Sequence record: NC_133255.1
Reading direction: 5' to 3' (one strand)
Length of the DNA: 64,000 bases
Source: Escherichia phage vB_EcoS-26175I
Under the pieces are notes generated by a model that did not search any database, had not been told where the DNA came from, and saw only the letters and a list, made by a program, of their open reading frames with translations. The first letter of the stretch is position 1, and every line of letters starts with the position of its first letter. The translations under genes were made by a program, and so were the position numbers. Positions 1 through 64,000 of the stretch are shown here, one piece after another.

Positions 1-292
1 AAGATAGGAAGATTGTGCAGTAAGCAGAAGCACTAGGACCGAGCAGGTGCCCAATAACCGTTCCACGACAGTTAGCTATTAGGTTAGATAGCTGTGCAGC
101 AGTATCAACGTAACCACCAGGCCCATTAATCATCAGATTAATTTCATCATCTTCACTAGCCTGCATCAGTATCATTGATAGATCACGATACTCATCCGGT
201 GAGCCTAACTCTTCGTCAAAGAAAAAGGTATACTCATTAGATTGGCGAACAGTGTGAAACAGGTTAGTCTTTTCTTCTTTCTTATTAGTCAT
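1..292 (-). CDS. ClpP-like serine peptidase (S14-like), 5' part only; gene runs past window start
   Basis: ATG at 292 on minus strand, open frame to position 1; translated motif INLMINGPGGYVDTAAQ...GPSAS resembles ClpP INSPGG / GQAAS. Confidence 0.4.
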   Translation of the reverse strand, partial: MTNKKEEKTNLFHTVRQSNEYTFFFDEELGSPDEYRDLSMILMQASEDDEINLMINGPGGYVDTAAQLSNLIANCRGTVIGHLLGPSASAYCTIFLS

Positions 293-304
293 AGTGATCC
301 TTAA

Positions 305-1057
305 TTATCCAACTAGTGGTTCTAGCTCTAAGTCACAGAAGTGGTACACATCGGTACGAAGTGCATCAAGTCCATTGAAGGTATTCTCAAATTTATGAGA
401 AATGTATTTTTCAGGAATACCGCTTTCAGACGGATGATCTGTCTCGATGCGATACTTATTAGTAATACCAGATTCAACCTTAATAAGTATGGAATCCATA
501 TCTAGAGTATTGGTTTCCATGATTAGCTCTCCCTCATTGGGAAAACGCACATCGGTAACGATTGCGACGTCTGGGTCGTCTTTATCGATGGATTGCTCCA
601 GAATTATGAGCCAAATGCGTTCATGCACCAGCTGCCTTCCTAACTCAGTACCTACAAGCTGTAGCATTTTTCTTGGGGAGATAAATACGCTATACAGCGC
701 ATCATCAGCTTGCCCAATTAACTGCTGAGGATCAAGGTATTTTCCTTCAAAAATCGGCCAAACGTACGAGAAGTCCTCAAACTTATCGATACCATACTTA
801 AACCATACGTCTCTAGCTCGCTCCAATTGAGATTGTGTGACCGTAAACCATTGGTCAATCTCTTTTCCCCTGCGCTCTCCCAGAAACTCTGGAGTTACCC
901 CGAGGATTACGGATGCAAGTTCGTAAACGGGTTTAGCAAAACTGTAACGACGAGATAAACACGTTGGGAACGTGTCATTACACCAATCAATCATTAATTC
1001 TGCAACGGTATCTTTTCCCGCACCAGCCTCACCATGTAAACCGACTAATACTGACAT
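305..1057 (-). CDS. deoxynucleoside monophosphate kinase-like P-loop kinase
   Basis: 250 aa ORF; N-terminal P-loop GLHGEAGAGKDT. Confidence 0.5.
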   Translation of the reverse strand: MSVLVGLHGEAGAGKDTVAELMIDWCNDTFPTCLSRRYSFAKPVYELASVILGVTPEFLGERRGKEIDQWFTVTQSQLERARDVWFKYGIDKFEDFSYVWPIFEGKYLDPQQLIGQADDALYSVFISPRKMLQLVGTELGRQLVHERIWLIILEQSIDKDDPDVAIVTDVRFPNEGELIMETNTLDMDSILIKVESGITNKYRIETDHPSESGIPEKYISHKFENTFNGLDALRTDVYHFCDLELEPLVG

Positions 1058-1410
1058 TAATCTTTCCTATTTGTAATGGGTGGATAATAAACTAAGCAAC
1101 GTTTTTCTTGTAAATCTTGACGATAGAAGCAAACCATACCGGTCAGTCGTGAAATGTAAGAGTAAACTGCTTCCTCGCATTTTGCTTTTGCATTCCAATC
1201 TTTGTAAGGTACAACAACTACTACGCCATCTTCACCATTTGTAGCTAATTTCTTTTCGAATTTGAAATCAAAGCTACACGGCTGAAGTCCTTTAGGCCAA
1301 TCTATATGAGCTTGCTTTAACTCATGGGATGGCTCCGGTTTTATTTCTTCTGCACAGCCTGTGATTGTGATTGCGGCTGCGAGCAGTACTCCAAGTTTCC
1401 AGTTAAACAC
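1057..1410 (-). CDS. lipoprotein (possible outer-membrane spanin component)
   Basis: signal peptide with lipobox ITGC; overlaps upstream membrane/coiled-coil ORF. Confidence 0.45.
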   Translation of the reverse strand: MFNWKLGVLLAAAITITGCAEEIKPEPSHELKQAHIDWPKGLQPCSFDFKFEKKLATNGEDGVVVVVPYKDWNAKAKCEEAVYSYISRLTGMVCFYRQDLQEKRCLVYYPPITNRKD

Positions 1411-1790
1411 GCTAATCTTTCCTCGAACTCTTTATTCTGCTTTTTAGCAATTAATGTTACCAATCCAGGCTTTGCAGCGATAACATCTTGACGACTAAGA
1501 GCTTTATCTAACTGCTTAATCTTTTTGTCTAGATCTGCTTGCGAAATATTATTCATTGTGAAATACTGGTTCATTCGAGTCTCACGAAGTTCACTCTCAG
1601 TTTTCACTTTATTAAGAGAAGTCTCTAGAGTGGAGATCTTTTTAGTCGCAACTGCAAGATCACCTGCTAGAGTCTCAACCTTATTAACTAAGTGATAAGC
1701 ACCGAACCCGATGCCTATCGCTAGACCTGCTCCCAGGATATACCACTTACCTTGCCATATTCCTGAAAGAAGTTTTTGTATCAAATCCAT
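1341..1790 (-). CDS. N-terminal TM plus coiled-coil protein (possible inner-membrane spanin)
   Basis: hydrophobic segment WYILGAGLAIGIGFGAY followed by heptad-like charged region; 3' end overlaps lipoprotein ORF. Confidence 0.4.
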   Translation of the reverse strand: MDLIQKLLSGIWQGKWYILGAGLAIGIGFGAYHLVNKVETLAGDLAVATKKISTLETSLNKVKTESELRETRMNQYFTMNNISQADLDKKIKQLDKALSRQDVIAAKPGLVTLIAKKQNKEFEERLACLTGNLEYCSQPQSQSQAVQKK

Positions 1791-2445
1791 GTGCTGCTAA
1801 CCTGTCTTTATCTGATACGGTAATCATATCAGGCTCACCAGTTCCTAGTACACCGAAGATATACTGTTCGAGAACTTGGTGTAAACGGTATAAGTTACTT
1901 TCAATTTCCTGCCACGGAATACCTGACTGGTGGAAACGAATGTTTGTCTGAATTACGAAGTTACGAACATCATCGTTATCGTTCTTCTTAATACCTTTCA
2001 CATATGCAATTGGTACGCGCAGTTCAGATAAGATACGTTCTGCTTTAGGTTTTGCTTCAACCAACATATCTCGCATGGTTTCACGAACATCACCACGATT
2101 CTTGTCTAGTAAGTAAGAACGGGCATGTAATCCCATTTCTTCCATTTTATCAAATACAGCATCGATGTTGAACGTTTTGAAACTGAATGCCGGATGCCAG
2201 CAGGACAGCTCATGTAACCAGTAAACTTCACCTGCAATAAACAGCGGATTTACTGAGTATTCGAAATCACCACGGAAGGATAAGGAACCTTCACGAAACA
2301 CCTGACGATTATGAACAATATTCTTTTCTACATCGTCGGTTACTTTTACTAGCAGCTCTTCAGTTTTACGCTCCCAGACACGATCTGGATCAAATAAACT
2401 ATTCTGCAAATCGTATACATCATTGAACTTTGAAATGATTCTCAT
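1747..2445 (-). CDS. hypothetical protein
   Basis: 232 aa ORF; SD AAGGA upstream; promoter at 2477-2505. Confidence 0.4.
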   Translation of the reverse strand: MRIISKFNDVYDLQNSLFDPDRVWERKTEELLVKVTDDVEKNIVHNRQVFREGSLSFRGDFEYSVNPLFIAGEVYWLHELSCWHPAFSFKTFNIDAVFDKMEEMGLHARSYLLDKNRGDVRETMRDMLVEAKPKAERILSELRVPIAYVKGIKKNDNDDVRNFVIQTNIRFHQSGIPWQEIESNLYRLHQVLEQYIFGVLGTGEPDMITVSDKDRLAAHGFDTKTSFRNMAR

Positions 2446-2476
2446 AAATTATCCTTTTGCCTCAATCTATAAACAT

Positions 2477-2505
2477 ATTATACAATACTTGTGGCATCTG
2501 AGCAA
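2477..2505 (-). promoter_or_regulatory. sigma70-type early promoter (TTGCTC-17-TATAAT)
   Basis: plus-strand attata 2477-2482 and gagcaa 2500-2505. Confidence 0.55.
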
Positions 2506-2526
2506 CTGAAATTTTATTACAAAAAT

Positions 2527-2556
2527 AGCCCAGTCGCAAAATTGCAGGCTGGGCTT
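2527..2556 (-). terminator. hairpin terminator
   Basis: inverted repeat agcccag...ctgggct with T-rich tract on minus strand. Confidence 0.45.
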
Positions 2557-2590
2557 TGTCATTATTATTCTTGCTAGGAGGTGATTATCA

Positions 2591-2980
2591 TCACTCTTGT
2601 TTACTTAATTCTCTAGCACGACGTAGCGATCCAGCGGTTCTCCATAGTTTAATGTCGTCAACAACTTCTTTGTAGGGAGCAATAGTAAGACCTAGCGGCC
2701 CCGCTACCAACAGTCCAAAGAAACCAATTACACGCATGTAAAGCAAGCATTCTTTGGGAGTCATTGACTGGACAGCCTGTCTTTCCTCAGCACTGTCGAA
2801 CTCGTGTTCTTGATCGTCTAAACGTAGGTACTTAATAAACCATTCAGCAGAATATTCATCCAGATGACGAATAACTGCAATAGCATAGCCTAAACCAATA
2901 ATAAACCATGCTGCTACAATGAATAAAATAAAGCTCATGATATCTCCAGTTAAAGTTGAGGTCAGCGACCAACTCACCAC
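2591..2980 (-). CDS. small membrane protein
   Basis: two predicted TM segments; hairpin terminator downstream at 2527-2556. Confidence 0.4.
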   Translation of the reverse strand: MVSWSLTSTLTGDIMSFILFIVAAWFIIGLGYAIAVIRHLDEYSAEWFIKYLRLDDQEHEFDSAEERQAVQSMTPKECLLYMRVIGFFGLLVAGPLGLTIAPYKEVVDDIKLWRTAGSLRRARELSKQE

Positions 2981-3054
2981 TTACCGCACTAAGGGGCACG
3001 ACTCCCTTATCCGTAACAGTTGCAGGTGACGCAACTCGGTCCTACGCGAGTTCT

Positions 3055-3339
3055 TTACTTGCTCTGCATTTCAGCACGGAACTTTTTCATCTTACGAGTT
3101 TTACGGAAGAAGAAATAAGTAGCTACTGGCCCGAACAAGGTGTCCATAATAAGCATACCTGACATAATGAATTTGAACATCTTTTCATCGTCAAATTCTG
3201 CTAATTCTGGCGGACGATATTTGTTTATAACATAAAGAATAACATCTTTATTTTTAGAGATATACAGATCATCAATCAGACTGTAAATCGCGACAACTGC
3301 ACCAATAACAAACCACAAAGCAAATGGAGAGATAATCAT
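3055..3339 (-). CDS. small membrane protein
   Basis: 94 aa ORF with hydrophobic segments. Confidence 0.35.
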   Translation of the reverse strand: MIISPFALWFVIGAVVAIYSLIDDLYISKNKDVILYVINKYRPPELAEFDDEKMFKFIMSGMLIMDTLFGPVATYFFFRKTRKMKKFRAEMQSK

Positions 3340-3629
3340 TTAAGATCCTTTTCGTCAATTAGAATAGTAACAAACAATGGTATACAACCTGGGCACAAAT
3401 ATTTACCAAACTTTTCCATCACATCCCAAAGTGGTAAAGTAATCAGACCATTCTTAACTCTAGGATCTGTATACTCAGCTATTCGTTTATTTGCAAAATC
3501 AGTAGCTAAATCTGAGTTATGCTCGTAGCTATAATCAGTCCAGAATTTAACATGATCCTTTCTAAGATATTCTAGTACAGCATCAGTTGCTGGAATCTGT
3601 ACTAGACTGTTGAGATTTAGCTCTTTCAC
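3336..3629 (-). CDS. hypothetical protein
   Basis: 97 aa ORF, start/stop overlap with neighbours. Confidence 0.35.
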   Translation of the reverse strand: MKELNLNSLVQIPATDAVLEYLRKDHVKFWTDYSYEHNSDLATDFANKRIAEYTDPRVKNGLITLPLWDVMEKFGKYLCPGCIPLFVTILIDEKDLK

Positions 3630-4080
3630 GTTCTTCTCTCCGACGTTTGCGTTCTTTCATCATGTAAGCTGCTACAACTTCATGGTAGTAGTCGTTAATG
3701 TTACCTTCAGGTAAGAAATGCTTAATCGTTTCTAGCTGGCAGACAACACGGTAAAGATGTTTATTTGGTAAACATAATTTCATGCCCATAACAAATCCAG
3801 AGAAGCCTGGAACACTGAACATGGGTTGGGCTTCTACGTTGCCCTCTGGGTTGATACTAAGTTCAATCGAGATGCCCATTTTCATGCTATAAAGCTGACA
3901 GCCTTCACCATTGCCAAATCTTGACCAAACAGTGAAGTCCTCATCTATCTGATCTTGGATTTCTTCGACTGCATGTTTAATTCTAGGGTCTAAATTACTC
4001 ATCTTCACCTTCAAAGCCGCAGTCATAACGGCAAGTAAAAGAATCAGAACTATTAGTACGTTGAGTAGTGATTTCACCAC
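3583..4080 (-). CDS. hypothetical protein
   Basis: 165 aa ORF. Confidence 0.35.
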   Translation of the reverse strand: MVKSLLNVLIVLILLLAVMTAALKVKMSNLDPRIKHAVEEIQDQIDEDFTVWSRFGNGEGCQLYSMKMGISIELSINPEGNVEAQPMFSVPGFSGFVMGMKLCLPNKHLYRVVCQLETIKHFLPEGNINDYYHEVVAAYMMKERKRRREERERAKSQQSSTDSSN

Positions 4081-4294
4081 GTTTACTAACAGTAATAGCC
4101 GGAGTAGAGAAGTTTTTATTAGTATAGATTTCTACTTTGCCATTACGTTCTTTAACATCACGTACTTTACCATATTCGGTGGTAATGCCGTTCTGCTGAA
4201 CTTTAACATTACCATTTTTCATAGAAACTTTGGTAGATGCCAGAGAACCGAAACTAACTGCTGAGATTACTAGAGCAATAATAAACTTATTCAT
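3995..4294 (-). CDS. secreted protein (signal peptide)
   Basis: internal Met start MNKFIIALVISAVSFGSLAS looks like a signal peptide; longer ORF extends to 4360. Confidence 0.35.
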   Translation of the reverse strand: MNKFIIALVISAVSFGSLASTKVSMKNGNVKVQQNGITTEYGKVRDVKERNGKVEIYTNKNFSTPAITVSKRGEITTQRTNSSDSFTCRYDCGFEGEDE

Positions 4295-4568
4295 CTTCAT
4301 CGTCCTCTTCACAGTCACGGCATACATCATAATCATTGAAAGAATGTTCGTGAGCTTCACACCACCAAGAACAAGAATCGCACAAGAAAATTTCTGTTTT
4401 CTCTATTGCCTGTCCAAGCAGTTCGTCTGCTTCATCTTCGGTGATTTTCAAACTACAAACATCAGCAACACGTTTAACAATCATTTTACCTGCTTCATGA
4501 TAAGACATACAAGTCCCAACAACATCATGCTCAAGTACGTGAACAGCACAGTCTAGGCGAGTTTTCAT
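4287..4568 (-). CDS. Cys-rich acidic small protein
   Basis: 93 aa; SD GAGAGG and early promoter at 4599-4627 immediately upstream. Confidence 0.4.
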   Translation of the reverse strand: MKTRLDCAVHVLEHDVVGTCMSYHEAGKMIVKRVADVCSLKITEDEADELLGQAIEKTEIFLCDSCSWWCEAHEHSFNDYDVCRDCEEDDEDE

Positions 4569-4598
4569 TTCAAAGCCCTCTCATCAATTTATATAAAT

Positions 4599-4627
4599 AT
4601 TATATCAAAAGGAGAGGGTTTTAGCAA
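4599..4627 (-). promoter_or_regulatory. sigma70-type early promoter (TTGCTA-17-TATAAT)
   Basis: plus attata 4599-4604, tagcaa 4622-4627; SD GAGAGG then ATG 4568. Confidence 0.6.
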
Positions 4628-4644
4628 ATGAATTATTTACGAAA

Positions 4645-5040
4645 TTAGTCGTAGCACCACCATAACCCACGCTTACGCAGATCATGATCGCGATTATAGT
4701 CGTAATTTTCTGGATCTTTCATCACACGATGAAGTTCGCGACGGTTTCCCTGACGAACCATTTTGTTAGAATGCCACTTAACATTCCTACTAACAGAATC
4801 CCACCAGTGCCCATCTTTCTTCTCGTTACGGATGATATTTTCCTGAATCTCCTTCTCAATTTCATCCCAAGTTTTAGCCCATGCTTCATTGGATCGAACT
4901 TGATAATACTTCCACTGCTTACCATCCCTATCCGTGTAGATATACGGAATACGGATATTAGTGCTATGAAAATTATAAGTAGAACGATGTGCATCACGCC
5001 AGTGACGATCACCAGATTGTTTACGATATGTACGGCTCAT
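4645..5040 (-). CDS. hypothetical basic protein
   Basis: 131 aa ORF. Confidence 0.35.
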   Translation of the reverse strand: MSRTYRKQSGDRHWRDAHRSTYNFHSTNIRIPYIYTDRDGKQWKYYQVRSNEAWAKTWDEIEKEIQENIIRNEKKDGHWWDSVSRNVKWHSNKMVRQGNRRELHRVMKDPENYDYNRDHDLRKRGLWWCYD

Positions 5041-5098
5041 ATTACCTCCATTAAGTCTTTTAAATTAACTTAATGTGGGCGAACTTCAAAATATAACA

Positions 5099-5284
5099 TC
5101 AGTAATCTCCGTTGTCGTTGTATACTACCCCACTGCTCGGGAGTTCTTCTACTGTCACATCCTCGAATTCTATAGAACTTCTATGGTTTCTAGCCAGTTC
5201 GATTGCTTCTTCTGCAGTTTCTGCAACGACAATAGCTGTACCACCTAACCACAGGCCGCTATAGTTCACTTTAAAAATTTTCAT
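5099..5284 (-). CDS. hypothetical small protein
   Basis: 61 aa ORF. Confidence 0.3.
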   Translation of the reverse strand: MKIFKVNYSGLWLGGTAIVVAETAEEAIELARNHRSSIEFEDVTVEELPSSGVVYNDNGDY

Positions 5285-5348
5285 TTCGAAAATCCTACAT
5301 ACAAGAAAACCCCAGACTACCTATTCAATAGCTGGGGTTTATTATTAA

Positions 5349-5648
5349 TTAGATAATTTCGACAATATCCTGAGTTACAAAACCGTCGAATTCATCAGAG
5401 ATACCACCTGTAAAGGTGATGCCCATAATCATTGCATCCATCTTTTTAATCTCCGAGATTTTCATACCTGCTTTACTATTCTTATAGTATTTGCGAGGAT
5501 TCCCACACATCCAACAAGAACAGATGCAAGGAGTGGTAGTGATAATGCCTAACCGCTTAGGACTTTCTTCATGTGGGAAGACTGTCCAATACTTTTTGCG
5601 ATTGTTTTTCACACGTTGCCGGTGATGGCGTCTTAATGCTCGATCCAC
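5349..5648 (-). CDS. hypothetical Cys-containing small protein
   Basis: 99 aa ORF with CICSCWMC. Confidence 0.3.
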   Translation of the reverse strand: MDRALRRHHRQRVKNNRKKYWTVFPHEESPKRLGIITTTPCICSCWMCGNPRKYYKNSKAGMKISEIKKMDAMIMGITFTGGISDEFDGFVTQDIVEII

Positions 5649-5729
5649 ACATTTCTCCTAAAACTTGGGAGATAAATGGAGTTTGCTCGACTACCTTGCG
5701 TAGCTGGGAGAAATCGTATCCAAATCCCA

Positions 5730-6098
5730 TTATATCGCCTGAGTAAATGTACGACTAATAACGTCGTTCTGTTGTTCACGCGTCAATGCGTTAAATCGAA
5801 CAGCATAGCCAGAGACACGGATGGTCAACTGAGGATATTTTTCAGGATGTTTCTGTGCATCCAAAAGCTGATCACGGCTTAACACATTGACATTTAGGTG
5901 CTGACCACCCTCGACTTGAGGAACCACTTCCACATCTACAATGCGAAAGGCCTCAGGGTCAAAGTGAGGTGTGATACCTTCTAGATCTTCGACTAGAACT
6001 TTCTGTTTAAGTTCACCATCTTTAGAATATAGTTGAATGATCTGATTGTTATGAACAATGTTAATTACGCCAGACTTAAGACTTTGATATGCTTTCAT
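5730..6098 (-). CDS. grcA: autonomous glycyl radical cofactor (GrcA/YfiD-like)
   Basis: C-terminus [12 protein letters not shown]...[27 protein letters not shown] carries the glycyl-radical RVSGY motif and closely matches enterobacterial GrcA. Confidence 0.85.
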
Positions 6099-6462
6099 TA
6101 GATCTCCCTGATGTTAGAATTTGGCTCAGCTTTTTGTTAACCCAGAAGCAAGATAAAAACTGGAAGGCAGGCTTGCTTATTAAGTGAATACCCGATAATC
6201 GCTCGTAGTCCGGCTTGTGGATTGATAGTCCCATTCAGTTTAATAAGCACAGGAGCTTTGATTTTAACGTTGCGATCTCCTGGTCTGTTGCAACTACGTG
6301 ATTGCTCACGCTAAGACAATGGCTATCTAAAGTCCTAGCTTCTACATTTATACTCCTGGATAGCATGGAGTTGCAGTCTACTTCCTGCTGTCACGCCCGG
6401 CCATTTATAGAATGTGGACTCTCTTCTCAGCAGGATCTGGTACAAAGACCTGATCCTCTGTT

Positions 6463-6538
6463 TGGTAGTTAGTAGTGGATTTGAACCACTGTAGTCGCCC
6501 CGTATGAAGGAGGTGCATAACCACTCTGCCAACTAACT
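6463..6538 (-). tRNA. tRNA-Met/Ile2 (anticodon CAT)
   Basis: minus-strand cloverleaf: T-arm agtgg-atttgaa-ccact, 7-bp acceptor, anticodon loop ttCATac; TGG (CCA rc) encoded. Confidence 0.55.
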
Positions 6539-6544
6539 ATAATT

Positions 6545-6620
6545 TGGTACTCCGAGTTGGAATCGAACCAACGTTTGACGATTATCGGTCGCCCGTTCTA
6601 ACCTATTGAACTATCAGAGC
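6545..6620 (-). tRNA. tRNA-Ile (anticodon GAT), loop ccGATaa with C33
   Basis: T-arm gttgg-aatcgaa-ccaac, acceptor pairs with GU, D-arm gttc/gaac; anticodon loop has C at position 33. Confidence 0.55.
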
Positions 6621-6621
6621 A

Positions 6622-6888
6622 TTAATACGGGTACTTGGCTCTTTTCACTGCTCTTTCAAATTCTCTAATATGTTCTCTAGAGAGTGCAGATAAATCAAAG
6701 GCACAAGATACTAAACGTTCTTTCTTGAAGAATCCTAAATAAAAGGAGGCTGTTATACATTGCGTAGGTCTAGCAAAGATCTTGTAAACTCCGGATTTAG
6801 GGATTCCCATACCCTTTTGATAATTACTGCCATTTGTAGGCCCAGCCATTAAGTTTTTGGGTACTAAGTCAAAACGTATTTTAATCAT
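6622..6888 (-). CDS. hypothetical protein
   Basis: 88 aa ORF. Confidence 0.3.
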   Translation of the reverse strand: MIKIRFDLVPKNLMAGPTNGSNYQKGMGIPKSGVYKIFARPTQCITASFYLGFFKKERLVSCAFDLSALSREHIREFERAVKRAKYPY

Positions 6889-7178
6889 CGCATAATATCC
6901 AAATAAGATTCATAACGATAGTCTGTTAGGCCTTCCTCCGTCACCGTAACCTTCACTGGAGGTACCCGACGAACTAAACCATGAATCATCTTGTACTGAA
7001 TAGACTTAGATGGTTCGTGATCTTTTGGAAATACTTGTTTAACCGTTACTACTTTGAAGCCTTCACGAGGTGTTAGCACAACAACTTGATCACCTTCTTT
7101 TATTTTCCAAGACTCAGGAAATTCGTAAGTATAGCGTTGACCACCAGTTTGGAACACGACAGAAAGATAACGTTTCAT
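6885..7178 (-). CDS. hypothetical protein
   Basis: 97 aa ORF; promoter 7208-7236 upstream. Confidence 0.35.
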   Translation of the reverse strand: MKRYLSVVFQTGGQRYTYEFPESWKIKEGDQVVVLTPREGFKVVTVKQVFPKDHEPSKSIQYKMIHGLVRRVPPVKVTVTEEGLTDYRYESYLDIMR

Positions 7179-7207
7179 TTGGTTTCCCTCTCATTAATTT
7201 ATATAAA

Positions 7208-7236
7208 TATTATAACAAGAAATAAGAGAGAAGGCA
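7208..7236 (-). promoter_or_regulatory. sigma70-type early promoter
   Basis: same conserved element (caatttatataaatattata...gcaa). Confidence 0.55.
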
Positions 7237-7255
7237 AATGAATTTTTTAAATTTG

Positions 7256-7327
7256 ATGCTCCCACCAGGAATCGAACCCAGTTCAGATGCTTACAAGGCA
7301 ACTGCATCGCCAGCAATGCTTTAGGAG
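7256..7327 (-). tRNA. tRNA-Thr (anticodon TGT)
   Basis: T-arm with aatcgaa loop, acceptor gctccca/taggagc, anticodon loop ctTGTaa; no encoded CCA. Confidence 0.55.
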
Positions 7328-7494
7328 CATTAACCCGTTATTTCAACGGGATTTCTTTTTCATATACAGGAGACTTATCAGACATTACTGTCCTAGCCAA
7401 CTGCTGTAGAAATTCGAAGGAGAGTTTTAAACGTTCTTCACCCAACTCAACCTCAACGCACTTCATTTGTTTATCAACCTTTAGCTTTAGATTA

Positions 7495-7716
7495 TCAGCC
7501 ATCTTCGGATTCTCTTTGCTCAGCTATTGCTAGCCAGTTTGGTAAAAGAAACTTCGTACGAAATTCTTCATATGTTTCTTCTGGATGAAAGCTATAACCT
7601 TGCTTTTCATCATTTAATAAAACCGAACCGTCTTCCTGTTCATAAGCTCGGTATGTTTCACCAATAATTAAAACTCGTCTATTAGGATTTTTATTACGAA
7701 ACTCAAAAACGTGCAT
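7495..7716 (-). CDS. hypothetical protein
   Basis: 73 aa ORF. Confidence 0.3.
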   Translation of the reverse strand: MHVFEFRNKNPNRRVLIIGETYRAYEQEDGSVLLNDEKQGYSFHPEETYEEFRTKFLLPNWLAIAEQRESEDG

Positions 7717-7741
7717 AACGTTTCCTTAAATTGGTGCGGGA

Positions 7742-7816
7742 TACGAGAGTCGAACTCGTGTCTACTGGTTGGAAGCCAGTTATTCTAGCCACTGAACTAA
7801 TCACGCATGAATTGGC
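7742..7816 (-). tRNA. tRNA-Gly (anticodon TCC)
   Basis: T-arm acgag-agtcgaa-ctcgt, anticodon stem actgg/ccagt, loop ctTCCaa. Confidence 0.7.
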
Positions 7817-7822
7817 TGGAGA

Positions 7823-7898
7823 AGGAGGAATCGAACCTACCATTAACGGAGTCAAAGGCCGTTGTGCTAACCGTTACACTACTCTCCAAGTATTTGGC
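7823..7898 (-). tRNA. tRNA-Gln (anticodon TTG)
   Basis: T-arm with aatcgaa loop; anticodon loop ctTTGac. Confidence 0.6.
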
Positions 7899-7904
7899 TG
7901 GGAT

Positions 7905-7980
7905 GCCACGGATCGAACGTGGAACCTTCGGAGTCAGAGGCCGACGATCTGCCAATTGATCTACATCCCAATAATTTTTT
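7905..7980 (-). tRNA. tRNA-Gln (anticodon CTG)
   Basis: T-arm ccacg-gatcgaa-cgtgg, perfect acceptor tgggatg/catccca, loop ctCTGac. Confidence 0.6.
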
Positions 7981-8179
7981 ATTCTACAGGAACCGTGGCG
8001 ATTGGATCAGGTTCTTCTAGACGTTTACCATTATGATCAACACGAATAATACCACAACCCTCACAGATTACAACAGCACCATAGCCTTCTTTAACTTCGG
8101 CTTCTGTAATCAGCCCAGAAAGATCACCAGTATCTTTTCCCCACATATCAATGGAACATTCTTTGCAGAAATCAGCCAT
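7979..8179 (-). CDS. Cys-rich small protein (zinc-ribbon-like)
   Basis: 66 aa with CxxC...CxxC. Confidence 0.3.
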   Translation of the reverse strand: MADFCKECSIDMWGKDTGDLSGLITEAEVKEGYGAVVICEGCGIIRVDHNGKRLEEPDPIATVPVE

Positions 8180-8203
8180 ATTTTATTTCCCGTTTAAGTT
8201 AGT

Positions 8204-8278
8204 TGGTGCATCCTCAGGGAATCGAACCCCGATCGTAAAGTTCGTAGCTTTACATTCTTTCCATTGAAATAAGGACGC
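8204..8278 (-). tRNA. tRNA-Arg (anticodon ACG)
   Basis: T-arm with aatcgaa loop; anticodon stem taaag/cttta, loop ctACGaa. Confidence 0.7.
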
Positions 8279-8284
8279 AATATT

Positions 8285-8361
8285 TGGGGTGACTAGTGGA
8301 ATTCGAATCCACATAGGCCTGATTCACAATCAGGATCATTAACCAATTATGATATAGCCAC
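8285..8361 (-). tRNA. tRNA-His (anticodon GTG)
   Basis: T-arm gtgga-attcgaa-tccac; anticodon stem cctga/tcagg, loop ttGTGaa; 74-nt body consistent with the extra 5' G-1 of tRNA-His. Confidence 0.75.
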
Positions 8362-8676
8362 AATTGAAATCTCTAGTTATCCCTTTCGTAGGGGCTAAAG
8401 GGCGATACCCATCCTAAAGACTTCAATTGTGGCGGCTCTCCGAAACTCATCACACTAACAACTAGTTGATTACTTCTGGATTCTCGCCCAGAAAATTCTC
8501 TAGAAAGGTGCACCGTTACTCTTTGAGCCATTGAATATCAAGAAGTAGAAGGACTCGAACCTTCACGAGATAGACCATTTATCTCAGCCTCGTTTTCGGG
8601 TATCTTATGAGGAGTGGATGTTCCCCTTACGCCCTTTAGGAAGCCCCGTCTACCGATTCCGGCATACTTCAAGATT

Positions 8677-8766
8677 TGGCAGAAGATAATGGAGTCGAAC
8701 CATCACCGTATCACTACAGCGGGCCGGTTTTCAAGACCGGTTACGTACCACTACGTCCTATCTTCT
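8677..8766 (-). tRNA. tRNA-Ser (anticodon TGA), long variable arm
   Basis: 87-nt body; acceptor agaagat/atcttct; anticodon stem ccggt/accgg, loop ctTGAaa. Confidence 0.7.
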
Positions 8767-9121
8767 ATTGTTCGTATATTACAAAGTTTACAGATTCAGA
8801 GTAATAACCATTACTAGAACCATGCCATTTAACGGTTACACAGCCTTTAGCTGTGGCAAACTTATACCATGTATGGGTTACTGAATCCCAATCTTCTGTA
8901 GCGTGTGTGATTACTTCCTCTGCTTCTATGATTGGATAACCTAAAAGGTCATGTAAATCACCAATAATATCATCTATATGAACATCTTCACAGCAGTCCT
9001 GCTCATGATAAAACTTATAGTTCTTACCATCAGTACAAATGAAGATAAGAGTATCTTGGTCTTGGCATACATTAGTAAAAATTTTGCCAAGCATTTCATT
9101 ATAGATTGTCACTTCTGACAT
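8765..9121 (-). CDS. hypothetical protein
   Basis: 118 aa ORF. Confidence 0.35.
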   Translation of the reverse strand: MSEVTIYNEMLGKIFTNVCQDQDTLIFICTDGKNYKFYHEQDCCEDVHIDDIIGDLHDLLGYPIIEAEEVITHATEDWDSVTHTWYKFATAKGCVTVKWHGSSNGYYSESVNFVIYEQ

Positions 9122-9143
9122 ATTAGTTTCCTAGTAAGTTGTT

Positions 9144-9233
9144 TGGCGGAAGAAGAGAGATTCGAACTCTCAAGCCGTTTTACCAGTCAGCCACTTTCCA
9201 AGCGGTTTTCGTCACCTATCGATTTGCTCTTCC
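9144..9233 (-). tRNA. tRNA-Ser (anticodon GGA), long variable arm
   Basis: 87-nt body, T-arm gagag-attcgaa-ctctc; anticodon loop ttGGAaa. Confidence 0.5.
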
Positions 9234-9407
9234 GTAGATCTCAGGATTAAATCATAAACTTCATTAGCGGATACTGGAAGTATGAGATTATACATCTTTT
9301 GGTCATACCTCTGACCATACTCTATAAACACATACTCTTTAGTTAATGTATTAACAGCTAACCAGATATCAGTTATAGGAGTTTTCATCATGAGTTAATC
9401 CAATGTT

Positions 9408-9488
9408 TGGTAGGGATGGAGGGACTCGAACCCACACCCGAAGACTAGAACCTAAATCTAGCGCGTCTGCCAATTTCGCCACATCCCC
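9408..9488 (-). tRNA. tRNA-Leu (anticodon TAG), short variable region
   Basis: 78-nt body; anticodon stem ctaga/tctag perfect, loop ttTAGgt. Confidence 0.5.
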
Positions 9489-9495
9489 ATTTTAT

Positions 9496-9714
9496 TTAGT
9501 TAGAAATAAATAATAATCCCGCAACAATAGAACCTACGCCACTGAATACCATTATCAGCATAGCTTCTAAGCTGATAAAGCGGACAGTATATGGAGCGCC
9601 CCAAGAATAATCAGTAAAGAAAGTTTTCTTTTCTTTAGCTAAATCTTTAATAGTTCTAAAATAGATAGCTAGTGCTAAAGCTGCAAGAACTACAGAGGCT
9701 GCTAAGAATACCAT
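9496..9714 (-). CDS. small membrane protein
   Basis: 72 aa, two hydrophobic segments. Confidence 0.3.
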   Translation of the reverse strand: MVFLAASVVLAALALAIYFRTIKDLAKEKKTFFTDYSWGAPYTVRFISLEAMLIMVFSGVGSIVAGLLFISN

Positions 9715-9733
9715 ATTATTTCCTTAATTTGTT

Positions 9734-9809
9734 TGGTGGAGTCACTCAGAATTGAACTGAGTTCCACTGCTTGCAAGGCAGTAAGTTTAACCAAATAACC
9801 TATGACCCC
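9734..9809 (-). tRNA. tRNA-Ala (anticodon TGC)
   Basis: T-arm ctcag-aattgaa-ctgag; anticodon stem actgc/gcagt, loop ctTGCaa. Confidence 0.7.
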
Positions 9810-9814
9810 GAATT

Positions 9815-9893
9815 TGGTGGAGAATAAGAGATTCGAACTCTTCTGATATCCTCGGTGCAAGCGAGGTGTCCACTCCAAGCAGACCCATTCCCC
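9815..9893 (-). tRNA. second tRNA with anticodon TGC (Ala-like), 7-nt variable loop
   Basis: T-arm aagag-attcgaa-ctctt; anticodon stem cctcg/cgagg perfect, loop ctTGCac; atypical positions 8-9. Confidence 0.45.
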
Positions 9894-9902
9894 AAAATTT
9901 AT

Positions 9903-10166
9903 TTATTCTCTATACATATCGAGAACAGTTGCTACAATCTGAGCTTCTAGCCTAGCAATATCTTTATTCACTATATCAGATTCTACTACTAAGTGATTAT
10001 ATATTGCTTCAGTTTTAGCAAGATCTATATCAGATAGTTTATTAAGACTATTATAATACTTAGCATTATTGCAACGTTTCTTCATATCGGAAACTCGTTT
10101 ATGGAGGGTTCTTTGTTGATAACGTTGCGACATTAGTTTCTTAGCCATATCTTTAAGATCAAACAT
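9903..10166 (-). CDS. hypothetical protein
   Basis: 87 aa ORF. Confidence 0.3.
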   Translation of the reverse strand: MFDLKDMAKKLMSQRYQQRTLHKRVSDMKKRCNNAKYYNSLNKLSDIDLAKTEAIYNHLVVESDIVNKDIARLEAQIVATVLDMYRE

Positions 10167-10431
10167 AGATATTCCTTCTAGTTTACTAAGGCTATTAGCT
10201 CGGTGTGCGTATTACCCTCAGACATTAGCCAGTAGAGGATAACCGCTCTTCACAAACCCGATACACTATTCAGTTGCCGCTGAATCTAGTGGACTAATCT
10301 AGAACTTATTGCAAAGTATCCCCTGCCATTAGGGGTCTAATTGCAATTGTGCTTTTTGGCAGCCAGTCCTAGGTCGAGCTAATACCTTAGTGAACTTTGA
10401 TGAGGATTTCTCCTCATCAATTTATATAAAT

Positions 10432-10460
10432 ATTATAACAAGAAATTAAGCATCAAGCAA
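10432..10460 (-). promoter_or_regulatory. sigma70-type early promoter (TTGCTT-17-TATAAT)
   Basis: conserved element; followed leftwards by ~260 nt without annotated ORF. Confidence 0.55.
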
Positions 10461-10812
10461 GTACATTTTTAGCGATTTCTTGTAGTTCCTTAACGTCGCT
10501 AACGAAAAGGTAATCAGAGCTTCCAGAGTGCATACTCTGCATAACCACACCATCCTCTGGTGCATCTTCCTTCAAAGTAAGTCCTAACCAGAACTTGGCA
10601 AAACCAGGTGTTACCTCACCTTGACTTGCCTTGAACACATCGCCTTCTGTGATCTCTTGACCAGTAGAGAGTCCCATGTATGGTACGTTCAGATCAATAT
10701 CTTTGTAGAACTCAGCTAGATCTTGCTCGAAATCCCAACCTTTAGAGATAGCGAACTCCATTGTTACATGACCGAAATAGCCTTGAACCTTGCTTGATAA
10801 TTGCATTTGCAA
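10453..10812 (-). CDS. hypothetical protein
   Basis: 119 aa ORF. Confidence 0.35.
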   Translation of the reverse strand: MQMQLSSKVQGYFGHVTMEFAISKGWDFEQDLAEFYKDIDLNVPYMGLSTGQEITEGDVFKASQGEVTPGFAKFWLGLTLKEDAPEDGVVMQSMHSGSSDYLFVSDVKELQEIAKNVLA

Positions 10813-10831
10813 TTCCTTATTTTGAGTTAAT

Positions 10832-10905
10832 TGGTACTCGGTGATAGAATCGAACTATCGCAACCGCCGTGTAAAGACGGGGTTCTCCCATTAAACTAAC
10901 CGAGT
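10832..10905 (-). tRNA. tRNA-Val (anticodon TAC)
   Basis: perfect acceptor actcggt/accgagt, T-arm gatag-aatcgaa-ctatc, loop ttTACac. Confidence 0.7.
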
Positions 10906-10909
10906 AATT

Positions 10910-10987
10910 TGGTGGATTGCCTGGGATTCGAACCCAGAACTGACGGATTAAAGGTCCGCTACTCTTATCCAGTTGAGCTAGCAATCC
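10910..10987 (-). tRNA. tRNA-Lys (anticodon TTT), loop ccTTTaa with C33
   Basis: perfect acceptor and T-arm (ctggg-attcgaa-cccag); anticodon loop has C at position 33. Confidence 0.55.
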
Positions 10988-11451
10988 AATTTTTCTACTA
11001 ATAATTTAAAAGCATCTAGTACAGGTACTTCAAACCATTCTCCAGATACTCTATAATCTTTAAGAAGATTATGTAATTCTTTCTCTGTACGTCTTTTATC
11101 AGACGAAAATCTGAAATGGTATAGCTTGTAGTCTCTATTAGGTGAATAAGTTTGATAACTTGCTAACCTCTCATTCACATCTATAGTCATACCTATTTTA
11201 TACATGCCTGGCCATGCTGGATTACCAATTACATATACAAAACCTTCCGTTATAGGTATTTTATGCTCCCTTTTATACTTTAAGAGATTTAAGGCTGCCA
11301 TTCGATAACAGAATCTAAACTCTGAAGTTTTTAACTTACCTTCTTTACCCGAAATTTCGTTATATTTGCTCATATAAGCTCTTATGAGCTTATCATCTAT
11401 AATGAAGTTATCAGGAAGGTTTAAGGCAGCTAAAACTTTATTAATTAGCAT
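10978..11451 (-). CDS. T5orf172-type (GIY-YIG-like) domain protein
   Basis: motif GFVYVIGNPAWPGMYKIGMT...R...Y typical of the T5orf172/MUG113 GIY-YIG-like fold. Confidence 0.5.
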   Translation of the reverse strand: MLINKVLAALNLPDNFIIDDKLIRAYMSKYNEISGKEGKLKTSEFRFCYRMAALNLLKYKREHKIPITEGFVYVIGNPAWPGMYKIGMTIDVNERLASYQTYSPNRDYKLYHFRFSSDKRRTEKELHNLLKDYRVSGEWFEVPVLDAFKLLVEKLDC

Positions 11452-11626
11452 AGACTTCCTTAATAGAATAAACTTTTAAGTAAGGGTGATTAATACCAAA
11501 TTCCGCCATCACTTCGTTTTCATCTTTACCGTAATGGGCTAGTGGATACTTCTTACGATCTTTGCTAGAACGTAGATCACTTACTTTTAAACGAAATAAT
11601 TTCATTTCGAAATCCTTCTATTAAAT

Positions 11627-11704
11627 TGGAAGCGGGTGCAGGAATCGAACCTACCTCTTTCTAGCTTATGAGACTAGCGATCTCTACCAGAGATCTAACC
11701 CGCA
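11627..11704 (-). tRNA. tRNA-Met (anticodon CAT)
   Basis: T-arm with aatcgaa loop; anticodon loop ctCATaa; 1-72 pair mismatched. Confidence 0.6.
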
Positions 11705-11710
11705 ATTGTT

Positions 11711-11788
11711 TGGTCTCCGTGGGAGGATTTGAACCCCCGACCCTACCGCCCCAAACGGAACGCTCTGGCCAAACTGAGCTACACGGAG
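11711..11788 (-). tRNA. tRNA-Pro (anticodon TGG)
   Basis: perfect acceptor ctccgtg/cacggag; loop ttTGGgg. Confidence 0.6.
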
Positions 11789-12100
11789 AATATTCTTTGT
11801 TAACTCACTTTATAAAATATATTATACAGATATTTAAGCATAATAGCAAATGAGTTTTTAATAAATTTACTTATTGCGTAGGCCACCTCACGCTTCAAAC
11901 GCTCTGCTGACAAAGAAGTTTGCGAGACTTCTCTTAAATGCCAGAATAGACCCGCCGATCTATCGGAACCTACTCAATAAGTAAACTTTCGTTTACCTAC
12001 ACCTACCTGGTCGGGAGGATTTTCAGCGACTAGAACCGGCCGGAAACTCATCGCCTTGTTTATCTAGGAGTCCGTTCTCTAGGAAGCAGAAACCTAAATT

Positions 12101-12174
12101 TGGTGCGGTCGGAGGGAATCGAACCCTCAACTTCTGGTTGGCAACCAAAAATTATACCTTTTAACTACGAACGC
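12101..12174 (-). tRNA. tRNA-Gly (anticodon GCC)
   Basis: T-arm gaggg-aatcgaa-ccctc; loop ttGCCaa. Confidence 0.6.
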
Positions 12175-12312
12175 ATAATAAGTCAATCTAGGCAGGACTT
12201 GAACCTGCTATCACTTGTGCGGATTTACGAGAACCATTCTTTCACTCGAATCGAACGAGCTTCTACCCTCGGCAAGCTGGTGTCCCCTCTCCACCACGCT
12301 AGAATGTTTAAT

Positions 12313-12390
12313 TGGTACACCTGCTGAGATTCAAACTCAGGATCTTCCGATTAAGAGTCGGTTGCTTTAAGTCAACTAAGCTACAGATGC
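12313..12390 (-). tRNA. tRNA-Lys (anticodon CTT)
   Basis: T-arm ctgag-attcaaa-ctcag; D-arm gctt/aagc; loop ctCTTaa. Confidence 0.55.
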
Positions 12391-12930
12391 ATTTATATCT
12401 TTATAGGACTTACCAGCCAGTCTTGTATAGCGTTTTCGCAAACCATTATCTGACATGCCCAATTCTCTAGAAGCTCTAGACCATGAGTAATTTTTAACCC
12501 AGTACTCTATTTGTTCTACAGTAATTTCTTGTGGATTTTGACAGTGCTGTTTGCAGTAACTAGCTCTTTTAGCTATTTCTTTGTTGCAAATAGGACAGAA
12601 ATTTTTATCTGAACTTAATCCACGTTCTTCTATAGTTTTGAGAATATGATCAGCTTTACTTCGTACAATCAGATTTTCAAGAGAGAAATTTAGTTTATTT
12701 GTATCATCATGATCTACTTCTAAGTCAGAACTCAAAGATGGTAGATCTTTGTATACTCTCGCTAATACTCTGTGTAATAGAAGATGTTTTGATTTTCCAT
12801 TATGTTGAACAGTAAAGAAAGGATACCCAGAAGTATTAATCTGTATTGAAAGTATACGATTAACTTTAGTACTAAATACTTCCCCAGTCTCACTTATTAA
12901 GTATTCTGGATATTCGGGTATTTCTTTCAT
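12376..12930 (-). CDS. free-standing HNH homing endonuclease
   Basis: 184 aa; HNH-type motif LLLHRVLA...EVDHDDTNKLNFSLENL; embedded in tRNA array. Confidence 0.6.
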   Translation of the reverse strand: MKEIPEYPEYLISETGEVFSTKVNRILSIQINTSGYPFFTVQHNGKSKHLLLHRVLARVYKDLPSLSSDLEVDHDDTNKLNFSLENLIVRSKADHILKTIEERGLSSDKNFCPICNKEIAKRASYCKQHCQNPQEITVEQIEYWVKNYSWSRASRELGMSDNGLRKRYTRLAGKSYKDINASVA

Positions 12931-12947
12931 TACTGTTCCTTATAATT

Positions 12948-13024
12948 TGGCGCGACCGATGGGATTCGAACCCACATTCTCTCCCGTGACAGGGGAGTAC
13001 CATTACCAAGCCAGCCCCGATCGC
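12948..13024 (-). tRNA. tRNA-Asp (anticodon GTC)
   Basis: T-arm atggg-attcgaa-cccac; anticodon stem ctccc/gggag perfect, loop ctGTCac. Confidence 0.8.
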
Positions 13025-13033
13025 ATAATTTGT

Positions 13034-13219
13034 TTACTCAGCTTTGAGTTTTTCGATAGCTTCCTCAACCTCTTTTAGAGCTTCACGACGCTCTACTTGA
13101 CCTTGAAGTTCTTCAAGAAGTTCAGCTTTCAGAGCCTTAATAATATTACCACGAACCTTAATATTATTAATCAGATTATCACGATCAGCTTCTAGTCGAG
13201 CAATTGCACGAGTTGTCAT
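13034..13219 (-). CDS. hypothetical coiled-coil small protein
   Basis: 61 aa ORF. Confidence 0.3.
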   Translation of the reverse strand: MTTRAIARLEADRDNLINNIKVRGNIIKALKAELLEELQGQVERREALKEVEEAIEKLKAE

Positions 13220-13246
13220 ATCTATTTCCTCAGTTGTTAGTGAAAT

Positions 13247-13332
13247 TGGCGGGCCGTGTAGGAGTTGAACCTACTTTATCCTTGCGGATACGGATTAACA
13301 GTCCGGCGCTTAAACCGTTCAGCCAACGGCCC
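13247..13332 (-). tRNA. tRNA-Asn (anticodon GTT) with unusually long variable arm
   Basis: 83-nt body, perfect acceptor gggccgt/acggccc, T-arm gtagg-agttgaa-cctac; loop ctGTTaa; variable hairpin atcc-ttgc-ggat. Confidence 0.5.
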
Positions 13333-13339
13333 TAAAATT

Positions 13340-13415
13340 TGGACGACCGCATGAGATTCGAACTCACATAAGGAGGTTTTGCAGGCCTCCGCCTAAGCCA
13401 TTCAGCCAACGGTCG
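13340..13415 (-). tRNA. tRNA-Cys (anticodon GCA)
   Basis: T-arm atgag-attcgaa-ctcac; anticodon stem ggagg/cctcc; loop ctGCAaa. Confidence 0.65.
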
Positions 13416-13593
13416 ATTTATCTTGTTTTTCGAGATTAGTAAATTCTAAGTCTTTGGAATGCCCTATAGATCTAGCATAATAACCATCTCCAGCATCGTA
13501 GCCTGATTTACCACACTCACACATCTTAAACTCCCGATAACGAGTGAATATATGCTCAGAACCACAACACTTAAATTTAACTAACATTTTCAT
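13402..13593 (-). CDS. hypothetical Cys-containing small protein
   Basis: 63 aa ORF. Confidence 0.3.
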   Translation of the reverse strand: MKMLVKFKCCGSEHIFTRYREFKMCECGKSGYDAGDGYYARSIGHSKDLEFTNLEKQDKSTVG

Positions 13594-13832
13594 GAAACAC
13601 GCTCCGGTAGATCTTCTAATTTATACTCAGTAGCTACATTAGTAGCGTCTAGTAATAAACCCATATGTTTAAGGATTTTAGTAATAGATTCGCCTTCAGC
13701 TTCTTCTACAAAAGTGCGTAGTTGAATGAAGTCAATACCACCATCCATACCAGAGAAAATGTTTAGTAAGCGAAGCATTACCAGCTTACGTTCTTTTAAT
13801 TCTTGTTCTGTCATGTTGCTTCTCCAGTTCAA
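13590..13832 (-). CDS. hypothetical protein
   Basis: 80 aa ORF; promoter 13844-13872 upstream. Confidence 0.3.
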   Translation of the reverse strand: MNWRSNMTEQELKERKLVMLRLLNIFSGMDGGIDFIQLRTFVEEAEGESITKILKHMGLLLDATNVATEYKLEDLPERVS

Positions 13833-13843
13833 TTTATGTAATA

Positions 13844-13872
13844 ATTATACAGAACTTTAAGGATTTAAGCAA
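13844..13872 (-). promoter_or_regulatory. sigma70-type early promoter
   Basis: attata 13844-13849, aagcaa 13867-13872. Confidence 0.5.
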
Positions 13873-14152
13873 CTACATTTTTCAGAAATTTGATGCCTTT
13901 CTTTTTCTTCTTATATTTCCACGTTAACGGGTTCTGTCGATTATGAACGCTTGAGATCTTTGTCTCGTCAAAGTTCTTCAATACCATGTAATCACATGCC
14001 AACTGCTCTAGTGGAATGGTTTCTCCATCAAAAGCATAAACATAAGGCTGTTGACTAGCACGATAATGATAGACTTTGTTAATTCTACATTTCAGCGACT
14101 TATCCGCGCAGTAAATAAAGAAGTTTTCAGGATGCATCAGCATCTCCTTCAA
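13865..14152 (-). CDS. hypothetical protein
   Basis: 95 aa ORF. Confidence 0.3.
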   Translation of the reverse strand: MKEMLMHPENFFIYCADKSLKCRINKVYHYRASQQPYVYAFDGETIPLEQLACDYMVLKNFDETKISSVHNRQNPLTWKYKKKKKGIKFLKNVVA

Positions 14153-14154
14153 AT

Positions 14155-14229
14155 TGGTGCACCCTGTTCGTATCGAACGAACCTCTCAAGCTCTTCAGGC
14201 AAGCGCTAATCCATCTCAGCTAAAGGTGC
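14155..14229 (-). tRNA. tRNA-Phe (anticodon GAA), weak anticodon stem
   Basis: T-arm gttcg-tatcgaa-cgaac; standard register gives loop ctGAAga; anticodon stem has two U-U mismatches. Confidence 0.5.
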
Positions 14230-14235
14230 AAATAT

Positions 14236-14312
14236 TGGCAAACCTACTAGGACTCGAACCTAGACCGTACGGTTTTGGAGACCGACATGCTGTCCAGTAA
14301 CACTCTAGGAAT
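14236..14312 (-). tRNA. tRNA-Trp (anticodon CCA)
   Basis: T-arm ctagg-actcgaa-cctag; loop ctCCAaa; acceptor has mismatches. Confidence 0.5.
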
Positions 14313-14320
14313 GCAGAAAT

Positions 14321-14397
14321 TGGCGTCCTGTGCGGGGATCGAACCCGCAAATCCTACCTTGAAAGGGTAGTGACTTTACCAGTTTGTCTAACAGGAC
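14321..14397 (-). tRNA. tRNA-Glu (anticodon TTC)
   Basis: perfect acceptor gtcctgt/acaggac, T-arm gcggg-gatcgaa-cccgc, anticodon stem ctacc/ggtag; loop ctTTCaa. Confidence 0.75.
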
Positions 14398-14404
14398 TTA
14401 AATT

Positions 14405-14486
14405 TGGTGGGGGATGGAGGACTCGAACCTCCGCGTGGTATACCCGGTCTACAGCCAGGCGCCGTCGCCACTGAGCCAATCCCCCC
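14405..14486 (-). tRNA. tRNA-Tyr (anticodon GTA)
   Basis: 79-nt body, perfect acceptor gggggat/atccccc, T-arm ggagg-actcgaa-cctcc; loop ctGTAga. Confidence 0.65.
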
Positions 14487-14676
14487 CTATTTGAATGAAA
14501 AGTAAGTCGGTTAAACTCAAGGTGGAATATTTCAGGATTTCCTGACTTTACCCCTAAAAGTCAACTCGCTTAATTACTTCTCATTCAGATATGTTTCCAA
14601 ATTAGATAACTATTATATCAAGTTTTATGGCACTGAGCAAGTCAAATTTTAAAGAACTTGCTCAGTGCTGTATTAG

Positions 14677-14952
14677 TTAGTCGAACTTAGGAGTGACAGT
14701 TAAGGAGAACGGAAGTTCAAAAACTTCTTCACCCTCATCACTAACAGTGATTACACGACCTTTAAGTTCAGACATTGAAATATCAATATCAGCTTTTGCA
14801 TCTGGAGCCATGCCAGCTTCAACACATTTAGCTTTAATTTCCGGCAGAAGTTCTACATCATAGAAATAAAGCCATTCAATCTCACCTTCCCAGCCTTCCC
14901 AGGATTTACAGATTGCACTTTCAATACCAGTTGTTATAACACGATTTTGCAT
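14677..14952 (-). CDS. hypothetical protein
   Basis: 91 aa ORF; promoter 14983-15012 upstream. Confidence 0.35.
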   Translation of the reverse strand: MQNRVITTGIESAICKSWEGWEGEIEWLYFYDVELLPEIKAKCVEAGMAPDAKADIDISMSELKGRVITVSDEGEEVFELPFSLTVTPKFD

Positions 14953-14982
14953 TCGTTAACTCCTTCATCAATTTATATAACT

Positions 14983-15012
14983 ATTATACCAGAAATTTAA
15001 AGCAAAAGGCAA
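14983..15012 (-). promoter_or_regulatory. sigma70-type early promoter
   Basis: conserved element upstream of 14677-14952. Confidence 0.5.
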
Positions 15013-15042
15013 GTACATTTTTAAAAATTCTGTTTGGAGGAG

Positions 15043-15249
15043 CTAAACTCCAGATTCTTCAGCCAGATCAAGCCCAACCAATGTGATTGCCATAATAGCC
15101 GCGCCATGTTCTTTCTCTCCTAGCTCTTTGGCTTGAGTGAGAATATTTAGGAACTGCTTGTGGAAATCTTCCACTTCTTCTGTCATGCCTGCTTCAGAAA
15201 TAATACCTTTCAGCATAAAGCGCTGTGCAGTAATTTCAGGATTAGCCAT
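15043..15249 (-). CDS. hypothetical protein
   Basis: 68 aa ORF. Confidence 0.3.
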   Translation of the reverse strand: MANPEITAQRFMLKGIISEAGMTEEVEDFHKQFLNILTQAKELGEKEHGAAIMAITLVGLDLAEESGV

Positions 15250-15400
15250 TTATTATCTCCAGTTATTTAGAATGTAAGCCAAACTTAGGATCATAGCGAT
15301 CATAAGTCGTACCATTAGTTGAAGTCTTGATGCTATGAAAACGACAGTACATAAATTTACGTAGTGCTTTCTTAATAGCTTTCATTTTATTTCCTTAATT

Positions 15401-15478
15401 TGGTAGGGGTGGTGGGATTCGAACCCACAAAACCTGAATTTTAAGTCCAGTACCTATGCCAATTCGATTACACCCCCA
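15401..15478 (-). tRNA. tRNA-Leu (anticodon TAA), short variable loop
   Basis: T-arm gtggg-attcgaa-cccac; loop ctTAAaa; type-I length is unusual for Leu. Confidence 0.5.
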
Positions 15479-15486
15479 TGTAATCT

Positions 15487-15834
15487 TTAGAGTTCGTAAC
15501 CCTGAATATATCGAGCAAAACCAGTAATCTCGAACTGAATTGCCCATGCTACTTCCATATGCTCAATCTTACTAAAATGAGCGTCAGACTGTTCTAGGAA
15601 ATAACGAGAGATTATAGGGAACTCAATGTCAAAATCTTCCTTATCCATACCATAGAAGAAGTTTCCAGAAATATTACGAACTTCACGAAAGAAATCCTCA
15701 ATCTGAAAATCCATCAGAGGATAAGTATATTCCTCTTTGCTATCATCCGTTTGGAAGAAGCGGAAATGCACAAGGCAAGAGCCAATCAGATTTACTGCTG
15801 GAGTAGTGTAAATATCCATGTTAACCTCGATCAA
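15487..15834 (-). CDS. hypothetical protein
   Basis: 115 aa ORF. Confidence 0.35.
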   Translation of the reverse strand: MIEVNMDIYTTPAVNLIGSCLVHFRFFQTDDSKEEYTYPLMDFQIEDFFREVRNISGNFFYGMDKEDFDIEFPIISRYFLEQSDAHFSKIEHMEVAWAIQFEITGFARYIQGYEL

Positions 15835-16006
15835 TATCTAGAGAAATTCCAAATTCTGGATTAATACCAGAACCATTACATGCTGCGCATTCCCACTCTT
15901 CAAAACGCATATCGCCAGGTTCAGCATCATTAATAGTACCTGTTCCATGGCAGTGAGTACACATGCACTCTTCTAGTTCTTGTTTAAGCTCTTGAAACTT
16001 AGACAT
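15821..16006 (-). CDS. small Cys-rich protein (two CxxC pairs)
   Basis: 61 aa; CTHCHGTG...CAACNGSG. Confidence 0.3.
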   Translation of the reverse strand: MSKFQELKQELEECMCTHCHGTGTINDAEPGDMRFEEWECAACNGSGINPEFGISLDIDRG

Positions 16007-16023
16007 ATAGTCTCCTAGTTAAT

Positions 16024-16102
16024 TGGTGGCTCCCGGAGGATTCGAACCTACCTACCTTTCGCTTATGAGGCGACGGCTCATACCAAATGAGCTTGAGAAC
16101 CA
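16024..16102 (-). tRNA. tRNA-Met (anticodon CAT)
   Basis: T-arm with attcgaa loop; D-arm gctc/gagc; loop ctCATaa. Confidence 0.55.
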
Positions 16103-16106
16103 AATT

Positions 16107-16196
16107 TGGAGGAAGAAGTGGGAATCGAACCCACAAGGCTATGTTTCAAACCGACAGATTAGCAATCTGCTGCAATACCGTTATGCTATTCTTCCT
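16107..16196 (-). tRNA. tRNA-Ser (anticodon GCT), long variable arm
   Basis: 87-nt body, perfect acceptor ggaagaa/ttcttcc, T-arm gtggg-aatcgaa-cccac; loop ttGCTaa. Confidence 0.7.
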
Positions 16197-16705
16197 TAAT
16201 TATTTCGGGCATATTCCCCATGAAGTTTCTCTCTCAGTTGAATTAGAGCTTCATTTGCTGCTTCAGGAGTACTGTGCAGCCCTGCGGAGTATGACTTACC
16301 TTTAAACATTATTCTATCCTGCCACTGACCAGATGCTTTGTGGTAGGATACTCCCTTAAATCCGCTAGTATTCCTAGAAGATTTACTAGCATTATGAGTA
16401 TTAGTGGTACTATCCGCTGCTCTTAAATTTAAAGGATGTATGTTTAACTTATTGCAGTCTTTATGATCAATCATTTCCGGCCTATACCCATAATATAGTA
16501 TAAATACTATGATATGAGCTAAGTAATCTTGGTGATCAACGTTAACTCTGATATACCCAGAGCTTTTGTGCAAAGATCCCGCAGGTTTATTGGCAAACTT
16601 AGTATTAAATATCTTCTCCTCTCTGGAGTTTCCGGAGAGCGGATTCCACACCAGTACACCATCTTCTAAACGGAATCTATAAAGTATAGACTCATAGTCT
16701 AGCAT
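16196..16705 (-). CDS. free-standing HNH homing endonuclease with AP2-like DNA-binding region
   Basis: 169 aa; IDHKDCNKLNIHPLNLRAA (HNH) followed by SGFKGVSYHKASGQWQ. Confidence 0.55.
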   Translation of the reverse strand: MLDYESILYRFRLEDGVLVWNPLSGNSREEKIFNTKFANKPAGSLHKSSGYIRVNVDHQDYLAHIIVFILYYGYRPEMIDHKDCNKLNIHPLNLRAADSTTNTHNASKSSRNTSGFKGVSYHKASGQWQDRIMFKGKSYSAGLHSTPEAANEALIQLREKLHGEYARNN

Positions 16706-16738
16706 AAATAGTTCCTAATCTTACAAATTTATGAATAT

Positions 16739-16767
16739 ATTATACAGAAAATTTCGGCATTAAGCAA
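16739..16767 (-). promoter_or_regulatory. sigma70-type early promoter
   Basis: attata 16739-16744, aagcaa 16762-16767. Confidence 0.55.
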
Positions 16768-16775
16768 GTGAAATT

Positions 16776-17072
16776 TTACTGAACATTGCACTGATATACC
16801 TGTTTGATACGTGTCACTGACTTCTTAGTTGGGTTGATAGAAGAACCCTGCCACCAACGTGATTCTGAGCTGAGAACAGCACCAGGAACAGCTTGTTCTT
16901 TTGGCAGAACAATATCAAAACACTGTTCACCCATATTATCTTTAATGTGCGACCAAATGTCTAGAGTAAATCGTTCTAGCTTATTACAAACTTGAACTTG
17001 ACAAAGTTCCTGTTGTGGAGCAGCAAATACAGAAGTAGATACTAGAGTCAATGCAAGTACAATGCGTTTCAT
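16776..17072 (-). CDS. secreted small protein (signal peptide)
   Basis: MKRIVLALTLVSTSVFAAPQ signal peptide; promoter 17103-17131. Confidence 0.35.
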   Translation of the reverse strand: MKRIVLALTLVSTSVFAAPQQELCQVQVCNKLERFTLDIWSHIKDNMGEQCFDIVLPKEQAVPGAVLSSESRWWQGSSINPTKKSVTRIKQVYQCNVQ

Positions 17073-17102
17073 ATTTGATTCCTCTCTCAAATTTATAAAT
17101 AT

Positions 17103-17131
17103 ATTATACAGAAATTTTCTATATTAAGCAA
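17103..17131 (-). promoter_or_regulatory. sigma70-type early promoter
   Basis: attata 17103-17108, aagcaa 17126-17131. Confidence 0.55.
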
Positions 17132-17139
17132 GTGAAAAT

Positions 17140-17170
17140 TTCTGTATAATAGCCCTCGCTTAGAGGGCTA
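17140..17170 (-). terminator. hairpin downstream of pnuC
   Basis: stem agccctc / gagggct, loop gctta. Confidence 0.4.
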
Positions 17171-17178
17171 TAGCTACT

Positions 17179-17871
17179 TTATTTGTTAACGCGTACAAAG
17201 TATCCTTTATAGGCTCCCATAATAGAGTTACCTAAGAATACTAGCCACATTGCTAGGATTGCATAAGATGCACCTGTAGATTGAGTAGTTACAAGCCAAA
17301 TGTACACAGTACCAATGTTAATAGCAATCCAGATCAGCCACTGCTCGGCATACTGCTTAACCATAAGCCACATAGCGATCACACTACCTACCGCAGTAAA
17401 TGCATCCAACATTGGGAATGGATCAGCCGTAGTAGCTAAGAAACTACCATACCCTAACGTGGCTACTGCTAGAATCCCTAGAGTCAGCAGAGCTTGGACT
17501 TTAGTCAGAATCTTAGTTGGAACATCTGGCAGATTACTTGGCTTATTTTTATGCCATAAGTACATTCCATAAAACTGCATAGGAACGTAGTATAGCAGGT
17601 TTAGTGCAGCGTTACCATAAAGATCTGCGTTTAAAGCTGTAATACCATAGGTAAGAACACCAACTAAGCCCCAAATATAGTTAGAAACACGTCCTTTAGC
17701 AACCAAAATAACACAAACTACGTTGGTTATCGCAGTAGCCCAATCTAGAGCTGTACCATTATAGTTTGCTAAACTAATAAAGGCGACTGCCATAAACAGC
17801 CACAGATATTCCAAAGGTTTCCAGTTTTTAAAGTCATTTACAAGATAGTTAGTCATATTAAAACTCTCCAA
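17179..17871 (-). CDS. pnuC: nicotinamide riboside transporter PnuC-like membrane protein
   Basis: 230 aa polytopic membrane protein, Trp-rich TM helices, immediately downstream of the NadR-like gene. Confidence 0.6.
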   Translation of the reverse strand: MESFNMTNYLVNDFKNWKPLEYLWLFMAVAFISLANYNGTALDWATAITNVVCVILVAKGRVSNYIWGLVGVLTYGITALNADLYGNAALNLLYYVPMQFYGMYLWHKNKPSNLPDVPTKILTKVQALLTLGILAVATLGYGSFLATTADPFPMLDAFTAVGSVIAMWLMVKQYAEQWLIWIAINIGTVYIWLVTTQSTGASYAILAMWLVFLGNSIMGAYKGYFVRVNK

Positions 17872-18913
17872 CGTTAAAGTGATGAATCAGCCAGTCTACT
17901 GCGTTTACTGCTTCGTCCATACGAACTTTGTAGTCCGGGGAGTCGATGTAAACAGTACGTCCTTCAGGGAACTGATTTGGAAATTCTTTCTTCATCTGCT
18001 CGAACAGTTCAGAAGTAATTGAACGATCGGAGTTAATACGTAAACCATCATCTACCCACTTGACAGTAGGCGCTAGAACAATTACTAAATCGTAATGTTC
18101 TTCTTTTGCAATTGCTGTAACCACAGGATTCTTACGATGTTCATAAAGTCTGTGGTAGAACTCAGTAATAAAAGCATTTGTATCCACAAACATGATCTTA
18201 TTTGCAGTACGTTCTGCTTCAAACTCTAGCTCTTTGTGTCTGAACGCAATTTTACTATAATCTTCGCTGGTAAGCAGATTTTCGTTACCAACTAGATCAA
18301 CTTCACAATACGTTCGACCATATTCTTCTACCCACGAAGTGTTGTATAGCTTCGCAAGGTATTTTGTTAAAGTAGTCTTTCCCGAGCTTTCAGTCCCAAT
18401 GAGTACAACCTTACGCACGTAATCTTTACGAACTACGCTAGGAAGAAACTCCCAATACTTCATAAGATCATTACGAATCATTGTAGCTGAGATTGGAACA
18501 CGAGTCCGATCAGAATCTACAATATAATGACCAAACTTCGGCAGATATTTCTTATATTCTGCATCATAGTCTAGTTCGCTAGAGAAAATGGTGATCTCAG
18601 GCAAATGTCCATAATTTTCATTAAGGATTCTAGCATATTCCGGCCAACCATTCGGATATTCAGGAATATCATCTTCAATAATGTACTCTACCGAAACGTG
18701 CTCAATATCCGCGTAAGTTTGTTCTAACCAACGAAGACGATTCTTTAACTGTAATACTTCCTGATCACGTGTGTTCTGCTTATCCAGCCAACGATTATCA
18801 TGACTAACTACAATAATAACTCGTTCACACATAGTTGCTGCTGTGTTTATTAGGTTAATATGACCACGCGTTAATGGTGCGAACTTACCAATTACTAGAC
18901 CAGTCTTAATCAT
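17858..18913 (-). CDS. nadR: NadR-like bifunctional NMN adenylyltransferase / ribosylnicotinamide kinase (no HTH domain)
   Basis: N-terminal nucleotidyltransferase motif GKFAPLTRGH; C-terminal Walker A GTESSGKTT; Met start at 18913 with SD and promoter 18944-18972. Confidence 0.75.
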   Translation of the reverse strand: MIKTGLVIGKFAPLTRGHINLINTAATMCERVIIVVSHDNRWLDKQNTRDQEVLQLKNRLRWLEQTYADIEHVSVEYIIEDDIPEYPNGWPEYARILNENYGHLPEITIFSSELDYDAEYKKYLPKFGHYIVDSDRTRVPISATMIRNDLMKYWEFLPSVVRKDYVRKVVLIGTESSGKTTLTKYLAKLYNTSWVEEYGRTYCEVDLVGNENLLTSEDYSKIAFRHKELEFEAERTANKIMFVDTNAFITEFYHRLYEHRKNPVVTAIAKEEHYDLVIVLAPTVKWVDDGLRINSDRSITSELFEQMKKEFPNQFPEGRTVYIDSPDYKVRMDEAVNAVDWLIHHFNVGEF

Positions 18914-18943
18914 GTTTGATTCCTCTCTCAAATTTATAAATAT

Positions 18944-18972
18944 ATTATACAGAGAATTTAGCATTCAAGCAA
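18944..18972 (-). promoter_or_regulatory. sigma70-type early promoter driving nadR-pnuC
   Basis: attata 18944-18949, aagcaa 18967-18972. Confidence 0.55.
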
Positions 18973-19110
18973 TCGAATTTTTAAACTTTTTAGTGGAAAA
19001 ATCTCAAGGCATTTAGTGGTAGCACGTTGTTGCTGCAATAATAGTATATGATTCTAAAGAATTAAATACTAAAGACCTTAGTTGAATAACTTATGGGATT
19101 TTCTTTTACC

Positions 19111-19152
19111 TTAAATACAGAAAAGCCCGCGCTCTCGGAGGAAACGCGGGCT
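19111..19152 (-). terminator. rho-independent terminator downstream of SPFH gene
   Basis: stem agcccgcg / cgcgggct followed on minus strand by tttctgtattt. Confidence 0.55.
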
Positions 19153-19176
19153 TGTTTCGAAGATTACGTGGAACTA

Positions 19177-20121
19177 TTACTTATTACGCATATCCATAAT
19201 CATTTGACCATCGTAGCCAGTACCGACAACAGTCTGCGGTACACCACCTTGGTATTTTTCAGCACGAAGCATTTCAACTTCCAGCTGCTTCCAACGAATC
19301 ATTTCAGGAGTAATGGTACGTTGCAGAGCGGCGTTAGCTTCAGCTTCTTTCTTAGCTGCGTACAGTTTAGCATCTGCGTCACGTTCGTTAGCTACTGCCA
19401 TGTTTTCACGAGCGGAACGATCTGCCTCAGCTTGCTTAACTTTCTGCTGTGCTTCTTGTTCAACACGAGCCAGTTCAGCTTTTGCAGCGTTAACTTGTTC
19501 TTCACGAACTTTAGTGTTCTGTACCTGTTCCATGATTACCGGTGGCAGAGTAATATCCTGAAGGAATACTTGCTTAACCGTGTAACCATAAGGACGCGCG
19601 TACTCTTCTACCTCTTGCTGAATAGCAGTTTGCAGTTGAGCCTGAATCTTAGCGTCGAACAGATCTTGTGCTTTTGGTACGGACTTACCAAACTCACGAA
19701 TCGTAGACAGCATCTTCTCTTCAACGTATTTGTTCAGAGCCTGATCCTGAGTACCTGCGTTAACACGGTTCATAGGAGCTTTAGCACCATCAAACTGCAA
19801 CATAACGGTAATGTCAACAGTAGACTTAAACTTATCCTGGCTAGGAACCTGAAGTTTATCCAGTTTCATGGAAATATCTTTCGTACTAAAAGTATCAAAA
19901 GAAGCAAATGGGTTAACAATATGGAAGCCTGGCAATACAGGATTAGGGCTAACTTTACCCAGGAAGGTTTGAGTCTTAACAGTACCATCCTGAACAACTG
20001 TATAGGAATTGAGAGCCAGAATAAGAGCACCAAGACCAACAGCAGCACCAACACCCCAACGTTTAATAGTACGAATTACTTTTTGCTCAGAAGTCAGTTC
20101 TTTAGTGTTTTTAGTAAACAT
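19177..20121 (-). CDS. SPFH/band-7 (prohibitin/HflC-like) membrane protein
   Basis: N-terminal TM, SPFH-like core, C-terminal Ala/Glu/Gln-rich coiled coil; terminator hairpin 19111-19152 downstream. Confidence 0.65.
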   Translation of the reverse strand: MFTKNTKELTSEQKVIRTIKRWGVGAAVGLGALILALNSYTVVQDGTVKTQTFLGKVSPNPVLPGFHIVNPFASFDTFSTKDISMKLDKLQVPSQDKFKSTVDITVMLQFDGAKAPMNRVNAGTQDQALNKYVEEKMLSTIREFGKSVPKAQDLFDAKIQAQLQTAIQQEVEEYARPYGYTVKQVFLQDITLPPVIMEQVQNTKVREEQVNAAKAELARVEQEAQQKVKQAEADRSARENMAVANERDADAKLYAAKKEAEANAALQRTITPEMIRWKQLEVEMLRAEKYQGGVPQTVVGTGYDGQMIMDMRNK

Positions 20122-20132
20122 ATATTTCCTTA

Positions 20133-20333
20133 TTATTTAGAAGAGTTATCTACTACAGTTACTTTAGTTGCAGAAATAAATAGGCTAGCATCCACAGCAA
20201 ATTCAGGAGCTTTGATATCTCCATTATGAAATATGACTATACCGGAGACTACTTCAAATGCTAGTGCTGTAACATCGGTGGTCTTTAGTTGTGAATGTTC
20301 ACCTACTACTTTTACTATATATCGTGTTTTCAC
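20133..20333 (-). CDS. hypothetical protein
   Basis: 66 aa ORF. Confidence 0.3.
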   Translation of the reverse strand: MKTRYIVKVVGEHSQLKTTDVTALAFEVVSGIVIFHNGDIKAPEFAVDASLFISATKVTVVDNSSK

Positions 20334-20359
20334 TTTATTTTCCTAGCAGTTAATAAAAT

Positions 20360-20434
20360 TGGCCGAGGTGACAGGATTCGAACCTGCATAAAGGAATTTA
20401 GAAGACTCCTGCCTATCCCTTAGACTACACCCCG
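20360..20434 (-). tRNA. tRNA-Arg (anticodon TCT)
   Basis: T-arm acagg-attcgaa-cctgc; anticodon stem ggaat/actcc (one GU); loop ctTCTaa. Confidence 0.65.
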
Positions 20435-20442
20435 AGAATAAA

Positions 20443-20952
20443 TTACTTAATGATTTCGTTCAGTTTGGTTTGGCTTTCTAGCGCTGCTTTAGCTGATTTC
20501 TCAGCATCCCTAGCAGCACGTCGTGCTTTAGAGTCAATCAATAGCTTGTCATACTTGATATTAACGAACTCTTTAATATCATGGTAGAAACGTTGATGTG
20601 CCATGTATTCTTGTGCATCTGCATCGTAACAGCGCATATAGAAGTAATCACTAGGCTCTCCACGAAGTGTACGCTCTAGAATCTGAGGTCGATAACGACG
20701 TAATGTATCTTTCGCCATTTTTATTTCATCAGTTTCTTCACCAAGCTGAACTAGGTGATAAAGACGAGTATTGTCGATGTAATCCAAAGCTACGCTAAAG
20801 TATTCACCTTCTCGAAGATTGTATCCTGTAATCTCACTCATTTTCTCACGAGCTTGATCAAGTGTCAGGCGTTCTGGAAAATGTGCTATATGCAGAATAC
20901 GAGGGCAACACATTTCTTGATGATCAAAGATACAAGTTGTTCCTAGATTCAT
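20443..20952 (-). CDS. hypothetical protein
   Basis: 169 aa ORF downstream of the 1-kb ORF-poor region. Confidence 0.4.
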   Translation of the reverse strand: MNLGTTCIFDHQEMCCPRILHIAHFPERLTLDQAREKMSEITGYNLREGEYFSVALDYIDNTRLYHLVQLGEETDEIKMAKDTLRRYRPQILERTLRGEPSDYFYMRCYDADAQEYMAHQRFYHDIKEFVNIKYDKLLIDSKARRAARDAEKSAKAALESQTKLNEIIK

Positions 20953-21921
20953 ATTGATTCCTTTTGTTAGGTATTTTTAAGAACTCTCGTAAAAGTCCTT
21001 AAAGATACCCGGCGGTAGGTAGGGTCAGCCCCCTCAGATTAAGCTCTGCAGCCCTTCCGTCAGACAATATCTTCCAGTTTAAGTCAGGGTGACTTTGTGG
21101 TTATTCAGCTAAGGCTGATCGGCAGCTCTTAGGTCATGACTCCTCGTCGCTCTTTACTCACCGGCTAGGAAGTTATCTCGAGTTCTTCCTAGCTCTTTAG
21201 TCGTGCCATTAAGGTGCCTTCTAAGAGACTTACCTTTTCCCACTTTCGATTTGGGCATGTATCAGGTAAGGGTAGCCAAATCAGCATCCTAGTCCTACGG
21301 GGTCTCATCAAATTACATACCACCGCTTTTCGATATGTAATGCCCATGTCTATACGGGAGAAGAAAATGGGCATCTTTCTCTTCGTCTGATAGCTTGAAA
21401 AACGACTCCTCATGGAGGAAAAACTTCACTATCTAGGCTAAAGCCTAAAGTTCTTCTTTAATCCGGCAAAGCAAAACCGTAGTATATACTTTTCAGGAAT
21501 GGTTGGTTAGTCTGGAACCAACTACCGCGTGGTTTTGGCAGTGCACAGCTGCCTGCGATTGCTTCGCCATTAGAAGCACCAGTTATCCAACTCTTTCCGA
21601 CCGTGGGACTCGAACCCACATCTTCAGGCGGTGAAGCCCTAATAATACCTATTATACTAGGACGGCAGTGTTGTTACATAAGTGGTTTCGGCACCCCACT
21701 AACATAAACTAGAGAAGAGTTTACGAGATTTCGGGACAGCTCCCGAGTTTTCCGCAGATTTTCAGTTCCCTATCAATAGCAATAAGCGTTAGCTCGTAGC
21801 CTCTCTCAGAGTACTTACTAGTCTCCAACTCACCGACTCTATTCAGTGGAATAGCTATCCTAGTAGGAGTCACTAAACTCACTCAGCGTAATCGGCTCGC
21901 TGTTCTCTAATTTATGAATCT

Positions 21922-21950
21922 ATTATACAGAATTTTGAAGCGTTTAGCAA
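21922..21950 (-). promoter_or_regulatory. sigma70-type early promoter reading into the 1-kb ORF-poor region
   Basis: attata 21922-21927, tagcaa 21945-21950. Confidence 0.5.
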
Positions 21951-21958
21951 ATCAATTT

Positions 21959-22393
21959 TTAATTAAATTCGCCAGCAACCTGAGCAGCAACTTTACCCTC
22001 GTAACGACCAGGAAACTCTTCCTTAATCGCTTTCATTAGCTGGCCTTTAGTGATTCCAGAATTTAATTTAACCAGTTCGGCAAAGTAATTACGAATCTGT
22101 ACTTCTGATAACTGCTCTAACGCGTATTCGTATTCTAGACCCGCTAACAGATCGAGATATTCAGCATCCGGAGTATATTCAATGTTTGCCTTTTCAGCAG
22201 CCGCCTGAGTATTTTCGATTGCTTTGAACTGCGATTTAATCCAGTTAGTAAATTCTAACTTAGTTACGCAGTCCTTATCAATACGCTGCAAGTCACCTAA
22301 AATCGTACTTAGGTGCTTAACCGACACAGTGTCACCACGTTTGCGAGCAGCTTCAATCAACTCTCGCAGTACACGAATCATATTCGTACCCAT
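21959..22393 (-). CDS. hypothetical protein
   Basis: 144 aa ORF. Confidence 0.4.
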   Translation of the reverse strand: MGTNMIRVLRELIEAARKRGDTVSVKHLSTILGDLQRIDKDCVTKLEFTNWIKSQFKAIENTQAAAEKANIEYTPDAEYLDLLAGLEYEYALEQLSEVQIRNYFAELVKLNSGITKGQLMKAIKEEFPGRYEGKVAAQVAGEFN

Positions 22394-22584
22394 TATTTTA
22401 TTCCTAATGCTTGGTTAAAAGATTGTTCTGTCATAACTGCTGAGACTTTGGCGAAATCAAACTTCTTAGGATTTGTAGTAATTTCAGCAACGTTAGTAGT
22501 TTTAACTGTTTTCGTAGTACGAATACCGTGAGTGTTAACACCAATAATTACAACTGATTTCATATTTCGCTTTCCTCTCATCAA
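22393..22584 (-). CDS. hypothetical protein
   Basis: 63 aa ORF; promoter 22596-22624. Confidence 0.3.
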   Translation of the reverse strand: MMRGKRNMKSVVIIGVNTHGIRTTKTVKTTNVAEITTNPKKFDFAKVSAVMTEQSFNQALGIK

Positions 22585-22595
22585 TTTATACAGTT

Positions 22596-22624
22596 ATTAT
22601 ACAGAAATTTAAGGCTTTAAGCAA
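22596..22624 (-). promoter_or_regulatory. sigma70-type early promoter
   Basis: attata 22596-22601, aagcaa 22619-22624. Confidence 0.5.
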
Positions 22625-22632
22625 TCGAATTT

Positions 22633-23100
22633 TTAAGTTTTCTTAACCACAGGCTTGTAGAACGTATGGCCTTGAATCTTCGTTGTTTTCTTAAACTTCT
22701 TTGTCCAGTACGGTTTATCTTTACCACTATGGAAGTATAACGCTCCATGTGTTGGATCTTGTGGTAAATCAACGTAGTATATCACTCTAGCTAAATTCTT
22801 AGCAACTTGCCAAGCCTCATCGGTTTTATCAACTTTTGGTCTCTTGGCCACCCAAGAGAACTGGTTAGACTGATATACTACTTTACAGTAAGAATCAGGA
22901 AAAGTACCAGAGTTAACACGGTTTTTAGTAACCTGTGCAACTGCGATCATTCCTTTAGTGCCCTCACCTCGTGCTTCGAAGTAGATATTTTTTGCAATGC
23001 AATCAATCTGCTTTGAGTCGTAGGTCGCATGACTATTGAAGCTATAGGTTAGGGCAGCTATTAAAAGCAAAGCTGCCTTCATTTTATTTACTCCGGCCAA
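22633..23100 (-). CDS. SleB-like cell wall hydrolase
   Basis: signal peptide; NIYFEARGEG...AVAQVTKNRV...QFSWV matches SleB/Hydrolase_2 signature. Confidence 0.7.
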   Translation of the reverse strand: MAGVNKMKAALLLIAALTYSFNSHATYDSKQIDCIAKNIYFEARGEGTKGMIAVAQVTKNRVNSGTFPDSYCKVVYQSNQFSWVAKRPKVDKTDEAWQVAKNLARVIYYVDLPQDPTHGALYFHSGKDKPYWTKKFKKTTKIQGHTFYKPVVKKT

Positions 23101-23405
23101 TCGTACTCAATACGATTAGGGCTTTCTTGATACCCTTCGTCAAGCAAATCATTGCGCATGTTCTGCTTAGCTACAGGGTTCGAGGTTACTAGTACCACTT
23201 TCTTGGGTCTCTGACCAAATTCTAGGAGTAAACGAAGAATTTGATAACCTTCCATACCATCTACAGCCAGATCGTTATCCATATAAACGAAATGACCCGT
23301 GGTATCGGTTGTATTCAGAAACTCAATAGCGGCTTCGGGGGTTCGAATGATAATGTCCATTCCATGGAGGTTACGCACATCATCAATCAGAATATGAAAA
23401 ATCAT
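23088..23405 (-). CDS. hypothetical protein
   Basis: 105 aa ORF; promoter 23435-23464. Confidence 0.35.
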   Translation of the reverse strand: MIFHILIDDVRNLHGMDIIIRTPEAAIEFLNTTDTTGHFVYMDNDLAVDGMEGYQILRLLLEFGQRPKKVVLVTSNPVAKQNMRNDLLDEGYQESPNRIEYDWPE

Positions 23406-23434
23406 AATAGCCTCGTCTCATCAATTTAAAAATA

Positions 23435-23464
23435 TATTATACAGATAATTAAACTGTTTTGCAA
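23435..23464 (-). promoter_or_regulatory. sigma70-type early promoter
   Basis: attata 23435-23440, ttgcaa 23459-23464. Confidence 0.5.
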
Positions 23465-23845
23465 ATACATTTTTAGATTGAGAGAACTAGTAAACCGATA
23501 AACAGCCTAGAGGCGCCACAGGCCATATCTTATGAGCCATGTACCTTTGATCTAGGGTTTGAATCATCAACGAATACTTTGCATCTTTTAGCTTTAGAAG
23601 GTTAGAAGTTTGAGTGCTTTTAACTTTTCAGCTTTCATACTTGAGCGTTGATCTTTGAAGTTGTGTTGGTACTACCAACGACCGTTTTTACAGTTCAGCT
23701 TAAGAGGCTGGTGTAATAAACATAATCTCCAATAGATTATACTTTATAGTATGGTCAGCGGTCTTATTTAACCTCGTATTTCAACCGCTGCTGCGAGGTA
23801 AGATGCTTGGGCTTTCGTCTACCGATTTACTAGTCTTTTAAATTA

Positions 23846-24484
23846 TTACTCTACTTCGATAAAAGTAGAGGCGTTGGACTCAGACAGAACAAAGTCAACG
23901 TTGGTTGCAAAGTCCTGGTATTCTTCGTCGTGTTGCTTGATCAGCTTTTCCAGCTCCAGTGGATCGATCAGGAACGGAGTGTTCTTGAGTTCCAGCAGGT
24001 TAAGCTGCATCTTAACTTCATCCTCGGAAGTCTTCTTGTCGCGGGTAGCCATGGTATCCTGCAAACGCTCATACTTAGCATCAAACTGAGCTTTCTGAGT
24101 GTTAAACTTAACAGTAGCAGCATGGAACTGCTTACGCATGTTAGCCAGCAACTGAGCTTTGAGTTCCATAGAACGCTTAGCTTCGATTGCTTCCGCAACA
24201 GTCATAGAGCGCGAACCGATCTCTACAACAGTTTCAGCATTGCTCTTGATCAGCGCAGCTTTCAGACGATCACGCTGGGACATCATATCCAGCAGAGACT
24301 GGAAATCAGTCTTAATACGGGTAGACAGAGCATCTACTTCGATTGCAGCGCCAACGACAACTTGGTTCTTGTCCTTACCTTCACCAACAGCGATCAAAAG
24401 CTGTTGTTCAGTAGCTTTACGGATTTTAGCTTCCAGAGACTTGATAGTTGCCAGAGCACGAGTTTTAGAGATACGAGTAGTCAT
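23846..24484 (-). CDS. hypothetical coiled-coil protein
   Basis: 212 aa ORF. Confidence 0.4.
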   Translation of the reverse strand: MTTRISKTRALATIKSLEAKIRKATEQQLLIAVGEGKDKNQVVVGAAIEVDALSTRIKTDFQSLLDMMSQRDRLKAALIKSNAETVVEIGSRSMTVAEAIEAKRSMELKAQLLANMRKQFHAATVKFNTQKAQFDAKYERLQDTMATRDKKTSEDEVKMQLNLLELKNTPFLIDPLELEKLIKQHDEEYQDFATNVDFVLSESNASTFIEVE

Positions 24485-24538
24485 TATTTGCTTCCTTATA
24501 TGAAGTTTGAGATTTGAATTTGTTTTAAAAACGGTCTA

Positions 24539-24721
24539 TTACAGACCGATTGCCAGCATAGTGCGCAGAACAGTATCAGAACTGTTATCAATATTCGGAT
24601 TGGCGCGATTCAGTACGTTAAAGATTTTCTGGATGCCGGACTGACGTTCAGCCATACGACGCAGACCCAGGTTACGTTTTGCTACTTTACCATTTTTACG
24701 GACGTTTTTAGATACTGGCAT
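24539..24721 (-). CDS. small basic protein
   Basis: 60 aa Lys/Arg-rich; promoter 24762-24790. Confidence 0.3.
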   Translation of the reverse strand: MPVSKNVRKNGKVAKRNLGLRRMAERQSGIQKIFNVLNRANPNIDNSSDTVLRTMLAIGL

Positions 24722-24761
24722 AATTATTTTCCTTTTGTTGTTCTCTCAAATTTATGAATAT

Positions 24762-24790
24762 ATTATACAGAATTTTGGAGCTGAAAGCAA
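24762..24790 (-). promoter_or_regulatory. sigma70-type early promoter
   Basis: attata 24762-24767, aagcaa 24785-24790. Confidence 0.5.
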
Positions 24791-24791
24791 A

Positions 24792-25493
24792 TCAAATTTT
24801 GATTTTTTCGATCATGACGGCTACACAATAACTTTCAACTAAAGCATCGAATGCTGGATCATGCTTCACAGGATAGATTCCATAACGAATGGTGTCCATC
24901 TTTTCCATTTTAGCTTTTGCCCAGCTAGCACCTTCGGCTTCTAGATCTTTATAGCTATAACCAGCTTGCATCCACTGATTACGGAAAGATCGAACGTTAC
25001 CTAAGTTCCAGAATTTCCACGGAACTATTTCTTCATGAGTTCCGGCATGGAACGTATTTGCAGAGTAGATTGTCATATCAAACTCTGGGCCATTGCCGTA
25101 ATACAGAGCATTATCTCCTAGAGACAATTCCATAATGTTCTGAGCCATAGAGAAGGCAGCATAATTAGAGCCTACGTCATTAGTGCAGTGATGCTTACCA
25201 TCACGGAAGGCAATCAGTTTAGGATTACGATCATTTAGAGCCTCCATAATATGGAGCGCAGATGGACTGTTTTTAGCTTGATCCATCCAGAATGCAATAG
25301 TAGAGGCAGTTACCTTAGCACCCGCATTAAGCTGATCTTGAACGTCTAGAGTAACGAATACCAGATCAGGATCTTTATCAATTCCGTGCATCGCTACAAA
25401 AGCGAAAGAAGGCATTGCAATATGAGTAGTACCGCAATTTCCTGGAGTACCTAGAGATTCAATGTCCAGCATACCAAAGGGCTTGAATTTCAT
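24792..25493 (-). CDS. DEDDh-type 3'-5' exonuclease (DexA-like)
   Basis: Exo I motif MLDIESLG and Exo III-like HDPAFDAL. Confidence 0.5.
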   Translation of the reverse strand: MKFKPFGMLDIESLGTPGNCGTTHIAMPSFAFVAMHGIDKDPDLVFVTLDVQDQLNAGAKVTASTIAFWMDQAKNSPSALHIMEALNDRNPKLIAFRDGKHHCTNDVGSNYAAFSMAQNIMELSLGDNALYYGNGPEFDMTIYSANTFHAGTHEEIVPWKFWNLGNVRSFRNQWMQAGYSYKDLEAEGASWAKAKMEKMDTIRYGIYPVKHDPAFDALVESYCVAVMIEKIKI

Positions 25494-25523
25494 AATTATG
25501 TCCTTTATTGTTGTAGAAAACTA

Positions 25524-25736
25524 TTAAAGAGCTGTCTCTTTAATAGACTCCCACTGTTTGGGGTCTTTCAGAGGAAGTTCCTCTTCTTCAAACAGGTCTA
25601 TTCCACTTTCGTTAACATCCCAATTTTCTTCCATGATCTCTTCTAGAAGCTCATGTTTAGAAAGACGAGTGTAGTCTCTAGCAGATTTATGAGTGCTAGC
25701 ACGGTTAAAATCATTCTTTGCAACGAAGTTACGCAT
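25524..25736 (-). CDS. hypothetical acidic small protein
   Basis: internal Met start avoids intergenic hairpin 25752-25767. Confidence 0.3.
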   Translation of the reverse strand: MRNFVAKNDFNRASTHKSARDYTRLSKHELLEEIMEENWDVNESGIDLFEEEELPLKDPKQWESIKETAL

Positions 25737-25774
25737 AGTTTCTCCAAATAAGAGGGGCTTTCGCCCCCTGCATA

Positions 25775-26092
25775 TCAAAGATAAGTTCTACAGTAGTGCT
25801 CTAAAGCACTCTGAGCTTCTCCAGGCGTAACGAAGTATCCCTCGCTAAACTGTTCACACTCATCAGAGTATTCATACCAAGTAAATGTTTGGTTGTACAA
25901 AGAATCTGGATCATCTGATATCCGAAACTCTAGTTTCCAGATATTTGGAAATTCAGTTTTGTACGCTTTTACTGCACCATCGTAGAACAGGCGTTGCAGC
26001 ATACCTGACATAATACGAGCGTTATTTTCTCTCATATTACTTGCCCAGCAGTTTAAGGATGTTTTCCTTAATAGTTTGAGCAGATTTTTCAC
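25775..26092 (-). CDS. hypothetical protein
   Basis: 105 aa ORF. Confidence 0.35.
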   Translation of the reverse strand: MKNLLKLLRKTSLNCWASNMRENNARIMSGMLQRLFYDGAVKAYKTEFPNIWKLEFRISDDPDSLYNQTFTWYEYSDECEQFSEGYFVTPGEAQSALEHYCRTYL

Positions 26093-26252
26093 TCTTATTG
26101 GTTTCAGCCAGTTTCAGAGCGAGTTCTTCCTGCTGTTTCTGAATATCAGCAGCAGTTTTCTGGTCCGCTTCAATACGAGCTTGAAGTTCATCAGTAATAA
26201 TGGTAAAGGAAGCAACGATTTCAGTAACGGAACGTGGTTTCTTAGAGAACAT
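26037..26252 (-). CDS. hypothetical protein
   Basis: 71 aa ORF. Confidence 0.3.
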   Translation of the reverse strand: MFSKKPRSVTEIVASFTIITDELQARIEADQKTAADIQKQQEELALKLAETNKSEKSAQTIKENILKLLGK

Positions 26253-26313
26253 AAAGATATCCTTAATTAGTCAGAGAAAGAGTTAGTATATGGGGCTTTC
26301 GCCCCATCAATCA

Positions 26314-26829
26314 TTACTTCGCTTTACGCTTACGAGTAGGTTTAGCGGATTTACGATCGGAAGCACCAGTAAACTTAATACCGATACCGTAGCACAGAGC
26401 GCGAACGTTGTCACGGCTATACTCTACACCGAAAATATTCGGTTTAACGGAGCCAAACTGTCCACGGGATTCACGCATTACGTCAGCCATTGGCTTACGC
26501 TTCTGATTGACTGCTTTTTCGTAGTCTTTCAGAGCCATACCGTTGCGGGCGAACATCTCAGCACCGCCGTTAAAGCTCAGAGTTACCGGTACAGACTTAT
26601 GACCTTCACCCTTGATGAACACAACCTGCTTAGCAGTTGCGCGAGTAGAGTTCTTGGCCTTCGGCTTCTGGCGAACCGGAGCCGGAGACTTCAGGGCAGT
26701 CTGAGCCTGAGCATCAGTAGGATGCTTACGCAGATGACGTTCCAGACGAGCCTTACGATTGGCTTCGGTCTGGGCGAAAGTTTTAACTGCCGGAGCTGCC
26801 TGAGTTTTTGCGTTTTTCTGCTTAGCCAT
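26314..26829 (-). CDS. basic protein (possible nucleic-acid binding)
   Basis: 171 aa, Lys/Arg/Ala-rich termini; promoter 26868-26896. Confidence 0.4.
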   Translation of the reverse strand: MAKQKNAKTQAAPAVKTFAQTEANRKARLERHLRKHPTDAQAQTALKSPAPVRQKPKAKNSTRATAKQVVFIKGEGHKSVPVTLSFNGGAEMFARNGMALKDYEKAVNQKRKPMADVMRESRGQFGSVKPNIFGVEYSRDNVRALCYGIGIKFTGASDRKSAKPTRKRKAK

Positions 26830-26867
26830 TATTTGTTTTCCTTTTTGTTGATCAATTTATGAGATAT

Positions 26868-26896
26868 ATTATACGAAATTTTGAAGCGTTTAGCAA
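26868..26896 (-). promoter_or_regulatory. sigma70-type early promoter
   Basis: attata 26868-26873, tagcaa 26891-26896. Confidence 0.5.
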
Positions 26897-26912
26897 ATGA
26901 ATTTTTTAAAAA

Positions 26913-27191
26913 TTATCTGCCGATCATCTTAGCTTGTTCCTCACTGGAAACGTACTGATAACCACCCTTGTTATATGCAGGAGCAGTACACAGTTTCTTG
27001 CGCTCAATTTCTTCTTGAGCTTTGCGTTCCCTTTCGGCTAATTCTTCATCTAGATAAACTAGACGCTGCTCCGGAGGTGGTGGAAGCCTAGTTTCTGGCT
27101 CACCAATATTTGCCTTTCTGATCTGACGCGGAGATTGTGCGCGTTTTCTCAACGGTTTAAATCCTAATGAATTTGAGTTGTAAATTCGCAT
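26913..27191 (-). CDS. hypothetical protein
   Basis: 92 aa; promoter 27219-27247. Confidence 0.3.
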   Translation of the reverse strand: MRIYNSNSLGFKPLRKRAQSPRQIRKANIGEPETRLPPPPEQRLVYLDEELAERERKAQEEIERKKLCTAPAYNKGGYQYVSSEEQAKMIGR

Positions 27192-27218
27192 AAAGCCCTC
27201 CTCACTTTCAATACGAAT

Positions 27219-27247
27219 ATTATACTAAATTCTAGGGCTTTAAGCAA
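27219..27247 (-). promoter_or_regulatory. sigma70-type early promoter
   Basis: attata 27219-27224, aagcaa 27242-27247. Confidence 0.5.
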
Positions 27248-27267
27248 GTGAATTTTTAAATTATTTA

Positions 27268-27744
27268 TTACATCTCAGCAAGTTCTTGCTCAGTAATTAC
27301 AGTATTGCATAGAGCATCAACTTCTTCATTACCACGAATACCTGAGTGACCTTTAACCTTAACAAAGGTTGGATTGGTATCATGGAAGTTAATATACTGT
27401 TGAGTTAGTTTAAATGCTTCTTGCCAGAGTTCTAGATTGAGAGGAGTTTCACCATCTCCCTTCTTCCAGCCTTTCTTCTGCCAAGACCACATCCAGCTTT
27501 CCATACCATTTTTACAGTAAGCAGAATCAGTGTAGATAATTACTGGACGATTATCTTTCTTAGTAGACCAACGAAGAACTTCAACAATTGCAGTAAGTTC
27601 CATTTCGTTATTAGTAGTTTTAGGGCTGAAGCCAGATTTAGAGCCAATACGATCATCATTATCATTATAGACAACGAATCCCCACGCACCTAAACCAGGA
27701 TTGCCTTTACATGCACCATCTGTATATATGTGGAAAACCGACAT
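27268..27744 (-). CDS. rnhA: ribonuclease H
   Basis: IYTDGACKGNPG...IYTDSAYCKNG...HSGIRGNEEVDAL carries the RNase HI catalytic signature. Confidence 0.8.
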   Translation of the reverse strand: MSVFHIYTDGACKGNPGLGAWGFVVYNDNDDRIGSKSGFSPKTTNNEMELTAIVEVLRWSTKKDNRPVIIYTDSAYCKNGMESWMWSWQKKGWKKGDGETPLNLELWQEAFKLTQQYINFHDTNPTFVKVKGHSGIRGNEEVDALCNTVITEQELAEM

Positions 27745-28013
27745 TATTTGCTCCAATCAATTTCAAGCCAAAAACCTTCACGCTGTTCATACTTAGCTTC
27801 TACAACATAACCTAGTTTGCTAAGTTTTTGCATGACGCTATTTCTAGCGTTTTCTGAGTATTCAGTTAATCCCTGGATGTGACAGTTAAATTCTTTATCT
27901 TTAATAGCTTTGTCAATCTCTACGGCAATAAGTGATTCTAGGTCAATTACTTCCTTTTTAATGCTAGCAATAGTATTTTGTTTTGCTTCTAAAGCAGATA
28001 AAAGAATAGACAT
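27744..28013 (-). CDS. hypothetical protein
   Basis: 89 aa ORF. Confidence 0.3.
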   Translation of the reverse strand: MSILLSALEAKQNTIASIKKEVIDLESLIAVEIDKAIKDKEFNCHIQGLTEYSENARNSVMQKLSKLGYVVEAKYEQREGFWLEIDWSK

Positions 28014-28015
28014 AT

Positions 28016-28594
28016 TTATTCTCCAATTACTAAAACATCATGTTGAGAAGATACACCACACATATAATCTGCACAATGCGTAAAAGCCAGATCAATGATT
28101 TCAAATATATCATCTACATCTAAATCTGTGGCTCGACAATCCGCAATAGCTAAACCTGTACGAATACTGGAAAGTACATCTTCTCCTCCACAGCCTACAC
28201 CGGCATATTCAACTTCTAGAATAGAAGCATTAGATTGGAAAATAAAGATTCTTCCTTTGTAGAGCATAATAAATTGTCCCAGATTAGGTTCAGCATATTT
28301 TTCATTTTTCTTTTCGCCAAAATCTTTCTGGTTAAACATATCACGTAATTTAGGTACTATTTCCGTATATAAATATTTATCATCGGAAATATCCGCTAAA
28401 CGTGGTGGTACAGTAAAGCTATGCTCTAGTAATTGTCCCATGTAGAAGGAACTAGTGTATCCGAAGTACAAATCATCAGAGATTTTGAATACTTTCGGAT
28501 TTTTAACCAGCAGTTTCGTATAGCCATTAGAACCCATACGATCACCAGCTAAGTATACTTTATCTTTATATTTAAATGCTACTATGGCTGTCAT
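28016..28594 (-). CDS. Ntn-hydrolase (HslV/proteasome-like) peptidase candidate
   Basis: MTAIVAFKYKDKVYLAGDRMGS: Thr at position 2 and HslV-like N-terminal pattern; promoter 28625-28653. Confidence 0.4.
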   Translation of the reverse strand: MTAIVAFKYKDKVYLAGDRMGSNGYTKLLVKNPKVFKISDDLYFGYTSSFYMGQLLEHSFTVPPRLADISDDKYLYTEIVPKLRDMFNQKDFGEKKNEKYAEPNLGQFIMLYKGRIFIFQSNASILEVEYAGVGCGGEDVLSSIRTGLAIADCRATDLDVDDIFEIIDLAFTHCADYMCGVSSQHDVLVIGE

Positions 28595-28624
28595 TATTAA
28601 ATCCTTCTGTCAAATTAGAAGTAT

Positions 28625-28653
28625 ATTATATTTGAATTTCACTCAGTAAGCAA
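28625..28653 (-). promoter_or_regulatory. sigma70-type early promoter
   Basis: attata 28625-28630, aagcaa 28648-28653. Confidence 0.5.
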
Positions 28654-28659
28654 ATGAAA

Positions 28660-28687
28660 TTTAAGTATAATAGCCCCGAAGGGCTAT
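28660..28687 (-). terminator. hairpin downstream of membrane-protein gene
   Basis: stem agccc-cgaa-gggct; element shares gtataatagccc with 17142-17160. Confidence 0.4.
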
Positions 28688-28692
28688 TTGAA

Positions 28693-29046
28693 TTAGATTA
28701 TAATCAAGATTATTAGGGCGTATGTCAGATAATGCAGTAACTGATCAAATCCTAAAGCTATCCAAAACTTAGCGTCGCTTATAGCGTATTTACAGCGTTG
28801 TGCTTTCCAATAATCTATAATAAAGTGTAGAATTAATTCCATAATAGCTAAAGCTATAGACATTCCTAGTGATGTGAATAGGATTAGAATTGCAAATGTT
28901 AATCCAGCATGTACTAGCGAATGGGTTAATAATGGAAGTTTCCACCCTATTTTATGCGTCTTTCTTAGCATATATGGTGTTTGGAGGGGATAATCGGCCA
29001 TAAAATGTTTTAGAAAGAATATGACAAATAATAGTATAATTAACAT
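28693..29046 (-). CDS. membrane protein
   Basis: 117 aa, multiple hydrophobic helices. Confidence 0.35.
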   Translation of the reverse strand: MLIILLFVIFFLKHFMADYPLQTPYMLRKTHKIGWKLPLLTHSLVHAGLTFAILILFTSLGMSIALAIMELILHFIIDYWKAQRCKYAISDAKFWIALGFDQLLHYLTYALIILIII

Positions 29047-29049
29047 ATG

Positions 29050-29904
29050 TTACACCGTAAATGGATATGCAATAGCAGGATGGTGTTCATAGCCACGAAC
29101 AGTAAAATCATCCTTACTTACCCACGTTAATACATCATCCAAAGTTCTAATATTTGGATTGATTTCTAAAGTAGGGGGTGCAAAAGGTTCACGATCGAAT
29201 TGCTTGTGCTCCATCAGAACATTATACTGATCTTCATAGATATGAAGATTAATAATCTTTTGACGAGCAATACCTGGCTTAAGACCTGTAATCTGTGCCA
29301 TAATAGCTAGAAGTGCATAGCATTGCACCATATTAAATACTTGGCCCAGCAAGAAATCATTAGACCTCTGGAAAGAGTTTAGGTATAGTGTATCACCTAA
29401 AATAGAGAATTGATGGGTATGCATACACGGACGTAGGCATCCTTTACGAAATTCCCCAGGGTTCCAAAAAGTTAAAATTTCTCCACGATCGTCAATCCCT
29501 CTTTTCAAATTATGATAGACTTTGGCTAACTGATCAAATACCATACCATCAGAATTAGTCCAATGACGTCCTTGAACACCATAGACTCGTCCCATATCAT
29601 CCTCGCCTTTACGGAATGGATTACCTAGCCAGGCAATATTTTCATTTGCATTAGCATTCCATGTATTAACACCAATAGCGCGGAATTGTGCTGCTGAGTC
29701 GTACCCACGGAGATATCCGATCATTTCCATTATTGCTTGTTTAGCAAATGCTTTACGAGTAGTTACTAGCGGCAGTTCTCCTGCTCCTACGTTAAAGGTA
29801 AAGTCTGCATCAATAATAGTTAGGCAACGAATCCCTGTTCTAGGATTCGTTACCCATACACCCTCTTCAAGAATACGTTTTCCAGTTTCAATATATTGGC
29901 GCAT
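29050..29904 (-). CDS. thyA: thymidylate synthase
   Basis: [21 protein letters not shown] matches the ThyA WNP...PPCH active-site region; adjacent to DHFR. Confidence 0.8.
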
Positions 29905-30431
29905 TAATAAGTCACCAGTTCTTGTACAAAAGATAAACTTTTGTCTGCATTATGCCCTACTGCATAGTCCATCCTAGTTGCTGTTGAATTAGTCATAGTA
30001 ATATGATGGTGAAGATGTACATCAGCAGATAATGGTGTGGCTGAATTAATAGTAGATACATACGCCATATCTAGATGATTATTGACGTACATTTCAAGAA
30101 GCAGAGTTGCTCCTCCTAATACTACAGTTACTTCTTCCTTGAGGAAATCAGGCAGACTGTATCCAATATTACTTATGCGTGTGGCTGATCCTACAGAGTT
30201 AGGTAGTGGTCTATTTGCATAAATAAATAGGTCAGAATCTCCTAGTATTCTTTTTTGCAGAGTCTCAGGGAAGGCTAACCAAGTCCCTGCTCCTACAATA
30301 ATATTATCAGGTGCTAGAGAATCCAAAGTAGCGTAGAAGATATCTAGTTCTTCTTTGAAAGAACCCCAAGGGAGTTTACCGTTGAGGCCGAACTCCCCAT
30401 TCGGCCCAGTTGCATAGATTGCTGCTATCAT
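29904..30431 (-). CDS. dihydrofolate reductase
   Basis: [23 protein letters not shown]-terminus typical of DHFR; 175 aa. Confidence 0.75.
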
Positions 30432-31576
30432 TAGAACATACCCTCAAATTCGTTGCCAAGATCTTTCAGAGTATCAGCAGAGGTTTCTGTGACTTGACCT
30501 ACGCGGTAGGCTGCACCAATCTGAATCTCTTGCGGAGCAGGTTGTAGAGAAGTAGTATCCAACCAGTTCATGATCCACGGAATCGGATTCTTAGTAATTA
30601 CAGGTAAGTGGCTTGGCCATTCTACACCAATGTGCATAAATGCGTTACGTCCTACAAAGTAAAGGTATTCTTCAAGCAGTTCTGCGTTCAAACCAATCAG
30701 ACTACGGCCTTTAAAGATAAAGTGACCCCATTCAATCTCAGTTTTCAGAGTTTTTAGGAGTTGTGCTGGTGCTTTAGCTAATGCTTCATCTACCAGATCT
30801 TTATCAAACTGCTGGAACATAATCTGGATGATAGCTTTAGACATTTGAGTATGTAGAGCTTCATCTTTAGCGATTAATTGCAGGTTCTTAGCAATACCTT
30901 GCAGAATATCGTTCTCTGCTAGAGCAAAGGTACATGCAAAGGATGCGTAGAACTGCATTGCTTCCAGACCGTAGATTGCAAAGTAAGCATCTAACAGCTT
31001 AGCCTGAGTTTCACGTTTAACTTCAGGGAACTCAGTTTCTGGATAAGTATTATCACCACGATGATCACGTACTGCAAGGAAATACTGACCTAACAGATAC
31101 AATTCATCAAACAGTTCAACAGAATCTGCGATACGTGCAAATGCTTCTTGGTTTTTAGTTACAGAATCAATAAATTCTGCTGGATCAGTCAGAACGTTAC
31201 GAATAATGTTACTATATGCACGGCTATGCAGATCTTCGAAGTAGCTCCACTGCTTGAGCATACCCTCCAATTCAGGACGGCTTACAAGCGGCATAATAGC
31301 TGCTTCAGGAGCACGGCTAATGAAAGAATCTGTTTGAGTCTGCCATGCTAAGTTCAGGAGAGTAATTTCCTGAATATCACGCGGGAGGTTTGGCCATTGT
31401 TTCTTATCGGCTTCCAGACTGATTTCAGTTTCAGTCCAGAATTGAGAGCGAGCTAATAACGCCAGCCTTTCTAGCTCTGGATGAGCTACTCGTACATAAT
31501 CTGCAATACCAAGAGAATCACCGAGAAATAGATCTTTATTGGTATGATCCCAGTTTAAGTTAAGTAAAGTTGTCAT
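30431..31576 (-). CDS. nrdB: ribonucleotide reductase class Ia beta subunit
   Basis: 381 aa; size and helical di-iron R2 pattern; adjacent to nrdA. Confidence 0.85.
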   Translation of the reverse strand: MTTLLNLNWDHTNKDLFLGDSLGIADYVRVAHPELERLALLARSQFWTETEISLEADKKQWPNLPRDIQEITLLNLAWQTQTDSFISRAPEAAIMPLVSRPELEGMLKQWSYFEDLHSRAYSNIIRNVLTDPAEFIDSVTKNQEAFARIADSVELFDELYLLGQYFLAVRDHRGDNTYPETEFPEVKRETQAKLLDAYFAIYGLEAMQFYASFACTFALAENDILQGIAKNLQLIAKDEALHTQMSKAIIQIMFQQFDKDLVDEALAKAPAQLLKTLKTEIEWGHFIFKGRSLIGLNAELLEEYLYFVGRNAFMHIGVEWPSHLPVITKNPIPWIMNWLDTTSLQPAPQEIQIGAAYRVGQVTETSADTLKDLGNEFEGMF

Positions 31577-31584
31577 TAGTTCTC

Positions 31585-32100
31585 CTATTTATCTGTGTTT
31601 CTAAGTAGTGTTGGGTCTTTGGTTATAGAGAGGATTAAAGAATCTCGATACTCTATCGCCTCTTCGAGAGTTGGAAGAGTTTTCACGTATTCTTTTCCGT
31701 TAATGGATTTTCTAACTTGAAATCCAGACCCTTTCTTCCGAATATTCTTAGTACCCAATATATTATTTTTACTGGTTTTTCTGTTTTGACTATTTAACTG
31801 CCAGTCTGCTTCTCTTAGATTAGTCCACTTATAGTTTAGTGAATCTCCATCTATATGATCAACCATAACTTTAGGTAAGTTTCCTGTCATGTACAGGAAA
31901 GCAATATTTTGTGCAGGATATTTCTTACCATTGATTTGTATTACTAAGTCTTTTCGGTTAGGATCTACTGAGTGGGGTTTTAAACAACCAGCAGGTAGTC
32001 CTCTTACTTTATTGTGTACTTCTTGGTTATTTAACCAAGTAAATGTTCCTTCATCTGGATTATACTCCAGAATCCTTTTTAATTCATCTTGTGTTATCAA
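31585..32100 (-). CDS. free-standing HNH homing endonuclease (between nrdA and nrdB)
   Basis: 171 aa; VDHIDGDSLNYKWTNLREA HNH motif plus AP2-like GFQVRKSINGKEY. Confidence 0.55.
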   Translation of the reverse strand: MITQDELKRILEYNPDEGTFTWLNNQEVHNKVRGLPAGCLKPHSVDPNRKDLVIQINGKKYPAQNIAFLYMTGNLPKVMVDHIDGDSLNYKWTNLREADWQLNSQNRKTSKNNILGTKNIRKKGSGFQVRKSINGKEYVKTLPTLEEAIEYRDSLILSITKDPTLLRNTDK

Positions 32101-32201
32101 AACTAATCTCCTTAACTAATGGAGATATTATAGCAAATCTGGTAGCAATTAGCAAGTAAAATTTCAAAGAAAAAGGAGACCCGAAGATCTCCTTGTTTTT
32201 A

Positions 32202-34592
32202 TTACAGGTTACAACCGCCTGATGCACAACCTGCTGCTTCTTCACCAGCTCCACCACCATTTTCAGTGTTGAAGTTAGCGTAGTACCAAGTTTTCCAACC
32301 GTACTTAACAGCAGTCATAAAGTCACGAACTACTACTGGGCCAGGAATTACCTCATTCTCAAACTTAGTATAGTCATAGTACATATTCGTACTGATAGAC
32401 TGGCTAAAGAATTTCTGCATAGTTGCTACCCATTTGATCCACTCGATACGATCTACATCATAAGCCAGTTTATAGCTCATTAATGTATCCCAATCGGTTG
32501 CACCTGGAGCAATTGCAATTACTTTATTCACTGCACTACCCTTGATAGATACAATCTTACGAGGTGGTTCAATAGAGTTAGTAACACCTAGCAGTACAGA
32601 GGAACTTTCACCCGGCATCTGAGCAGTCAGAACAGAGTTGCGCATACCATATTTCAGAATATCTGCACGCAGAGATTCCCAATCCATTTCTAGACCTACA
32701 GTTACCAGTTCATCAACAGTTTTCTTGTACGTGTCGATTACCAGAGTTCCTTGCGAAGGCTTAGTACGATTAAACCAGTCACATGCACCTTGTTCTTTAG
32801 CCAGACGTACAGAGGCTTTATGCAGGAAGTAGGACAGCTTTTCAGCTTCACGGTGAATCCAGTTACGAGCTTCAACACCTTCGTAAGCCAAACCTTCTGC
32901 TGCCATTGCGCCTGCTGCGTTCATCAGACCAATACCAACGTTACGACGTTTCTTAGCCGTGTACTCCATAGTTGGGAATGGGTAATCCTGAATCTCGATG
33001 ATTGTATCAACGAATTTCAGAAGAATGTAGCAAGTTTTCTCCCATTCAGCCAGAGATTCCATGCGACCTAGCACAACACCACCTAAGTTACACAGAGATA
33101 CTTCACCAATATCTTCTGGACGCATATCATCTAACTGATCTTGGGTCTTATACAGTTCCGTAATATGGTGGAATGGGCGAGTTGGCTGAGTAATTTCAAC
33201 ACAAAGGTTGGTCATACGAATCGGGTCAAGGAAGTTACCATGACGGTTAGATTCACCAATGTGATGAGCATACATACGCCCTGTTTCCATACGGATACGT
33301 AACCAAGTATCTAGGATTTCTTTTGCAGAGATTCTAGGAGCTGCTGGAATTGTTTTTCCTTCATGGTCGATCTTTGTAAGAGATGCCACACGTTTCTCCG
33401 CTGCCACGTAGATTTCTTCAAACTTAGCCTCATCTTCGCCATAAAACGCTTCATGAACTTCTGGTGCGTAGAAGTAGGACATTAGCGTAATATCTTCGTT
33501 TTTCAGGTAACGTTTTAACAGAAGGTTGTTAAAGCTCAGAGAGTAATCCATCTTATCGATTTTATTCTCGTCTGTAGCACGTTGTTGTTTAACCTGCATC
33601 AACTGAATGATTTCAGGATCGAAGTATGGATAAGACACAGTAGCAGAACCGCCACGGGTTTGCTGAGTGTTAGCTTTTACTGATCGGTCAATGTGTCGAT
33701 AATATGGCAGTTTTCCGGAATGCGGGAATGCCCCATTTCGCACCGGATCAGCAATTGATCGGCTTTCAAGATGATACCCGATTCCCGCTCTGGCTGCGAC
33801 CATTTTGAAGACGATGTGCTCGGCTGTGTCGATTGAATCGAGCGTGTCAGTGGAATCCACGAGGCAGCAACTAGCAAATCCACGGTCACTAGAGCGCAGG
33901 CCAACCAGTGGCGGCGTAGGAACGTTGATTTTGTGGAGTGACATTGCATTGTAGAGGTCGATTGCATCTAGAATTGTCCAGTTAGGTTGAGATAACATCG
34001 CCATTGCCATACCCATGTAGGCAAACTGCGGGGTTTCATAAATTTCACCAGTTGCAATATTACGACGAGAATACTTGTCGAAGAACTGTTTCAGTCCACC
34101 ACTAGTGAATAAACGATCGCGATCATGATCAATAACTTGGTTCAGAGCGTCAAACTGATCATCGCTAATCCATGCACTCATATTTTCCCAAGCGCCAACA
34201 CGAACCATATGATCGTGGAAGAAACGCAGAGAAGGTGGTTCGAAGGAATCATATAGGCGTTTACGCATCTGCGCAAGACGTAATTCCTTCGCTACAGTAT
34301 CATATGCTGGATTGTCTTTGATAAGACCTTCAGCAGCTTTAATTAACACATCTTGGAGTGTATCGGAGTCTACAACACCTTTGGGTAGATTTTTCAGGGC
34401 AGCCATAACTACGGCAGACCAACTTACGTCAGTATCTTTACATGCCCATGCAGCCCAATCATTGAGTTTTTCAGGAGCAAAGTCCTGAACAGTACCGTCA
34501 CGTTTAATTACTTTTTCTATGCGATGGCTCATTTGGCTTTCCTTTTTGTAGTTATCAGGATTTAAATAGTATTCTACTTTATTCTCAGTCAT
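32202..34592 (-). CDS. nrdA: ribonucleotide reductase class Ia alpha subunit
   Basis: 796 aa; ATP-cone N-terminus, C-terminal Cys pair ...GCASGGCNL. Confidence 0.9.
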   Translation of the reverse strand: MTENKVEYYLNPDNYKKESQMSHRIEKVIKRDGTVQDFAPEKLNDWAAWACKDTDVSWSAVVMAALKNLPKGVVDSDTLQDVLIKAAEGLIKDNPAYDTVAKELRLAQMRKRLYDSFEPPSLRFFHDHMVRVGAWENMSAWISDDQFDALNQVIDHDRDRLFTSGGLKQFFDKYSRRNIATGEIYETPQFAYMGMAMAMLSQPNWTILDAIDLYNAMSLHKINVPTPPLVGLRSSDRGFASCCLVDSTDTLDSIDTAEHIVFKMVAARAGIGYHLESRSIADPVRNGAFPHSGKLPYYRHIDRSVKANTQQTRGGSATVSYPYFDPEIIQLMQVKQQRATDENKIDKMDYSLSFNNLLLKRYLKNEDITLMSYFYAPEVHEAFYGEDEAKFEEIYVAAEKRVASLTKIDHEGKTIPAAPRISAKEILDTWLRIRMETGRMYAHHIGESNRHGNFLDPIRMTNLCVEITQPTRPFHHITELYKTQDQLDDMRPEDIGEVSLCNLGGVVLGRMESLAEWEKTCYILLKFVDTIIEIQDYPFPTMEYTAKKRRNVGIGLMNAAGAMAAEGLAYEGVEARNWIHREAEKLSYFLHKASVRLAKEQGACDWFNRTKPSQGTLVIDTYKKTVDELVTVGLEMDWESLRADILKYGMRNSVLTAQMPGESSSVLLGVTNSIEPPRKIVSIKGSAVNKVIAIAPGATDWDTLMSYKLAYDVDRIEWIKWVATMQKFFSQSISTNMYYDYTKFENEVIPGPVVVRDFMTAVKYGWKTWYYANFNTENGGGAGEEAAGCASGGCNL

Positions 34593-34654
34593 TTAGCAAG
34601 TACAATTTTTCTGATAGAAAAGGCCCGAGTATTTTCATACCCAGGCCTTCTATA

Positions 34655-34897
34655 TTACCAGTCTAGTTTTTCGGCTTGATTAATTACTTTTGCTTTCGCA
34701 TTCGCCCTCAGAAGAATATCTACTGATGTTGAAAGTTCATTATAATTAAAAGGCCGATTTGGATTAGAGGCTACAATTTTCCATGCTAGGGTAGTCTTAG
34801 GACTTTCTTCCCCTTCCTTACGTGTAATCATATTAGCAGCACTCAATGAAGTACGGTGGATCTTAGTTTTGCGGTGCAGATGTACGACGTTTCCCAT
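34655..34897 (-). CDS. hypothetical protein
   Basis: 80 aa ORF. Confidence 0.3.
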   Translation of the reverse strand: MGNVVHLHRKTKIHRTSLSAANMITRKEGEESPKTTLAWKIVASNPNRPFNYNELSTSVDILLRANAKAKVINQAEKLDW

Positions 34898-34898
34898 A

Positions 34899-35660
34899 CT
34901 ACACCTTCCCCATATCCTTAAAGATATCGTAGAATGCTTTAGACTCTGGTGAGCGAACGTTGTCGATCAGTTCGATCATAGAGAAAGGAGAGTTTTCGTA
35001 CTTCTCATAGACTTCCATAAGAAGTGCTAGACCTGAATCACCCTTGATGTCTTTCTGAGCTATATCCCCACAGATAATTAAACGACAATCTTGTCCTACA
35101 CGAGTCAGGAGACAGATCATTGCTTCAACGGAGATATTCTGAGCTTCATCGACAATTACATAGGAGTTGTTGAAAGTTCGGCCACGGGCATGTTCGATAG
35201 CCAGGAATTTGATTTTCTGACGTTCGACATATCCTTTGTAGGCGTGATCACCGATTGCCCATTTCATGCCATCGGCTATTGGTTCCAACCAAGGTTCTAG
35301 CTTTTCTGCTAGATCACCTGGGAGCATACCAAGAGATTTACCTAGAGGTTCGTTCGGACGCACGAGGATCACTTGCTCAATATCTGAGTGAATGTCTACG
35401 AGTTCCTGAGCTGCAAGAACGGACGGAATAAAGGTTTTACCAGTACCTGGTTCACCGATACCCACAGTCACTGTGTTGTTCTTGATCATATTGATATATG
35501 ATTTTTGCTCACGGTTTTTACCAACTAGGGATTTAGCAACTGGATTGGCGTAATCACCAGAGAAATCTGCTTGAATTACGTTACTCTCGTACTTGTTGCC
35601 ACGCTTTCTTGAACCATTGCGGTTCTCTCTTTTTTGACGTGCTTTTCCCATAAATAACAC
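34899..35660 (-). CDS. phoH: PhoH-like ATPase
   Basis: Walker A GIGEPGTGKTF and Walker B VIVDEAQN. Confidence 0.7.
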   Translation of the reverse strand: MLFMGKARQKRENRNGSRKRGNKYESNVIQADFSGDYANPVAKSLVGKNREQKSYINMIKNNTVTVGIGEPGTGKTFIPSVLAAQELVDIHSDIEQVILVRPNEPLGKSLGMLPGDLAEKLEPWLEPIADGMKWAIGDHAYKGYVERQKIKFLAIEHARGRTFNNSYVIVDEAQNISVEAMICLLTRVGQDCRLIICGDIAQKDIKGDSGLALLMEVYEKYENSPFSMIELIDNVRSPESKAFYDIFKDMGKV

Positions 35661-35724
35661 TCCTATAGTGTACTTCGCTAACAGAGGATCAACAAAAAGA
35701 TCTTGTTTATCAACTTACAAATAT

Positions 35725-35753
35725 ATTATACCAATATATACGGGAGAAAGCAA
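35725..35753 (-). promoter_or_regulatory. sigma70-type promoter for the phoH-nrdA-nrdB leftward unit
   Basis: attata 35725-35730, aagcaa 35748-35753. Confidence 0.5.
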
Positions 35754-35945
35754 CTACAATTTTAAATAAGCCTATGATATTGCATTTAAATAAAAAATTT
35801 GCTTGCTTTTATTGGGAAATGTATGGTACTAGATAATCATTTTATATCGCGTACACGGGTGCGTGATTATACTATTTTTAGTAGAGGTTGGCAAATAAAA
35901 TTTTTTGACTCAGATCAATTTACAGAATGTTATAGTAAAATATTG

Positions 35946-35974
35946 TTGACATCCGCCTTCGAATGAGTTATAAT
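35946..35974 (+). promoter_or_regulatory. consensus sigma70 promoter (TTGACA-17-TATAAT) for nrdD
   Basis: ttgaca 35946-35951, tataat 35969-35974, RBS gaaggagag, ATG 36004. Confidence 0.7.
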
Positions 35975-36003
35975 AGTAGTCTTAGTTAGAGAAGGAGAGT
36001 ATA

Positions 36004-37878
36004 ATGAATCGCAATGAAGAACTAAAGTATAAAGGAATGCAGTCCTTGATTCGAAACTGCAAAGAAATTATCGAAGGTTCAGCAGATGAAGAGCTGCTGT
36101 TTAATAATGCCAATAAGCCCTCAGAACGTTTCCCTACACAAAGGGATATGCTTGCAGGGGAATTGAGTAAATATCTGATTCTGGAAGAAATGCCAATCCA
36201 GATTCGAAATGCTCACATGATTGGTGATATTCACTTCCATGATGCTGATTACGCTGCGTTAGGTATGACTAACTGTTGCCTGGTTGCTTTGGAAGATATG
36301 TTGAAGAATGGTATGAAGGTTGGTAATGCTGAAATCAGTACACCAAACTCTATTACTACTGCGGCTGCTATCACAGCTCAGATTATCACTCAGGTTAGTT
36401 CACATCAATATGGTGGTACTTCTGTAGACCGATTAGATGAAGTACTGGCTCCTTATGTTCGTAAGTCTTATGATAAGAATCATGCGTTTGCAAAACGTTG
36501 GACTAAGGATGAAGCCAAAGCATCTGTAATGGCTACGGAAATGACTGAGAAAGAAGTTTACGATGCCTGTCAGGGCCTGGAGTATGAAATCAATACGATG
36601 TTCAACTCTAATGGTCAGAGTCCATTTATTACCTTTGGTTTTGGTCTAGGAACTTCCTGGGAAGCACGTCTTGTACAGAAAGCAATCTTAGAAGTGCGTA
36701 TGGATGGTTTGGGTATCAATAAACGTACAGCTATCTTCCCTAAACTGGTATTTGTTTTGCGTGATGGCGTAAACATGAAACCTGGTGATGTTAACTATGA
36801 TATCAAGAAGTTAGCTATGAAATGTACTGCCGAACGTATGTACCCCGACTATATCAGTTATGATAAGGTTGTAGAAGTTACTGGTGACTATAAAGTCTCT
36901 ATGGGTTGTCGTTCATTCCTGGCTGCTGCGGAAGATGGTGAAACTTCTGGTCGTAACAACTTAGGCGTTGTTTCCGTAAACCTTCCTCGAATCGCTATCG
37001 AAGCAGAAGGAAATATTGATCTATTCTTCGATCTGCTTGAGCTGCGTGTGGATACCGCGTTAAAAGCATTGGAGTGGAGGGTTGATCGCTTAAAATACAT
37101 TCAAGCTAAAGCTGCGCCCATCCTCTATATGTCAGGAGCCTTTGGATTACGTCTGGGACCCGATGAATATGTATTTGATCATTTCTACAAGCGTGCTTCT
37201 GTATCTCTAGGATATATTGGTTGCCACGAAATGTTGCAGCTCATGTTTGGTAAAGATGTAGATACAATGTCTGAGTCTTGTATCAAGTTCGTTCAACGTG
37301 TGCTACAATATATGCGTGATCGTGCTGATCAGAAGAAGGAAGAGACTCAGTTAGGTTATAGTCTGTATGCTACACCATCTGAATCTCTGTGTGATCGCTT
37401 CTGTCGTCTAGACCGTGAGTACTTCCCAGAGCATGAGGATATTCTGGCTAAAGGATACTACACTAACTCCCATCACCTTGATGTAGAACGTAAGGTTGCT
37501 CCAAATGTGAAATTTGATTATGAGTCTAACTTTACTCCTATTGCTTCTGGTGGGTGCATTTCCTACGTGGAATTACCTGACATGAAGAAATTCCCAGATG
37601 CCCTAGAATGGGTAATTAACTATGCTGCAAGTAAAGTTCACTACTTTGGTATTAATACTCCAGTTGATTCTTGTGGTGAGTGTGGATTCTTAGGCGAAAC
37701 AATTGCTTCTGAAGATGGATTTAAATGCCCAATTTGTGGCAACCATGATCCTGAGACTCTTGAGGTAACACGTCGTGTTTGTGGGTACCTTGGTAATCCA
37801 GGTGCACGCCCATTTAACCCAGGTAAACAGCATGAGGTTATGGGACGAATCAAGCATGCAGATGTAAGAGCTAAATAA
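36004..37878 (+). CDS. nrdD: anaerobic ribonucleoside-triphosphate reductase (class III)
   Basis: 624 aa; C-terminal Zn ribbon CGECG...CPICG and glycyl radical motif RRVCGYLG; consensus promoter and RBS upstream. Confidence 0.9.
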   Translation: MNRNEELKYKGMQSLIRNCKEIIEGSADEELLFNNANKPSERFPTQRDMLAGELSKYLILEEMPIQIRNAHMIGDIHFHDADYAALGMTNCCLVALEDMLKNGMKVGNAEISTPNSITTAAAITAQIITQVSSHQYGGTSVDRLDEVLAPYVRKSYDKNHAFAKRWTKDEAKASVMATEMTEKEVYDACQGLEYEINTMFNSNGQSPFITFGFGLGTSWEARLVQKAILEVRMDGLGINKRTAIFPKLVFVLRDGVNMKPGDVNYDIKKLAMKCTAERMYPDYISYDKVVEVTGDYKVSMGCRSFLAAAEDGETSGRNNLGVVSVNLPRIAIEAEGNIDLFFDLLELRVDTALKALEWRVDRLKYIQAKAAPILYMSGAFGLRLGPDEYVFDHFYKRASVSLGYIGCHEMLQLMFGKDVDTMSESCIKFVQRVLQYMRDRADQKKEETQLGYSLYATPSESLCDRFCRLDREYFPEHEDILAKGYYTNSHHLDVERKVAPNVKFDYESNFTPIASGGCISYVELPDMKKFPDALEWVINYAASKVHYFGINTPVDSCGECGFLGETIASEDGFKCPICGNHDPETLEVTRRVCGYLGNPGARPFNPGKQHEVMGRIKHADVRAK

Positions 37879-37910
37879 TGAATCAGCCAGGTCGCTAGTC
37901 GATCTGGCTT
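37874..37910 (+). terminator. rho-independent terminator after nrdD
   Basis: inverted repeat gccag...ctggc followed by ttttatttt. Confidence 0.5.
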
Positions 37911-37919
37911 TTATTTTAC

Positions 37920-37948
37920 TTGCTTTCTAGCTAAAACTTATGTATAAT
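37920..37948 (+). promoter_or_regulatory. sigma70 promoter with extended -10 (TGTATAAT)
   Basis: ttgctt 37920-37925, tataat 37943-37948. Confidence 0.55.
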
Positions 37949-37977
37949 TGATTTATAAATTTGAGAGGAGAAAACGA

Positions 37978-38196
37978 ATGGCAAAAGTACCACAAGAATT
38001 TACGGATGGAATTAAGGCAGATCTAGATGTAATGCTAATGGCCCAATGGGAGTCTGGCTTCCGAGATGGAATTGATTGTTGTGTGGCCGTGCTCGATACT
38101 ATTAGTTGGCAGCTTATTCAATCTGGAAATGATGCAGAAGGCAACCTTCTAGCTAACCTTTCTAAACAAATTAGGGAAATGAAATGCGCAGATTAA
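37978..38196 (+). CDS. hypothetical small protein
   Basis: SD GAGAGGAG before ATG 37978; promoter 37920-37948. Confidence 0.3.
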   Translation: MAKVPQEFTDGIKADLDVMLMAQWESGFRDGIDCCVAVLDTISWQLIQSGNDAEGNLLANLSKQIREMKCAD

Positions 38197-39035
38197 TTAT
38201 TGTTAGTGGTGCAGGTTTGAGTGTAGACAGTGGTGTTCGTGCTTTCCGTACTGATACTTCTAGTGGAAAATCTTTGTGGGATGAGTACGATCTAGAGGAA
38301 GTATGTAGCTTGCCTAACTTTGAAGCTGGCTTCCGTCGCTTCTGTGGTGAAGATGATCCTAACTACTTCAGTGCTCGTTTCCCTGGCATTGATGAAGATG
38401 GTAACGATCTGTATCTCAAGACTCATGAGTTCTACAACATGCGTCGTCAGGAATTACAGACTGTTGAGCCTAACATTGCCCATCTGCGAATTGCAGAATG
38501 GTTCCAGCGTTATGGTGCGGATAGCGTGAAGAACTTCACTACTAACGTTGATGACCTTCTGGAACGTGCTGGTATCCCTCGTGATGAAATCATCCATGCT
38601 CACGGATACTTGAAAGAGGTGATCTATCGTCGGGGTCGCAATCAAATCATCGAAGATGTTGGATACACTGCAATTGTTCCTGAAGATTACGAATGGGTAA
38701 AACCAAACGTGGTGTTCTTTGGTGAGACAGCTCCGTGGTACATGGGTCAAATCAACCTGTTTGATACTCTTACTAGCAATGACATGGTTATTGTGGTGGG
38801 TTGTAGTAACCAAGTTATCAACTTCAACTGGGAATTATTTCCTGCTGTATGTCGTGGAACTAAGATGATGGTTGTTAACCCACAAGTTCGTTATGACGAG
38901 CAGCTTGAGTATGAGAAACGTGGTGTTACTGTATGGCGTGCTGGAGCTGCCGAAGTTTTTGGTAACAAGCATTTCATTGATCAAGTTGAAGCCTTTATGG
39001 AAGGAACTATTTATGCACCAGAAAAACATAGGTGA
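38184..39035 (+). CDS. Sir2-family (sirtuin-like) NAD-dependent protein, no zinc-ribbon module
   Basis: GAGLSVDSGVRAFR (cf. GAGISxxSGIPxFR), TTNVDDL, HAHG, KPNVVFFGE, VIVVGCS; the four Zn-binding Cys are absent. Confidence 0.6.
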   Translation: MRRLIIVSGAGLSVDSGVRAFRTDTSSGKSLWDEYDLEEVCSLPNFEAGFRRFCGEDDPNYFSARFPGIDEDGNDLYLKTHEFYNMRRQELQTVEPNIAHLRIAEWFQRYGADSVKNFTTNVDDLLERAGIPRDEIIHAHGYLKEVIYRRGRNQIIEDVGYTAIVPEDYEWVKPNVVFFGETAPWYMGQINLFDTLTSNDMVIVVGCSNQVINFNWELFPAVCRGTKMMVVNPQVRYDEQLEYEKRGVTVWRAGAAEVFGNKHFIDQVEAFMEGTIYAPEKHR

Positions 39036-39175
39036 TCTTTTAGTATGGCCGGATGGTAGTTGGTGCTACCGTTTCGAATTTGCTACCGATGACTTCTCAT
39101 GGAAGAGTGATGATTTCTGCGTTATCTACGAAGATACAGCGGAATGGAAAGAATTCCTGATTAAGGAGGGAGAAT

Positions 39176-39361
39176 ATGGTGAAGAAGATTTTTAAGGGTA
39201 TCTGGAAAGGTCTAGTATGGTTTGTCAACCTAATTGGTATGATTACCATTTATTCTCTGTTCCTATCTGTTATGTGGGGTAAAGGTGAACTGAAGGTTCC
39301 GGTTCCTTTTACTAATGAAGTTAAAGTCTGGACGTGGGATGCTACTGGTGGAAATAAGTAA
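39176..39361 (+). CDS. small membrane protein
   Basis: 61 aa with one TM helix. Confidence 0.3.
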   Translation: MVKKIFKGIWKGLVWFVNLIGMITIYSLFLSVMWGKGELKVPVPFTNEVKVWTWDATGGNK

Positions 39362-39854
39362 TACTCCTGTGATTTTCCTGGATATTGATGGGGTGCTCAA
39401 TTCGAGCATCTCTCACCATCATGCTCCAGATAATGAAAAGCTGTTCTTTGGCAGTGATTGGGTTTATAAACCGTTACTCCAGGCTTTTCAGAACTTCCTT
39501 AAACCTTCTCCAATAATGATTGTTGGGGTATCTTCATGGTTTTCTGTACGAAACGAGATGGAGAACGTTCAGATTATGACCGGGCTCGGTTTGATCGATC
39601 GTTTTCTTGGTACAACAGATTTTACTGGTGGCGGTTTATCTCGTGGTAATTCTGTCTTACGTTTCGTAGAAAAACATAAGCTCAAGCATTGGTGCGTCCT
39701 AGATGATGCTGGTGCTATGATGTATCAATTTCCTACTGTTATTGTAAATGGCAGGACTGGAATAAACTTTCAAGATTTAAATGCTATCAGCTATACGCTG
39801 GAATTTAGTCCAGATCTTGAAATGTGTAAGGCTCTTCAGAAACTCAAGGTGTAG
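39339..39854 (+). CDS. HAD-superfamily phosphatase (possible nucleotidase)
   Basis: HAD motif I FLDIDGVLN near N-terminus. Confidence 0.5.
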   Translation: MLLVEISNTPVIFLDIDGVLNSSISHHHAPDNEKLFFGSDWVYKPLLQAFQNFLKPSPIMIVGVSSWFSVRNEMENVQIMTGLGLIDRFLGTTDFTGGGLSRGNSVLRFVEKHKLKHWCVLDDAGAMMYQFPTVIVNGRTGINFQDLNAISYTLEFSPDLEMCKALQKLKV

Positions 39855-39856
39855 AT

Positions 39857-40285
39857 ATGTTCGATAATCTTTTCATGAAAGAGGTAAACCCTATGCTTCT
39901 CAACTTCTGGCGTTCTCTCCCTAATGGTATGTACAATGAAACCATCAATCTGCTTAAGATTTGGTGTGAGAATAACGATATCTTCTTATCCTTTAAAGGC
40001 CCACTAGAGGAAGCTCCGTGTATTGGAGTTAGTGTGGATTTAGGGGAGGGAGTAGAAGAAATTGTGGACTGGAAAGAACTCGATGAAATGGGTCTGGTTT
40101 TTGCCTTGAACCATAAGCTGTTTATGCCTGCAAATCACCGTCTTATTGTAAATTATCGCACTGGTGAAGCTCCTGCTTTCCAGGTAAATGAACGTGAGGG
40201 CTGGTCATATTCGCCCGAGGAAGTAAATGAGGGGATTCAGAAACTTCGTCGTTTCGGGTATATGATCCCAGGTTTAACTGCTTAA
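39857..40285 (+). CDS. acidic protein, tandem paralog A
   Basis: shares W-EL--MGL--ALN...TGE-P...PGL pattern with next ORF. Confidence 0.4.
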   Translation: MFDNLFMKEVNPMLLNFWRSLPNGMYNETINLLKIWCENNDIFLSFKGPLEEAPCIGVSVDLGEGVEEIVDWKELDEMGLVFALNHKLFMPANHRLIVNYRTGEAPAFQVNEREGWSYSPEEVNEGIQKLRRFGYMIPGLTA

Positions 40286-40294
40286 GGAGGCAGA

Positions 40295-40690
40295 ATGGAA
40301 CAAGTATTTTGGCGTCAGATAGATCCTAGTTTGGTAGAGCGTGCTGAAGGGCTCCTTGCACGTTGGTTGGGGGTTGACAAGGTTAGTGTAACATTTCCGT
40401 TTACTTCTGTAACAGACCCTAGTGTAGGTGTCTTTGTGGACGAAGATGAAGATGATGGTTGGGAAGCTGACTGGAATGAATTGTCCAGCATGGGCTTGAT
40501 TGTTGCCCTCAACTTCTCTATATTCCATCCACGTGGCTTAGCCATTACACGTGACCCCGAGACTGGTGAATCCCCTTATCTTTTGCAAGTAGAAGATGAT
40601 ATTTGGGAGTACACCGAAGATATTCTCGAAGAAGCTAAAGGTCAATTAAATCTCATTGGAATCTATGTCCCAGGCCTAAATGTTGATTGA
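40295..40690 (+). CDS. acidic protein, tandem paralog B
   Basis: paralogous to 39857-40285; terminator-like hairpin downstream. Confidence 0.4.
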   Translation: MEQVFWRQIDPSLVERAEGLLARWLGVDKVSVTFPFTSVTDPSVGVFVDEDEDDGWEADWNELSSMGLIVALNFSIFHPRGLAITRDPETGESPYLLQVEDDIWEYTEDILEEAKGQLNLIGIYVPGLNVD

Positions 40691-40781
40691 TTTTCATTAG
40701 TTCAATCCTGATTACCGAGTCATTTTGGCTCGGTTTTCTCCGTGCTCAAAGACACTGATAGCACCTTCGGAAAAATTTTAC

Positions 40782-40810
40782 TTGCAGGATGCTCAAAATC
40801 TTGGTATAAT
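40782..40810 (+). promoter_or_regulatory. sigma70 promoter with extended -10 (TGgTATAAT)
   Basis: ttgcag 40782-40787, tataat 40805-40810; followed by ~590-nt leader. Confidence 0.55.
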
Positions 40811-41402
40811 ATTTATATTGAATTGAGAGACATTAGTAAAAATTGATTTTGCTAATTTTTCTTAATGAAGCTGACAATGGATTTACGGCGAGAGCGATCG
40901 ATGACCCGTAAATAGCTGCATAAGGTACGTTGCTAGAGCTTTATGAAAAAGTTTTTCTTGTTTACAATCCGCAATACGGAACAGTTAGGCTGCCCCATTA
41001 AAGGTTGTTTTAACTATTACTAGTGTTTATACTGCATTAGTTAATTATCAATTAAGTGATCTGCGTACCCTGAATTCGGAAAGGTAAATCCAAACCGTGC
41101 ATATTTAGCTCGTTATATAGGCAGAGCTTTATATGGGGGTGCGAACGAAAAGAGCAGCGAATGGTGACACGTCCAGTAGCCACCTACCAATAGGATAGTG
41201 AGGGCAATCAGAATCGGCTTAGCGGCCAATGACCTAGGTTCTGATCTGGATAAGAGTTAAGAGAGCGCAGCACTGAGGTATGATAACTTATTCATACTGC
41301 TTGATGATGATTAATGTTTGTGTAAATGGTAGTAATAGTTGTTCTATTCTTTTGAATAGTCCTAAAGAAAGATATCCGAATAACCAACATAGGAGTATTG
41401 TT

Positions 41403-44192
41403 GTGTTCTCAATCCTACAAGGTCACGCAGGATTTTCCAGAGATAAAGCCACTGGCATCTGGAAAGAGATCAAAGTGGAAGATTACACCTTTGCAAAGCG
41501 ATTCTCTAAAGAGCATCCAGAAGGTAAACCAGCTTCCATGCCCTTCAAATTTGACGTACTTGAAGAACTTGACCCGCAAAACCTTGCTGAAATGTTACCT
41601 ATCATGCGTCGTCTTACCAAAGATCCGCATATTGTAGCTATTCGTGGTAAATGTCTAGCTCCAAAAGATAATGTGCGTCGTACCAGAGGAAACTTTAACG
41701 TATCCAATCCTAGTCATATTATTGCTATGGACGTGGATGGTATTGTAGATACTGGTGGCTATGACAAGTTTAATCTTGTTGGCATGGCACGTCATATTAT
41801 TAAGATGTTGAATAGTATTAGTGAGGATATGTTTCCTCTTGATGCAGGGTTTATTGCCCATGCATCGTCTTCGGCTGGATTAAAACCAGGTATCCGAATG
41901 CACTTAATGCTAGAATCTAATGTCAAGGTAACGCAGGGACAGTTAAAGTTCTTATTTACATCTATCAATGATAGTAGTAAGCAAAAGTACGGCTTTGATA
42001 TTGCTGACTTAGCTTATTATTCTTCTGTTCAGCTTCACTATTTCGCAGATCCCTTATTTGATGATGGTATAGTCGATCCGTTTAAAGCGGAGAATAAACC
42101 ACGTCTTGTGTATGTTAAGGGTTCGAAGGTGAATCTACCTAATAACCTAGTTGACTTTGAGACAACTAGAGGTGAGTTTAAAGAAGAATTCTATTCCTTA
42201 CTTGACCAAATTAAAGGCAAGAAGGCTGCATCTGATAAAGTGGAAGAAACCATCAGCGAACTAGAAGAAGCTGAGGATGGAGTGTACCTGCGTATTATCC
42301 CAAAGCTGTATCACAGAGCATTGGAAGATGGTGTGGACTTCGCATGGTTAGAAAAGGAGATTAAACCAGCCTTATCTGAGTATATTGCAACTAAGGATAA
42401 TAGTCGTAACATTCAAGATTACTTTAATAACGGTCGTAAGCAGGCTCTCAAAGCCTTTGTAAATAACTCCAAACGTGAGATTCCACCAAACTTAAAAGGT
42501 GTACCATTAAAACGTCTAGATACAGATTCACCACCAGAAGTTCCATACCTGAAAATTAACATTGTACCACCAAAAGGACATTTAACATTTGTTAAGGCAA
42601 GTCTTGGTACGGGTAAAACTACAGCAGTAACTAAGTGGCTAGATGCAGGTGTTCTTCCAGGAAACTTTATTGCAATCACGAATACTAGGGCACTTGTATC
42701 TTCAAACGCGAAGAAATTCAGTGCTGGCCAGTATGATAAGTCAGTTGATATGCTAAACTTCAAACGTGGTGCTATTGATCGTATGTCTTCAACTATTCAC
42801 TCTATCCATAAGTTCAAGAGCTTTGTGGGTCAGATTGATACGATCTTTATTGATGAATGTGATGCAGTAATGAATGATCTGTTATTCGCTCCGGTTGTTA
42901 AAAACCGTCGTGAATGTATTCAGGTTCTTCGTGATATCCTTATTACTGCTAAAACTGTTATCTTATCTGATGGTGATATCAGTGCAGAAACGATTGAAGC
43001 CTATGGTTCTTTGATTGATTTTGATAAACCAGTTGCATTCTATAATCATCACCGTAAAATGCTGGCGAAAGCTCACGCTTATGAATTCCCTGACGAATCC
43101 AGTATTTGGGTTGCACTTCAAACATCTCTAGAGATGGGGGAGAAGTCAATCCTAGTATCTGACTGTGGACCGGATGAACTGAATGAAAAGGGAATGGCGT
43201 TACGTCGTAATACTGGTGCGTTAGTTAAAGAAATTCACTCAAACTCTACATCTGATGTAGATATCCGACGTATTCTGGATTATACAACTAATGAGCTAAT
43301 TGATCAACAGATTGATTGTTTGTTATGTAGTCCATCTGTAACGAGTGGTGTTGACTTTAACTATTTTGATAACGTATTCGTAATCACTAGAACCTCAAAC
43401 CAAGCGCCAAACATGCGTTTCCAAGCAATCAGGCGCGACCGTGGTGCTCAGAATATCTATTACTTCATTGATAAGTCTACAAGTGGATTTTCTGCGGGTT
43501 CCGAGCAGTATAATATTGATGAAGGTTGGATTGAGTTAGCCCAACAACTGTACGCACGTCGTCGTGAGCTGGAATCTAAAAACTATACTAGTACTTTGCG
43601 TTATTATCTACTTGATCAGGGTGCAACTATTGATATTTTCAGTGAAAGCTGGGGAACTATCGAAGGTGCAGGCAAAGAGTATACAGAAGAGCGAATCAAA
43701 GCTATTTTGTACTCAACTCCTGAATATTGCGCACCACGTCATGCAGATGCCTATGAAGCCAAGATACTTCTGGTTCGCTATTATCATCTGGATTCTATTA
43801 AAGATGTAACAGTGGAACACGTTGAACAGTATATCAAGGATAAACCGAATGATCGAGCTGCATTTTTCCATAAGATGCACGAGATGTTCTGGGAAGATAT
43901 TAAAAAGTGTTCAAACGTAACAATCAAACCGTTTATCGAAGCTCTTAAGAATAAGAAGAAGGATTTCTTCCTTAAGACAGGTCAGAGCGCTAACCCAAAA
44001 TATGCTCGTATGTATCTTGGCATGATGGGTATCGGTAAAGATCTGGATACGGAAAAGATTGTGGACTGGTACAGAACTTACTGTAAGATCGAATGTATGC
44101 CGATTCCAGTTAAGTTTATGACAGATGAAGAACGTCAGATGCATGAGGAAGCTCTTGCTGAATTGGGAGCTAGAAATGACAGTGAAGAATAA
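41403..44192 (+). CDS. large P-loop NTPase/helicase-like replication protein
   Basis: Walker A ASLGTGKTTAV and Walker B IFIDECD; probable GTG start at 41403 after SD AGGAG (longest ORF begins 41280). Confidence 0.55.
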   Translation: MFSILQGHAGFSRDKATGIWKEIKVEDYTFAKRFSKEHPEGKPASMPFKFDVLEELDPQNLAEMLPIMRRLTKDPHIVAIRGKCLAPKDNVRRTRGNFNVSNPSHIIAMDVDGIVDTGGYDKFNLVGMARHIIKMLNSISEDMFPLDAGFIAHASSSAGLKPGIRMHLMLESNVKVTQGQLKFLFTSINDSSKQKYGFDIADLAYYSSVQLHYFADPLFDDGIVDPFKAENKPRLVYVKGSKVNLPNNLVDFETTRGEFKEEFYSLLDQIKGKKAASDKVEETISELEEAEDGVYLRIIPKLYHRALEDGVDFAWLEKEIKPALSEYIATKDNSRNIQDYFNNGRKQALKAFVNNSKREIPPNLKGVPLKRLDTDSPPEVPYLKINIVPPKGHLTFVKASLGTGKTTAVTKWLDAGVLPGNFIAITNTRALVSSNAKKFSAGQYDKSVDMLNFKRGAIDRMSSTIHSIHKFKSFVGQIDTIFIDECDAVMNDLLFAPVVKNRRECIQVLRDILITAKTVILSDGDISAETIEAYGSLIDFDKPVAFYNHHRKMLAKAHAYEFPDESSIWVALQTSLEMGEKSILVSDCGPDELNEKGMALRRNTGALVKEIHSNSTSDVDIRRILDYTTNELIDQQIDCLLCSPSVTSGVDFNYFDNVFVITRTSNQAPNMRFQAIRRDRGAQNIYYFIDKSTSGFSAGSEQYNIDEGWIELAQQLYARRRELESKNYTSTLRYYLLDQGATIDIFSESWGTIEGAGKEYTEERIKAILYSTPEYCAPRHADAYEAKILLVRYYHLDSIKDVTVEHVEQYIKDKPNDRAAFFHKMHEMFWEDIKKCSNVTIKPFIEALKNKKKDFFLKTGQSANPKYARMYLGMMGIGKDLDTEKIVDWYRTYCKIECMPIPVKFMTDEERQMHEEALAELGARNDSEE

Positions 44193-44409
44193 AAAGTGGG
44201 AAACAAGGAAGTTTCCAGTAAAAGAACGTAAAACTTCTGTTTACGATACCGCGGAGAAACTATGTAGGGTTGTACCACCTCGTCTCGCTGGCATCCCTAA
44301 CGTCTCCATATGGTTACTTAAACAACGGAAGACTCGTGTGTCTCTTCGCATTGGCTTTGAGTTAGATAAAGTCTATGCTGAACTTGCTTCTTTGCTCAAA
44401 GAATCATAA
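44176..44409 (+). CDS. hypothetical small protein
   Basis: overlaps stop of upstream gene. Confidence 0.3.
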   Translation: MTVKNKKWETRKFPVKERKTSVYDTAEKLCRVVPPRLAGIPNVSIWLLKQRKTRVSLRIGFELDKVYAELASLLKES

Positions 44410-44416
44410 AAATTTA

Positions 44417-44445
44417 TTTGCTTTCAGGAAAAATTTTCTGTATAA
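44417..44445 (+). promoter_or_regulatory. sigma70 promoter
   Basis: ttgctt about 44418-44423, tgtataat ending 44445; SD GAGAGAGGAG. Confidence 0.5.
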
Positions 44446-44477
44446 TAGATTCATAAATTTGAGAGAGGAGTTTAAAT

Positions 44478-45182
44478 ATGGCTGGTTCTCGTAGAAAGAA
44501 ACTTATCCATGAAATCCCTGATGAAACCTTTAAAAAGGTTATTGAACATCTGGAGAATGGTGGTACTAAGAAAGCAGCATGTGAAATGCTCGGTGTTTCT
44601 TCTAACCCAACTATGGAACGAATGATCGAAGAATGGAGAGATCGTCAGGTTCAGGTTGCGGAAATGAAAAAGAAGAAGCGCGGAACACTGATTGAAGGTG
44701 TTGAGCTTGCAAACGTAATTGAACAGTATCTTTCTGGTGATTCTTTTGAAGAAATTGCTGATCGTAACTATCGTTCTGTAGCGATGATTAAATCTGTTCT
44801 GGAACGTTATGGTGCTCTGCTTCGTTTAAACGATATTGTTGATCCATTGAATCCTCCATTGATTCCTGATGATGCGATGGCAGAAGAATTTGAAGTTGGT
44901 GAACTTGTTTGGGTTCCTGGATATCAGTGTATTGGTGAAATCAAGAAAGCAATGACTAATCCAGTTGGTTGCTATCGTGTTTGGTTGTTATCAGAAGGTA
45001 AACAACAGAACGTTCACTATATGCACTACGAATTAGCTTCTGTTAAACATCTGGAAAAGCTGGGTGTTGATGTTAAGGCTCTGGGCTTTAAGTGGAGTCG
45101 TGAAGAAGTTATCACGTTGGTTAATGAAGCTGTTAAAGCTGCCTTGAAACTCGATAAAGAGAAAGGAAAACGCCGTGAGTAA
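44478..45182 (+). CDS. HTH-domain DNA-binding protein
   Basis: N-terminal HTH-like TKKAACEMLGVS; promoter 44417-44445. Confidence 0.4.
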   Translation: MAGSRRKKLIHEIPDETFKKVIEHLENGGTKKAACEMLGVSSNPTMERMIEEWRDRQVQVAEMKKKKRGTLIEGVELANVIEQYLSGDSFEEIADRNYRSVAMIKSVLERYGALLRLNDIVDPLNPPLIPDDAMAEEFEVGELVWVPGYQCIGEIKKAMTNPVGCYRVWLLSEGKQQNVHYMHYELASVKHLEKLGVDVKALGFKWSREEVITLVNEAVKAALKLDKEKGKRRE

Positions 45183-45438
45183 ACTAACTGATCTGTTAAA
45201 AGCTGGAGACGTAAAATATCTCCAGCGAGATAGTTGGGTTAACTGGGATGTTCGTAGCTGCTACTCTACCATTATAAAGGTAGATGTTGATAATAATGAT
45301 ATTATCGAATTTACTTGGTGGCCTGATGTAGATGGATATACTAATCTCTCTTTTGAGAAAGCATCGTGGAAAACCACTGAGCTGACTCTAGACGAAGCTC
45401 TGGCCGACGATTGGGAGATCATTGAACTAGATGTGTAG
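45175..45438 (+). CDS. hypothetical protein
   Basis: 87 aa ORF, translationally coupled. Confidence 0.3.
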   Translation: MSKLTDLLKAGDVKYLQRDSWVNWDVRSCYSTIIKVDVDNNDIIEFTWWPDVDGYTNLSFEKASWKTTELTLDEALADDWEIIELDV

Positions 45439-45458
45439 CAGTTACTGAAAAATTTCAG

Positions 45459-45487
45459 TTGCTTAATCCTGTAATTCTTGATATAAT
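45459..45487 (+). promoter_or_regulatory. sigma70 promoter
   Basis: ttgctt 45459-45464, tataat 45482-45487. Confidence 0.55.
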
Positions 45488-45545
45488 ATTCTCATAGTTT
45501 GAAAGAACTATTCTGTTTAATTCTTAATTAAGGAAATCGAAAAAT

Positions 45546-45956
45546 ATGACTACTCCAACTCAGTGGACTGATGAACTGTTCGAAAAAATGTCTTCCGACT
45601 ACGTTGCTCGTATGGAGCAATTCCCAGAAGATGAGCGTCCGGGCGTTAGCATGGAAATTGTTAGCGAAATTGCTCAGGAAAATGGTGTAACTCCGAATGG
45701 TTTCCGTATGAAGCTGACCAAAGCAGGTCTGTATATCAAGAAAGCTGCTGGCTCTACTTCTAAATCAAGCGCATCTACTGGAGAAAAAGCTTCTGGGGGT
45801 TCTCGTACTTCCAAAGCTCAGGCTCACTCCGATCTACGCTCTGCATTCTCTGATGCTGGCTTAGCACCGGACTTCCTGGACGACGCAATCATCGACAAGC
45901 TGACCGGTAAAGCAGCTGCTCATCTGGCAGAAGCTATCCGAGCTATCACTAAGTAA
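45546..45956 (+). CDS. hypothetical protein
   Basis: 136 aa; promoter 45459-45487. Confidence 0.35.
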   Translation: MTTPTQWTDELFEKMSSDYVARMEQFPEDERPGVSMEIVSEIAQENGVTPNGFRMKLTKAGLYIKKAAGSTSKSSASTGEKASGGSRTSKAQAHSDLRSAFSDAGLAPDFLDDAIIDKLTGKAAAHLAEAIRAITK

Positions 45957-45992
45957 TTCTTAGATAAATCCACCAATACAAGGAATACAGTT

Positions 45993-46289
45993 ATGAATAA
46001 AGCTGAAATTATTGCTCAATGCGAAAAATTTGGTGAGTTTTATCTTCATTACGAAAAACTTCGTCAGAAAGGAACCACGTACCTTCAGGGTACGATGGAA
46101 TTTGATCCAGCTCAGGATAAATACCTGGCTGAGCGTATTAAACGTGAGCGCATCCGTAAGCCGAAAGAAGATGAAATCCTCGTTTTCTCTCGTACTAACG
46201 ATAGCTTCCGTTTCATTCCTGTTGCGAAAGTTCGCCGTGTGACGAGCCTCCAGTCAGAGTTAGATCGTGCTTCTCCAGTAGGCCGATAA
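45993..46289 (+). CDS. hypothetical protein
   Basis: 98 aa; terminator 46300-46322. Confidence 0.35.
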   Translation: MNKAEIIAQCEKFGEFYLHYEKLRQKGTTYLQGTMEFDPAQDKYLAERIKRERIRKPKEDEILVFSRTNDSFRFIPVAKVRRVTSLQSELDRASPVGR

Positions 46290-46299
46290 GAAACCAATT

Positions 46300-46322
46300 A
46301 GCCCCTATATGGGGCTTTTTGT
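46300..46322 (+). terminator. rho-independent terminator
   Basis: gcccc-tatat-ggggc followed by ttttt. Confidence 0.65.
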
Positions 46323-46339
46323 GTATTTGGGATATGTAA

Positions 46340-46648
46340 ATGAGCGATCAAGTAAATCAAAACTATGAAGGACACGTTGACGACCAGTCCATCATGCTTT
46401 GGGAGAAGGAGGGGGAACAAGTAAGATTAACCGTATCTGAATTTCGTGGGAATCTATACATGGGAATTCGTTACTGGCTCCAAGATATTACTGGAGAGTG
46501 GTTTCCAACGAAATCCGGCTTCTCTTTTCCTTATACCCTAGAAACTACATCACAGCTATTCTACGCTTTTACGCAAATCCTCAGTGAATCAGAGGTCTTG
46601 CATGAAGTACAGAAACGAGCTGAAGAACTCAAAGCCAAGAATGCCTAG
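46340..46648 (+). CDS. hypothetical protein
   Basis: 102 aa; hairpin plus T-run 46633-46665. Confidence 0.35.
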   Translation: MSDQVNQNYEGHVDDQSIMLWEKEGEQVRLTVSEFRGNLYMGIRYWLQDITGEWFPTKSGFSFPYTLETTSQLFYAFTQILSESEVLHEVQKRAEELKAKNA

Positions 46649-46675
46649 TTCTTGGCTTTTTCTTTATAAATGTAC

Positions 46676-46704
46676 TTGCTTTCTTCCCTATTTTCTTATA
46701 TAAT
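46676..46704 (+). promoter_or_regulatory. sigma70 promoter
   Basis: ttgctt 46676-46681, tataat 46699-46704. Confidence 0.55.
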
Positions 46705-46726
46705 AGTTATATAAATTAATGAGAGG

Positions 46727-47005
46727 GTGAATATGAAAAAGATAAAAATAAGTCCACTCAAACCTTTACCGTACATAGGACAGTCTTTAGTTCTTTCCTG
46801 GGAAGAAAAGCTCAATGGAGAGAAGGTACGTATGGTTCGACAGGGATATAAACTTATATCTCTCGCTTACGAAGCAAACACATTAGTTGCTGATATTTAC
46901 TCTCCAATAACTCAAAGAGTGGGAAGGACTACCTATCTTTGCTTATGTAAGAACTTTACATGGCAGGGAGATACTATTCATCCTAAAGCATATGAGGTAC
47001 AGTAA
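46727..47005 (+). CDS. hypothetical protein
   Basis: 92 aa; promoter 46676-46704, SD GAGAGGG. Confidence 0.3.
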   Translation: MNMKKIKISPLKPLPYIGQSLVLSWEEKLNGEKVRMVRQGYKLISLAYEANTLVADIYSPITQRVGRTTYLCLCKNFTWQGDTIHPKAYEVQ

Positions 47006-47200
47006 ATGACAATAACACTTCCAAAGATTCAAGCAAAACTTAATTTGCTCTCCATGGCAAGAAGCAACTATCAGGATAGTATCGGCACCCCAAACCAGAA
47101 AGCATACAAAGATGCATGGTTGAAAGAAGCTGCTGATTTAGCTGGTATGGCTGCTCAGTATAATAAAGAACTCAAAATGGAAATCGCAGACGATGAATAA
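47006..47200 (+). CDS. hypothetical protein
   Basis: 64 aa ORF. Confidence 0.3.
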   Translation: MTITLPKIQAKLNLLSMARSNYQDSIGTPNQKAYKDAWLKEAADLAGMAAQYNKELKMEIADDE

Positions 47201-48164
47201 TGTAAAAGACTTTATCAAACGTTGTCAAGAAGCGTACTACCAGGGAATGAGTCTTATTTCCGATGAAGAATATGATCGTCTAATTAAAAGATTCCCTCTA
47301 GAGGAAGAAATCGGACCGAAAGGTGATATCCCTCATTTGTATCGTATGTATTCTTTGCAGAAAGTCTATTATGGTCGTGGTGATAAATCTCCGTTCAATC
47401 CATTAGGTCAGGTTGAAACTGATAAGTTAGATGGTTGTGCGATTTCCCTATTATATATTAATGGTGAGTTTGTTCAAGCGTTAACTCGTGGTAACGGTAT
47501 TCTAGGGAATGATGTAACGCATAATGTTAAAATGCTGAACATCCCCAAAACTATTTCCCAAAAAGTACCAACTCAAATCACTGGTGAAGTTCTCATTACT
47601 AAAGAAGTAGAGAACAAACGTAACTATGCTTCTGGTGCTATTAACCTGAAAGATAGTGATGATTTCATGCAACGTATTGGTGAAGGTGGTTTAATCTTCG
47701 TTGCATATGGTATCCAGTGTTCAGCGGAAACAGTCGGTATTACAGAAGCCTATTTAAAAGATATGCTTTGGCTAGAGAATGAGAACTTCTTGACAGTTGT
47801 TAATGTTCGTTCCTTCTTTAAATGGATTCCGACAGATGGTAAAGTTGTTCGCATTAACGACAATAATAAATTCTTCCGTGAAGGTTGGACTAATAAATTT
47901 CCTCGTGGTGCATTTGCTATTAAAGAGGATGAAGAAGGCGAAATTACCACACTTGTTAAAGTTGAATGGCAAGTAGGGGCTTCTGGTAAGGTAACTCCAG
48001 TTGGTTATTTCGAACCGGTGATTATTGATGATGCCACAATCGTTAAAGCAACTCTTAATAACGTTGATTATATTAACGCTCTCGATTTAGAGATCGGTTG
48101 CCAGATTCGAGTGATTCGTGCTGGTGGTGTAATCCCTTGTATAGTAGAGCGAGTATACGACTAA
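47193..48164 (+). CDS. NAD-dependent DNA ligase, N-terminal (adenylation/OB) part
   Basis: N-terminus EEYDRLIKRF like LigA Ia domain; adenylation lysine motif KLDG. Confidence 0.75.
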   Translation: MNNVKDFIKRCQEAYYQGMSLISDEEYDRLIKRFPLEEEIGPKGDIPHLYRMYSLQKVYYGRGDKSPFNPLGQVETDKLDGCAISLLYINGEFVQALTRGNGILGNDVTHNVKMLNIPKTISQKVPTQITGEVLITKEVENKRNYASGAINLKDSDDFMQRIGEGGLIFVAYGIQCSAETVGITEAYLKDMLWLENENFLTVVNVRSFFKWIPTDGKVVRINDNNKFFREGWTNKFPRGAFAIKEDEEGEITTLVKVEWQVGASGKVTPVGYFEPVIIDDATIVKATLNNVDYINALDLEIGCQIRVIRAGGVIPCIVERVYD

Positions 48165-48307
48165 TTCGTAACCCTTTGCTACCCGTTTACCATGTCGGAA
48201 TTATAAAGTGGTTATTGACATTTTCGCCGCTTAGGTATATACTATTATCATTCAGTTGAGGGATAGAAAGTTATGGCGAGGGTAAGCAAAGTTAGTTAAA
48301 ATTGTAG

Positions 48308-48336
48308 TTGCTAAATGCTTAAATACTTGCTATAAT
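48308..48336 (+). promoter_or_regulatory. sigma70 promoter between the two ligase ORFs
   Basis: ttgcta 48308-48313, tataat 48331-48336. Confidence 0.55.
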
Positions 48337-48363
48337 ATTTATATAAATTGATAAGGAAGAAAT

Positions 48364-49146
48364 TTGATGAAAATCGAAATTCCAACACAATGTCCCTCTT
48401 GTGGTTCTAAGCTAGATCTTGTCAACGGGCAATTATTCTGTAGGAATAAGTCCAACTGTCCAGCGCAATCAAGTAAGTTAATCGAGAACTTCTGCACAAA
48501 AATGAAGTTAAAGGGCTTTGGCCCGAAAACTATTGAGAAGCTGGAGCTGACTAAGATCTCAGAACTGTTTTACCTGACCGAAGAAGATTTGGTCGGAGCT
48601 GTGGGTAGCAAGGTTGCCACTAAGTTGATTAGCGAGTTAAATACTAAGGTTCGCGGAGACATTGACTTTGGTTCAGTTCTCGGTTCTTTAGGAATTCCTC
48701 TTATTGGAGAGGTTGCAGCAAAGAAACTGTCCCAAAATTGCACTAGCTTCCACGATGTGAAGGCTGACGGCAAGGCTGGAGAAAATTACAAAACCTGGCT
48801 AAATTCCCCACAAGGCAAGGATGTTATTGAATTACCGTGGAAATTCTCAACTGGTATTCGAGGCATTAAAGCTGATATCATCATTACGGATGATTTAGTT
48901 GCCCAACCAAATGGAATCACGGTCTGTATTACCGGATCTTTGCAAGATTTTGCAAATCGAACGGATGCAACAAACTATTTAGAAAGTCTAGGATATACGG
49001 TTAAGAAGTCCGTTACCAAAGATGTCAAATACCTAATCTGTGAGGATGAATCAAAACGTTCTTCCTCATCTTATAAGAAAGCCGAAACGAATGGGATAGA
49101 AATCCTGTCGATTAAAGAACTATTGGAGAAAAATAATAATGTCTAA
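48364..49146 (+). CDS. NAD-dependent DNA ligase, C-terminal (Zn-finger/HhH/BRCT) part
   Basis: CPSCGSKL...CRNKSNCPAQ zinc finger then HhH-like and BRCT-like regions; own promoter 48308-48336. Confidence 0.75.
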   Translation: MMKIEIPTQCPSCGSKLDLVNGQLFCRNKSNCPAQSSKLIENFCTKMKLKGFGPKTIEKLELTKISELFYLTEEDLVGAVGSKVATKLISELNTKVRGDIDFGSVLGSLGIPLIGEVAAKKLSQNCTSFHDVKADGKAGENYKTWLNSPQGKDVIELPWKFSTGIRGIKADIIITDDLVAQPNGITVCITGSLQDFANRTDATNYLESLGYTVKKSVTKDVKYLICEDESKRSSSSYKKAETNGIEILSIKELLEKNNNV

Positions 49147-49906
49147 ACTGAACTGGAACGTAGAAGGTGTAACCGAGTCTCTGAAAGCAAAAGCCACTGC
49201 TCTGGGTGTTGCTGTAATCTCTCAAGAACAAGTAGCTGCTATCGCTGCTGAACTGGCTACCGAGACTGGTAAAGACGTTACCGCCCGCTCTGTTGGCTCT
49301 AAGCTGCGTAAAGAAGGTTTTGAAGTACAGAAAGCTAACGAAGTACAGAAATCCCCGTGGACTCCTGAGCAGGAAGCTGAACTGGTTGATTTCCTGAACG
49401 CTCATGCTGGTCAGTATACTTACGCTGAAATCGCTGCTGCTGTAGCTGGTGGTCAGTTTGGTGCTAAGCAGGTACAGGGAAAGATCCTGAGTCTGGAAAT
49501 GACCGCTTCTGTTAAGCCAACTGAAAAAGCTGCTGCTGTTCGTTCCTTCACTCCGGACGAAGAAACTGATTTCGTTAATCAGGTTGTTGCTGGTGCTACT
49601 ATTGAAGCTATCGCTGCTCACTTCGGTCGCAATATTAAGCAGATCCGTGGTAAAGCTCTGAGCCTGCTTCGTGAAGGTCGTATCGCTGCTATGCCGGTAC
49701 AGGAAACTTCAAGTGCTAAAACTCGTGAAGATCTGTTAGAAGGTCTGGATCTGGCTAACATGACTGTTGCTGAGATCGCTGAAAAAACTGGTAAGTCTGA
49801 GCGCGGTGTTAAATCTATGCTGTCTCGTCGTGGTCTGGTTGCTAAGGACTATGATGGTGCCGCTAAGCGTGCTAAACTGGATGCAAAAGCTGCGGCTGCT
49901 GAATAA
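49139..49906 (+). CDS. Ala-rich protein with three HTH-like repeats
   Basis: repeats TYAEIAAAVAG / TIEAIAAHFGRNIKQIRGKALSL / TVAEIAEKTGKSERGVKSMLSRRGL; GCT/CTG-rich codon usage unlike neighbours. Confidence 0.45.
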   Translation: MSKLNWNVEGVTESLKAKATALGVAVISQEQVAAIAAELATETGKDVTARSVGSKLRKEGFEVQKANEVQKSPWTPEQEAELVDFLNAHAGQYTYAEIAAAVAGGQFGAKQVQGKILSLEMTASVKPTEKAAAVRSFTPDEETDFVNQVVAGATIEAIAAHFGRNIKQIRGKALSLLREGRIAAMPVQETSSAKTREDLLEGLDLANMTVAEIAEKTGKSERGVKSMLSRRGLVAKDYDGAAKRAKLDAKAAAAE

Positions 49907-49915
49907 TCTGGTAAA

Positions 49916-49948
49916 TTAAACCTAAGGGGAGGGGGCTATGCTCCTTCC
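49916..49948 (+). terminator. rho-independent terminator
   Basis: aaggggagg...ccttcccct followed by ttttt. Confidence 0.6.
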
Positions 49949-49988
49949 CCTTTTTGCATTTAGAAGGCACGAAAGCGTGCAAAGGAGA

Positions 49989-51461
49989 ATGACCTTGTTT
50001 AACGTGCAAGCTGTAGTGTTGAAGATGCTTCTCGCTTCTGAACAGAAGCAAATAGCATTGGAAACATTCTCAAAACTGCATAAAGATCATTTTAATGACG
50101 CTTTCTCCTCAATTTACCAAGCCGTCCAGAATTATTATAAGAAATATAACGCAATGCCGTCCATTGACGCACTGATGCTTGAGGCCAATAGGAACGCCCG
50201 CCTTTCTCAAGCTCTTGTCGTCTTAGCTAACACTCAAATTCCAGAAGTGAGCATGGAACAGGCACTTGAAGTCCTAGAAGCCGAATATACACAGGATCTA
50301 TTCCTGAAACTTCTAGAAACAGACGTGCTTCAAGATTTAACAATGCTGGATCAGGGAGAAATTCTCAACCGAGTTGCCTCCCTTCACTTAAAATTAGAAG
50401 AGAAAGTAACGAATACTGGAAAGGTATTCAACGCAGACACAATGCGTATTTTCCAGAGAGAAGAAGATACCAAACTGAACTTGATCGCTCTTGGTATTTG
50501 TAATGAGTTCGACGCTCAAATTGGTTTAGCTCGCACAGAAACGTTACTGCTTGGTGGTTGGCGTGGTACTGGTAAATCCATTATCTGTTCAAACATACAG
50601 GTTCAGCAATATTTGAATGGAGACATTGCTCCATATTTCTCAATTGAGATGAAAGAGCACGAAGTGTTTAGACGTAATCTGGCTATGTTAGCTGGAGTAT
50701 CTGCATTAGCAATGCGTAATAACACTCTTGAAGGTGCTGCTCTGTTGAGATTAGCCAGAACTAGGGCTAGAATGTTTAATGGTGGTGAAGAGCTTTTCGA
50801 TAACTTCGTTAAGCAGTACACTATGGCTAAAATGAGTGACTTCTATGATATGGAAAGTAAACTCATTGAAGGCTATGAGCTTCACACTCCTATGATCATC
50901 GTTTACGACCCTGAACTGTCTATTACGACGGTTGACGTAGAATTAAATAAACTAGTTGCTAAGTATGGTGATAAGGTTACTGTAGCTCTTCTAGACTACA
51001 TTAACCAAACAAGACTTCCAGATTCAAAGACCATTGACATGTATGACTGGAAAGAACAGATGGTTGTTAGTTCATCTTTCAAATCTATCTGCCAGAAACA
51101 TAACGTGGCTGGTGTTGCCCCTTACCAGATTGACCAAGATGGTAGAACGCGTATGTCTAAAGGGATTCTTGATTCCGCAGATATGGCTGCTAATCTTAAT
51201 GCTGCAAAAGCTGATAACGGTCAAGGTGCTATTATGTTTGACTTCGTTAAGACTCGTTCCTCTGATAGTGTGAAGTTTATGCCTAAGATGAACTGGGAAA
51301 CTCTGCGAATGGATAATACTACCAACCTAGCAATGGAAGATATTGCGCAAATGGAAGCTGAGTTCGTTATTCCTATTGAAAAGGATAAACCAGCTCAACC
51401 TAAACGTGCTAAGAAAGACAAAGCTGAAAATTCAACAGGTGAACAGGCCAGCGATATATGA
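49989..51461 (+). CDS. DnaB-like replicative helicase
   Basis: Walker A GGWRGTGKS; start at ATG 49989 after SD AAAGGAGA. Confidence 0.6.
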   Translation: MTLFNVQAVVLKMLLASEQKQIALETFSKLHKDHFNDAFSSIYQAVQNYYKKYNAMPSIDALMLEANRNARLSQALVVLANTQIPEVSMEQALEVLEAEYTQDLFLKLLETDVLQDLTMLDQGEILNRVASLHLKLEEKVTNTGKVFNADTMRIFQREEDTKLNLIALGICNEFDAQIGLARTETLLLGGWRGTGKSIICSNIQVQQYLNGDIAPYFSIEMKEHEVFRRNLAMLAGVSALAMRNNTLEGAALLRLARTRARMFNGGEELFDNFVKQYTMAKMSDFYDMESKLIEGYELHTPMIIVYDPELSITTVDVELNKLVAKYGDKVTVALLDYINQTRLPDSKTIDMYDWKEQMVVSSSFKSICQKHNVAGVAPYQIDQDGRTRMSKGILDSADMAANLNAAKADNGQGAIMFDFVKTRSSDSVKFMPKMNWETLRMDNTTNLAMEDIAQMEAEFVIPIEKDKPAQPKRAKKDKAENSTGEQASDI

Positions 51462-52348
51462 GTAGAATAACAGAACTACTTGATCTGAAAGGCATTGAAT
51501 ACAAAGACACAGGTGGGGACATCCTCATCTGTTGTCTCAATCCAGATCATGATGATAGACACCCAAGCTTGCGTATTGATCCTGCATCAGGTATTATGCA
51601 TTGCTTGAGCTGTGGCTTCGGTAGAGGAATACCGAGCATTTACCATTATTTTAATGAGACTCAGTACAGACAGTCCCCAAGATTGTCACAAGTACGTAAA
51701 AAGATTTCAGAGATTAGGAATGGATCTACGAATCTTGCAATTCCTGAATCTGCTTACCTTTTCGAAGGTGATTTCCGAGGTATCAGTTCTAAGACCTTGA
51801 AGAAATATTTTGCTTTCCAACATCAAGCAGACTGGGAAGGCAGAATTGTATTCCCAATAACAGATGCTGTTGGACGCAATATCCTATTCCTGGGACGTTC
51901 TATAAACAGTTCTGCCCCTCCTAAATACTTAGTAAAACCAAAACAAGTTTCACCACCGATTTTCCCTGTACGATATAATACACCAGTTCTTGTTCTAGTT
52001 GAAGGTATCTTTGATATGTTAAATCTAGAAGATAACGGTGTGGATTATGCTTCTTGCTGCTTTGGTACACATCAGTTTACATCTGATAACATTGCTGATA
52101 AGTTCAGTTCTTACATTATTGCTGGAGTAAGAGTAGTTGTTATCTTGCTAGATAACGATGCCTCTGGTAATAAAGCTGCCCAAGCACTAGCGAAGCTAAT
52201 TCGTACAAAAACACGTTTAACACCTGTAGTTGGTAACTTCCTTCTTCCAGAAGGCAAAGACCCAGGTGATTTAAATAAAGAAGAGATCGATATGTTGGCT
52301 CAACGTATTGAAATTTTAGTTGCCGAATCGCTCAAAGATTTGGTATAA
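51458..52348 (+). CDS. DnaG-like DNA primase
   Basis: N-terminal zinc-binding CCLNPDHDDRHPS...HCLSCG, TOPRIM-like VLVEGIFDMLNL. Confidence 0.65.
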   Translation: MSRITELLDLKGIEYKDTGGDILICCLNPDHDDRHPSLRIDPASGIMHCLSCGFGRGIPSIYHYFNETQYRQSPRLSQVRKKISEIRNGSTNLAIPESAYLFEGDFRGISSKTLKKYFAFQHQADWEGRIVFPITDAVGRNILFLGRSINSSAPPKYLVKPKQVSPPIFPVRYNTPVLVLVEGIFDMLNLEDNGVDYASCCFGTHQFTSDNIADKFSSYIIAGVRVVVILLDNDASGNKAAQALAKLIRTKTRLTPVVGNFLLPEGKDPGDLNKEEIDMLAQRIEILVAESLKDLV

Positions 52349-52349
52349 T
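52321..52349 (+). promoter_or_regulatory. putative promoter with extended -10 upstream of DNA polymerase
   Basis: tggtataat 52341-52349; weak -35. Confidence 0.35.
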
Positions 52350-52410
52350 ATATTGGTAAGTTAGAGAAGAAACACTGAAGTTATACTTACTTACCAAAAG
52401 GAGACTAAAT

Positions 52411-54978
52411 TTGAAAATTGCAGTAGTTGATAAAGCTCTAAATAACACTCGTTATGATAAACACTTCCAGCTTTATGGTGAGGAAGTTGATGTATTCCAT
52501 ATGTGTAACGAGAAGTTATCTGGCCGTTTGCTGAAAAAACATATTACAATCGGAACTCCAGATAACCCGTTCGATCCGAACGATTACGATTTTGTTGTAC
52601 TAGTTGGTGCTGAACCTTTCCTGTATTTCGCAGGTAAGAAAGGTATCGGTGATTATACTGGTAAACGTGTAGAGCATGGCGGCTATGCCAATTGGATTGC
52701 AAGCATTAGTCCAGCTCAGTTACACTTTAAACCTGAAATGAAACCAGTTTTCGATGCAACTGTAGAAAGTATTCACGATATTATTAATGGTCGTGAGAAG
52801 ATTGCAAAAGCTGGTGATTATCGTCCTATTACTGATCCAGATGAAGCTGAAGAATATATCAAGATGGTGTATAACATGGTTATCGGACCTATCGCATTCG
52901 ACTCCGAAACCTCAGCTTTGTACGCTCGTGATGGTTATCTGCTTGGTGTTTCTATGTCTCACCAAGAGTATCAGGGTGTTTATATTGACTCTGATAGCAT
53001 CACCGAAGTAGCTGTACATTATCTCCAGAAAATTCTGGATAGCAAGAATCATCAGATCGTTTTTCATAACTTGAAGTTCGATATGCACTTTTATTCCTAT
53101 CATCTAGGACTTTCCTTCGAGAAAGCACATAAAGAGCGTAGACTTCATGATACCATGTTGCAACACTATGTTCTCGATGAACGTCGTGGTACTCACGGCT
53201 TGAAATCTCTGGCTATGAAGTATACGGACATGGGCGATTATGACTTTGAACTGGATAAGTTCAAGGATGATTATTGCAAGGCACATAAGATCAAAAAAGA
53301 GGATTTCAGCTATGATCTGATTCCTTTTGATATTATGTGGCCATATGCTGCAAAAGATACCGATGCTACTCTGCGTCTGCATAACTTCTTCTTACCAAAA
53401 ATTGAGAAGAACGAAAAGCTTTGCAGTCTATACTACGAAGTTCTGATGCCTGGTTGTGTATTCCTGCAACGTGTTGAAGATCGTGGTGTACCAATTTCTG
53501 TTGATCGCTTAAAAGAAGCTCAGTATCAATTAACTCACAATCTGAATAAGGCTCGTGAGAAGCTGTATACTTATCCAGAAGTCGTTCAGCTAGAGAAAGA
53601 TCAGAACGAAGCGTTTAATCCGAACTCTGTTAAGCAACTCCGTGTTCTTCTGTTTGATTATGTTGGTTTAACTCCAACTGGTAAATTGACGGATACAGGT
53701 GCAGATTCTACAAACGCAGAAGCTCTGAACGAACTGGCTACTCAGCACCCGATTGCTAAAACTCTGCTAGAGATTCGTAAGCTGACTAAGCTGATCTCTA
53801 CTTATGTTGAAAAGATTCTTCTGAGCATCGATGCAGATGGTTGTATTCGTACCGGTTTCCACGAACATATGACTACTTCTGGTCGTCTGAGTTCTTCTGG
53901 TAAGCTGAACCTACAACAGTTACCACGTGATGAATCTATTATCAAGGGTTGTGTAGTAGCTCCTCCTGGATATCGTGTAATTGCATGGGACTTAACAACT
54001 GCGGAAGTTTACTATGCTGCTGTTCTGTCTGGTGACAGAAATATGCAACAAGTATTTATCAACATGAAGAATGAGCCTGATAAATACCCTGACTTCCACT
54101 CAAACATCGCCCACATGGTATTTAAACTGACTTGTGAACCACGTGATGTTAAGAAGCTGTTCCCAGCTCTGCGTCAGGCTGCTAAGGCAATTACCTTCGG
54201 TATTCTGTATGGTTCTGGCCCAGCGAAAGTAGCTCATTCTGTTAACGAAGCTCTTCTGGAACAGGCTGCTAAGACAGGCGAACCGTTTGTTGAATGTACC
54301 GTTGCAGATGCGAAGGACTATATCGAAACTTACTTCGGTCAGTTCCCTCAGCTTAAGCGTTGGATTGATAAGTGCCACGATCAGATCAAGAACTTTGGGT
54401 TCATCTATAGTCACTTTGGTCGTAAGCGTCGTCTGCACAACATCCATTCCGAAGATCGTGGTGTTCAGGGTGAAGAAATCCGTTCTGGATTTAACGCAAT
54501 CATTCAGTCTGCATCTTCTGATAGCCTGTTGTTAGGTGCTATTGATGCTGATGAAGAAATCCTGTCCCTGGGTCTAGGAAAAGAGATGAAGATCGTCATG
54601 TTGGTTCACGACTCCGTGGTTGCTATTGTACGTGAAGATCTGATTGATCAGTATAACGAGATTCTGATTCGTAACATCCAGAAGGATCGTGGTATTAGTA
54701 TCCCTGGCTGCCCAATCGGTATTGATTCTGATTCTGAGAAAGGTGGTTCTCGTGACTACTCTTGTGGTAAGATGAAGAAACAGCACCCATCAATCGCTTG
54801 TATTGATGATGATGAATATACTCGTTATGTTAAGGGTGTATTACTCGATGCAGATTTCGAGTATAAGAAGTTAGCTGCAATGGATAAAGAGCATCCAGAC
54901 CACAGCAAGTACAAGGATGATAAGTTTATTGCTGTATGTAAAGATCTGGATAATGTGAAAAGGATTTTAGGTGCTTGA
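52411..54978 (+). CDS. DNA polymerase, family A, with 3'-5' exonuclease domain
   Basis: 855 aa; exo motif FDSETSALY; Pol I-type palm motifs; apparent TTG start at 52411 after SD AAGGAGA. Confidence 0.9.
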   Translation: MKIAVVDKALNNTRYDKHFQLYGEEVDVFHMCNEKLSGRLLKKHITIGTPDNPFDPNDYDFVVLVGAEPFLYFAGKKGIGDYTGKRVEHGGYANWIASISPAQLHFKPEMKPVFDATVESIHDIINGREKIAKAGDYRPITDPDEAEEYIKMVYNMVIGPIAFDSETSALYARDGYLLGVSMSHQEYQGVYIDSDSITEVAVHYLQKILDSKNHQIVFHNLKFDMHFYSYHLGLSFEKAHKERRLHDTMLQHYVLDERRGTHGLKSLAMKYTDMGDYDFELDKFKDDYCKAHKIKKEDFSYDLIPFDIMWPYAAKDTDATLRLHNFFLPKIEKNEKLCSLYYEVLMPGCVFLQRVEDRGVPISVDRLKEAQYQLTHNLNKAREKLYTYPEVVQLEKDQNEAFNPNSVKQLRVLLFDYVGLTPTGKLTDTGADSTNAEALNELATQHPIAKTLLEIRKLTKLISTYVEKILLSIDADGCIRTGFHEHMTTSGRLSSSGKLNLQQLPRDESIIKGCVVAPPGYRVIAWDLTTAEVYYAAVLSGDRNMQQVFINMKNEPDKYPDFHSNIAHMVFKLTCEPRDVKKLFPALRQAAKAITFGILYGSGPAKVAHSVNEALLEQAAKTGEPFVECTVADAKDYIETYFGQFPQLKRWIDKCHDQIKNFGFIYSHFGRKRRLHNIHSEDRGVQGEEIRSGFNAIIQSASSDSLLLGAIDADEEILSLGLGKEMKIVMLVHDSVVAIVREDLIDQYNEILIRNIQKDRGISIPGCPIGIDSDSEKGGSRDYSCGKMKKQHPSIACIDDDEYTRYVKGVLLDADFEYKKLAAMDKEHPDHSKYKDDKFIAVCKDLDNVKRILGA

Positions 54979-55468
54979 TTTCAAATTGCCCGTATATGCT
55001 TTACGGGCATTTGTATCAATTGAGCAGGAAGGTGATTATTCCGTAATTACAACAAGATATAATAAATATGTGCTAGATAACAGGGAGTTGCCTGGCACAT
55101 TCTCTCAACGTAGGTTAGCCTTATTTGAGAAGCGGAAAGAATTACCTTATAAGCTCTACCCTATTCGTGGTAGAATATCAATGTTGTCCCAATTAGTTGG
55201 GTCAAAGCGTAGCCAGTTCATAGATTCTGATGGAAATCTAATTAACTGGAAGAAAACTACGTTCTATGATGTTATCACGTCTAAAGTTCTGCATTCTGCA
55301 AGAATTTATAATGGAAAGTATCAATGCTATGTGGCTAAAGTCCCGTATCCATTCGTGCTATCCTATGTTCCAGCTTATATAAGCTATATTCTGGTAAATA
55401 ATAGCCCTGTTATTTATCAAGTCCATCAAGAGGAGCCTGAAATTCCTAGACTTAGAATAAAATTATGA
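54971..55468 (+). CDS. hypothetical protein
   Basis: 165 aa ORF. Confidence 0.35.
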   Translation: MLDFKLPVYALRAFVSIEQEGDYSVITTRYNKYVLDNRELPGTFSQRRLALFEKRKELPYKLYPIRGRISMLSQLVGSKRSQFIDSDGNLINWKKTTFYDVITSKVLHSARIYNGKYQCYVAKVPYPFVLSYVPAYISYILVNNSPVIYQVHQEEPEIPRLRIKL

Positions 55469-56817
55469 AGGTTGTTATATCTAATAAAGCCTATTTCAAG
55501 CCCGATGATGAACTCTGGGATTACTGTAGTAAGCAAACCACTTATCACATCGAGACAATGACTAGTAAATACCCTATTATGTATAAGAATAGTGGTGTTG
55601 TTGCTAAAGAGATTAAGTGGATTCCCATTACGCGTCTGGATTTGCTAGATGCTAAGGGAGTAAAATACGAATTAGTTGATAAACGCACGTTAGCTCCGGT
55701 AAAAATACCAGAACCTCAGTTCAAGCTGCGTGAAGAAGATCAACTCCCTATATATGAAGAGTGTGATGATACTTGTATTATCAATGGTAAGCCCGGATTT
55801 GGTAAAACTATCCTAGCTTTAGCTCTTGCATATAAGTTTGGCCAGAAAACTCTGGTAATCTGCACCAACACATCCATACGGGAAATGTGGGCTGCAGAAG
55901 TTCGTAAATGGTTTGGATTCGAGCCTGGTATTATAGGTTCTGGAAAGTATAATATTGATCCACCAATCGTGGTCAGTAATATACAAACAGTGAACAAACA
56001 TGCGAATAATCTTTCTAAGGTGTTCGGTACTGTTATAGTTGATGAAGTTCACCACTGTGTGGCTACAACTTTCACTAATTTCTTAGAGATCTCGTGTGCT
56101 CGCTACAAGATTGGTTTATCGGGTACGTTAAAACGTAAAGATGGCCTACAAGTTATGTTCAAAGATTTCTTTGGATATAAGATCTTTAGTCCGCCTGTCA
56201 ATAACACTGTTCCACCCACAATCCATAGGTACTCCGTACCTGTCGAGTTATCAGGAAACCAGAACGTACCGTGGGCACTACGTGCTAATGATGTATATAA
56301 TCATCCTGAATATCGGGAAACTATTATAAACCTAGCACATTTATATGTGTCTATGGGGCATAAGGTTCTCTTTGTAAGTGATAGGACGGAACTAATCCAA
56401 ACAATATTAGAAGCTCTCGCACAACGTGGTGTTACAACCTATGAGATTATAGGTGCAACTCCTTTGGATGATCGATTGAGAATCCAGAAAGATGTAGCAG
56501 AGGGCGGTCCATGTGTACTTGCAGCAGCTCAGAGTATCTTCTCAGAAGGTATTTCTCTTAACGAGCTGTCTTGTTTAATAATGGGAAGTCTCATTAATAA
56601 TGAATCTCTCATAGAACAGCTAGCAGGTCGCGTTCAACGTATTGTTGACGGAAAACTAGATCCGATTGTTGTAGATTTAATTATGAAAGGAGGTACTGGT
56701 TTAAGACAGGCTTCTGGACGTATGGCTGTATATCGCAATAATGCATGGAAAACTATTACTATGACTCCGGAGAAAGCAGTACAATTAGCTAAAATTGCAT
56801 TTGGCAACTGCTCATAA
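55465..56817 (+). CDS. SF2 DNA helicase
   Basis: Walker A GKPGFGKT, Walker B/DEAH-like VDEVHH. Confidence 0.7.
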   Translation: MKVVISNKAYFKPDDELWDYCSKQTTYHIETMTSKYPIMYKNSGVVAKEIKWIPITRLDLLDAKGVKYELVDKRTLAPVKIPEPQFKLREEDQLPIYEECDDTCIINGKPGFGKTILALALAYKFGQKTLVICTNTSIREMWAAEVRKWFGFEPGIIGSGKYNIDPPIVVSNIQTVNKHANNLSKVFGTVIVDEVHHCVATTFTNFLEISCARYKIGLSGTLKRKDGLQVMFKDFFGYKIFSPPVNNTVPPTIHRYSVPVELSGNQNVPWALRANDVYNHPEYRETIINLAHLYVSMGHKVLFVSDRTELIQTILEALAQRGVTTYEIIGATPLDDRLRIQKDVAEGGPCVLAAAQSIFSEGISLNELSCLIMGSLINNESLIEQLAGRVQRIVDGKLDPIVVDLIMKGGTGLRQASGRMAVYRNNAWKTITMTPEKAVQLAKIAFGNCS

Positions 56818-56829
56818 TTATTGTATAAT
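56801..56829 (+). promoter_or_regulatory. sigma70 promoter (first of a tandem pair)
   Basis: ttggca 56801-56806, tgtataat ending 56829. Confidence 0.5.
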
Positions 56830-56900
56830 ATACACATAAATTTGAGAGAGAAAGTTTCGGATTGATAAGAAAGTCCGAAGCAGAAAAATAAAAATTGTAC

Positions 56901-56930
56901 TTGTCAAATCCTCCCGATTTAATGTATAAT
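56901..56930 (+). promoter_or_regulatory. sigma70 promoter (second of a tandem pair)
   Basis: ttgtca 56901-56906, tataat 56925-56930. Confidence 0.5.
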
Positions 56931-56957
56931 ATATACATAAATTGATGAGAGACAAAA

Positions 56958-57320
56958 ATGAAATTCTTTGATTACGAGAGAATTTACCTCTTAGCTAGAG
57001 GAAACTCCGACCTGATTGTCAAGCTATTTAATAGAATGCTTGCAGAGCCTGATGCTCACCAACTACTGGTCGGTTCTTCATTCATCTTGAATGAATCAAC
57101 TATTGTTGATAACCCTTACAAATTGTCTAATAGACAACTGGCAGAATATCTAGGAATTCTAAGTCTACGAAATTATGCCGAATATAAGTTTACAAACGAT
57201 CCGAGTTTGGACATGCAATATGTTCCCGTATGGATACCACGTTCTGTAATCGACACTAACCCACTAATTGCAATCAATAAATCGAAGATAATCTTTAAAG
57301 AGGAAATAAAATATGTCTAA
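56958..57320 (+). CDS. hypothetical protein
   Basis: 120 aa; tandem promoters 56801-56829 and 56901-56930 upstream. Confidence 0.35.
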   Translation: MKFFDYERIYLLARGNSDLIVKLFNRMLAEPDAHQLLVGSSFILNESTIVDNPYKLSNRQLAEYLGILSLRNYAEYKFTNDPSLDMQYVPVWIPRSVIDTNPLIAINKSKIIFKEEIKYV

Positions 57321-58086
57321 GTCTTGGGGCGAAACTACTGGCGGTTCTAACGATAAAATCGACTTCCTGAAATTCAACAACGGTGTAACTCGTGTTCGTA
57401 TCGTTTCTGGTGTTCTTCCACGTTATGTATACTGGCTGACTAACAAAGATGGTAATGCAGCTCCGTTTGAGTGCCTGCGTTTCAACCGTACTAAAGAGAG
57501 CTTCGTTCGCGGTAAAGCTGACCCGATTCACGAAATGGGCTTCTTTGAAAAAGAGCTGGATAAAGATGGTAATCGTGTTCCGCTGAAACCGAAGAAAAAT
57601 TACATAGCTTTCGTTATCGACCGTTCCGATAACAAACTGAAAGTTATGGAAGTTAAAGCTACTATCCTGAAAGGCATCCAGTCTATCATGAAGCAGCTTG
57701 AACTGGCAGATCCATTCGATATCGATATTTCTATCGAGAAGAAAGGTAAAGGCTTCGATACTGAGTACGATGTACAGCAGATCGCAGCAATGCAGTTCCA
57801 GATGAAACTGAAAGATCCTACCAGTGCTGAGTCTAAACTGCACGCCGCAGATGCCGATATTCTCGGTGAAGCTATGTGTGATGATACTGGTGAGTTCATC
57901 AAGTTTGAAAAAGTTCCTTCTCTGGAAGAAACCTACCCGGTTCCGTCCTACGAAGAGCAGAAAGAAGCTATTCTCGCCTTCATGGAAGGTCGTGAGAAGC
58001 AAGACGGCGGTGATGCTAAGTCTGGTGGAGATGCTGGTTCTCAGAAAGGCATCGACGCTGAAGCTGCTAGCGATCTGGACGACTAA
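57313..58086 (+). CDS. single-stranded DNA-binding protein-like (acidic C-terminal tail)
   Basis: 257 aa, acidic tail ...DAEAASDLDD; terminator 58094-58120. Confidence 0.45.
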   Translation: MSKSWGETTGGSNDKIDFLKFNNGVTRVRIVSGVLPRYVYWLTNKDGNAAPFECLRFNRTKESFVRGKADPIHEMGFFEKELDKDGNRVPLKPKKNYIAFVIDRSDNKLKVMEVKATILKGIQSIMKQLELADPFDIDISIEKKGKGFDTEYDVQQIAAMQFQMKLKDPTSAESKLHAADADILGEAMCDDTGEFIKFEKVPSLEETYPVPSYEEQKEAILAFMEGREKQDGGDAKSGGDAGSQKGIDAEAASDLDD

Positions 58087-58093
58087 TAAACCA

Positions 58094-58120
58094 AGGGGAG
58101 CTACGGCTCCCTTTCTTTTT
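58094..58120 (+). terminator. rho-independent terminator
   Basis: gggagc-tacg-gctccc followed by tttcttttt. Confidence 0.6.
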
Positions 58121-58125
58121 AACTT

Positions 58126-59103
58126 ATGAGAATACTATTTAGTGCTGATCATCATATCAAATTAGGACAAGATAAAGTTCCAAAGGAATGGCAAAAGCGT
58201 CGCTTCCTGATGCTAGGAGAACGGTTAAATGACATATTCCATAATCATAACTGTGATCTGCATATTGCTGGTGGTGATATTCTTGATGTTGCCGACCCAT
58301 CGTCGGAAGAAATAGAACTTCTTGAACAGTTCATGTCAAGACTTGACCATCCAGGCAAGATCTTCACTGGTAACCATGAAATGTTAACTAAAACTATTTC
58401 ATGTCTATATCATTATGCAGGAGTTATTAATAAAGTAACAAACGGAAATTGGGAAGTCATTACTAAACCATATCGTTCTCCTGAATTTGATATTATCCCT
58501 TATGATGAAATCCACAAACCAAAGTGGAAACCATCTGAATCAAAATTATGTTTCACGCATGTTCGTGGTGAAATCCCCCCACATGTAAAACCAGAGATTG
58601 ATCTAACTAGGTATAACTGTTATGACACTGTAGTTGCTGGCGATTTACATTCTTATACTAATAGTCAAACTGTTGGTTCTACTAGACTTCTTTATCCAGG
58701 ATCTCCATTAACTACATCGTTCCACAGAGAACGCACAAAAGGTACAAATGGTTGTTTTATCATTGATACCGACACATTAAAAGTAGAGTGGATTGAACTT
58801 GGTGACTTACCACAACTGATTCGTAAAACAATCGGAGTTGGTGAGGAAATGGAGCCTAGTGACTATGACCGTGTAATTTATGAAGTCACTGGTGACGTCG
58901 TTCAGTTAAAGTCTATTAAAGATTCCGATCTCTTAGATAAAAAGATTAACCATCGAGTTACTAAAGATGCTAAGCTAAATCTTGTTGATCTTGATATGTT
59001 AGGCGAGCTTGAGCTTTACTTCCGTGAAGTTGAAAAGCTGTCTCAAGGCGACATTGATAGAATCTTGGCTAGAGCTGCTAAATATGTCAAAGATTATAAT
59101 TAA
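58126..59103 (+). CDS. sbcD: SbcD/Mre11-like nuclease
   Basis: phosphoesterase motif MRILFSADHH...GGDILD...GNHE. Confidence 0.75.
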   Translation: MRILFSADHHIKLGQDKVPKEWQKRRFLMLGERLNDIFHNHNCDLHIAGGDILDVADPSSEEIELLEQFMSRLDHPGKIFTGNHEMLTKTISCLYHYAGVINKVTNGNWEVITKPYRSPEFDIIPYDEIHKPKWKPSESKLCFTHVRGEIPPHVKPEIDLTRYNCYDTVVAGDLHSYTNSQTVGSTRLLYPGSPLTTSFHRERTKGTNGCFIIDTDTLKVEWIELGDLPQLIRKTIGVGEEMEPSDYDRVIYEVTGDVVQLKSIKDSDLLDKKINHRVTKDAKLNLVDLDMLGELELYFREVEKLSQGDIDRILARAAKYVKDYN

Positions 59104-60922
59104 GACACTAAAATTCAGCAACGTTATGTCTTACGGTAAGGATATCGTAATTCATTTCGATAAGAATCCAGTTACTCAGTTAATCGGAGGAAACGGTCTA
59201 GGGAAGTCCACTATTGCTACTGTTATTGAGGAATTGTTTTATAACAAGAACTCACGTGGTATCAAGAAAGACGCCTTATTCTCTTGGGGTTCTCCGAAGA
59301 AAGAGTACGATATGCACGCTTACTTCTCGAAAGATGAAGATGAGTATGAGTTGCATAAAGTAGTTAAATCAACTGCTAAGGTTACACTGATTAAGAATGG
59401 AGAAGATATCAGTGGACACACAGCAACCCAAACATATAAGATGATTGAAGAGATTATGGGTGGTGACTTCCAAACATTCACTAAACTGATCTATCAATCT
59501 GTAGGTTCCAATCTAGACTTCCTCAAAGCAACTGATGCGACACGTAAAGCTTTTCTTGTTAATCTGTTTAATCAGGAACAGTATAAAGAGATGTCAGAAA
59601 CTATTAAGGCCGATCGTAAAGAAGTGGCAAGTACATTAAGTAACTTGCAAGGCCAGATGGCCGTAATTACGAAAATTCTTAATGGAAAGAATAACTTGGG
59701 AACCTTACAAGAACCAGTCGAAGTTCCAGAGTTTAATGAAGAACCGTTATCACAAGAACTTACTGAATCGAAAATTAAGGCGGCATTAGCCAAGTCACAA
59801 GAGGCTAATATTACTAAACTCCGTAATTTGGACAAAGCTGTACAAGTTGCCGAACAATCTTTCGAGCCTTTCAAAAATTTCCCTGCGCCCACTGACCAAT
59901 CTGAAGAGATCTCAAGTGTTACGCGTGACCTAACGATTGTTACCTCACGTGCGGGAGAAGTCAAGAAACGTTATCAGAAGTTCAAGCAAGAGGCTTCAAA
60001 TACTGAATGTCCTACTTGTGGTACTCACCTTGATACAACTGCTGCTCAAAAAGCAATGGATATGGCTAGAACAGAGTATGATCCTCTGTTTAAAGAGAAA
60101 CAATCTCTTGAAGATACACTAGAGCAGTTGAAGAAAGAACAAGTCGAGTACACTGCGTATACTAGAGCTAAAGATGCTTTAGATAAGGCAGTAGCAGCTA
60201 GAGACGAGTTCAAAAATTCAATGAGTGATGCTTCTTTCGAAGAACTCAATGTGCAAATCCTACAGGTGCAAATCCGACAATTAGAACAGGAAATCGCTGA
60301 TGGACGTTCTAAAGTTGCAATTGCCAAAGAGCATAATGCAAATGTCGAGTTAGCCAATGCAAAATATAAAGCGAAACTAGAACAGATTGAGAAAGCTGAG
60401 GCAGAAATGTCTGAGATAACATCCAAACTGGATGGAGTATCAGAAGCTGTTGCTGATCTTGATATTCTGATCGCTGCATTGAAAAATCTGGTAGGATATA
60501 AACTAGAGCATAGTGTGAAAGTATTTGAGGAATTGATTAATAAATATCTTTCTATTATGACTGGTGGTAAGTTCGCACTTGGATTTGAGCTTGATGAAAC
60601 TAAATTACAAGTAGTAATCTTCAATGATGGAAACCGTACCAGTATGGAGAACTGCTCTACTGGTCAGCAAAGTAGAATTAACCTAGCAACTCTGTTAGCA
60701 ATTCGAATGCTGTTAACATCTATTAGTAAAGTTAATATTAATCTTCTGTTCCTTGACGAAGTTATTAGCTTTATTGATACGAAAGGACTTGATACTCTCG
60801 TTGAATTATTAAATGAAGAGGATAGTCTGAATTCTATCATTGTTTCTCATGGGCACTCTCACCCGCTGGCCCATAAGATTACAGTTAAAAAAGATGCAGA
60901 AGGATTCTCTTATTTAGAATGA
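59084..60922 (+). CDS. sbcC: SbcC/Rad50-like ATPase
   Basis: Walker A GGNGLGKST, long coiled-coil middle, C-terminal signature/Walker B LLFLDEVISFID. Confidence 0.75.
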   Translation: MSKIIIKTLKFSNVMSYGKDIVIHFDKNPVTQLIGGNGLGKSTIATVIEELFYNKNSRGIKKDALFSWGSPKKEYDMHAYFSKDEDEYELHKVVKSTAKVTLIKNGEDISGHTATQTYKMIEEIMGGDFQTFTKLIYQSVGSNLDFLKATDATRKAFLVNLFNQEQYKEMSETIKADRKEVASTLSNLQGQMAVITKILNGKNNLGTLQEPVEVPEFNEEPLSQELTESKIKAALAKSQEANITKLRNLDKAVQVAEQSFEPFKNFPAPTDQSEEISSVTRDLTIVTSRAGEVKKRYQKFKQEASNTECPTCGTHLDTTAAQKAMDMARTEYDPLFKEKQSLEDTLEQLKKEQVEYTAYTRAKDALDKAVAARDEFKNSMSDASFEELNVQILQVQIRQLEQEIADGRSKVAIAKEHNANVELANAKYKAKLEQIEKAEAEMSEITSKLDGVSEAVADLDILIAALKNLVGYKLEHSVKVFEELINKYLSIMTGGKFALGFELDETKLQVVIFNDGNRTSMENCSTGQQSRINLATLLAIRMLLTSISKVNINLLFLDEVISFIDTKGLDTLVELLNEEDSLNSIIVSHGHSHPLAHKITVKKDAEGFSYLE

Positions 60923-61428
60923 AAAAGCAAGATATAACTGTAGAGTTCCTACAGGATAGGTATGAAATTAGAGACGGTACTCTATTTCATAGAAAATCAG
61001 TAGGATCAGCTAAGAAAGGATCTAGAGTCGGATCCCTGTCTAAAGATGGGTATTATAGAACAAGTATTAAAGGGACAGAATACAGAGTATACGATTTAAT
61101 TTACTTTATGGCCAACGGTACCTGGGCAGACTCAGTGGATCATAAAGATAGAAATAGGCAAAATGATATTCCAGATAACTTACGTAATGCTTCTAAGTCT
61201 CAGCAAGCTCAAAATAGATCTTCTAGGTCTAAGGCTACTAAGTATAAAGGTTTAGATTTCCCTAACGGTAGAGATGGTAAACCCAGGGCTAGAATTAAGA
61301 ACCCTAATACTGGTATTAGAGAAAACTTAGGATCTTTTAATACTCTAGAGGAGGCTGCCAAAGCATATGATATTAAAGCAAAAGAATACTTCGGAGATTT
61401 CGCAGTATTAAATTTCCCAGAGGAATAA
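60919..61428 (+). CDS. free-standing HNH homing endonuclease
   Basis: VDHKDRNRQNDIPDNLR HNH motif plus AP2-like GLDFPNGRDGKPRARI. Confidence 0.55.
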   Translation: MKKQDITVEFLQDRYEIRDGTLFHRKSVGSAKKGSRVGSLSKDGYYRTSIKGTEYRVYDLIYFMANGTWADSVDHKDRNRQNDIPDNLRNASKSQQAQNRSSRSKATKYKGLDFPNGRDGKPRARIKNPNTGIRENLGSFNTLEEAAKAYDIKAKEYFGDFAVLNFPEE

Positions 61429-61910
61429 TGGCCGTAGATAGTAGAGAGAAAGGTAAACGTGGTGAATATCAGGTAAGAGATATACTGCGTGAACGTACAG
61501 GTCTTGAGTGGGAACGTGTTCCAGGCTCTGGTGCTTTTGGCCAGAGCCATGGACTGAAGGGCGACATCTACCTTCCACCACAAAGCGGACGCATTAGTAA
61601 ATACTGCTTCGAAGTTAAGTGGTATAAAGATGATAATATATCAAGTAATTTATTTAACGTTGGTGAATCCACTCTAGAGAAGTGGTGGCAGCAGTGTTCC
61701 CGTGAAGGTGAACAGATGAACTCCAAACCAGCCTTAATATTCAAGAAAGACAGAGGACAGTGGTTAATTGCTTTGGATAGCTCAGACCCGATGGTTGACA
61801 ACTTAATGAGTCGTACCCATATGGTATTAAATAAGAAAGACATAGAAATCGTAATCGGGTTATTCGAACCGTGGTTACATCACGCATCTGTTGAGGACTT
61901 AATTAAATAA
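61428..61910 (+). CDS. PD-(D/E)xK nuclease, Hjc-like Holliday junction resolvase candidate
   Basis: GKRGEYQVRDIL...GSGAFG...GDIY...FEVKW pattern. Confidence 0.45.
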   Translation: MAVDSREKGKRGEYQVRDILRERTGLEWERVPGSGAFGQSHGLKGDIYLPPQSGRISKYCFEVKWYKDDNISSNLFNVGESTLEKWWQQCSREGEQMNSKPALIFKKDRGQWLIALDSSDPMVDNLMSRTHMVLNKKDIEIVIGLFEPWLHHASVEDLIK

Positions 61911-62785
61911 TGAGTAAATCCTGGGGAAAATTTATTGAAGAGGAAGAAGCTGAGCTGGCTTCTCGTCGCAACCTAATGATTGTTGATGGAACTAACTTGG
62001 GCTTCCGCTTCAAACATAATAATAGTAAGAAACCATTCGCTTCAAGTTATGTTTCCACTATTCAGTCTCTAGCAAAATCTTATTCTGCTAGAACTACAAT
62101 AGTTTTAGGAGATAAAGGGAAGTCTGCATTCCGTTTGGAGCATCTTCCTGACTATAAGGGCAACCGTGACGAAAAATATGCTCAACGCACAGAAGAAGAG
62201 AAAGCACTAGACGAACAGTTCTTTGAGTATCTTCGTGATGCTTTCGAGTTGTGTGAAACCACATTCCCAACCTTCACTATTCGTGGTGTAGAAGCAGATG
62301 ATATGGCAGCTTATATTGTTAAGCTCATTGGTCACTTATATGATCACGTTTGGCTAATCTCTACTGATGGTGACTGGGATACTCTATTAACTGATCGAGT
62401 TTCTCGGTTCTCCTTTACCACACGTCGTGAATATCACCTCCGTGATATGTATGAGCATCACAACGTTGATGATGTGGACCAGTTTATCTCTCTGAAAGCA
62501 ATTATGGGAGATCTAGGCGATAACATCCGTGGTGTTGAAGGAATTGGTGCGAAACGTGGTTATAATATTATCCGTGAATTTGGTAATGTTCTGGATATTA
62601 TTGATCAACTCCCTCTGCCTGGGAAACAGAAATATATACAGAATCTGAACGCATCGGAGGAGTTGCTTTTTCGAAATCTGATTCTGGTTGATTTACCGAC
62701 CTATTGTATAGATGCTATTGCTGCTGTGGGTCAAGACGTACTAGATAAGTTTACGAAAGATATTTTGGAGATCGCAGGACAATGA
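61910..62785 (+). CDS. flap endonuclease / 5'-3' exonuclease
   Basis: 291 aa; N-terminal MIVDGTNLGFRF and acidic metal-binding clusters of the FEN/5' nuclease family. Confidence 0.85.
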   Translation: MSKSWGKFIEEEEAELASRRNLMIVDGTNLGFRFKHNNSKKPFASSYVSTIQSLAKSYSARTTIVLGDKGKSAFRLEHLPDYKGNRDEKYAQRTEEEKALDEQFFEYLRDAFELCETTFPTFTIRGVEADDMAAYIVKLIGHLYDHVWLISTDGDWDTLLTDRVSRFSFTTRREYHLRDMYEHHNVDDVDQFISLKAIMGDLGDNIRGVEGIGAKRGYNIIREFGNVLDIIDQLPLPGKQKYIQNLNASEELLFRNLILVDLPTYCIDAIAAVGQDVLDKFTKDILEIAGQ

Positions 62786-63228
62786 TTAAAATTAAACTAA
62801 CTCATCCAGATTGCATGCCAAAGATTGGTTCTAATGATGCCGCAGGTATGGATCTGCGTGCATTCTTTGGTACTAACCTTGCAGCAGATTTACGTGCTAT
62901 TGCACCAGGCAAATCCCTTATGATTGACACCGGTGTCGCGGTGGAAATTCCGCGAGGTTGGTTTGGTTTGGTAGTTCCTCGCAGCTCTTTAGGTAAGCGT
63001 AAACTGATGATCGCAAATACCGTAGGAGTGATCGACTCAGACTACCGTGGTACTATTAAGATGAACCTGTTTAACTACGGTTCTGAGATGCAAACTCTGG
63101 AGAATTTCGAGAGACTTTGTCAGCTAGTGGTACTACCACACTACTCAACCCATCATTTTGAAATCGTTGACGAACTAGAGGAGACTGATCGTGGAGAAGG
63201 CGGCTTTGGAAGCTCAGGAAGTAAGTAA
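62782..63228 (+). CDS. dut: dUTP pyrophosphatase
   Basis: 148 aa; dUTPase motifs AAGMDLRA, GLVVPRSSLG, GVIDSDYRG. Confidence 0.85.
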   Translation: MIKIKLTHPDCMPKIGSNDAAGMDLRAFFGTNLAADLRAIAPGKSLMIDTGVAVEIPRGWFGLVVPRSSLGKRKLMIANTVGVIDSDYRGTIKMNLFNYGSEMQTLENFERLCQLVVLPHYSTHHFEIVDELEETDRGEGGFGSSGSK

Positions 63229-63457
63229 TTTTGCTGACCCTAATATGGTAGGAGTAGACGTAGATCAATCTAACTTTTACAAGATTGATGTTAAATACGT
63301 AGAACCTGAGAAAATAGTACTGAGAGTTGATGTATCTGGTGTAGTAGAACAGTGGGATGAGGAAGGATTTATAGCACTTTGTAGTGAATCCCAAGATCCC
63401 ATGCTTAAAGCTATGTTAGCAGTATATAACTTAGGTATTATTGCAGGTAGTAGATAA
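63191..63457 (+). CDS. hypothetical protein
   Basis: 88 aa ORF overlapping dut end. Confidence 0.3.
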   Translation: MEKAALEAQEVSNFADPNMVGVDVDQSNFYKIDVKYVEPEKIVLRVDVSGVVEQWDEEGFIALCSESQDPMLKAMLAVYNLGIIAGSR

Positions 63458-63461
63458 TAAT

Positions 63462-63496
63462 AAACCCCAGTGGATTATCCACTGGGGTTTTCTTTT
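63462..63496. terminator. bidirectional terminator between converging plus-strand early and minus-strand tail-fibre transcripts
   Basis: ccccagtgg-attat-ccactgggg flanked by A-run upstream and ttttctttt downstream. Confidence 0.6.
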
Positions 63497-64000
63497 ACTT
63501 AGAACTTCTTAGTGCATTAAGTTCTCTCTGCATATATTCTAACTGTTCCTTATAGTCCACTATTTGTTTTTGTAGTTCCTGTACAACTGTGATAATATCA
63601 GCCATAACAGCCTTATCATTTACGTTTAGAATCTCAAATTCTTTTCCATTATCATCTACAGACTGACCTCCACTAAAAACATAAATAGGGTCAATAGCTT
63701 CCATCTGCTGTGCTAAATACCCACGCTGGGGAACTACATTTCCTTTATATGTGAATTCTACGATCCCTATTTGTTCAATTCGTTCCCACGCACCCGATTT
63801 CGGCAATTTAAAATTGTCTTTGATACGAACATCAGAACCTTGAATAGCAACTTGCCCTAAAGGAGTATGCATTGTGCTGTCCGCTCGCATAGAATACCAG
63901 AGATTTATATTATCAGATCTTGTTAATTGCCATGTATATTGTGCAACTCCATCTACGGTATAAATGTAGTTGGCTACCGTACAGTCAGAGTTTTCAAGAT
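63495..64000 (-). CDS. tail fibre protein, C-terminal intramolecular chaperone-like domain; gene continues past window end
   Basis: minus-strand frame open to window end; C-terminus has coiled-coil tail (QELQKQIVDYKEQLEYMQRELNAL) typical of self-cleaving fibre chaperone domains. Confidence 0.45.
   Translation of the reverse strand, partial: LENSDCTVANYIYTVDGVAQYTWQLTRSDNINLWYSMRADSTMHTPLGQVAIQGSDVRIKDNFKLPKSGAWERIEQIGIVEFTYKGNVVPQRGYLAQQMEAIDPIYVFSGGQSVDDNGKEFEILNVNDKAVMADIITVVQELQKQIVDYKEQLEYMQRELNALRSSK

What the first reader, a model, noticed from the sequence alone, without database searches (positions are those of the whole stretch)
1057..1790. Overlapping membrane coiled-coil ORF and lipoprotein ORF resemble a spanin pair
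An N-terminal-TM, coiled-coil protein (1341-1790) overlaps by ~70 nt a lipoprotein with lipobox ITGC (1057-1410). That is the architecture of inner- and outer-membrane spanins, which would place a lysis function in this early-region cassette.
Basis: inference. Interest (0 to 1): 0.4.

Follow-up and report, generated by a model that had tools for sequence, protein, structure and literature searches.

The report
Known T5-family overlapping spanin gene pair
These two overlapping genes are the already catalogued inner- and outer-membrane spanin pair of T5-like phages, which most likely breaks the host outer membrane in the last step of lysis, so the finding is correct but ordinary.

Summary
On the minus strand, a 149-aa ORF (1341-1790) has an N-terminal membrane helix and a heptad-repeat helical domain. 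It overlaps by 70 nt a 117-aa ORF (1057-1410) with a lipoprotein signal, lipobox ITGC and Cys19. The window is a T5-like Epseptimavirus, 100% identical to Escherichia phage vB_EcoS-26175II.

The pair is already described. The SpaninDataBase (Kongari et al. 2018) lists the phage EPS7 pair as an overlapped "T5 family" spanin. The EPS7 i-spanin is identical to the window protein and the o-spanin differs by one residue. The T5 reference annotates the orthologues T5.045/T5.044 as Rz-like spanins similar to T4 PseT.3/PseT.2.

Both window proteins match the same PHROG families as T4 PseT.3/PseT.2, a pair shown to complement a lambda Rz/Rz1 defect. The two cysteines essential in T4 PseT.2 are conserved here as C94 and C105.

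All 32 related viral loci keep both ORFs, the lipobox and the cysteines. Codon-position diversity shows purifying selection in both frames.

Holin and endolysin genes lie just beyond the window's left edge in relatives. I found no direct experiment on the T5-family pair.

Verdict: interpretation supported, already known, low interest.

The parts
1341..1790 (-). i-spanin gene (149 aa), orthologue of T5.045 and identical to the EPS7 i-spanin
   Evidence: ORF. phrog_739 'Rz-like spanin' E = 3e-38. Identical sequence in the SpaninDB EPS7 entry. T5.045 is annotated as an Rz-like spanin.
1686..1745 (-). N-terminal transmembrane segment of the i-spanin (about residues 16-35)
   Evidence: Hydropathy maximum of 1.55 at residues 17-35. 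A hydrophobic segment aligns at this position in all the T5-like and T4-like homologues. SpaninDB gives 35 residues for the N-terminus plus TMD and a periplasmic domain of 114 aa.
1566..1694 (-). Coiled-coil-prone helix of the i-spanin periplasmic domain (residues 33-75)
   Evidence: Heptad test on residues 36-63: 8 of 8 a/d positions hydrophobic, reached by 1 of 1000 shuffles. SpaninDB table: EPS7 i-spanin coiled coil at 33-75. The profile matches only coiled-coil PDB chains such as Lpp, sigma-1 and HA2.
1458..1472 (-). KPGLV motif of the i-spanin (residues 107-111), the only positions invariant between T5-like and T4-like i-spanins
   Evidence: K107, P108 and L110 are invariant in alignment A2. 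The motif also aligns in BLASTP against T4 PseT.3.
1383..1409 (-). i-spanin Cys128 and Cys136, a C-terminal periplasmic cysteine pair that lies in the overlap
   Evidence: Present in all 32 related loci and in all Demerecviridae sequences of A2, but absent from T4-like PseT.3.
1341..1410 (-). 70-nt out-of-frame overlap of the i-spanin 3' end and the o-spanin 5' end
   Evidence: The same 70-nt overlap is seen in 25 of 28 close relatives. Nucleotide diversity is 0.048, against 0.093 and 0.097 in the flanking single-coding parts.
1057..1410 (-). o-spanin gene (117 aa precursor, 99 aa mature), orthologue of T5.044
   Evidence: ORF. phrog_812 'Rz-like spanin' E = 7e-30. The SpaninDB EPS7 o-spanin differs by one residue, I36V. 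All homologues carry Pfam PF26831.
1354..1410 (-). Lipoprotein signal peptide, with lipobox ITGC at 1354-1365 and the lipidated Cys19
   Evidence: Regular-expression and composition check. G18 and C19 are invariant from T5-like to T4 o-spanins, and the +2 residue is never Asp.
1096..1137 (-). Conserved C-terminal o-spanin motif MVCFYRQDLQEKRC, containing Cys94 and Cys105
   Evidence: C94, Y96, E102 and C105 are invariant in 48 sequences. They align with T4 PseT.2 C87 and C98, both of which are essential for lysis (PMC6139136).
1177..1278 (-). Segment bounded by Cys45 and Cys78, an extra cysteine pair specific to Demerecviridae o-spanins
   Evidence: Present in all 32 loci and absent from T4-like PseT.2.
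1418..1424 (-). Ribosome-binding site GAGGAAA, 7 nt upstream of the o-spanin GTG and inside the i-spanin gene
   Evidence: Sequence. SpaninDB marks the same site for EPS7.
1800..1803 (-). Weak ribosome-binding site AGGT, 9 nt upstream of the i-spanin ATG and inside the upstream 232-aa ORF
   Evidence: Sequence. A SpaninDB curator noted that this is not a strong SD.
2511..2539 (-). Candidate sigma-70-like promoter upstream of the 232-aa ORF, possibly the start of the operon that contains the spanins
   Evidence: Consensus match of 9/12, not above the shuffle expectation. It lies at the position where the T5 record annotates a promoter upstream of T5.047. Weak evidence.

Best explanation
The two genes encode the two-component spanin of a T5-like phage (Epseptimavirus).

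Proposed mechanism:
- The 149-aa i-spanin is anchored in the inner membrane by its N-terminal helix, and its helical, coiled-coil-prone domain extends into the periplasm.
- The 117-aa o-spanin is processed by signal peptidase II and lipidated on Cys19. Because it lacks Asp at +2, the Lol pathway sorts it to the inner leaflet of the outer membrane.
- The two subunits bind through their periplasmic domains, so the complex spans the periplasm through the peptidoglycan mesh.
- After the T-type holin and the L-alanyl-D-glutamate peptidase endolysin (encoded about 1.4-2.5 kb downstream) destroy the wall, the complexes are free to move and change conformation. They then fuse or disrupt the outer membrane and release the progeny.
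- Disulfide bonds formed by the conserved cysteines (o-spanin C94/C105, as in T4 PseT.2; plus o-spanin C45/C78 and i-spanin C128/C136, which are specific to the T5 group) probably stabilise the active complex.

Shown here: gene structure, sorting signals, conservation, selection in both reading frames, homology to T4 PseT.3/PseT.2, and synteny with holin and endolysin.

Inferred: membrane topology, complex formation, disulfide pattern and the lytic role itself.
For: - ORFs, overlap and signals.
- PHROG 739/812 'Rz-like spanin' at E = 3e-38 and 7e-30. T4 PseT.3/PseT.2 fall in the same two PHROGs at E = 1e-37 and 5e-42.
- BLASTP against T4: o-spanin 29% identity, E = 2e-7; i-spanin 29% identity, E = 3e-6. 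Matches to other T4-like pairs are stronger.
- tblastn hits in T4-like genomes fall on the pseT.2 locus.
- T4 pseT.3/pseT.2 complement lambda RzamRz1am, and PseT.2 C87 and C98 are essential (PMC6139136). These cysteines are invariant in 48 homologues, including the window protein.
- SpaninDB lists the EPS7 pair as 'ovl', T5 family, 70-bp overlap, with an i-spanin identical to the window protein.
- T5.044/T5.045 are annotated as Rz-like spanins similar to PseT.2/PseT.3.
- All 32 IMG/VR loci keep both ORFs, the lipobox and the six periplasmic cysteines.
- Codon-position diversity shows purifying selection in each frame and a double constraint in the overlap.
- In three loci and in phage IrisVonRoten, a homing-endonuclease gene separates the two genes and both remain intact, so they are independent genes.
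- The order i-spanin, o-spanin, dnk, ClpP-like, holin, endolysin is conserved in five Demerecviridae genera.
Against: - I found no experiment on any T5-family pair in the literature searched. Function rests on homology at 22-33% identity to the T4-like pairs.
- The spanin genes are not in the holin-endolysin transcription unit. They lie in the unit with dNMP kinase and a ClpP-like protease, according to the T5 promoter and terminator annotation.
- The mature o-spanin is long (99 aa) and has four periplasmic cysteines. The SpaninDB curators flagged this themselves ('Too long?', '4 Cys?').
- The hydropathy of the i-spanin membrane segment (1.55) is just under the classical 1.6 cut-off.
- AlphaFold2 monomer models of both proteins have low confidence (pLDDT 51 and 44), so they give no structural support.
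Confidence: 0.9

Rival explanations
1. The pair forms a periplasm-spanning or periplasmic complex with a non-lytic role, such as regulating lysis timing (antiholin-like), remodelling the envelope or excluding superinfecting phage. On this reading the spanin label is only an annotation carried over by homology.
For: - No direct experiment on the T5 family was found.
- The genes are co-transcribed with dnk and a ClpP-like protease rather than with holin and endolysin.
- The o-spanin is unusually long and cysteine-rich.
Against: - Both subunits are homologous to T4 PseT.3/PseT.2, which functionally replace lambda Rz/Rz1.
- The cysteines essential in T4 are conserved.
- T4's own spanin genes are also located away from its holin and endolysin genes.
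- The pair is the only candidate with spanin sorting signals next to the lysis genes in these phages.
Confidence: 0.06
2. The lipoprotein is a receptor-blocking lytic-conversion lipoprotein of the Llp/Cor type, and the upstream membrane protein is unrelated to it.
For: T5-like phages do encode a small lipoprotein, Llp, that blocks the receptor. The 117-aa protein has a lipoprotein signal.
Against: - BLASTP between T5 Llp and the window lipoprotein gives no alignment at E <= 100.
- Llp belongs to phrog_1119 (Cor superinfection exclusion protein), not phrog_812.
- In T5, llp lies next to the receptor-binding protein gene oad at about 110 kb, not at this locus.
- The lipoprotein is always paired with the i-spanin gene.
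Confidence: 0.02
3. The overlapping 117-aa ORF is a chance open frame and is not expressed. The source record with 100% identity does not annotate it.
For: MK907268 and several other records lack a CDS here. The start codon is GTG.
Against: - The ORF, the lipobox and all cysteines are kept in 32 of 32 loci, down to 37% protein identity.
- The third-codon-position excess in its own frame is 0.195, against 0.056 and 0.041 at positions 1 and 2.
- It has a strong GAGGAAA ribosome-binding site.
- It remains intact when a homing endonuclease separates it from the i-spanin gene.
- Gene callers are known to miss overlapped o-spanin genes (PMC6139136).
Confidence: 0.01

Closest known systems
T5-family two-component spanins (T5.045/T5.044; EPS7 AGC_0048/AGC_0047) as catalogued in the SpaninDataBase, Kongari et al. 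2018 (PMC6139136)
   Same: The i-spanin is identical to EPS7 and the o-spanin differs by one residue, I36V. The window pair also shares the overlapped architecture with a 70-bp overlap, the lipobox TITG|C, the 99-aa mature o-spanin with 4 periplasmic cysteines, the 2 cysteines in the i-spanin, and the position upstream of dnk.
   Different: Nothing of substance. The o-spanin start codon is GTG here, while most relatives use ATG.
[quoted passage not shown]
   Same: Both pairs fall in the same PHROG families 739 and 812, and the same Pfam family PF26831 covers T5-like and T4-like o-spanins. The KPGLV motif in the i-spanin is conserved. So are the HxxWP motif and the C-terminal CxYRxxLxExxC motif in the o-spanin, including the two cysteines essential for T4 lysis. 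In both phages the spanin genes sit outside the holin-endolysin unit.
   Different: Identity to the T4-like pairs is only 20-33%. The T4 genes are 'separated' (a 4-nt overlap) while these overlap by 70 nt. The T5-type subunits carry an extra cysteine pair each (o-spanin C45/C78; i-spanin C128/C136) and longer C-terminal tails. T4 has been tested experimentally; the T5 type has not.
Phage lambda Rz/Rz1 (prototype spanin)
   Same: The logic is the same: a type II inner-membrane protein with a coiled-coil periplasmic domain, plus an outer-membrane lipoprotein encoded in a different frame of overlapping DNA. Periplasmic cysteines are present. The role is in the last step of lysis (PMC6139136).
   Different: No sequence similarity was detected; neither Pfam nor NCBIfam gave an Rz or Rz1 hit. 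In lambda, Rz1 is fully embedded in Rz and is short (40 aa mature), proline-rich and unstructured. Here the o-spanin gene is only partly overlapped and encodes a 99-aa mature protein with predicted strand and helix elements (low confidence; SpaninDB secondary-structure table).

Membership tests
Two-component spanin (SpaninDB criteria, Kongari et al. 2018) | i-spanin: small protein with a single N-terminal transmembrane domain and a C-terminal periplasmic domain | tested here: met
   Hydropathy peak of 1.55 at residues 17-35 and none elsewhere. A hydrophobic segment aligns at this position in the homologues. The hydropathy is marginally below the classical 1.6 cut-off. No dedicated TM predictor was available.
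Two-component spanin (SpaninDB criteria, Kongari et al. 2018) | o-spanin: signal peptidase II signal with a lipobox and Cys, and no inner-membrane retention signal (Asp at +2) | tested here: met
   The signal reads MFNWK, LGVLLAAA, ITG|C, with Ala at +2. G and C are invariant, and +2 is A, S or N in the 9 diverse homologues. LipoP and SignalP were not available.
Two-component spanin (SpaninDB criteria, Kongari et al. 2018) | The o-spanin gene is embedded in, overlaps, or lies immediately downstream of the i-spanin gene | tested here: met
   70-nt overlap in a different reading frame. The overlap is 34-88 nt in distant relatives, and the genes are separated only where a homing endonuclease has inserted.
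Two-component spanin (SpaninDB criteria, Kongari et al. 2018) | Periplasmic cysteines available for intermolecular disulfide bonds | tested here: met
   The i-spanin has C128 and C136. The o-spanin has C45, C78, C94 and C105. All are conserved in 32 of 32 loci. Whether the bonds actually form was not testable.
Two-component spanin (SpaninDB criteria, Kongari et al. 2018) | Location in or near the lysis cassette of a phage with a Gram-negative host | tested here: met
   Holin and endolysin lie 1.4-2.5 kb downstream in the identical record and in Seafire, T5, Spivey and Stubb. They are outside the window itself.
Two-component spanin (SpaninDB criteria, Kongari et al. 2018) | Function: required for outer-membrane disruption, or complements lambda Rz/Rz1 mutants | not testable with these tools
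   Shown for the homologous T4 pair. No experiment on a T5-type pair was found.
T5 i-/o-spanin families (at least 40% identity over at least 40% of length to a member) | Sequence identity to listed members (T5, EPS7, Stitch, SPC35, AKFV33, FFH1, DT57C and others) | tested here: met
   The i-spanin is 100% identical and the o-spanin 116/117 identical to EPS7. Identity to the T5 locus L025 is about 90% for both proteins.
PseT.3/PseT.2 superfamily (PHROG 739/812; Pfam PF26831 for the o-spanin) | Significant profile match, plus conservation of the two C-terminal cysteines essential in T4 PseT.2 | tested here: met
   the same PHROGs; PF26831 on all hits; C94 and C105 align with T4 C87 and C98 and are invariant. 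The local Pfam copy did not report PF26831, so the name of that family could not be read.
Llp/Cor lytic-conversion lipoprotein | Sequence similarity to T5 Llp and a position next to the receptor-binding protein gene | tested here: not met
   No BLASTP alignment at E <= 100. Llp is in a different PHROG, 1119. It lies at a different locus.
Lambda Rz/Rz1 sequence families | Match to the Rz or Rz1 protein families | tested here: not met
   No Rz or Rz1 family appeared among the Pfam or NCBIfam hits. The resemblance is functional and architectural only.

The most novel reading that the evidence does not exclude
T5-type spanins may be a covalently more elaborate derivative of the T4 PseT.3/PseT.2 system. 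Each subunit has gained its own conserved cysteine pair (i-spanin C128/C136, encoded inside the overlap; o-spanin C45/C78). The active complex might therefore need disulfide-linked dimers of both subunits, or even heterotypic i-o bonds, a pattern not found in lambda or T4. A more speculative possibility is that the conserved 232-aa protein encoded immediately upstream, whose gene overlaps the i-spanin start by 44 nt, is a further partner.
Probability: 0.15. Interest if true: 0.3.

Novelty: already known. Interest (0 to 1): 0.07.

Why it matters
It matters little beyond correct annotation. The pair completes the lysis gene set (holin, endolysin, spanin) of this T5-like phage.

Two minor practical points remain:
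- The GenBank record identical to the window, and many related records, do not annotate the overlapped o-spanin gene. This illustrates the known blind spot of gene callers for overlapping genes.
- The T5 family has never been tested experimentally. It would be an easy system for asking how extra disulfide pairs and a larger o-spanin (mature 99 aa, with predicted strand and helix elements) fit the membrane-fusion model.

Tried and rejected
- AlphaFold2 models of both proteins, built from alignments of 48 and 17 sequences, had low confidence (pLDDT 50.8 and 44.4; pTM 0.23 and 0.17). I ran no fold search because the matches would be meaningless. Only the secondary-structure pattern is noted: a strand hairpin plus a helix in the o-spanin, and an almost fully helical i-spanin.
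- Pfam-A and NCBIfam scans gave no significant family for either protein. The precomputed tag PF26831 on all o-spanin homologues could not be resolved to a name.
- A profile search of the PDB gave nothing for the o-spanin. For the i-spanin it gave only compositional coiled-coil matches.
It worked with the Demerecviridae-only alignment.
- The promoter and terminator scan found no more than chance. The one promoter-like site I cite gains weight only from the T5 annotation.
- The Llp/Cor lipoprotein idea was tested and rejected.
- Literature searches found catalogue and annotation papers but no functional study of T5-type spanins.
Full report
**1. What is there**

The window is part of a T5-like phage genome. 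A megablast of 900-2500 gives 100% identity over the full length to Escherichia phage vB_EcoS-26175II to V (Epseptimavirus, Demerecviridae). It gives 98-99% identity to EPS7, Seafire, TrudiRoth and many Salmonella phages, and 445 records match in all.

ORF 1341-1790(-) encodes 149 aa.
- Its only strongly hydrophobic stretch is residues 17-35 (YILGAGLAIGIGFGAYHLV; 19-residue Kyte-Doolittle mean 1.55).
- Heptad periodicity follows at residues 36-63. All eight a/d positions are hydrophobic, a score reached by 1 of 1000 shuffles.
- A profile of the family hits only coiled-coil chains in the PDB, such as Lpp, reovirus sigma-1 and influenza HA2. That reflects composition, not homology.

ORF 1057-1410(-) encodes 117 aa.
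- It starts with GTG, 7 nt after a GAGGAAA ribosome-binding site.
- It begins MFNWK-LGVLLAAA-ITG|C, a textbook signal peptidase II signal with lipobox ITGC and Cys19. The +2 residue is Ala, so there is no inner-membrane retention signal.

The two genes overlap by exactly 70 nt in different reading frames. The o-spanin stop codon overlaps the start of the dNMP kinase gene (TAATG at 1055-1059). The i-spanin start lies 44 nt inside the upstream 232-aa ORF.

**2. Is it real coding sequence?**

Yes. A scan of IMG/VR with a Demerecviridae o-spanin alignment returned 32 loci, with protein identity from 99% down to 37%. In all 32:
- Both ORFs are open.
- The lipobox is present (ITGC, ASGC, LLGC or LVGC).
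- The four periplasmic cysteines of the lipoprotein and the two C-terminal cysteines of the membrane protein are kept.

Of the 28 close relatives, 25 have the same 70-nt overlap. Three have the genes 666 nt apart. Phage IrisVonRoten shows the same arrangement, with a homing-endonuclease gene between intact i- and o-spanin genes. More distant genera overlap by 88 or 34 nt.

Nucleotide diversity by codon position, in 26 distinct sequences:

| Region | Position 1 | Position 2 | Position 3 |
|---|---|---|---|
| i-spanin-only part | 0.075 | 0.034 | 0.170 |
| o-spanin-only part | 0.056 | 0.041 | 0.195 |

The overlap has about half the overall diversity of the flanks (0.048 against 0.093 and 0.097). 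This pattern indicates purifying selection on each protein and a double constraint in the overlap.

**3. What it is**

Both proteins match PHROG families labelled "Rz-like spanin": phrog_739 at E = 3e-38 and phrog_812 at E = 7e-30.

Many relatives annotate the pair as i-spanin/o-spanin, including Seafire, TrudiRoth, Ace and EPS7 RefSeq.

The curated SpaninDataBase of Kongari et al. 2018 (PMC6139136) lists phage EPS7 as an overlapped ("ovl") pair.
- Its i-spanin sequence is identical to the window protein, and its o-spanin differs at one residue.
- The entry gives lipobox TITG|C, a mature length of 99 aa, 4 cysteines and a 70-nt overlap.
- It is placed in the "T5 family" with T5, Stitch, SPC35, AKFV33, FFH1, DT57C, My1, phiR201 and Shivani.
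- The paper also describes the separated variant caused by a homing-endonuclease insertion.

Genome announcements for the T5-like phages Shivani, Sugarland and Sepoy mention the same spanin pair.

The T5 reference record annotates T5.044 and T5.045 as Rz-like spanins, with notes on similarity to T4 PseT.2 and PseT.3.

**4. Link to an experimentally tested system**

A tblastn search with the window lipoprotein also hits T4-like myophages, exactly at the pseT.2 position between alc/pseT.3 and pseT.

Pairwise BLASTP results:

| Comparison | o-spanin | i-spanin |
|---|---|---|
| Window vs T4 PseT.2 / PseT.3 | 29%, E = 2e-7 | 29%, E = 3e-6 |
| Window vs Shigella phage vB_SdyM_006 | 33%, E = 7e-15 | 25%, E = 2e-5 |
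| Window vs Edwardsiella phage PEi26 | 27%, E = 3e-11 | 32%, E = 7e-8 |

- T4 PseT.2 and PseT.3 fall in the same PHROGs, 812 and 739.
- Every o-spanin homologue found, whether T5-like or T4-like, carries the same Pfam tag PF26831.
- Kongari et al. showed that pseT.3/pseT.2 complement a lambda RzamRz1am lysis defect, and that PseT.2 C87 and C98 are both essential. These two cysteines align with the window's C94 and C105.
- In 48 sequences, the invariant positions are C19 of the lipobox, P39, C94, Y96, E102 and C105.
- In the i-spanin, the KPGLV motif (K107, P108, L110) is the only element invariant across both phage groups.
- Demerecviridae add a cysteine pair in each subunit that T4-like phages lack: o-spanin C45/C78 and i-spanin C128/C136.

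**5. Context**

The order is 232-aa protein, i-spanin, o-spanin, dNMP kinase, ClpP-like protease, T-type holin, L-alanyl-D-glutamate peptidase endolysin. It is conserved in Epseptimavirus, Tequintavirus, Sugarlandvirus and Myunavirus, and from the i-spanin onward in Novosibvirus.

The window begins inside the ClpP-like gene, so the holin and endolysin lie just beyond its left edge.

In the T5 record, a promoter is annotated upstream of T5.047 and a terminator after T5.042. The holin-endolysin pair has its own promoter. The spanins are therefore probably transcribed with dnk rather than with the holin. T4 is similar, in that its spanin genes are also remote from t and e.

A weak promoter-like match at 2539-2511(-) lies at the corresponding position in the window. 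The scan as a whole does not exceed chance.

**6. Mechanism**

This part is inferred from the family, not shown here.
- The i-spanin sits in the inner membrane with its N-terminus in and its C-terminus out.
- The o-spanin is lipidated and sorted to the outer membrane.
- The periplasmic domains bind each other through the peptidoglycan mesh.
- Once holin and endolysin remove the wall, the complexes oligomerise, change conformation and fuse or rupture the outer membrane.
- Disulfides through C94/C105 are likely required, as in T4.

**7. Rivals**

- A non-lytic role cannot be formally excluded, because no T5-type pair has been tested. Homology to a complementing pair makes it unlikely.
- The Llp/Cor receptor-blocking lipoprotein idea fails. 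There is no alignment to T5 Llp, Llp is in a different PHROG, and it lies at a different locus.
- A chance ORF is excluded.

**8. What led nowhere**

- The AlphaFold2 monomer models are unreliable (pLDDT 51 and 44), so I made no fold search.
- Pfam-A, NCBIfam and the PDB gave nothing specific.

**9. Verdict**

The feature is already known and catalogued, down to an identical protein sequence. Interest is low.

The only open points are the lack of any experiment on the T5 family and the meaning of its extra cysteine pairs and large o-spanin.

Noticed in passing
window 1057-1410 (-); L002 (MK907268.1): The GenBank record that is 100% identical to the window does not annotate the o-spanin CDS at all and calls the i-spanin 'hypothetical protein'. 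Its holin CDS is also shorter than in Seafire and T5 (429 nt against 657 nt). Many related records likewise miss the overlapped gene.
   Followed up: partly
window 1747-2445 (-): A 232-aa ORF (orthologue of T5.047, phrog_4243, function unknown) has no Pfam, NCBIfam or PDB match. It overlaps the i-spanin start by 44 nt and lies upstream of the i-spanin in T5 (there separated from it by hegF), My1, Spivey, Seafire and IrisVonRoten. One record calls it 'DNA polymerase III subunit epsilon', with no support found here.
   Followed up: partly
window 872-876, inside the dNMP kinase gene 305-1057 (-): A GCGC motif lies at the position that corresponds to the 'major DNA single-chain interruption' (nick site consensus Pu-GCGC) annotated inside dnk in the T5 reference (L043 2816-2817). 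The window phage may carry the same site-specific nick.
   Followed up: no
window 6463-21667 (-): A cluster of 31 tRNA genes lies on the minus strand, typical of T5-like phages. One, at 21594-21667, has anticodon TCA and ARAGORN labels it tRNA-SeC. It may be an opal-reading or otherwise unusual tRNA.
   Followed up: no
window 2591-2980, 3055-3339, 3583-4080, 3995-4360 (all -): A run of small predicted membrane or secreted proteins of unknown function lies upstream of the spanin operon. It includes orthologues of T5.048 and T5.049 (each with 2 TMDs; the T5.049 orthologue is DUF7176 at E = 4e-53) and an ORF with a signal-peptide-like N-terminus (MNKFIIALVISAVSFGSLAS).
   Followed up: no
L010 1598-2296; L034-L036; L043 3725-4222: Homing-endonuclease genes insert repeatedly around the spanin pair. 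One lies between the i- and o-spanin genes in IrisVonRoten, NR01 and Shivani-type phages, which turns the overlapped architecture into a separated one and shortens the i-spanin to 141 aa. Another (hegF) lies upstream of the i-spanin in T5.
   Followed up: partly
L009 2501-2812 (Proteus phage Stubb); L004 1480-1773 (Edwardsiella phage PEi26): The annotated o-spanin/pseT.2 start codons in these records are too far downstream and cut off the signal peptide. Upstream in-frame ATG codons restore MSNWRRGLLSIIVLGLVGC in Stubb and MNLKVAAICLSVLVTGC in PEi26, each with a proper lipobox.
   Followed up: yes

Follow-up and report, generated by a model that had tools for sequence, protein, structure and literature searches.

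The GrcA-like gene of Escherichia phage vB_EcoS-26175I is located on the minus strand, on the margin of the tRNA cluster of the phage, within the 64,000-nucleotide stretch of sequence record NC_133255.1 that was analysed here and is referred to as the window (Table 1). It corresponds, in reverse complement, to positions 38092-102091 of the genome of Escherichia phage vB_EcoS-26175II (MK907268; Demerecviridae, Epseptimavirus); over the 2-kb region that surrounds the gene, the identity to this genome is 100%. The same region is matched by approximately 449 records of T5-like phages. The genes for tRNA-Ile and tRNA-Met are positioned upstream of the GrcA-like gene on the same strand. The start codon is preceded by a Shine-Dalgarno sequence, and a ribosome binding site is annotated at the equivalent position in the records of phages BF23 and Shivani.

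The orthologs of the gene in phages T5 and BF23 are T5.056, annotated as 'putative acetyltransferase-related protein, IPR001150', and 'ORF trn 2.21, putative formate acetyltransferase', respectively. The annotated unit of T5 and BF23 is composed of promoter P11, a small ORF, tRNA-Ile, tRNA-Met, the GrcA-like gene, an ORF of approximately 100 codons, and a rho-independent terminator. The order in the window is the same, with tRNA-Ile and tRNA-Met followed by the GrcA-like gene, a 99-aa ORF, and a hairpin at the position where the terminator is annotated in T5 and BF23. An automated scan for promoters and terminators returned nothing above chance, and missed the hairpin because its loop is longer than 8 nt.

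Table 1 Features of the GrcA-like locus and the nrdD gene in the window.
Feature	Position	Strand	Basis
GrcA-like glycyl-radical CDS	5730..6098	minus	ATG-to-stop ORF, 122 aa plus stop
Divergent N-terminal half, codons 1-60	5919..6098	minus	hhalign, vs.6 alignment, dN/dS, AlphaFold2
Glycyl-radical domain, codons 61-122	5733..5918	minus	Pfam, PDB matches, AlphaFold2, Foldseek, conservation
Gly97 codon, predicted radical site	5808..5810	minus	sequence, alignments to 6owr and 1h16, invariant column
Shine-Dalgarno GGGAG, 5 nt upstream of ATG	6104..6108	minus	sequence
tRNA-Ile	6545-6620	minus	ARAGORN, Rfam, T5 annotation
tRNA-Met	6463-6538	minus	ARAGORN, Rfam, T5 annotation
99-aa ORF, GTG start, ortholog of T5.055 / BF23 'trn 2.22'	5349..5648	minus	PHROG 4499, E 2.7e-39
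Rho-independent terminator-like hairpin	5303..5337	minus	sequence: CCCCAG, 16-nt loop, CTGGGG, TTTTCTT
nrdD, class III ribonucleotide reductase	36004..37878	plus	Pfam NRDD E 4.6e-172, own Gly_radical domain

The 99-aa ORF is probably transcribed together with the GrcA-like gene. Its product has a basic N-terminus and a CxCxCxxCGNPR motif with four cysteines (CICSCWMCGNPRK). The corresponding family, PHROG 4499, carries an annotation without function and is represented in approximately 430 T5-like records, with remote matches in unrelated phages of Erwinia, Vibrio, Serratia, and Psychrobacter. In the MK907268 record, two 53-aa ORFs are called at this place, the downstream one of which is the C-terminal part of the 99-aa ORF.

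In Epseptimavirus, tRNA-Met and the GrcA-like gene are separated by 364 nt (6099-6462) in which no credible ORF is present; this spacer is flanked by the similar short sequences AACAGAGGATC and ATCAGGGAGATC; the gap in T5 is 13 nt. At least 147 phage records cover at least 80% of the spacer at roughly 83-100% identity, and other records contain only its 3' 140 nt. The spacer has no Rfam match, and its folding energy is ordinary (z -0.2). Phage faergetype carries a further insertion of approximately 230 nt in this spacer, with a 65-aa ORF. Elsewhere in the tRNA region, a 'tRNA-Sec (tca)' is annotated at positions 80425-80498 of MK907268 (approximately 21594-21667 of the window), which could be a suppressor-like or mis-called tRNA.

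The GrcA-like protein contains the motif R94-V-S-G97-Y-A-V-R-F and, over its 122 residues, no cysteine. Alignments to structures 6owr and 1h16 identify Gly97 as the counterpart of G102 of GrcA and G734 of PflB. The glycyl-radical domain is composed of a β-strand, a helix, the Gly loop, and a helix at the C-terminus. Its 62 residues share 52 identities with TdcE, 49 with GrcA, and 47 with PflB of E. coli. A BLASTP comparison with GrcA of E. coli K-12, proposed in an earlier note on this DNA, aligns 74 residues, 55 of them identical (E 1e-37), and bears out the C-terminal match and the RVSGYAVRF motif described there. The 122-aa ORF with its glycyl-radical features is real, far beyond chance.

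Profile and structure-database searches place the protein in the GrcA family. The Pfam Gly_radical model matches residues 62-103 (E 4e-18). A sequence search of the PDB returns YfiD/GrcA (6owr) over residues 50-121 (E 2.2e-29) and the C-terminus of PflB (1h16) over residues 61-121 (E 1.6e-26). The match to PHROG 1209 spans the full length, with residues 1-122 aligned to profile positions 1-121 (E 7.2e-47). The NCBIfam equivalog model for GrcA, TIGR04365, gives 118.3 bits against a cutoff of 170 bits and aligns to residues 54-121 alone. By NCBI's rule, the protein thus counts as a diverged relative of GrcA and not as an equivalog, and the score below cutoff, confined to these residues, points to strong divergence of the N-terminal half. 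The models of the short GrcA2/GrcA3 proteins (NCBIfam NF008341, NF038360) give 116 bits for GrcA3 and 90 bits for GrcA2, both below their cutoffs of 158 and 145. The radical domain aligns to these models end to end, but GrcA2 and GrcA3, at approximately 80 aa, do not have the N-terminal half of approximately 60 residues that is present in the T5-like protein.

The structure of the phage protein was predicted by AlphaFold2 from a 64-sequence alignment, with a mean pLDDT of 76.8. The C-terminal half is formed by a helix (residues 75-83), a hairpin with strands 92-95 and 98-101 flanking Gly97, and a second helix (residues 107-117). The best Foldseek match of the predicted fold in the PDB is the NMR structure of YfiD (6owr; E 2e-5, 80% identity), with a TM score of 0.75 over the 60-residue target chain. 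Behind it rank CutC, diol dehydratase, and further glycyl-radical enzymes, whose radical domains match with rmsd values of 1-1.7 Å. The earlier note had named a different fold as the outcome that would speak against its assignment; the prediction returns YfiD. The protein has the architecture and fold of GrcA and matches the profile of PHROG 1209, the phage Y06I/vs.6 family. These results support its identification as a GrcA-type autonomous glycyl-radical protein, and the YfiD structure is the best match of its C-terminal half.

The N-terminal half is predicted to form β-strands, with pLDDT values of approximately 87-90 over residues 1-30 and approximately 75-82 beyond. A control prediction for GrcA of Pantoea has a similar β-rich N-terminal half with pLDDT values of 85-89, and the sheet was therefore rejected as a novelty of the phage protein. 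The predicted sheets are consistent with the N-terminal halves of the phage and bacterial proteins being diverged homologs. When these halves alone are compared by hhalign, the local alignment covers columns 35-61 (E 4.7e-6, probability 86%) and the global alignment has 30% identity (E 8.6e-6, probability 64%); the homology of the first approximately 35 residues to bacterial GrcA is weak. Residues 1-60 of YfiD are disordered in solution according to NMR, and are required for the binding of cPFL and for efficient activation (PMC8683613). The confident sheets predicted for the phage and bacterial proteins differ from the disorder observed in YfiD. We speculate that the N-terminal half of GrcA might fold only once it is bound to cleaved PFL. 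By analogy to YfiD, residues 1-60 of the phage protein would recognise cleaved PFL and aid activation.

The gene is widespread among phages. A tblastn search with the GrcA-like protein matches 1,582 phage records, approximately 440 of which are T5-like at 80% identity or more. The remaining approximately 1,100 records, below 80% identity, are mostly T4-like, and are matched over the full query at approximately 50% identity; some of the T4-like records are annotated as vs.6 or autonomous glycyl radical cofactor. Jumbo phages are also found among the matches. Thirty-one columns are invariant across 64-66 homologs, and the Gly97 column is one of the invariant ones. In the segments that insert into the PFL core and in the core of the last helix, the protein has the same residues as PflB, and these are invariant or nearly so in the same homologs.

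The closest comparison among phages is with Y06I of T4, presumably the vs.6 product. Similarly to the T5-like protein, it is a stand-alone protein of approximately 120 aa that starts with MKAYQ and contains a glycyl-radical domain of the PFL type, and vs.6 of the T4-like phage AR1 aligns to the T5-like protein end to end, with 67 of 129 positions identical (52%, BLASTP E 5e-39). However, the resemblance between the N-terminal halves is loose (19/51 identical, with gaps). The T5-like gene belongs to a tRNA cluster, whereas vs.6 is located in the vs-regB region, and T4-like phages encode NrdG, which is absent from T5-like phages. E. coli GrcA (YfiD; TIGR04365 / IPR011140) has the same size, the same division into an N-terminal half of approximately 60 residues and a 62-residue radical domain, and a similar predicted secondary structure of the N-terminal half. 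The T5-like protein differs from it in being encoded by a virulent phage, with phage-like GC content and codon usage. The C-termini of PflB and TdcE are 76% and 84% identical, respectively, to the last 61-62 residues of the T5-like protein, which contains the strand β-10, the Gly734 loop, and the terminal helix of these enzymes, but lacks their catalytic barrel of approximately 700 residues with Cys418 and Cys419.

The GenBank labels of the gene in T5-like phages include 'hypothetical protein', 'pyruvate formate-lyase', '2-ketobutyrate formate-lyase', 'acetyltransferase', 'putative acetyltransferase-related protein', 'ribonucleotide reductase subunit', and 'glycyl radical cofactor'. For Citrobacter phage YZU-L1, the gene call is limited to a C-terminal piece of 67 aa. 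The label of a pyruvate or 2-ketobutyrate formate-lyase was rejected, since the protein has 122 residues and no barrel of approximately 760 aa with Cys418/Cys419; the formate-lyase profile TIGR01255 is matched only at positions 683-743 of 744, with 84 bits against a cutoff of 994. Because the catalytic barrel is absent, the formate-lyase, acetyltransferase, and ribonucleotide reductase labels are misleading. 'Autonomous glycyl radical cofactor (GrcA/Y06I-like)' would be the proper label for the T5-like gene. The name 'glycyl radical cofactor' is already in use in phages faergetype, beppo, and oselot, and 'autonomous glycyl radical cofactor' in KKP 3953.

Substitution rates were determined for orthologs from Epseptimavirus (the window and faergetype) and Tequintavirus (Shivani, EC105, NBSal003, and BF23). 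At a dS of approximately 0.35-0.55 between the two genera, the radical domain has a dN/dS of approximately 0.03, and the N-terminal half one of 0.09-0.20. Divergence of this extent at such low dN/dS indicates a long vertical residence of the gene in these phages, under purifying selection on both halves. Judging by dN/dS values of 0.03 in the domain and approximately 0.1-0.2 in the N-terminal half, and by its presence in approximately 440 T5-like records, the gene is functional.

A second glycyl-radical protein in the window is the class III ribonucleotide reductase NrdD, which the earlier note had recognised correctly. The gene is intact, with the zinc-ribbon cysteines and the radical motif RRVCGYLG. 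It is separated from nrdA (32202-34592) by phoH (34899-35660, minus strand). Many phages with nrdD and nrdAB and no nrdG have been published. The genome of this phage agrees with them, and its nrdA-phoH-nrdD layout is exactly theirs. Downstream of nrdD, the plus strand encodes a Sir2-family protein (38184-39035; Pfam SIR2, E 8e-22) and a HAD-type domain known from 'Swiss Army Knife RNA repair' proteins (39315-39854; PF18143, E 7e-19).

The phage does not encode a recognisable activase for its glycyl-radical proteins. When NrdG and PflA of E. coli and a T4-like NrdG were used as tblastn queries, no homolog was found in the complete 114,646-bp genome MK907268 (all E >0.8). A six-frame scan, run on the window and on the whole of MK907268, detected no plausible activase-sized ORF with a CxxxCxxC motif. 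The GrcA-like protein itself, having no cysteine, does not carry this radical-SAM motif either. The absence of an NrdG-like activase that had been reported for the window thus extends to the rest of the genome. The 99-aa ORF downstream of the GrcA-like gene is the only one with a CxxxCxxC motif. It was rejected as a partner activase, as it is too small for a radical-SAM enzyme, has no Pfam match, and is not found beside vs.6 in T4-like phages. Since homologs of PflA and NrdG are missing from the phage, host activases must be used, and its two glycyl-radical proteins would rely on the two activases of the host. NrdG and PflA are each specific for their own substrate, and NrdD is activated by NrdG and is not known to be activated by PflA.

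We consider it likely that the GrcA-like protein, as a member of the Y06I/GrcA family, serves as a replacement glycyl-radical piece for repairing the host's pyruvate formate-lyase after oxygen damage. The T4 protein Y06I is presumably the product of vs.6. The spare-part role is the best reading because Y06I rescues O2-cleaved PFL (Wagner 2001, as described in PMC8683613). In the account given in PMC8683613, it is the only phage protein shown to do so. Its family is presumably PHROG 1209. Biochemical validation as a spare part for O2-cleaved PFL exists for two proteins only, Y06I and YfiD (PMC8683613, PMC13450708, PMC12338860), and both are activated by PFL-AE (PMC8683613, PMC13450708). By analogy to these two proteins, we infer activation by PflA, rescue of PFL, and a benefit to the phage.

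According to the proposed mechanism, the gene would be expressed from the transcription unit of the tRNA region. The protein would bind host PflB that has lost its C-terminal 26 residues to O2 cleavage at Gly734, and may also bind the close paralog TdcE. The divergent N-terminal half would help to recognise the damaged enzyme, and the C-terminal 62 residues would replace the lost strand β-10, Gly loop, and terminal helix. The host activase PflA, using S-adenosylmethionine, would then install the radical on Gly97, from where it would pass to Cys419 of PflB so that catalysis could resume. T5-type infection involves host shut-off and degradation of host DNA. After the shut-off, the cell would be unable to remake PflB or to induce its own grcA. 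The phage would gain a continued supply of fermentative ATP and acetyl-CoA under the microaerobic conditions of the gut.

It is unlikely that the protein is a spare part mainly for TdcE, or for both formate-lyases, rather than for PflB specifically. The C-terminal 62 residues are closest to TdcE (52/62, compared to 47/62 for PflB) and share its tail, and the nucleotide matches in E. coli are tdcE and pflB. However, the residues shared with TdcE are also those of the consensus of GrcA proteins at large, from phages and bacteria, and therefore may not indicate targeting. Furthermore, PflB and TdcE do not differ in the core-inserting segments, and TdcE is a minor, threonine-induced enzyme. We regard with similar reserve the possibility that T5-like phages keep an old spare-part lineage, the diverged N-terminal half of which is tuned to a task beyond the simple repair of PflB. 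Such a task may involve TdcE or, after host shut-off, PFL that is intact or inactivated in some other way, or another glycyl-radical enzyme of the host. If this were the case, the tuned N-terminal half would be a natural variant for dissecting the enigmatic N-terminus of GrcA.

A decoy or modulator function, in which the protein titrates host PflA or binds intact PFL, and re-routes pyruvate or SAM-radical capacity, for instance to the activation of phage NrdD, instead of repairing the enzyme, appears very unlikely. The phage does have NrdD without an activase, and the N-terminal half has strongly diverged from that of bacterial GrcA. Nevertheless, NrdD needs NrdG, so the titration of PflA would be of no help to it. 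All residues required for insertion and radical chemistry are conserved under very strong purifying selection, and the characterised T4 member of the family is described in PMC8683613 as rescuing PFL, with no inhibition in that account.

The role of a spare glycyl-radical domain for oxygen-damaged enzymes had been suggested before, with both NrdD and PflB in view. The part that concerns PFL stands as the best reading, given the T4 Y06I family, whereas the link to NrdD is not supported. That the protein is a spare domain for the phage's own NrdD is highly improbable. GrcA-like genes co-occur with nrdD in both T5-like and T4-like phages, and reviews mention spare parts for other glycyl-radical enzymes that have been speculated about and not found (PMC8683613, PMC13450708). 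Nevertheless, the protein has no significant similarity to phage NrdD (BLASTP E 4.9), and this, together with its inserting segments of the PflB/TdcE type, leaves the NrdD role unsupported. The radical region of NrdD, RRVCGYLGNP, follows a CxxC...CxxC zinc site and differs from the Gly loop of the GrcA-like protein, which is approximately 76-84% identical to PflB and TdcE instead.

The earlier note had also suggested a recent capture of the gene from a host. Nucleotide identity, GC content, dS, and the domain tree are all contrary to this suggestion. In blastn searches against 5,426 complete E. coli genomes, only nucleotides 184-369 of the gene align, at identities of 75% or less, and the best matches in these genomes are pflB and tdcE, not grcA. 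When the last 186 nt are aligned by codons, they are 70.4% identical to grcA, 72.6% to pflB, and 73.7% to tdcE. The GC content of the gene, 40.7% (GC3 33%), matches the 39.9% of the window and not the 47.9% of E. coli grcA. In an unbootstrapped, and hence only indicative, neighbor-joining tree of the 61-aa domain, the T5-like domain is placed within a phage-rich group that includes the jumbo phages SE_PL, K64-1, and fHe-Yen9-03, apart from the group of Vibrio, Aeromonas, and enterobacterial GrcA. The possibility that the gene is a recently captured fragment of host grcA, a passenger or pseudogene without an adapted phage function, accounts for the glycyl-radical motif and the high protein identity to host proteins, but is already refuted, and deserves next to no credence, given a host nucleotide identity of only 70-75% confined to the 3' half, a phage-like GC content, dS of approximately 0.5 with dN/dS of 0.03-0.2 among T5-like genera, and conservation at the same locus in approximately 440 phage records.

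The vs.6 gene of phage AR1 has a sharply mosaic structure. Over the last 189 nt, including the stop codon, it differs from K-12 grcA at only 7 positions, and this 3' half (GC3 43%) is 96% identical to E. coli grcA in nucleotides and 60/62 in residues. The 5' half is of the phage type, AT-rich with a GC3 of 21%, and its identity to grcA collapses. The arrangement looks as if a phage gene had recently recombined with the 3' half of host grcA. In comparison with the T4-like domain, the domain of the T5-like gene is approximately 79% identical to E. coli GrcA in residues and 70% in nucleotides. Judging from these alignments, host-likeness by recent exchange is a property of T4-type phages and not of the T5-like gene.

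No relevant paper on GrcA or PFL of T5-like phages was found by literature search. Phage proteins of this kind have been known since 2001 (Wagner et al. 2001, cited in PMC8683613), and the T5-like gene is an ordinary auxiliary gene of an already known and annotated kind, which leaves current understanding unchanged. As an auxiliary metabolic gene of the phage, it would provide a 14-kDa replacement part for a 170-kDa host enzyme that is needed for fermentative energy and whose radical site is destroyed by traces of O2, and would keep this enzyme working. The T5-like proteins carry a naturally diverged N-terminal half on an almost unchanged radical domain, which would make them useful to GrcA biochemists.

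What the first reader, a model, noticed from the sequence alone, without database searches (positions are those of the whole stretch)
6463..16196. tRNA array of about 30 genes, several with non-canonical anticodon arms
Hand-folding gives tRNAs for all 20 amino acids on the minus strand. tRNA-Ile(GAT) at 6545-6620 and tRNA-Lys(TTT) at 10910-10987 both appear to have C rather than the near-universal U at position 33. tRNA-Phe (14155-14229) has two U-U mismatches in the anticodon stem, and tRNA-Asn (13247-13332) carries an extra variable hairpin. Anticodon-loop nucleases of bacterial defence systems recognise exactly this region, so these deviations could be resistance determinants. There are also three CAT-anticodon tRNAs and two TGC ones.
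Basis: partly seen in the sequence, partly recalled or inferred. Interest (0 to 1): 0.7.

Follow-up and report, generated by a model that had tools for sequence, protein, structure and literature searches.

The report
T5-like phage tRNA array, variant anticodon arms
This is the already annotated 31-gene tRNA cluster of a T5-like coliphage; its odd anticodon arms are real and conserved, and they fit the published idea that phage tRNAs are shaped to escape bacterial tRNA-cutting defences, though this is untested for these particular variants.

Summary
ARAGORN and Infernal find 29 tRNA genes at 6463-16195, plus two further calls at 20360 and 21594. All are on the minus strand and together they cover all 20 amino acids. 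Both methods place C at position 33 in tRNA-Ile(GAU) and tRNA-Lys(UUU). The tandem U·U in the tRNA-Phe anticodon stem and the extra hairpin in tRNA-Asn are also real.

The window is 100% identical to Escherichia phage vB_EcoS-26175III (Epseptimavirus), where these tRNAs are already annotated. It is the well-known T5-type "tRNA-rich region". It has experimental support in T5 relatives: tRNA-Lys, Thr and Asn against PARIS, Tyr against retron-Eco7, Lys against PrrC, and Thr against P2-OLD.

What appears unreported:
- C33 is fixed in a Lys allele found in 82 phage records, and it recurs on several independent Ile backgrounds.
- 13 of 31 phage tRNAs, against 0 of 32 E. coli tRNAs, have a broken anticodon-stem pair.
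- C33 is a published anti-determinant of E. coli t6A37 synthesis.

A strong rival explanation exists. The C33 Lys allele always travels with an overlapping GIY-YIG homing-endonuclease gene, so its spread may be DNA-level hitchhiking. Interest is moderate.

The parts
6463..6538 (-). tRNA-Met(CAU), elongator type by synteny with T5 T5t01; loop UUCAUAC, C27·C43
6545..6620 (-). tRNA-Ile(GAU) with C33 (loop CCGAUAA); 76-nt allele
   Evidence: allele counts
7255..7329 (-). tRNA-Thr(UGU). Anticodon arm identical to T5's, with U28·U42. No encoded CCA (the gene ends ...GCATC).
7732..7806 (-). tRNA-Gly(UCC)
7813..7888 (-). tRNA-Gln(UUG), C31·U39
7895..7970 (-). tRNA-Gln(CUG), C31·U39
8204..8278 (-). tRNA-Arg(ACG)
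8285..8361 (-). tRNA-His(GUG)
8530..8673 (-). Homologue of T5 'RNA1' (tRNA-like stable RNA), 80% identity
   Evidence: T5 annotation
8677..8766 (-). tRNA-Ser(UGA)
9144..9233 (-). tRNA-Ser(GGA). ARAGORN only; weak in Rfam (25.2 bits to RF01852). Poor D arm.
9408..9488 (-). tRNA-Leu(UAG)
9734..9809 (-). tRNA-Ala(UGC) copy 1, G3·U70
9815..9893 (-). tRNA-Ala(UGC) copy 2, G3·U70, irregular D arm, 38.1 bits
10250..10384 (-). Homologue of T5 stable RNA 'RNA2H'
10832..10905 (-). tRNA-Val(UAC)
10910..10987 (-). tRNA-Lys(UUU) with C33 (loop CCUUUAA) and C41; EPS7/BF23-type allele
   Evidence: 82 records with C33 against 0 with the U33 form
10978..11451 (-). GIY-YIG-type (T5orf172/MUG113) homing-endonuclease ORF, 157 aa. 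It overlaps the 5' end of tRNA-Lys(UUU) by 10 nt. It is not annotated in MK907269.
11627..11704 (-). Initiator tRNA-fMet(CAU). 100% identical to the T5 gene annotated as fMet. U1·U72 mismatch.
11711..11788 (-). tRNA-Pro(UGG), U28·U42
11875..11973 (-). Homologue of T5 stable RNA 'RNAIV' (89% identity)
12101..12174 (-). tRNA-Gly(GCC)
12182..12306 (-). Homologue of T5 tRNA-like stable RNA 'RNA2' (90% identity)
12313..12390 (-). tRNA-Lys(CUU). E. coli K-12 has no gene with this anticodon (own knowledge; none among the K-12 loci fetched). A27·A43.
12376..12930 (-). NUMOD4 + HNH_3 homing-endonuclease ORF, 184 aa. It overlaps tRNA-Lys(CUU) by 15 nt. It is not annotated in MK907269.
12948..13024 (-). 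tRNA-Asp(GUC)
13247..13332 (-). tRNA-Asn(GUU), 86 nt. It has a class-II-like variable hairpin (AUCC-GCAA-GGAU). The anticodon arm is host-like except for C27·U43.
   Evidence: 44 records
13340..13415 (-). tRNA-Cys(GCA), C31·A39
14155..14229 (-). tRNA-Phe(GAA) with tandem U·U (28·42, 29·41) and G37. This is the majority allele of T5-like phages.
   Evidence: 382 records against 13 for the regular allele
14236..14312 (-). tRNA-Trp(CCA). Two U·U mismatches in the acceptor stem; U27·U43.
14321..14397 (-). tRNA-Glu(UUC)
14405..14485 (-). tRNA-Tyr(GUA), 81 nt. It has G37 and only a 9-nt variable region, so it lacks the long variable arm that E. coli tRNA-Tyr has.
   Evidence: 25 records
15401..15477 (-). 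tRNA-Leu(UAA)
16024..16101 (-). CAU tRNA, probably tRNA-Ile2 (lysidine type). It is syntenic with T5 tRNA-Ile2(CAU) and 86% identical to it; most of the differences lie in the anticodon stem.
16107..16195 (-). tRNA-Ser(GCU)
16196..16705 (-). HNH_3 + AP2 homing-endonuclease ORF, 169 aa, abutting tRNA-Ser(GCU)
20967..21721 (-). Homologue of T5 stable RNA 'RNAX'. It contains the tRNA-like element at 21594-21667, which ARAGORN calls tRNA-SeC(UCA). That element scores 33 bits, has no CCA, has C at position 37, and has stem mismatches.

Best explanation
**What it is (shown).** The region is the tRNA-rich region of an Epseptimavirus, a T5-like phage of the Demerecviridae. It holds about 30 co-oriented, mostly CCA-encoding tRNA genes for all 20 amino acids. 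Small ORFs, three homing-endonuclease genes and homologues of T5's stable RNAs are interspersed among them.

**What it does (inferred from experiments on T5, SP15 and other coliphage tRNAs).** The set gives the phage its own near-complete tRNA supply. Translation can then continue when host tRNAs are cleaved by defence or competition nucleases. The set also suits the phage's AT-rich codon usage.

**How the odd arms fit (inferred).** These tRNAs are only 52-79% identical to E. coli isoacceptors. Their differences include features in the part of the molecule that those nucleases read and cut:
- altered bases at 39-42;
- broken pairs that shorten the anticodon stem;
- G37 in place of A37;
- extra or missing variable arms;
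- C33 in Ile(GAU) and Lys(UUU).

Slots at the same map position carry sharply different alleles in closely related phages. Homing endonucleases probably shuffle them, which gives a population-level repertoire of escape variants.

**Sub-claims and their confidence.**
- Identity as a T5-type tRNA region: about 0.99.
- Supply plus defence-evasion function of the array: about 0.75.
- C33, the Phe U·U pairs or the Asn hairpin being nuclease-resistance determinants: about 0.35 each, untested.

For C33 the most concrete routes are two. It could interfere with PrrC/RloC-type cleavage 3' of nucleotide 33. It could also block host t6A37 formation.
For: **Identity and layout.**
- The window is 100% identical to MK907269, where all 31 tRNAs are annotated.
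- It is syntenic with the T5 tRNA region.
- The array contains HNH and GIY-YIG ORFs.

**Comparison with the host.**
- Every E. coli K-12 counterpart has U33, and overall identity to host isoacceptors is 52-79%.
- 13 of 31 phage tRNAs, against 0 of 32 host tRNAs, have a non-pair at 27-31/39-43 (Fisher p = 2e-5).
- The mismatch rate is 14/155 in the anticodon stem, 3/155 in the T stem and 7/217 in the acceptor stem.
- Within allele families, variable sites are denser in the anticodon stem (13.9%) than in the acceptor and T stems combined (8.3%); p = 0.006.

**Conservation of the odd alleles.**
- Lys C33 is in 82 records; its U33 form is in none.
- Phe U·U/G37 is in 382 records, against 13 for the regular allele.
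- The Asn hairpin allele is in 44 records and the Tyr 81-nt allele in 25.
- Ile C33 occurs on two T5-like backgrounds and in two unrelated phage contigs.
- The Asn hairpin occurs in three forms of different sequence.

**Literature.**
- AriB cuts between 40 and 41; A41C inhibits cleavage; T5 Lys, Thr and Asn rescue infection.
- PrrC cuts 3' of U33.
- A phage tRNA-Lys rescues phages from PrrC170.
- P2-OLD needs paired CNG motifs and A37; phage tRNA-Thr resists through motif loss plus a shortened stem. The window's Thr lacks both CNG motifs and has U28·U42.
- Class II tRNAs escape CdiA-CT EC536, which cuts between 32 and 33.
- C33 abolishes t6A formation by E. coli TsaBCDE in vitro.
Against: - No cleavage, modification or charging data exist for any of this phage's tRNAs.
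- U33C had no effect on gamma-toxin cleavage.
- C33 is scattered over many anticodons in other phage arrays, so it is not tied to one nuclease target: 19 of 909 distinct tRNAs carry it.
- The window's Lys keeps U39. In the published work, changing U39 gave complete AriB resistance; C41 alone only inhibits cleavage.
- The window's Asn has the host's AriB site unchanged.
- The Lys allele has paired CNG motifs and A37, so by the published rule it should be sensitive to P2-OLD.
- Bacterial Schlafen cleaves some T5 tRNAs better than host ones, so variant arms can be a liability.
- Anticodon-stem mismatches could partly reflect relaxed constraint in an AT-rich genome.
- The C33 Lys allele is completely linked to a homing-endonuclease gene.
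- By my own knowledge (Nureki 1994), t6A37 helps E. coli IleRS. C33 may therefore cost charging efficiency rather than confer a benefit.
Confidence: 0.6

Rival explanations
1. Homing-endonuclease cassette, a DNA-level explanation. The C33 tRNA-Lys allele is common because it is physically part of a mobile GIY-YIG homing-endonuclease cassette. Other divergent alleles next to HNH genes may be the same. The endonuclease would cut the endonuclease-free allele in or near the tRNA gene, and the divergent sequence is then copied in by repair. On this view the sequence differences, possibly including C33, protect the DNA from the endonuclease or simply hitchhike. They would not be adaptations of the RNA.
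For: - The ORF at 10978-11451 has T5orf172/MUG113 domains and overlaps the 5' end of the Lys gene.
- An orthologue (87-100% identity) abuts the C33 Lys allele in 9 of 9 T5-like loci. T5, which has the U33 allele, lacks it at that slot.
- A 50%-identical homologue sits 76 nt upstream of the C33 tRNA-Lys in an unrelated 173.6-kb phage contig.
- T5-type and EPS7-type Lys genes share the first ~19 nt and then diverge to the 3' end, which looks like a recombination junction.
- Two more HNH ORFs overlap or abut tRNA-Lys(CUU) and tRNA-Ser(GCU), both of which are polymorphic slots.
- Allele identity between phages is bimodal and reticulate.
Against: - It does not explain C33 in tRNA-Ile. No endonuclease gene is adjacent, and a U33C point variant exists within the otherwise identical 77-nt allele: 7 records with C33 against 218 with U33.
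- It does not explain why mismatches concentrate in anticodon stems across 13 tRNAs.
- It does not explain why the U·U Phe allele dominates without a neighbouring endonuclease.
- The tRNA still has to function, and the allele is invariant over 35 nt in 82 records.
- Mobility and RNA-level benefit are compatible. A published case links a homing endonuclease (SegB) to the spread of anti-defence tRNA loci (PMC13096335; abstract seen).
Confidence: 0.3
2. Codon supply only. The array exists to match tRNA supply to the codon usage of a 40% G+C phage in a 51% G+C host, or to replace host tRNAs lost in general host shut-off. The odd anticodon arms would be tolerated noise.
For: - The window's G+C content is 39.9%.
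- Most anticodons are UNN or GNN types that read A/U-ending codons, and there is one tRNA for nearly every amino acid.
- This is the classical view, summarised in PMC10264068 and PMC10644984.
- Promoter strength and tRNA abundance mattered for rescue by tRNA-Tyr.
Against: - Covering all 20 amino acids, including an initiator tRNA, is more than rare-codon compensation requires.
- Experiments show that specific T5-like tRNAs, and not host copies, rescue infection from PARIS and PrrC170.
- This view does not predict mismatches enriched in the anticodon stem, nor allele replacement between phages that are ~95% identical.
- I did not compute codon usage here.
Confidence: 0.2
3. Partial decay. Some of the unusual genes are weakly functional or decaying copies kept only by linkage. 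Candidates are Ile C33, Phe U·U, Trp, the second Ala, Ser(GGA), Thr without CCA, and the 'SeC' call.
For: - Several have low covariance-model scores: Trp 36.3, the CAU tRNA at 16024 40.0, Cys 40.7, Phe 42.4 bits; Ser(GGA) is below threshold.
- T5's own annotation says that many of its tRNAs, including Phe, Asn and Thr, could not be converted into amber suppressors.
- T5 deletion mutants that lack many tRNA genes are viable.
- The Ile C33 76-nt allele is rare, in 5 records.
- The 21594 element lies inside an RNAX homologue and has C at position 37.
Against: - Ile and Lys, the two C33 genes, score among the best in the array, at 62.3 and 59.9 bits.
- By my reading of the sequence, the Ile gene keeps the E. 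coli IleRS identity elements that I recall: A73, C4-G69, U12-A23, C29-G41.
- The odd Phe allele is identical over 35 nt in ~380 records and far outnumbers the regular one.
- Mismatches are not enriched in T stems, and only mildly in acceptor stems.
Confidence: 0.15

Closest known systems
tRNA gene region (tRNA-rich region) of phage T5, BF23 and EPS7 (Demerecviridae, Markadamsvirinae)
   Same: - Same genome position, strand and gene order.
- Interspersed small ORFs, HNH and GIY-YIG endonuclease genes and stable RNAs (RNA1, RNA2, RNA2H, RNAIV, RNAX).
- Many genes are ≥95% identical.
- The window is a 100% match to an annotated Epseptimavirus genome.
   Different: Compared with T5 itself, this phage has 31 calls against 24-25. 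It adds Gly(UCC), Arg(ACG), Gly(GCC), Lys(CUU), Trp, Leu(UAA) and a second Ala. It carries different alleles of Ile, Lys(UUU), Asn, Tyr, Gln, Leu(UAG), Pro and Ala.
T5 tRNA-Lys(UUU), the PARIS/AriB-resistant variant (Burman 2024; follow-up PMC12409363)
   Same: - Same anticodon and same map slot next to tRNA-Val.
- Same first ~19 nt.
- Shares C41, the equivalent of the AriB-inhibiting 'Mut2' change.
   Different: - Only 74% identical overall.
- Keeps U39, so it lacks the fully protective 'Mut1' change.
- Has C33 where T5 has U33.
- Comes with an overlapping GIY-YIG gene that T5 lacks at that slot.
- Its resistance to AriB or PrrC is untested.
Phage tRNA-Thr(UGU) variants that resist P2-OLD (PMC12445682)
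   Same: The window's tRNA-Thr has lost both CNG motifs (U28-U29-G30 and C40-A41-U42) and has an interrupted stem (U28·U42). These are the two published resistance features. The broader pattern of shortened anticodon stems in 13 of 31 tRNAs matches this theme.
   Different: The published test used other phage Thr sequences; this one was not assayed. The Phe U·U pairs have no known cognate nuclease in E. coli.
Eukaryotic initiator tRNA-Met with C33 (multicellular eukaryotes) and the U33C mutants studied for t6A synthesis (PMC8887486)
   Same: A natural C33 in an ANN-decoding tRNA with C32 and U36-A37-A38. In vitro, C33 stops E. coli TsaBCDE from making t6A37.
   Different: Those are initiator tRNAs of eukaryotes, or engineered mutants. 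Here C33 is in bacterial-type elongator tRNAs (Ile, Lys) of a phage. Whether they lack t6A37 in infected cells is unknown.
Class II tRNAs (Leu, Ser, and bacterial Tyr) with long variable arms
   Same: The tRNA-Asn here has a 15-nt variable region with a 4-bp stem. Equivalent hairpins of different sequence occur in EPS7-type alleles and in an unrelated 173.6-kb phage contig.
   Different: The amino-acid identity is Asn, which is class I in cells, and the arm is shorter than typical class II arms. Conversely, this phage's tRNA-Tyr lacks the long arm.

Membership tests
T5-type tRNA-rich region of Demerecviridae | Located in a Demerecviridae genome | tested here: met
   100% identity over 16 kb to MK907269, whose taxonomy is Demerecviridae; Epseptimavirus
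T5-type tRNA-rich region of Demerecviridae | More than 20 co-oriented tRNA genes in the early region, syntenic with the T5 tRNA genes | tested here: met
   31 calls, all on the minus strand. The order matches T5, EPS7 and the BASEL phages.
T5-type tRNA-rich region of Demerecviridae | Interspersed homing-endonuclease genes and stable non-tRNA RNAs | tested here: met
   HNH_3, NUMOD4 and T5orf172 ORFs. Homologues of RNA1, RNA2, RNA2H, RNAIV and RNAX.
Canonical tRNA (Rfam RF00005) | Cloverleaf match at or above the gathering score of 29 bits | tested here: met
   30 of 31 reach 33-65.5 bits. Ser(GGA) at 9144-9233 does not.
Canonical tRNA (Rfam RF00005) | U at position 33 | tested here: not met
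   Not met for Ile(GAU) and Lys(UUU), which have C33 by both ARAGORN and Infernal. Met for the other 29.
Canonical tRNA (Rfam RF00005) | Five standard pairs in the anticodon stem (27-31/39-43) | tested here: not met
   13 of 31 have at least one non-pair, and Phe has two. Among E. coli tRNAs the figure is 0 of 32.
Nuclease-evading phage tRNA variants (as shown for T5 Lys/Thr/Asn, SP15 Tyr/Lys, and phage Thr against OLD) | Same anticodon as a host tRNA that a defence nuclease targets | tested here: met
   Lys UUU, Thr UGU, Asn GUU and Tyr GUA are all present. The targets are taken from the literature.
Nuclease-evading phage tRNA variants (as shown for T5 Lys/Thr/Asn, SP15 Tyr/Lys, and phage Thr against OLD) | Sequence differs from the host tRNA at the nuclease's cleavage or recognition site | tested here: inconclusive
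   - Met for Thr: G39 and loss of both CNG motifs.
- Met for Lys: C41, and C33 at the PrrC site.
- Not met for Asn at the AriB site, where 36-41 are identical to the host.
- No known cognate nuclease for Ile or Phe.
Nuclease-evading phage tRNA variants (as shown for T5 Lys/Thr/Asn, SP15 Tyr/Lys, and phage Thr against OLD) | The tRNA is not cleaved by the nuclease and rescues infection | not testable with these tools
   This needs biochemistry and plaque assays.
Substrates of E. coli t6A37 synthesis (TsaBCDE) | C32, U36, A37 and A38 in the anticodon loop | tested here: met
   The Ile loop is CCGAUAA and the Lys loop is CCUUUAA. The determinants are taken from PMC8887486.
Substrates of E. coli t6A37 synthesis (TsaBCDE) | U33 (C33 is an anti-determinant in vitro) | tested here: not met
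   Both have C33. The published test used E. coli initiator tRNA-Met U33C, so transfer to Ile and Lys is an inference.
tRNA-Sec or opal suppressor (for the call at 21594-21667) | tRNA-Sec architecture (long variable arm, extended acceptor and D stems), or at least a canonical loop with a purine at 37 and an intact acceptor stem | tested here: not met
   No RF01852 match was reported at this position. It scores 33 bits to the general tRNA model, has C37, lacks CCA, and has G·A and U·U in the acceptor stem. It lies inside the RNAX homologue.

The most novel reading that the evidence does not exclude
C33 is a selected, recurrent escape device of phage array tRNAs. In ANN-decoding tRNAs such as Ile(GAU) and Lys(UUU), and Asn(GUU) in other arrays, the U33C change would do two things. 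It would remove the uridine after which PrrC/RloC-type anticodon nucleases cut. It would also make the tRNA invisible to the host t6A37 machinery, giving an unmodified loop that modification-reading or U-turn-reading nucleases do not recognise. The tRNA would remain usable for translation. The change arose or was retained independently on several tRNA backgrounds in unrelated phages. For Lys it is spread as a cassette with a GIY-YIG homing endonuclease.
Probability: 0.2. Interest if true: 0.7.

Novelty: new member of a known kind. Interest (0 to 1): 0.4.

Why it matters
The array and the idea behind it are already known, so the finding does not open a new category.

It does point to concrete variants that are conserved in many sequenced phages and that nobody seems to have tested:
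- C33 in tRNA-Lys (82 records) and in tRNA-Ile.
- A tandem-U·U, G37 tRNA-Phe that is the majority allele in ~380 T5-like phage records.
- A tRNA-Asn with a class-II-like arm.
- A tRNA-Tyr without its long arm.

U33 is among the most conserved nucleotides in biology. A family of widely used model and therapeutic phages (BF23, EPS7, BASEL Bas28, Bas30 and Bas32) that naturally uses C33 tRNAs in E. coli would be a ready system for asking three questions:
- What does U33 do in decoding?
- How do t6A37 and anticodon nucleases read the loop?
- How do homing endonucleases spread anti-defence tRNAs?

In practical terms, tRNA allele content may help predict which T5-like phages plate on strains that carry PARIS, PrrC, retron-Eco7, Septu or OLD.

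Tried and rejected
- **IMG/VR scan for the Lys anticodon arm with N at position 33.** It was useful only for a rough 116 T: 3 C: 2 A count.
- **IMG/VR scans for the exact Lys and Ile alleles.** They gave 4 and 0 contigs, because IMG/VR holds few T5-like genomes. I switched to 35-mer megablast against the phage collection. With a 35-mer centred on position 33, every 28-base seed word must include that position.
- **PARIS-sensitive relatives.** I tried to learn whether Bas33 or Bas34 carry the C33 Lys allele, which would be indirect evidence on AriB sensitivity. The three BASEL phages I fetched turned out to be Bas28, Bas30 and Bas32, so this is unresolved.
- **The 'tRNA-SeC(UCA)' call.** I rejected it as a selenocysteine or suppressor tRNA.
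- **Promoter and terminator scan.** Counts were at chance level, so it was not used.
- **Literature searches for C33 or U33 in phage tRNAs.** They found nothing specific. The library lacks most subscription journals, including the older Russian work on BF23 and T5 tRNA genes, so prior description cannot be excluded.
- **Idea that C33 is specific to t6A substrates.** Weakened, because C33 also occurs in Val, Glu, Leu, His, Pro and Ala tRNAs of other arrays.
- **Phage-encoded enzymes.** I looked for RNA ligase, PNK, CCA-adding or t6A enzymes among 40 ORFs of the window and found none.

Full report

Yes. ARAGORN finds 31 tRNA genes in the window, all on the minus strand. Two more lie further on: Arg(UCU) at 20360-20434 and a weak call labelled SeC(UCA) at 21594-21667.

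Rfam's tRNA model finds 29 of the 31 above its gathering score in a whole-window scan. With laxer filters it also finds the second tRNA-Ala at 38.1 bits. Only Ser(GGA) at 9144-9233 rests on ARAGORN alone.

- The anticodon loops of Ile(GAU) and Lys(UUU) read CCGAUAA and CCUUUAA.
- Infernal independently aligns that second C to the consensus U, with full posterior probability and no irregular pairs. The scores are 62.3 and 59.9 bits, among the best in the array.
- tRNA-Phe has U28·U42 and U29·U41.
- tRNA-Asn is 86 nt long, with a 4-bp hairpin in its variable region.
- There are three CAU and two UGC genes.

**2. What the region is**

The 16 kb around the array is 100% identical to Escherichia phage vB_EcoS-26175III (MK907269), an Epseptimavirus of the Demerecviridae. 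All 31 tRNAs are already annotated in that record. Nearly 700 phage records share parts of the region.

It is the counterpart of the classical tRNA gene region of T5. It has the same order and orientation and the same mixture of small ORFs. Homologues of T5's stable RNAs sit in the apparent gaps: RNA1, RNA2H, RNAIV, RNA2 and RNAX.

By synteny with T5's curated annotation, the three CAU genes are:
- an elongator Met at 6463;
- the initiator at 11627, which is 100% identical to T5's fMet gene and has a 1·72 mismatch;
- tRNA-Ile2 at 16024, which is 86% identical to T5's.

The 'SeC' call lies inside the RNAX homologue. It has C at position 37, no CCA and mismatched stems, so I do not accept it as a selenocysteine or suppressor tRNA.

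Three homing-endonuclease-type ORFs sit against tRNA genes:
- a GIY-YIG-type ORF at 10978-11451, overlapping tRNA-Lys(UUU);
- a NUMOD4-HNH ORF at 12376-12930, overlapping tRNA-Lys(CUU);
- an HNH-AP2 ORF at 16196-16705, abutting tRNA-Ser(GCU).

The first two are not annotated in the GenBank record.

**3. Comparison with the host**

I fetched 14 stretches of E. coli K-12 that hold tRNA genes. They yielded 32 distinct tRNA sequences, covering every anticodon of the array except Ser UGA, Ser GGA, UCA (the 'SeC' call) and Lys CUU. K-12 lacks a Lys CUU gene (my own knowledge; none turned up in the K-12 loci fetched).
- All 32 have U33.
- The phage tRNAs are only 52-79% identical to their host isoacceptors, so they are not recent copies of host genes.
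- 13 of the 31 phage tRNAs have at least one non-standard pair in the five-pair anticodon stem, against none of the 32 host tRNAs (Fisher p = 2e-5).
- The excess is specific to that stem. Mismatched pairs number 14 of 155 in the anticodon stem, 3 of 155 in the T stem and 7 of 217 in the acceptor stem. The host figures are 0 of 160, 3 of 160 and 3 of 224.

- tRNA-Phe and tRNA-Tyr have G37 where E. coli has A37.
- This tRNA-Tyr is 81 nt long, with only a 9-nt variable region, so it lacks the long arm of E. coli tRNA-Tyr.
- tRNA-Thr lacks an encoded CCA in this phage and in Citrobacter phage YZU-L1.

**4. Comparison with related phages**

I compared the tRNA sets of T5, EPS7, YZU-L1 and the BASEL phages Bas28, Bas30 and Bas32. 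At each map position the genes are either nearly identical (≥0.91) or clearly different alleles (≤0.80). The pattern of sharing is reticulate:
- The window shares its Ile, Asn and Tyr alleles with Bas28.
- It shares its Phe allele with T5, Bas30 and Bas32.
- It shares its Ser(GCU) allele with T5 and Bas32.

Within allele families, variable sites are denser in the anticodon stem (13.9%) than in the acceptor and T stems combined (8.3%); p = 0.006. This figure is descriptive, because paired sites and shared ancestry are not corrected for.

To count alleles across the 50,697 phage records I used 35-base queries centred on the site of interest. With such a query, every 28-base seed must contain that site.

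| Allele | Records |
|---|---|
| Lys(UUU), C33 | 82 (includes EPS7, BF23, Yersinia phage phiR2-01 and many Salmonella phages) |
| Lys(UUU), same allele with U33 | 0 |
| Ile(GAU), window's 76-nt allele, C33 | 5 |
| Ile(GAU), 76-nt allele with U33 | 0 |
| Ile(GAU), common 77-nt T5/EPS7 allele, U33 | 218 |
| Ile(GAU), 77-nt allele with C33 | 7 |
| Phe, tandem U·U and G37 | 382 |
| Phe, regular EPS7-type | 13 |
| Asn, 86-nt hairpin | 44 |
| Tyr, 81-nt | 25 |

T5 itself has U33 in both Ile and Lys, on different stems. So none of these oddities is a sequencing error or a private mutation. The oddest-looking one, Phe, is the norm for the family.

**5. C33 beyond T5-like phages**

Among 909 distinct tRNAs in the phage loci I held, 19 (2%) have C33. 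They are spread over ten anticodons, and Ile(GAU) is over-represented at 5 of 29.

One unrelated 173.6-kb phage contig (L003) has C33 in both tRNA-Ile(GAU) and tRNA-Lys(UUU), and it also has an 86-nt tRNA-Asn.

The Asn hairpin exists in three forms of different sequence:
- AUCC/GGAU in the window;
- GUC/GAC in EPS7;
- GAGGA/UCCUC in L003.

In all three the anticodon arm stays almost identical to E. coli's. This argues that the hairpin is a maintained structure.

A scan of one genome from each of 100,044 bacterial and archaeal species for the C33 Lys arm gave 10 hits. Four of them are tRNA-Lys genes. All four lie inside dense tRNA arrays on metagenome-assembled contigs, and none is enterobacterial. 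C33 therefore looks like a property of array (phage or mobile) tRNAs, not of core cellular genes.

**6. How it most likely works**

- T5 tRNA-Lys is not cut by the PARIS nuclease AriB, which cuts E. coli tRNA-Lys between 40 and 41. U39A abolishes cleavage and A41C inhibits it. T5 Lys, Thr and Asn together neutralise PARIS.
- T5-like tRNA-Tyr overcomes retron-Eco7, and a T5-like tRNA-Lys overcomes PrrC170.
- P2-OLD cuts tRNAs that have paired CNG motifs in the anticodon stem and A37. Phage tRNA-Thr escapes through motif changes plus a shortened stem.

Against this background:
- The window's tRNA-Thr arm is identical to T5's. It lacks both CNG motifs and has a U·U interruption.
- Its Lys allele has C41 but keeps U39.
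- Its Asn allele keeps the host AriB site but adds a hairpin and loses the 27-43 pair.

The family-wide excess of broken anticodon-stem pairs and the G37 variants fit the same theme.

For C33 I found two concrete links:
- PrrC cuts tRNA-Lys immediately 3' of U33, and CdiA-CT EC536 cuts between 32 and 33, including in tRNA-Ile(GAU).
- C33 is an anti-determinant for E. coli t6A37 synthesis in vitro. Both C33 tRNAs here are ANN decoders that otherwise have the required C32 and U36-A37-A38.

The chance that both C33 genes fall among the 10 ANN decoders of 31 is about 0.10 by simple arithmetic, so this is only suggestive.

**7. What speaks against it, and the rivals**
- No data exist for these particular tRNAs.
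- U33C did not affect gamma-toxin.
- C33 occurs in many non-ANN tRNAs elsewhere.
- The Lys allele looks OLD-sensitive by the published rule.
- Variant arms can make phage tRNAs better targets, as seen with Schlafen.

The most serious rival concerns the Lys allele. The GIY-YIG ORF overlapping its 5' end is present next to the C33 allele in all nine T5-like loci examined. It is absent at that slot in T5. A 50%-identical homologue lies 76 nt upstream of the C33 tRNA-Lys in the unrelated contig L003. T5-type and EPS7-type Lys genes share their first ~19 nt and then diverge. The allele is therefore part of a mobile endonuclease cassette. Its prevalence, and perhaps its sequence differences, may reflect homing and protection of the DNA from the endonuclease, not RNA-level selection.

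This does not explain several things: C33 in Ile, which has no adjacent endonuclease and exists as a point variant within one allele; the stem-mismatch excess; and the dominance of the U·U Phe allele. Mobility and benefit can also coexist.

Codon supply and partial decay remain contributing explanations.

**8. Novelty and verdict**
- The array is already known and annotated.
- Not found in the searchable literature: the specific variants; the recurrence of C33 on independent backgrounds; the anticodon-stem mismatch excess relative to the host; the conserved hairpin in tRNA-Asn; and the linkage of the C33 Lys allele to a homing endonuclease.

I file it as a new member of a known kind, with moderate interest (0.4). 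The most novel reading still open is that C33 is a selected device that evades both the t6A machinery and nucleases. I give that reading about 0.2 probability.

Noticed in passing
window 10978-11451 (-) and 12376-12930 (-): [quoted passage not shown] Neither is annotated in the matching GenBank record MK907269, which shows empty gaps there.
   Followed up: partly
window 10910-11451; L003 3159-3576; L091, L123-L127, L142-L144: The C33 tRNA-Lys(UUU) gene and the GIY-YIG ORF occur together in 9 of 9 T5-like loci. They also occur together, at 50% protein identity, in an unrelated 173.6-kb phage contig. This suggests a tRNA-plus-endonuclease cassette that moves between phage families.
   Followed up: partly
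window 8530-8673, 10250-10384, 11875-11973, 12182-12306, 20967-21721: The 'gaps' in the array hold homologues (79-90% identity) of T5's stable RNAs of unknown function: RNA1, RNA2H, RNAIV, RNA2 and RNAX. Two of them (RNA1, RNA2) are annotated as tRNA-like in T5. No Rfam family matches them.
   Followed up: partly
window 21594-21667 (-): A tRNA-like element inside the RNAX homologue is called tRNA-SeC(UCA) by ARAGORN and in GenBank. The homologous T5, BF23 and Bas32 element is called tRNA-Ser(ACU), with a different 'loop'. It is probably a tRNA-like domain of RNAX, not a decoder.
   Followed up: partly
window 14405-14485 (-): This tRNA-Tyr allele is 81 nt long, has no long variable arm and has G37. 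Sister phages carry 88- or 91-nt alleles with the arm. Septu is reported to cut the tRNA-Tyr variable loop (abstract of PMC13096335), which makes this allele worth testing.
   Followed up: partly
window 7255-7329 (-): tRNA-Thr(UGU) ends ...GCATC in place of ...GCACCA in this phage and in Citrobacter phage YZU-L1. CCA is therefore not encoded and would have to be added after transcription. T5, EPS7 and the BASEL phages encode it.
   Followed up: no
window 16024-16101 (-) versus T5 tRNA-Ile2(CAU): The two genes are 86% identical. The acceptor arm is identical, the D and T arms each differ at one or two positions, and the anticodon stem is almost wholly replaced. The Cys alleles of T5 and this phage show a similar pattern, with matching acceptor ends but different anticodon stems. 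Exchange or diversification appears concentrated in the anticodon stem.
   Followed up: partly
window 17179-17871 (-), 17858-18964 (-), 38184-39035 (+): The phage carries a PnuC-type NMN transporter, a NadR-like NMN adenylyltransferase/kinase and a Sir2-family protein, forming an NAD-salvage and NAD-related gene set beside the tRNA array. This may be relevant to NAD-depleting defence systems.
   Followed up: no
window 5730-6098 (-) and 36004-37878 (+): A small free-standing glycyl-radical domain protein (GrcA-like, 122 aa) lies just below the array. An anaerobic ribonucleotide reductase (NrdD) lies further on.
   Followed up: no
L146, L147, L148, L150 (metagenome-assembled contigs of Cyclobacteriaceae and rumen Clostridia): These contigs hold dense tRNA arrays, up to 11 genes within 1 kb. 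They contain C33 in Lys(UUU), Asn(GUU) and Ala(UGC), together with Ile(UAU) genes and several G37 loops. They are probably phage or mobile arrays binned into bacterial genomes.
   Followed up: no
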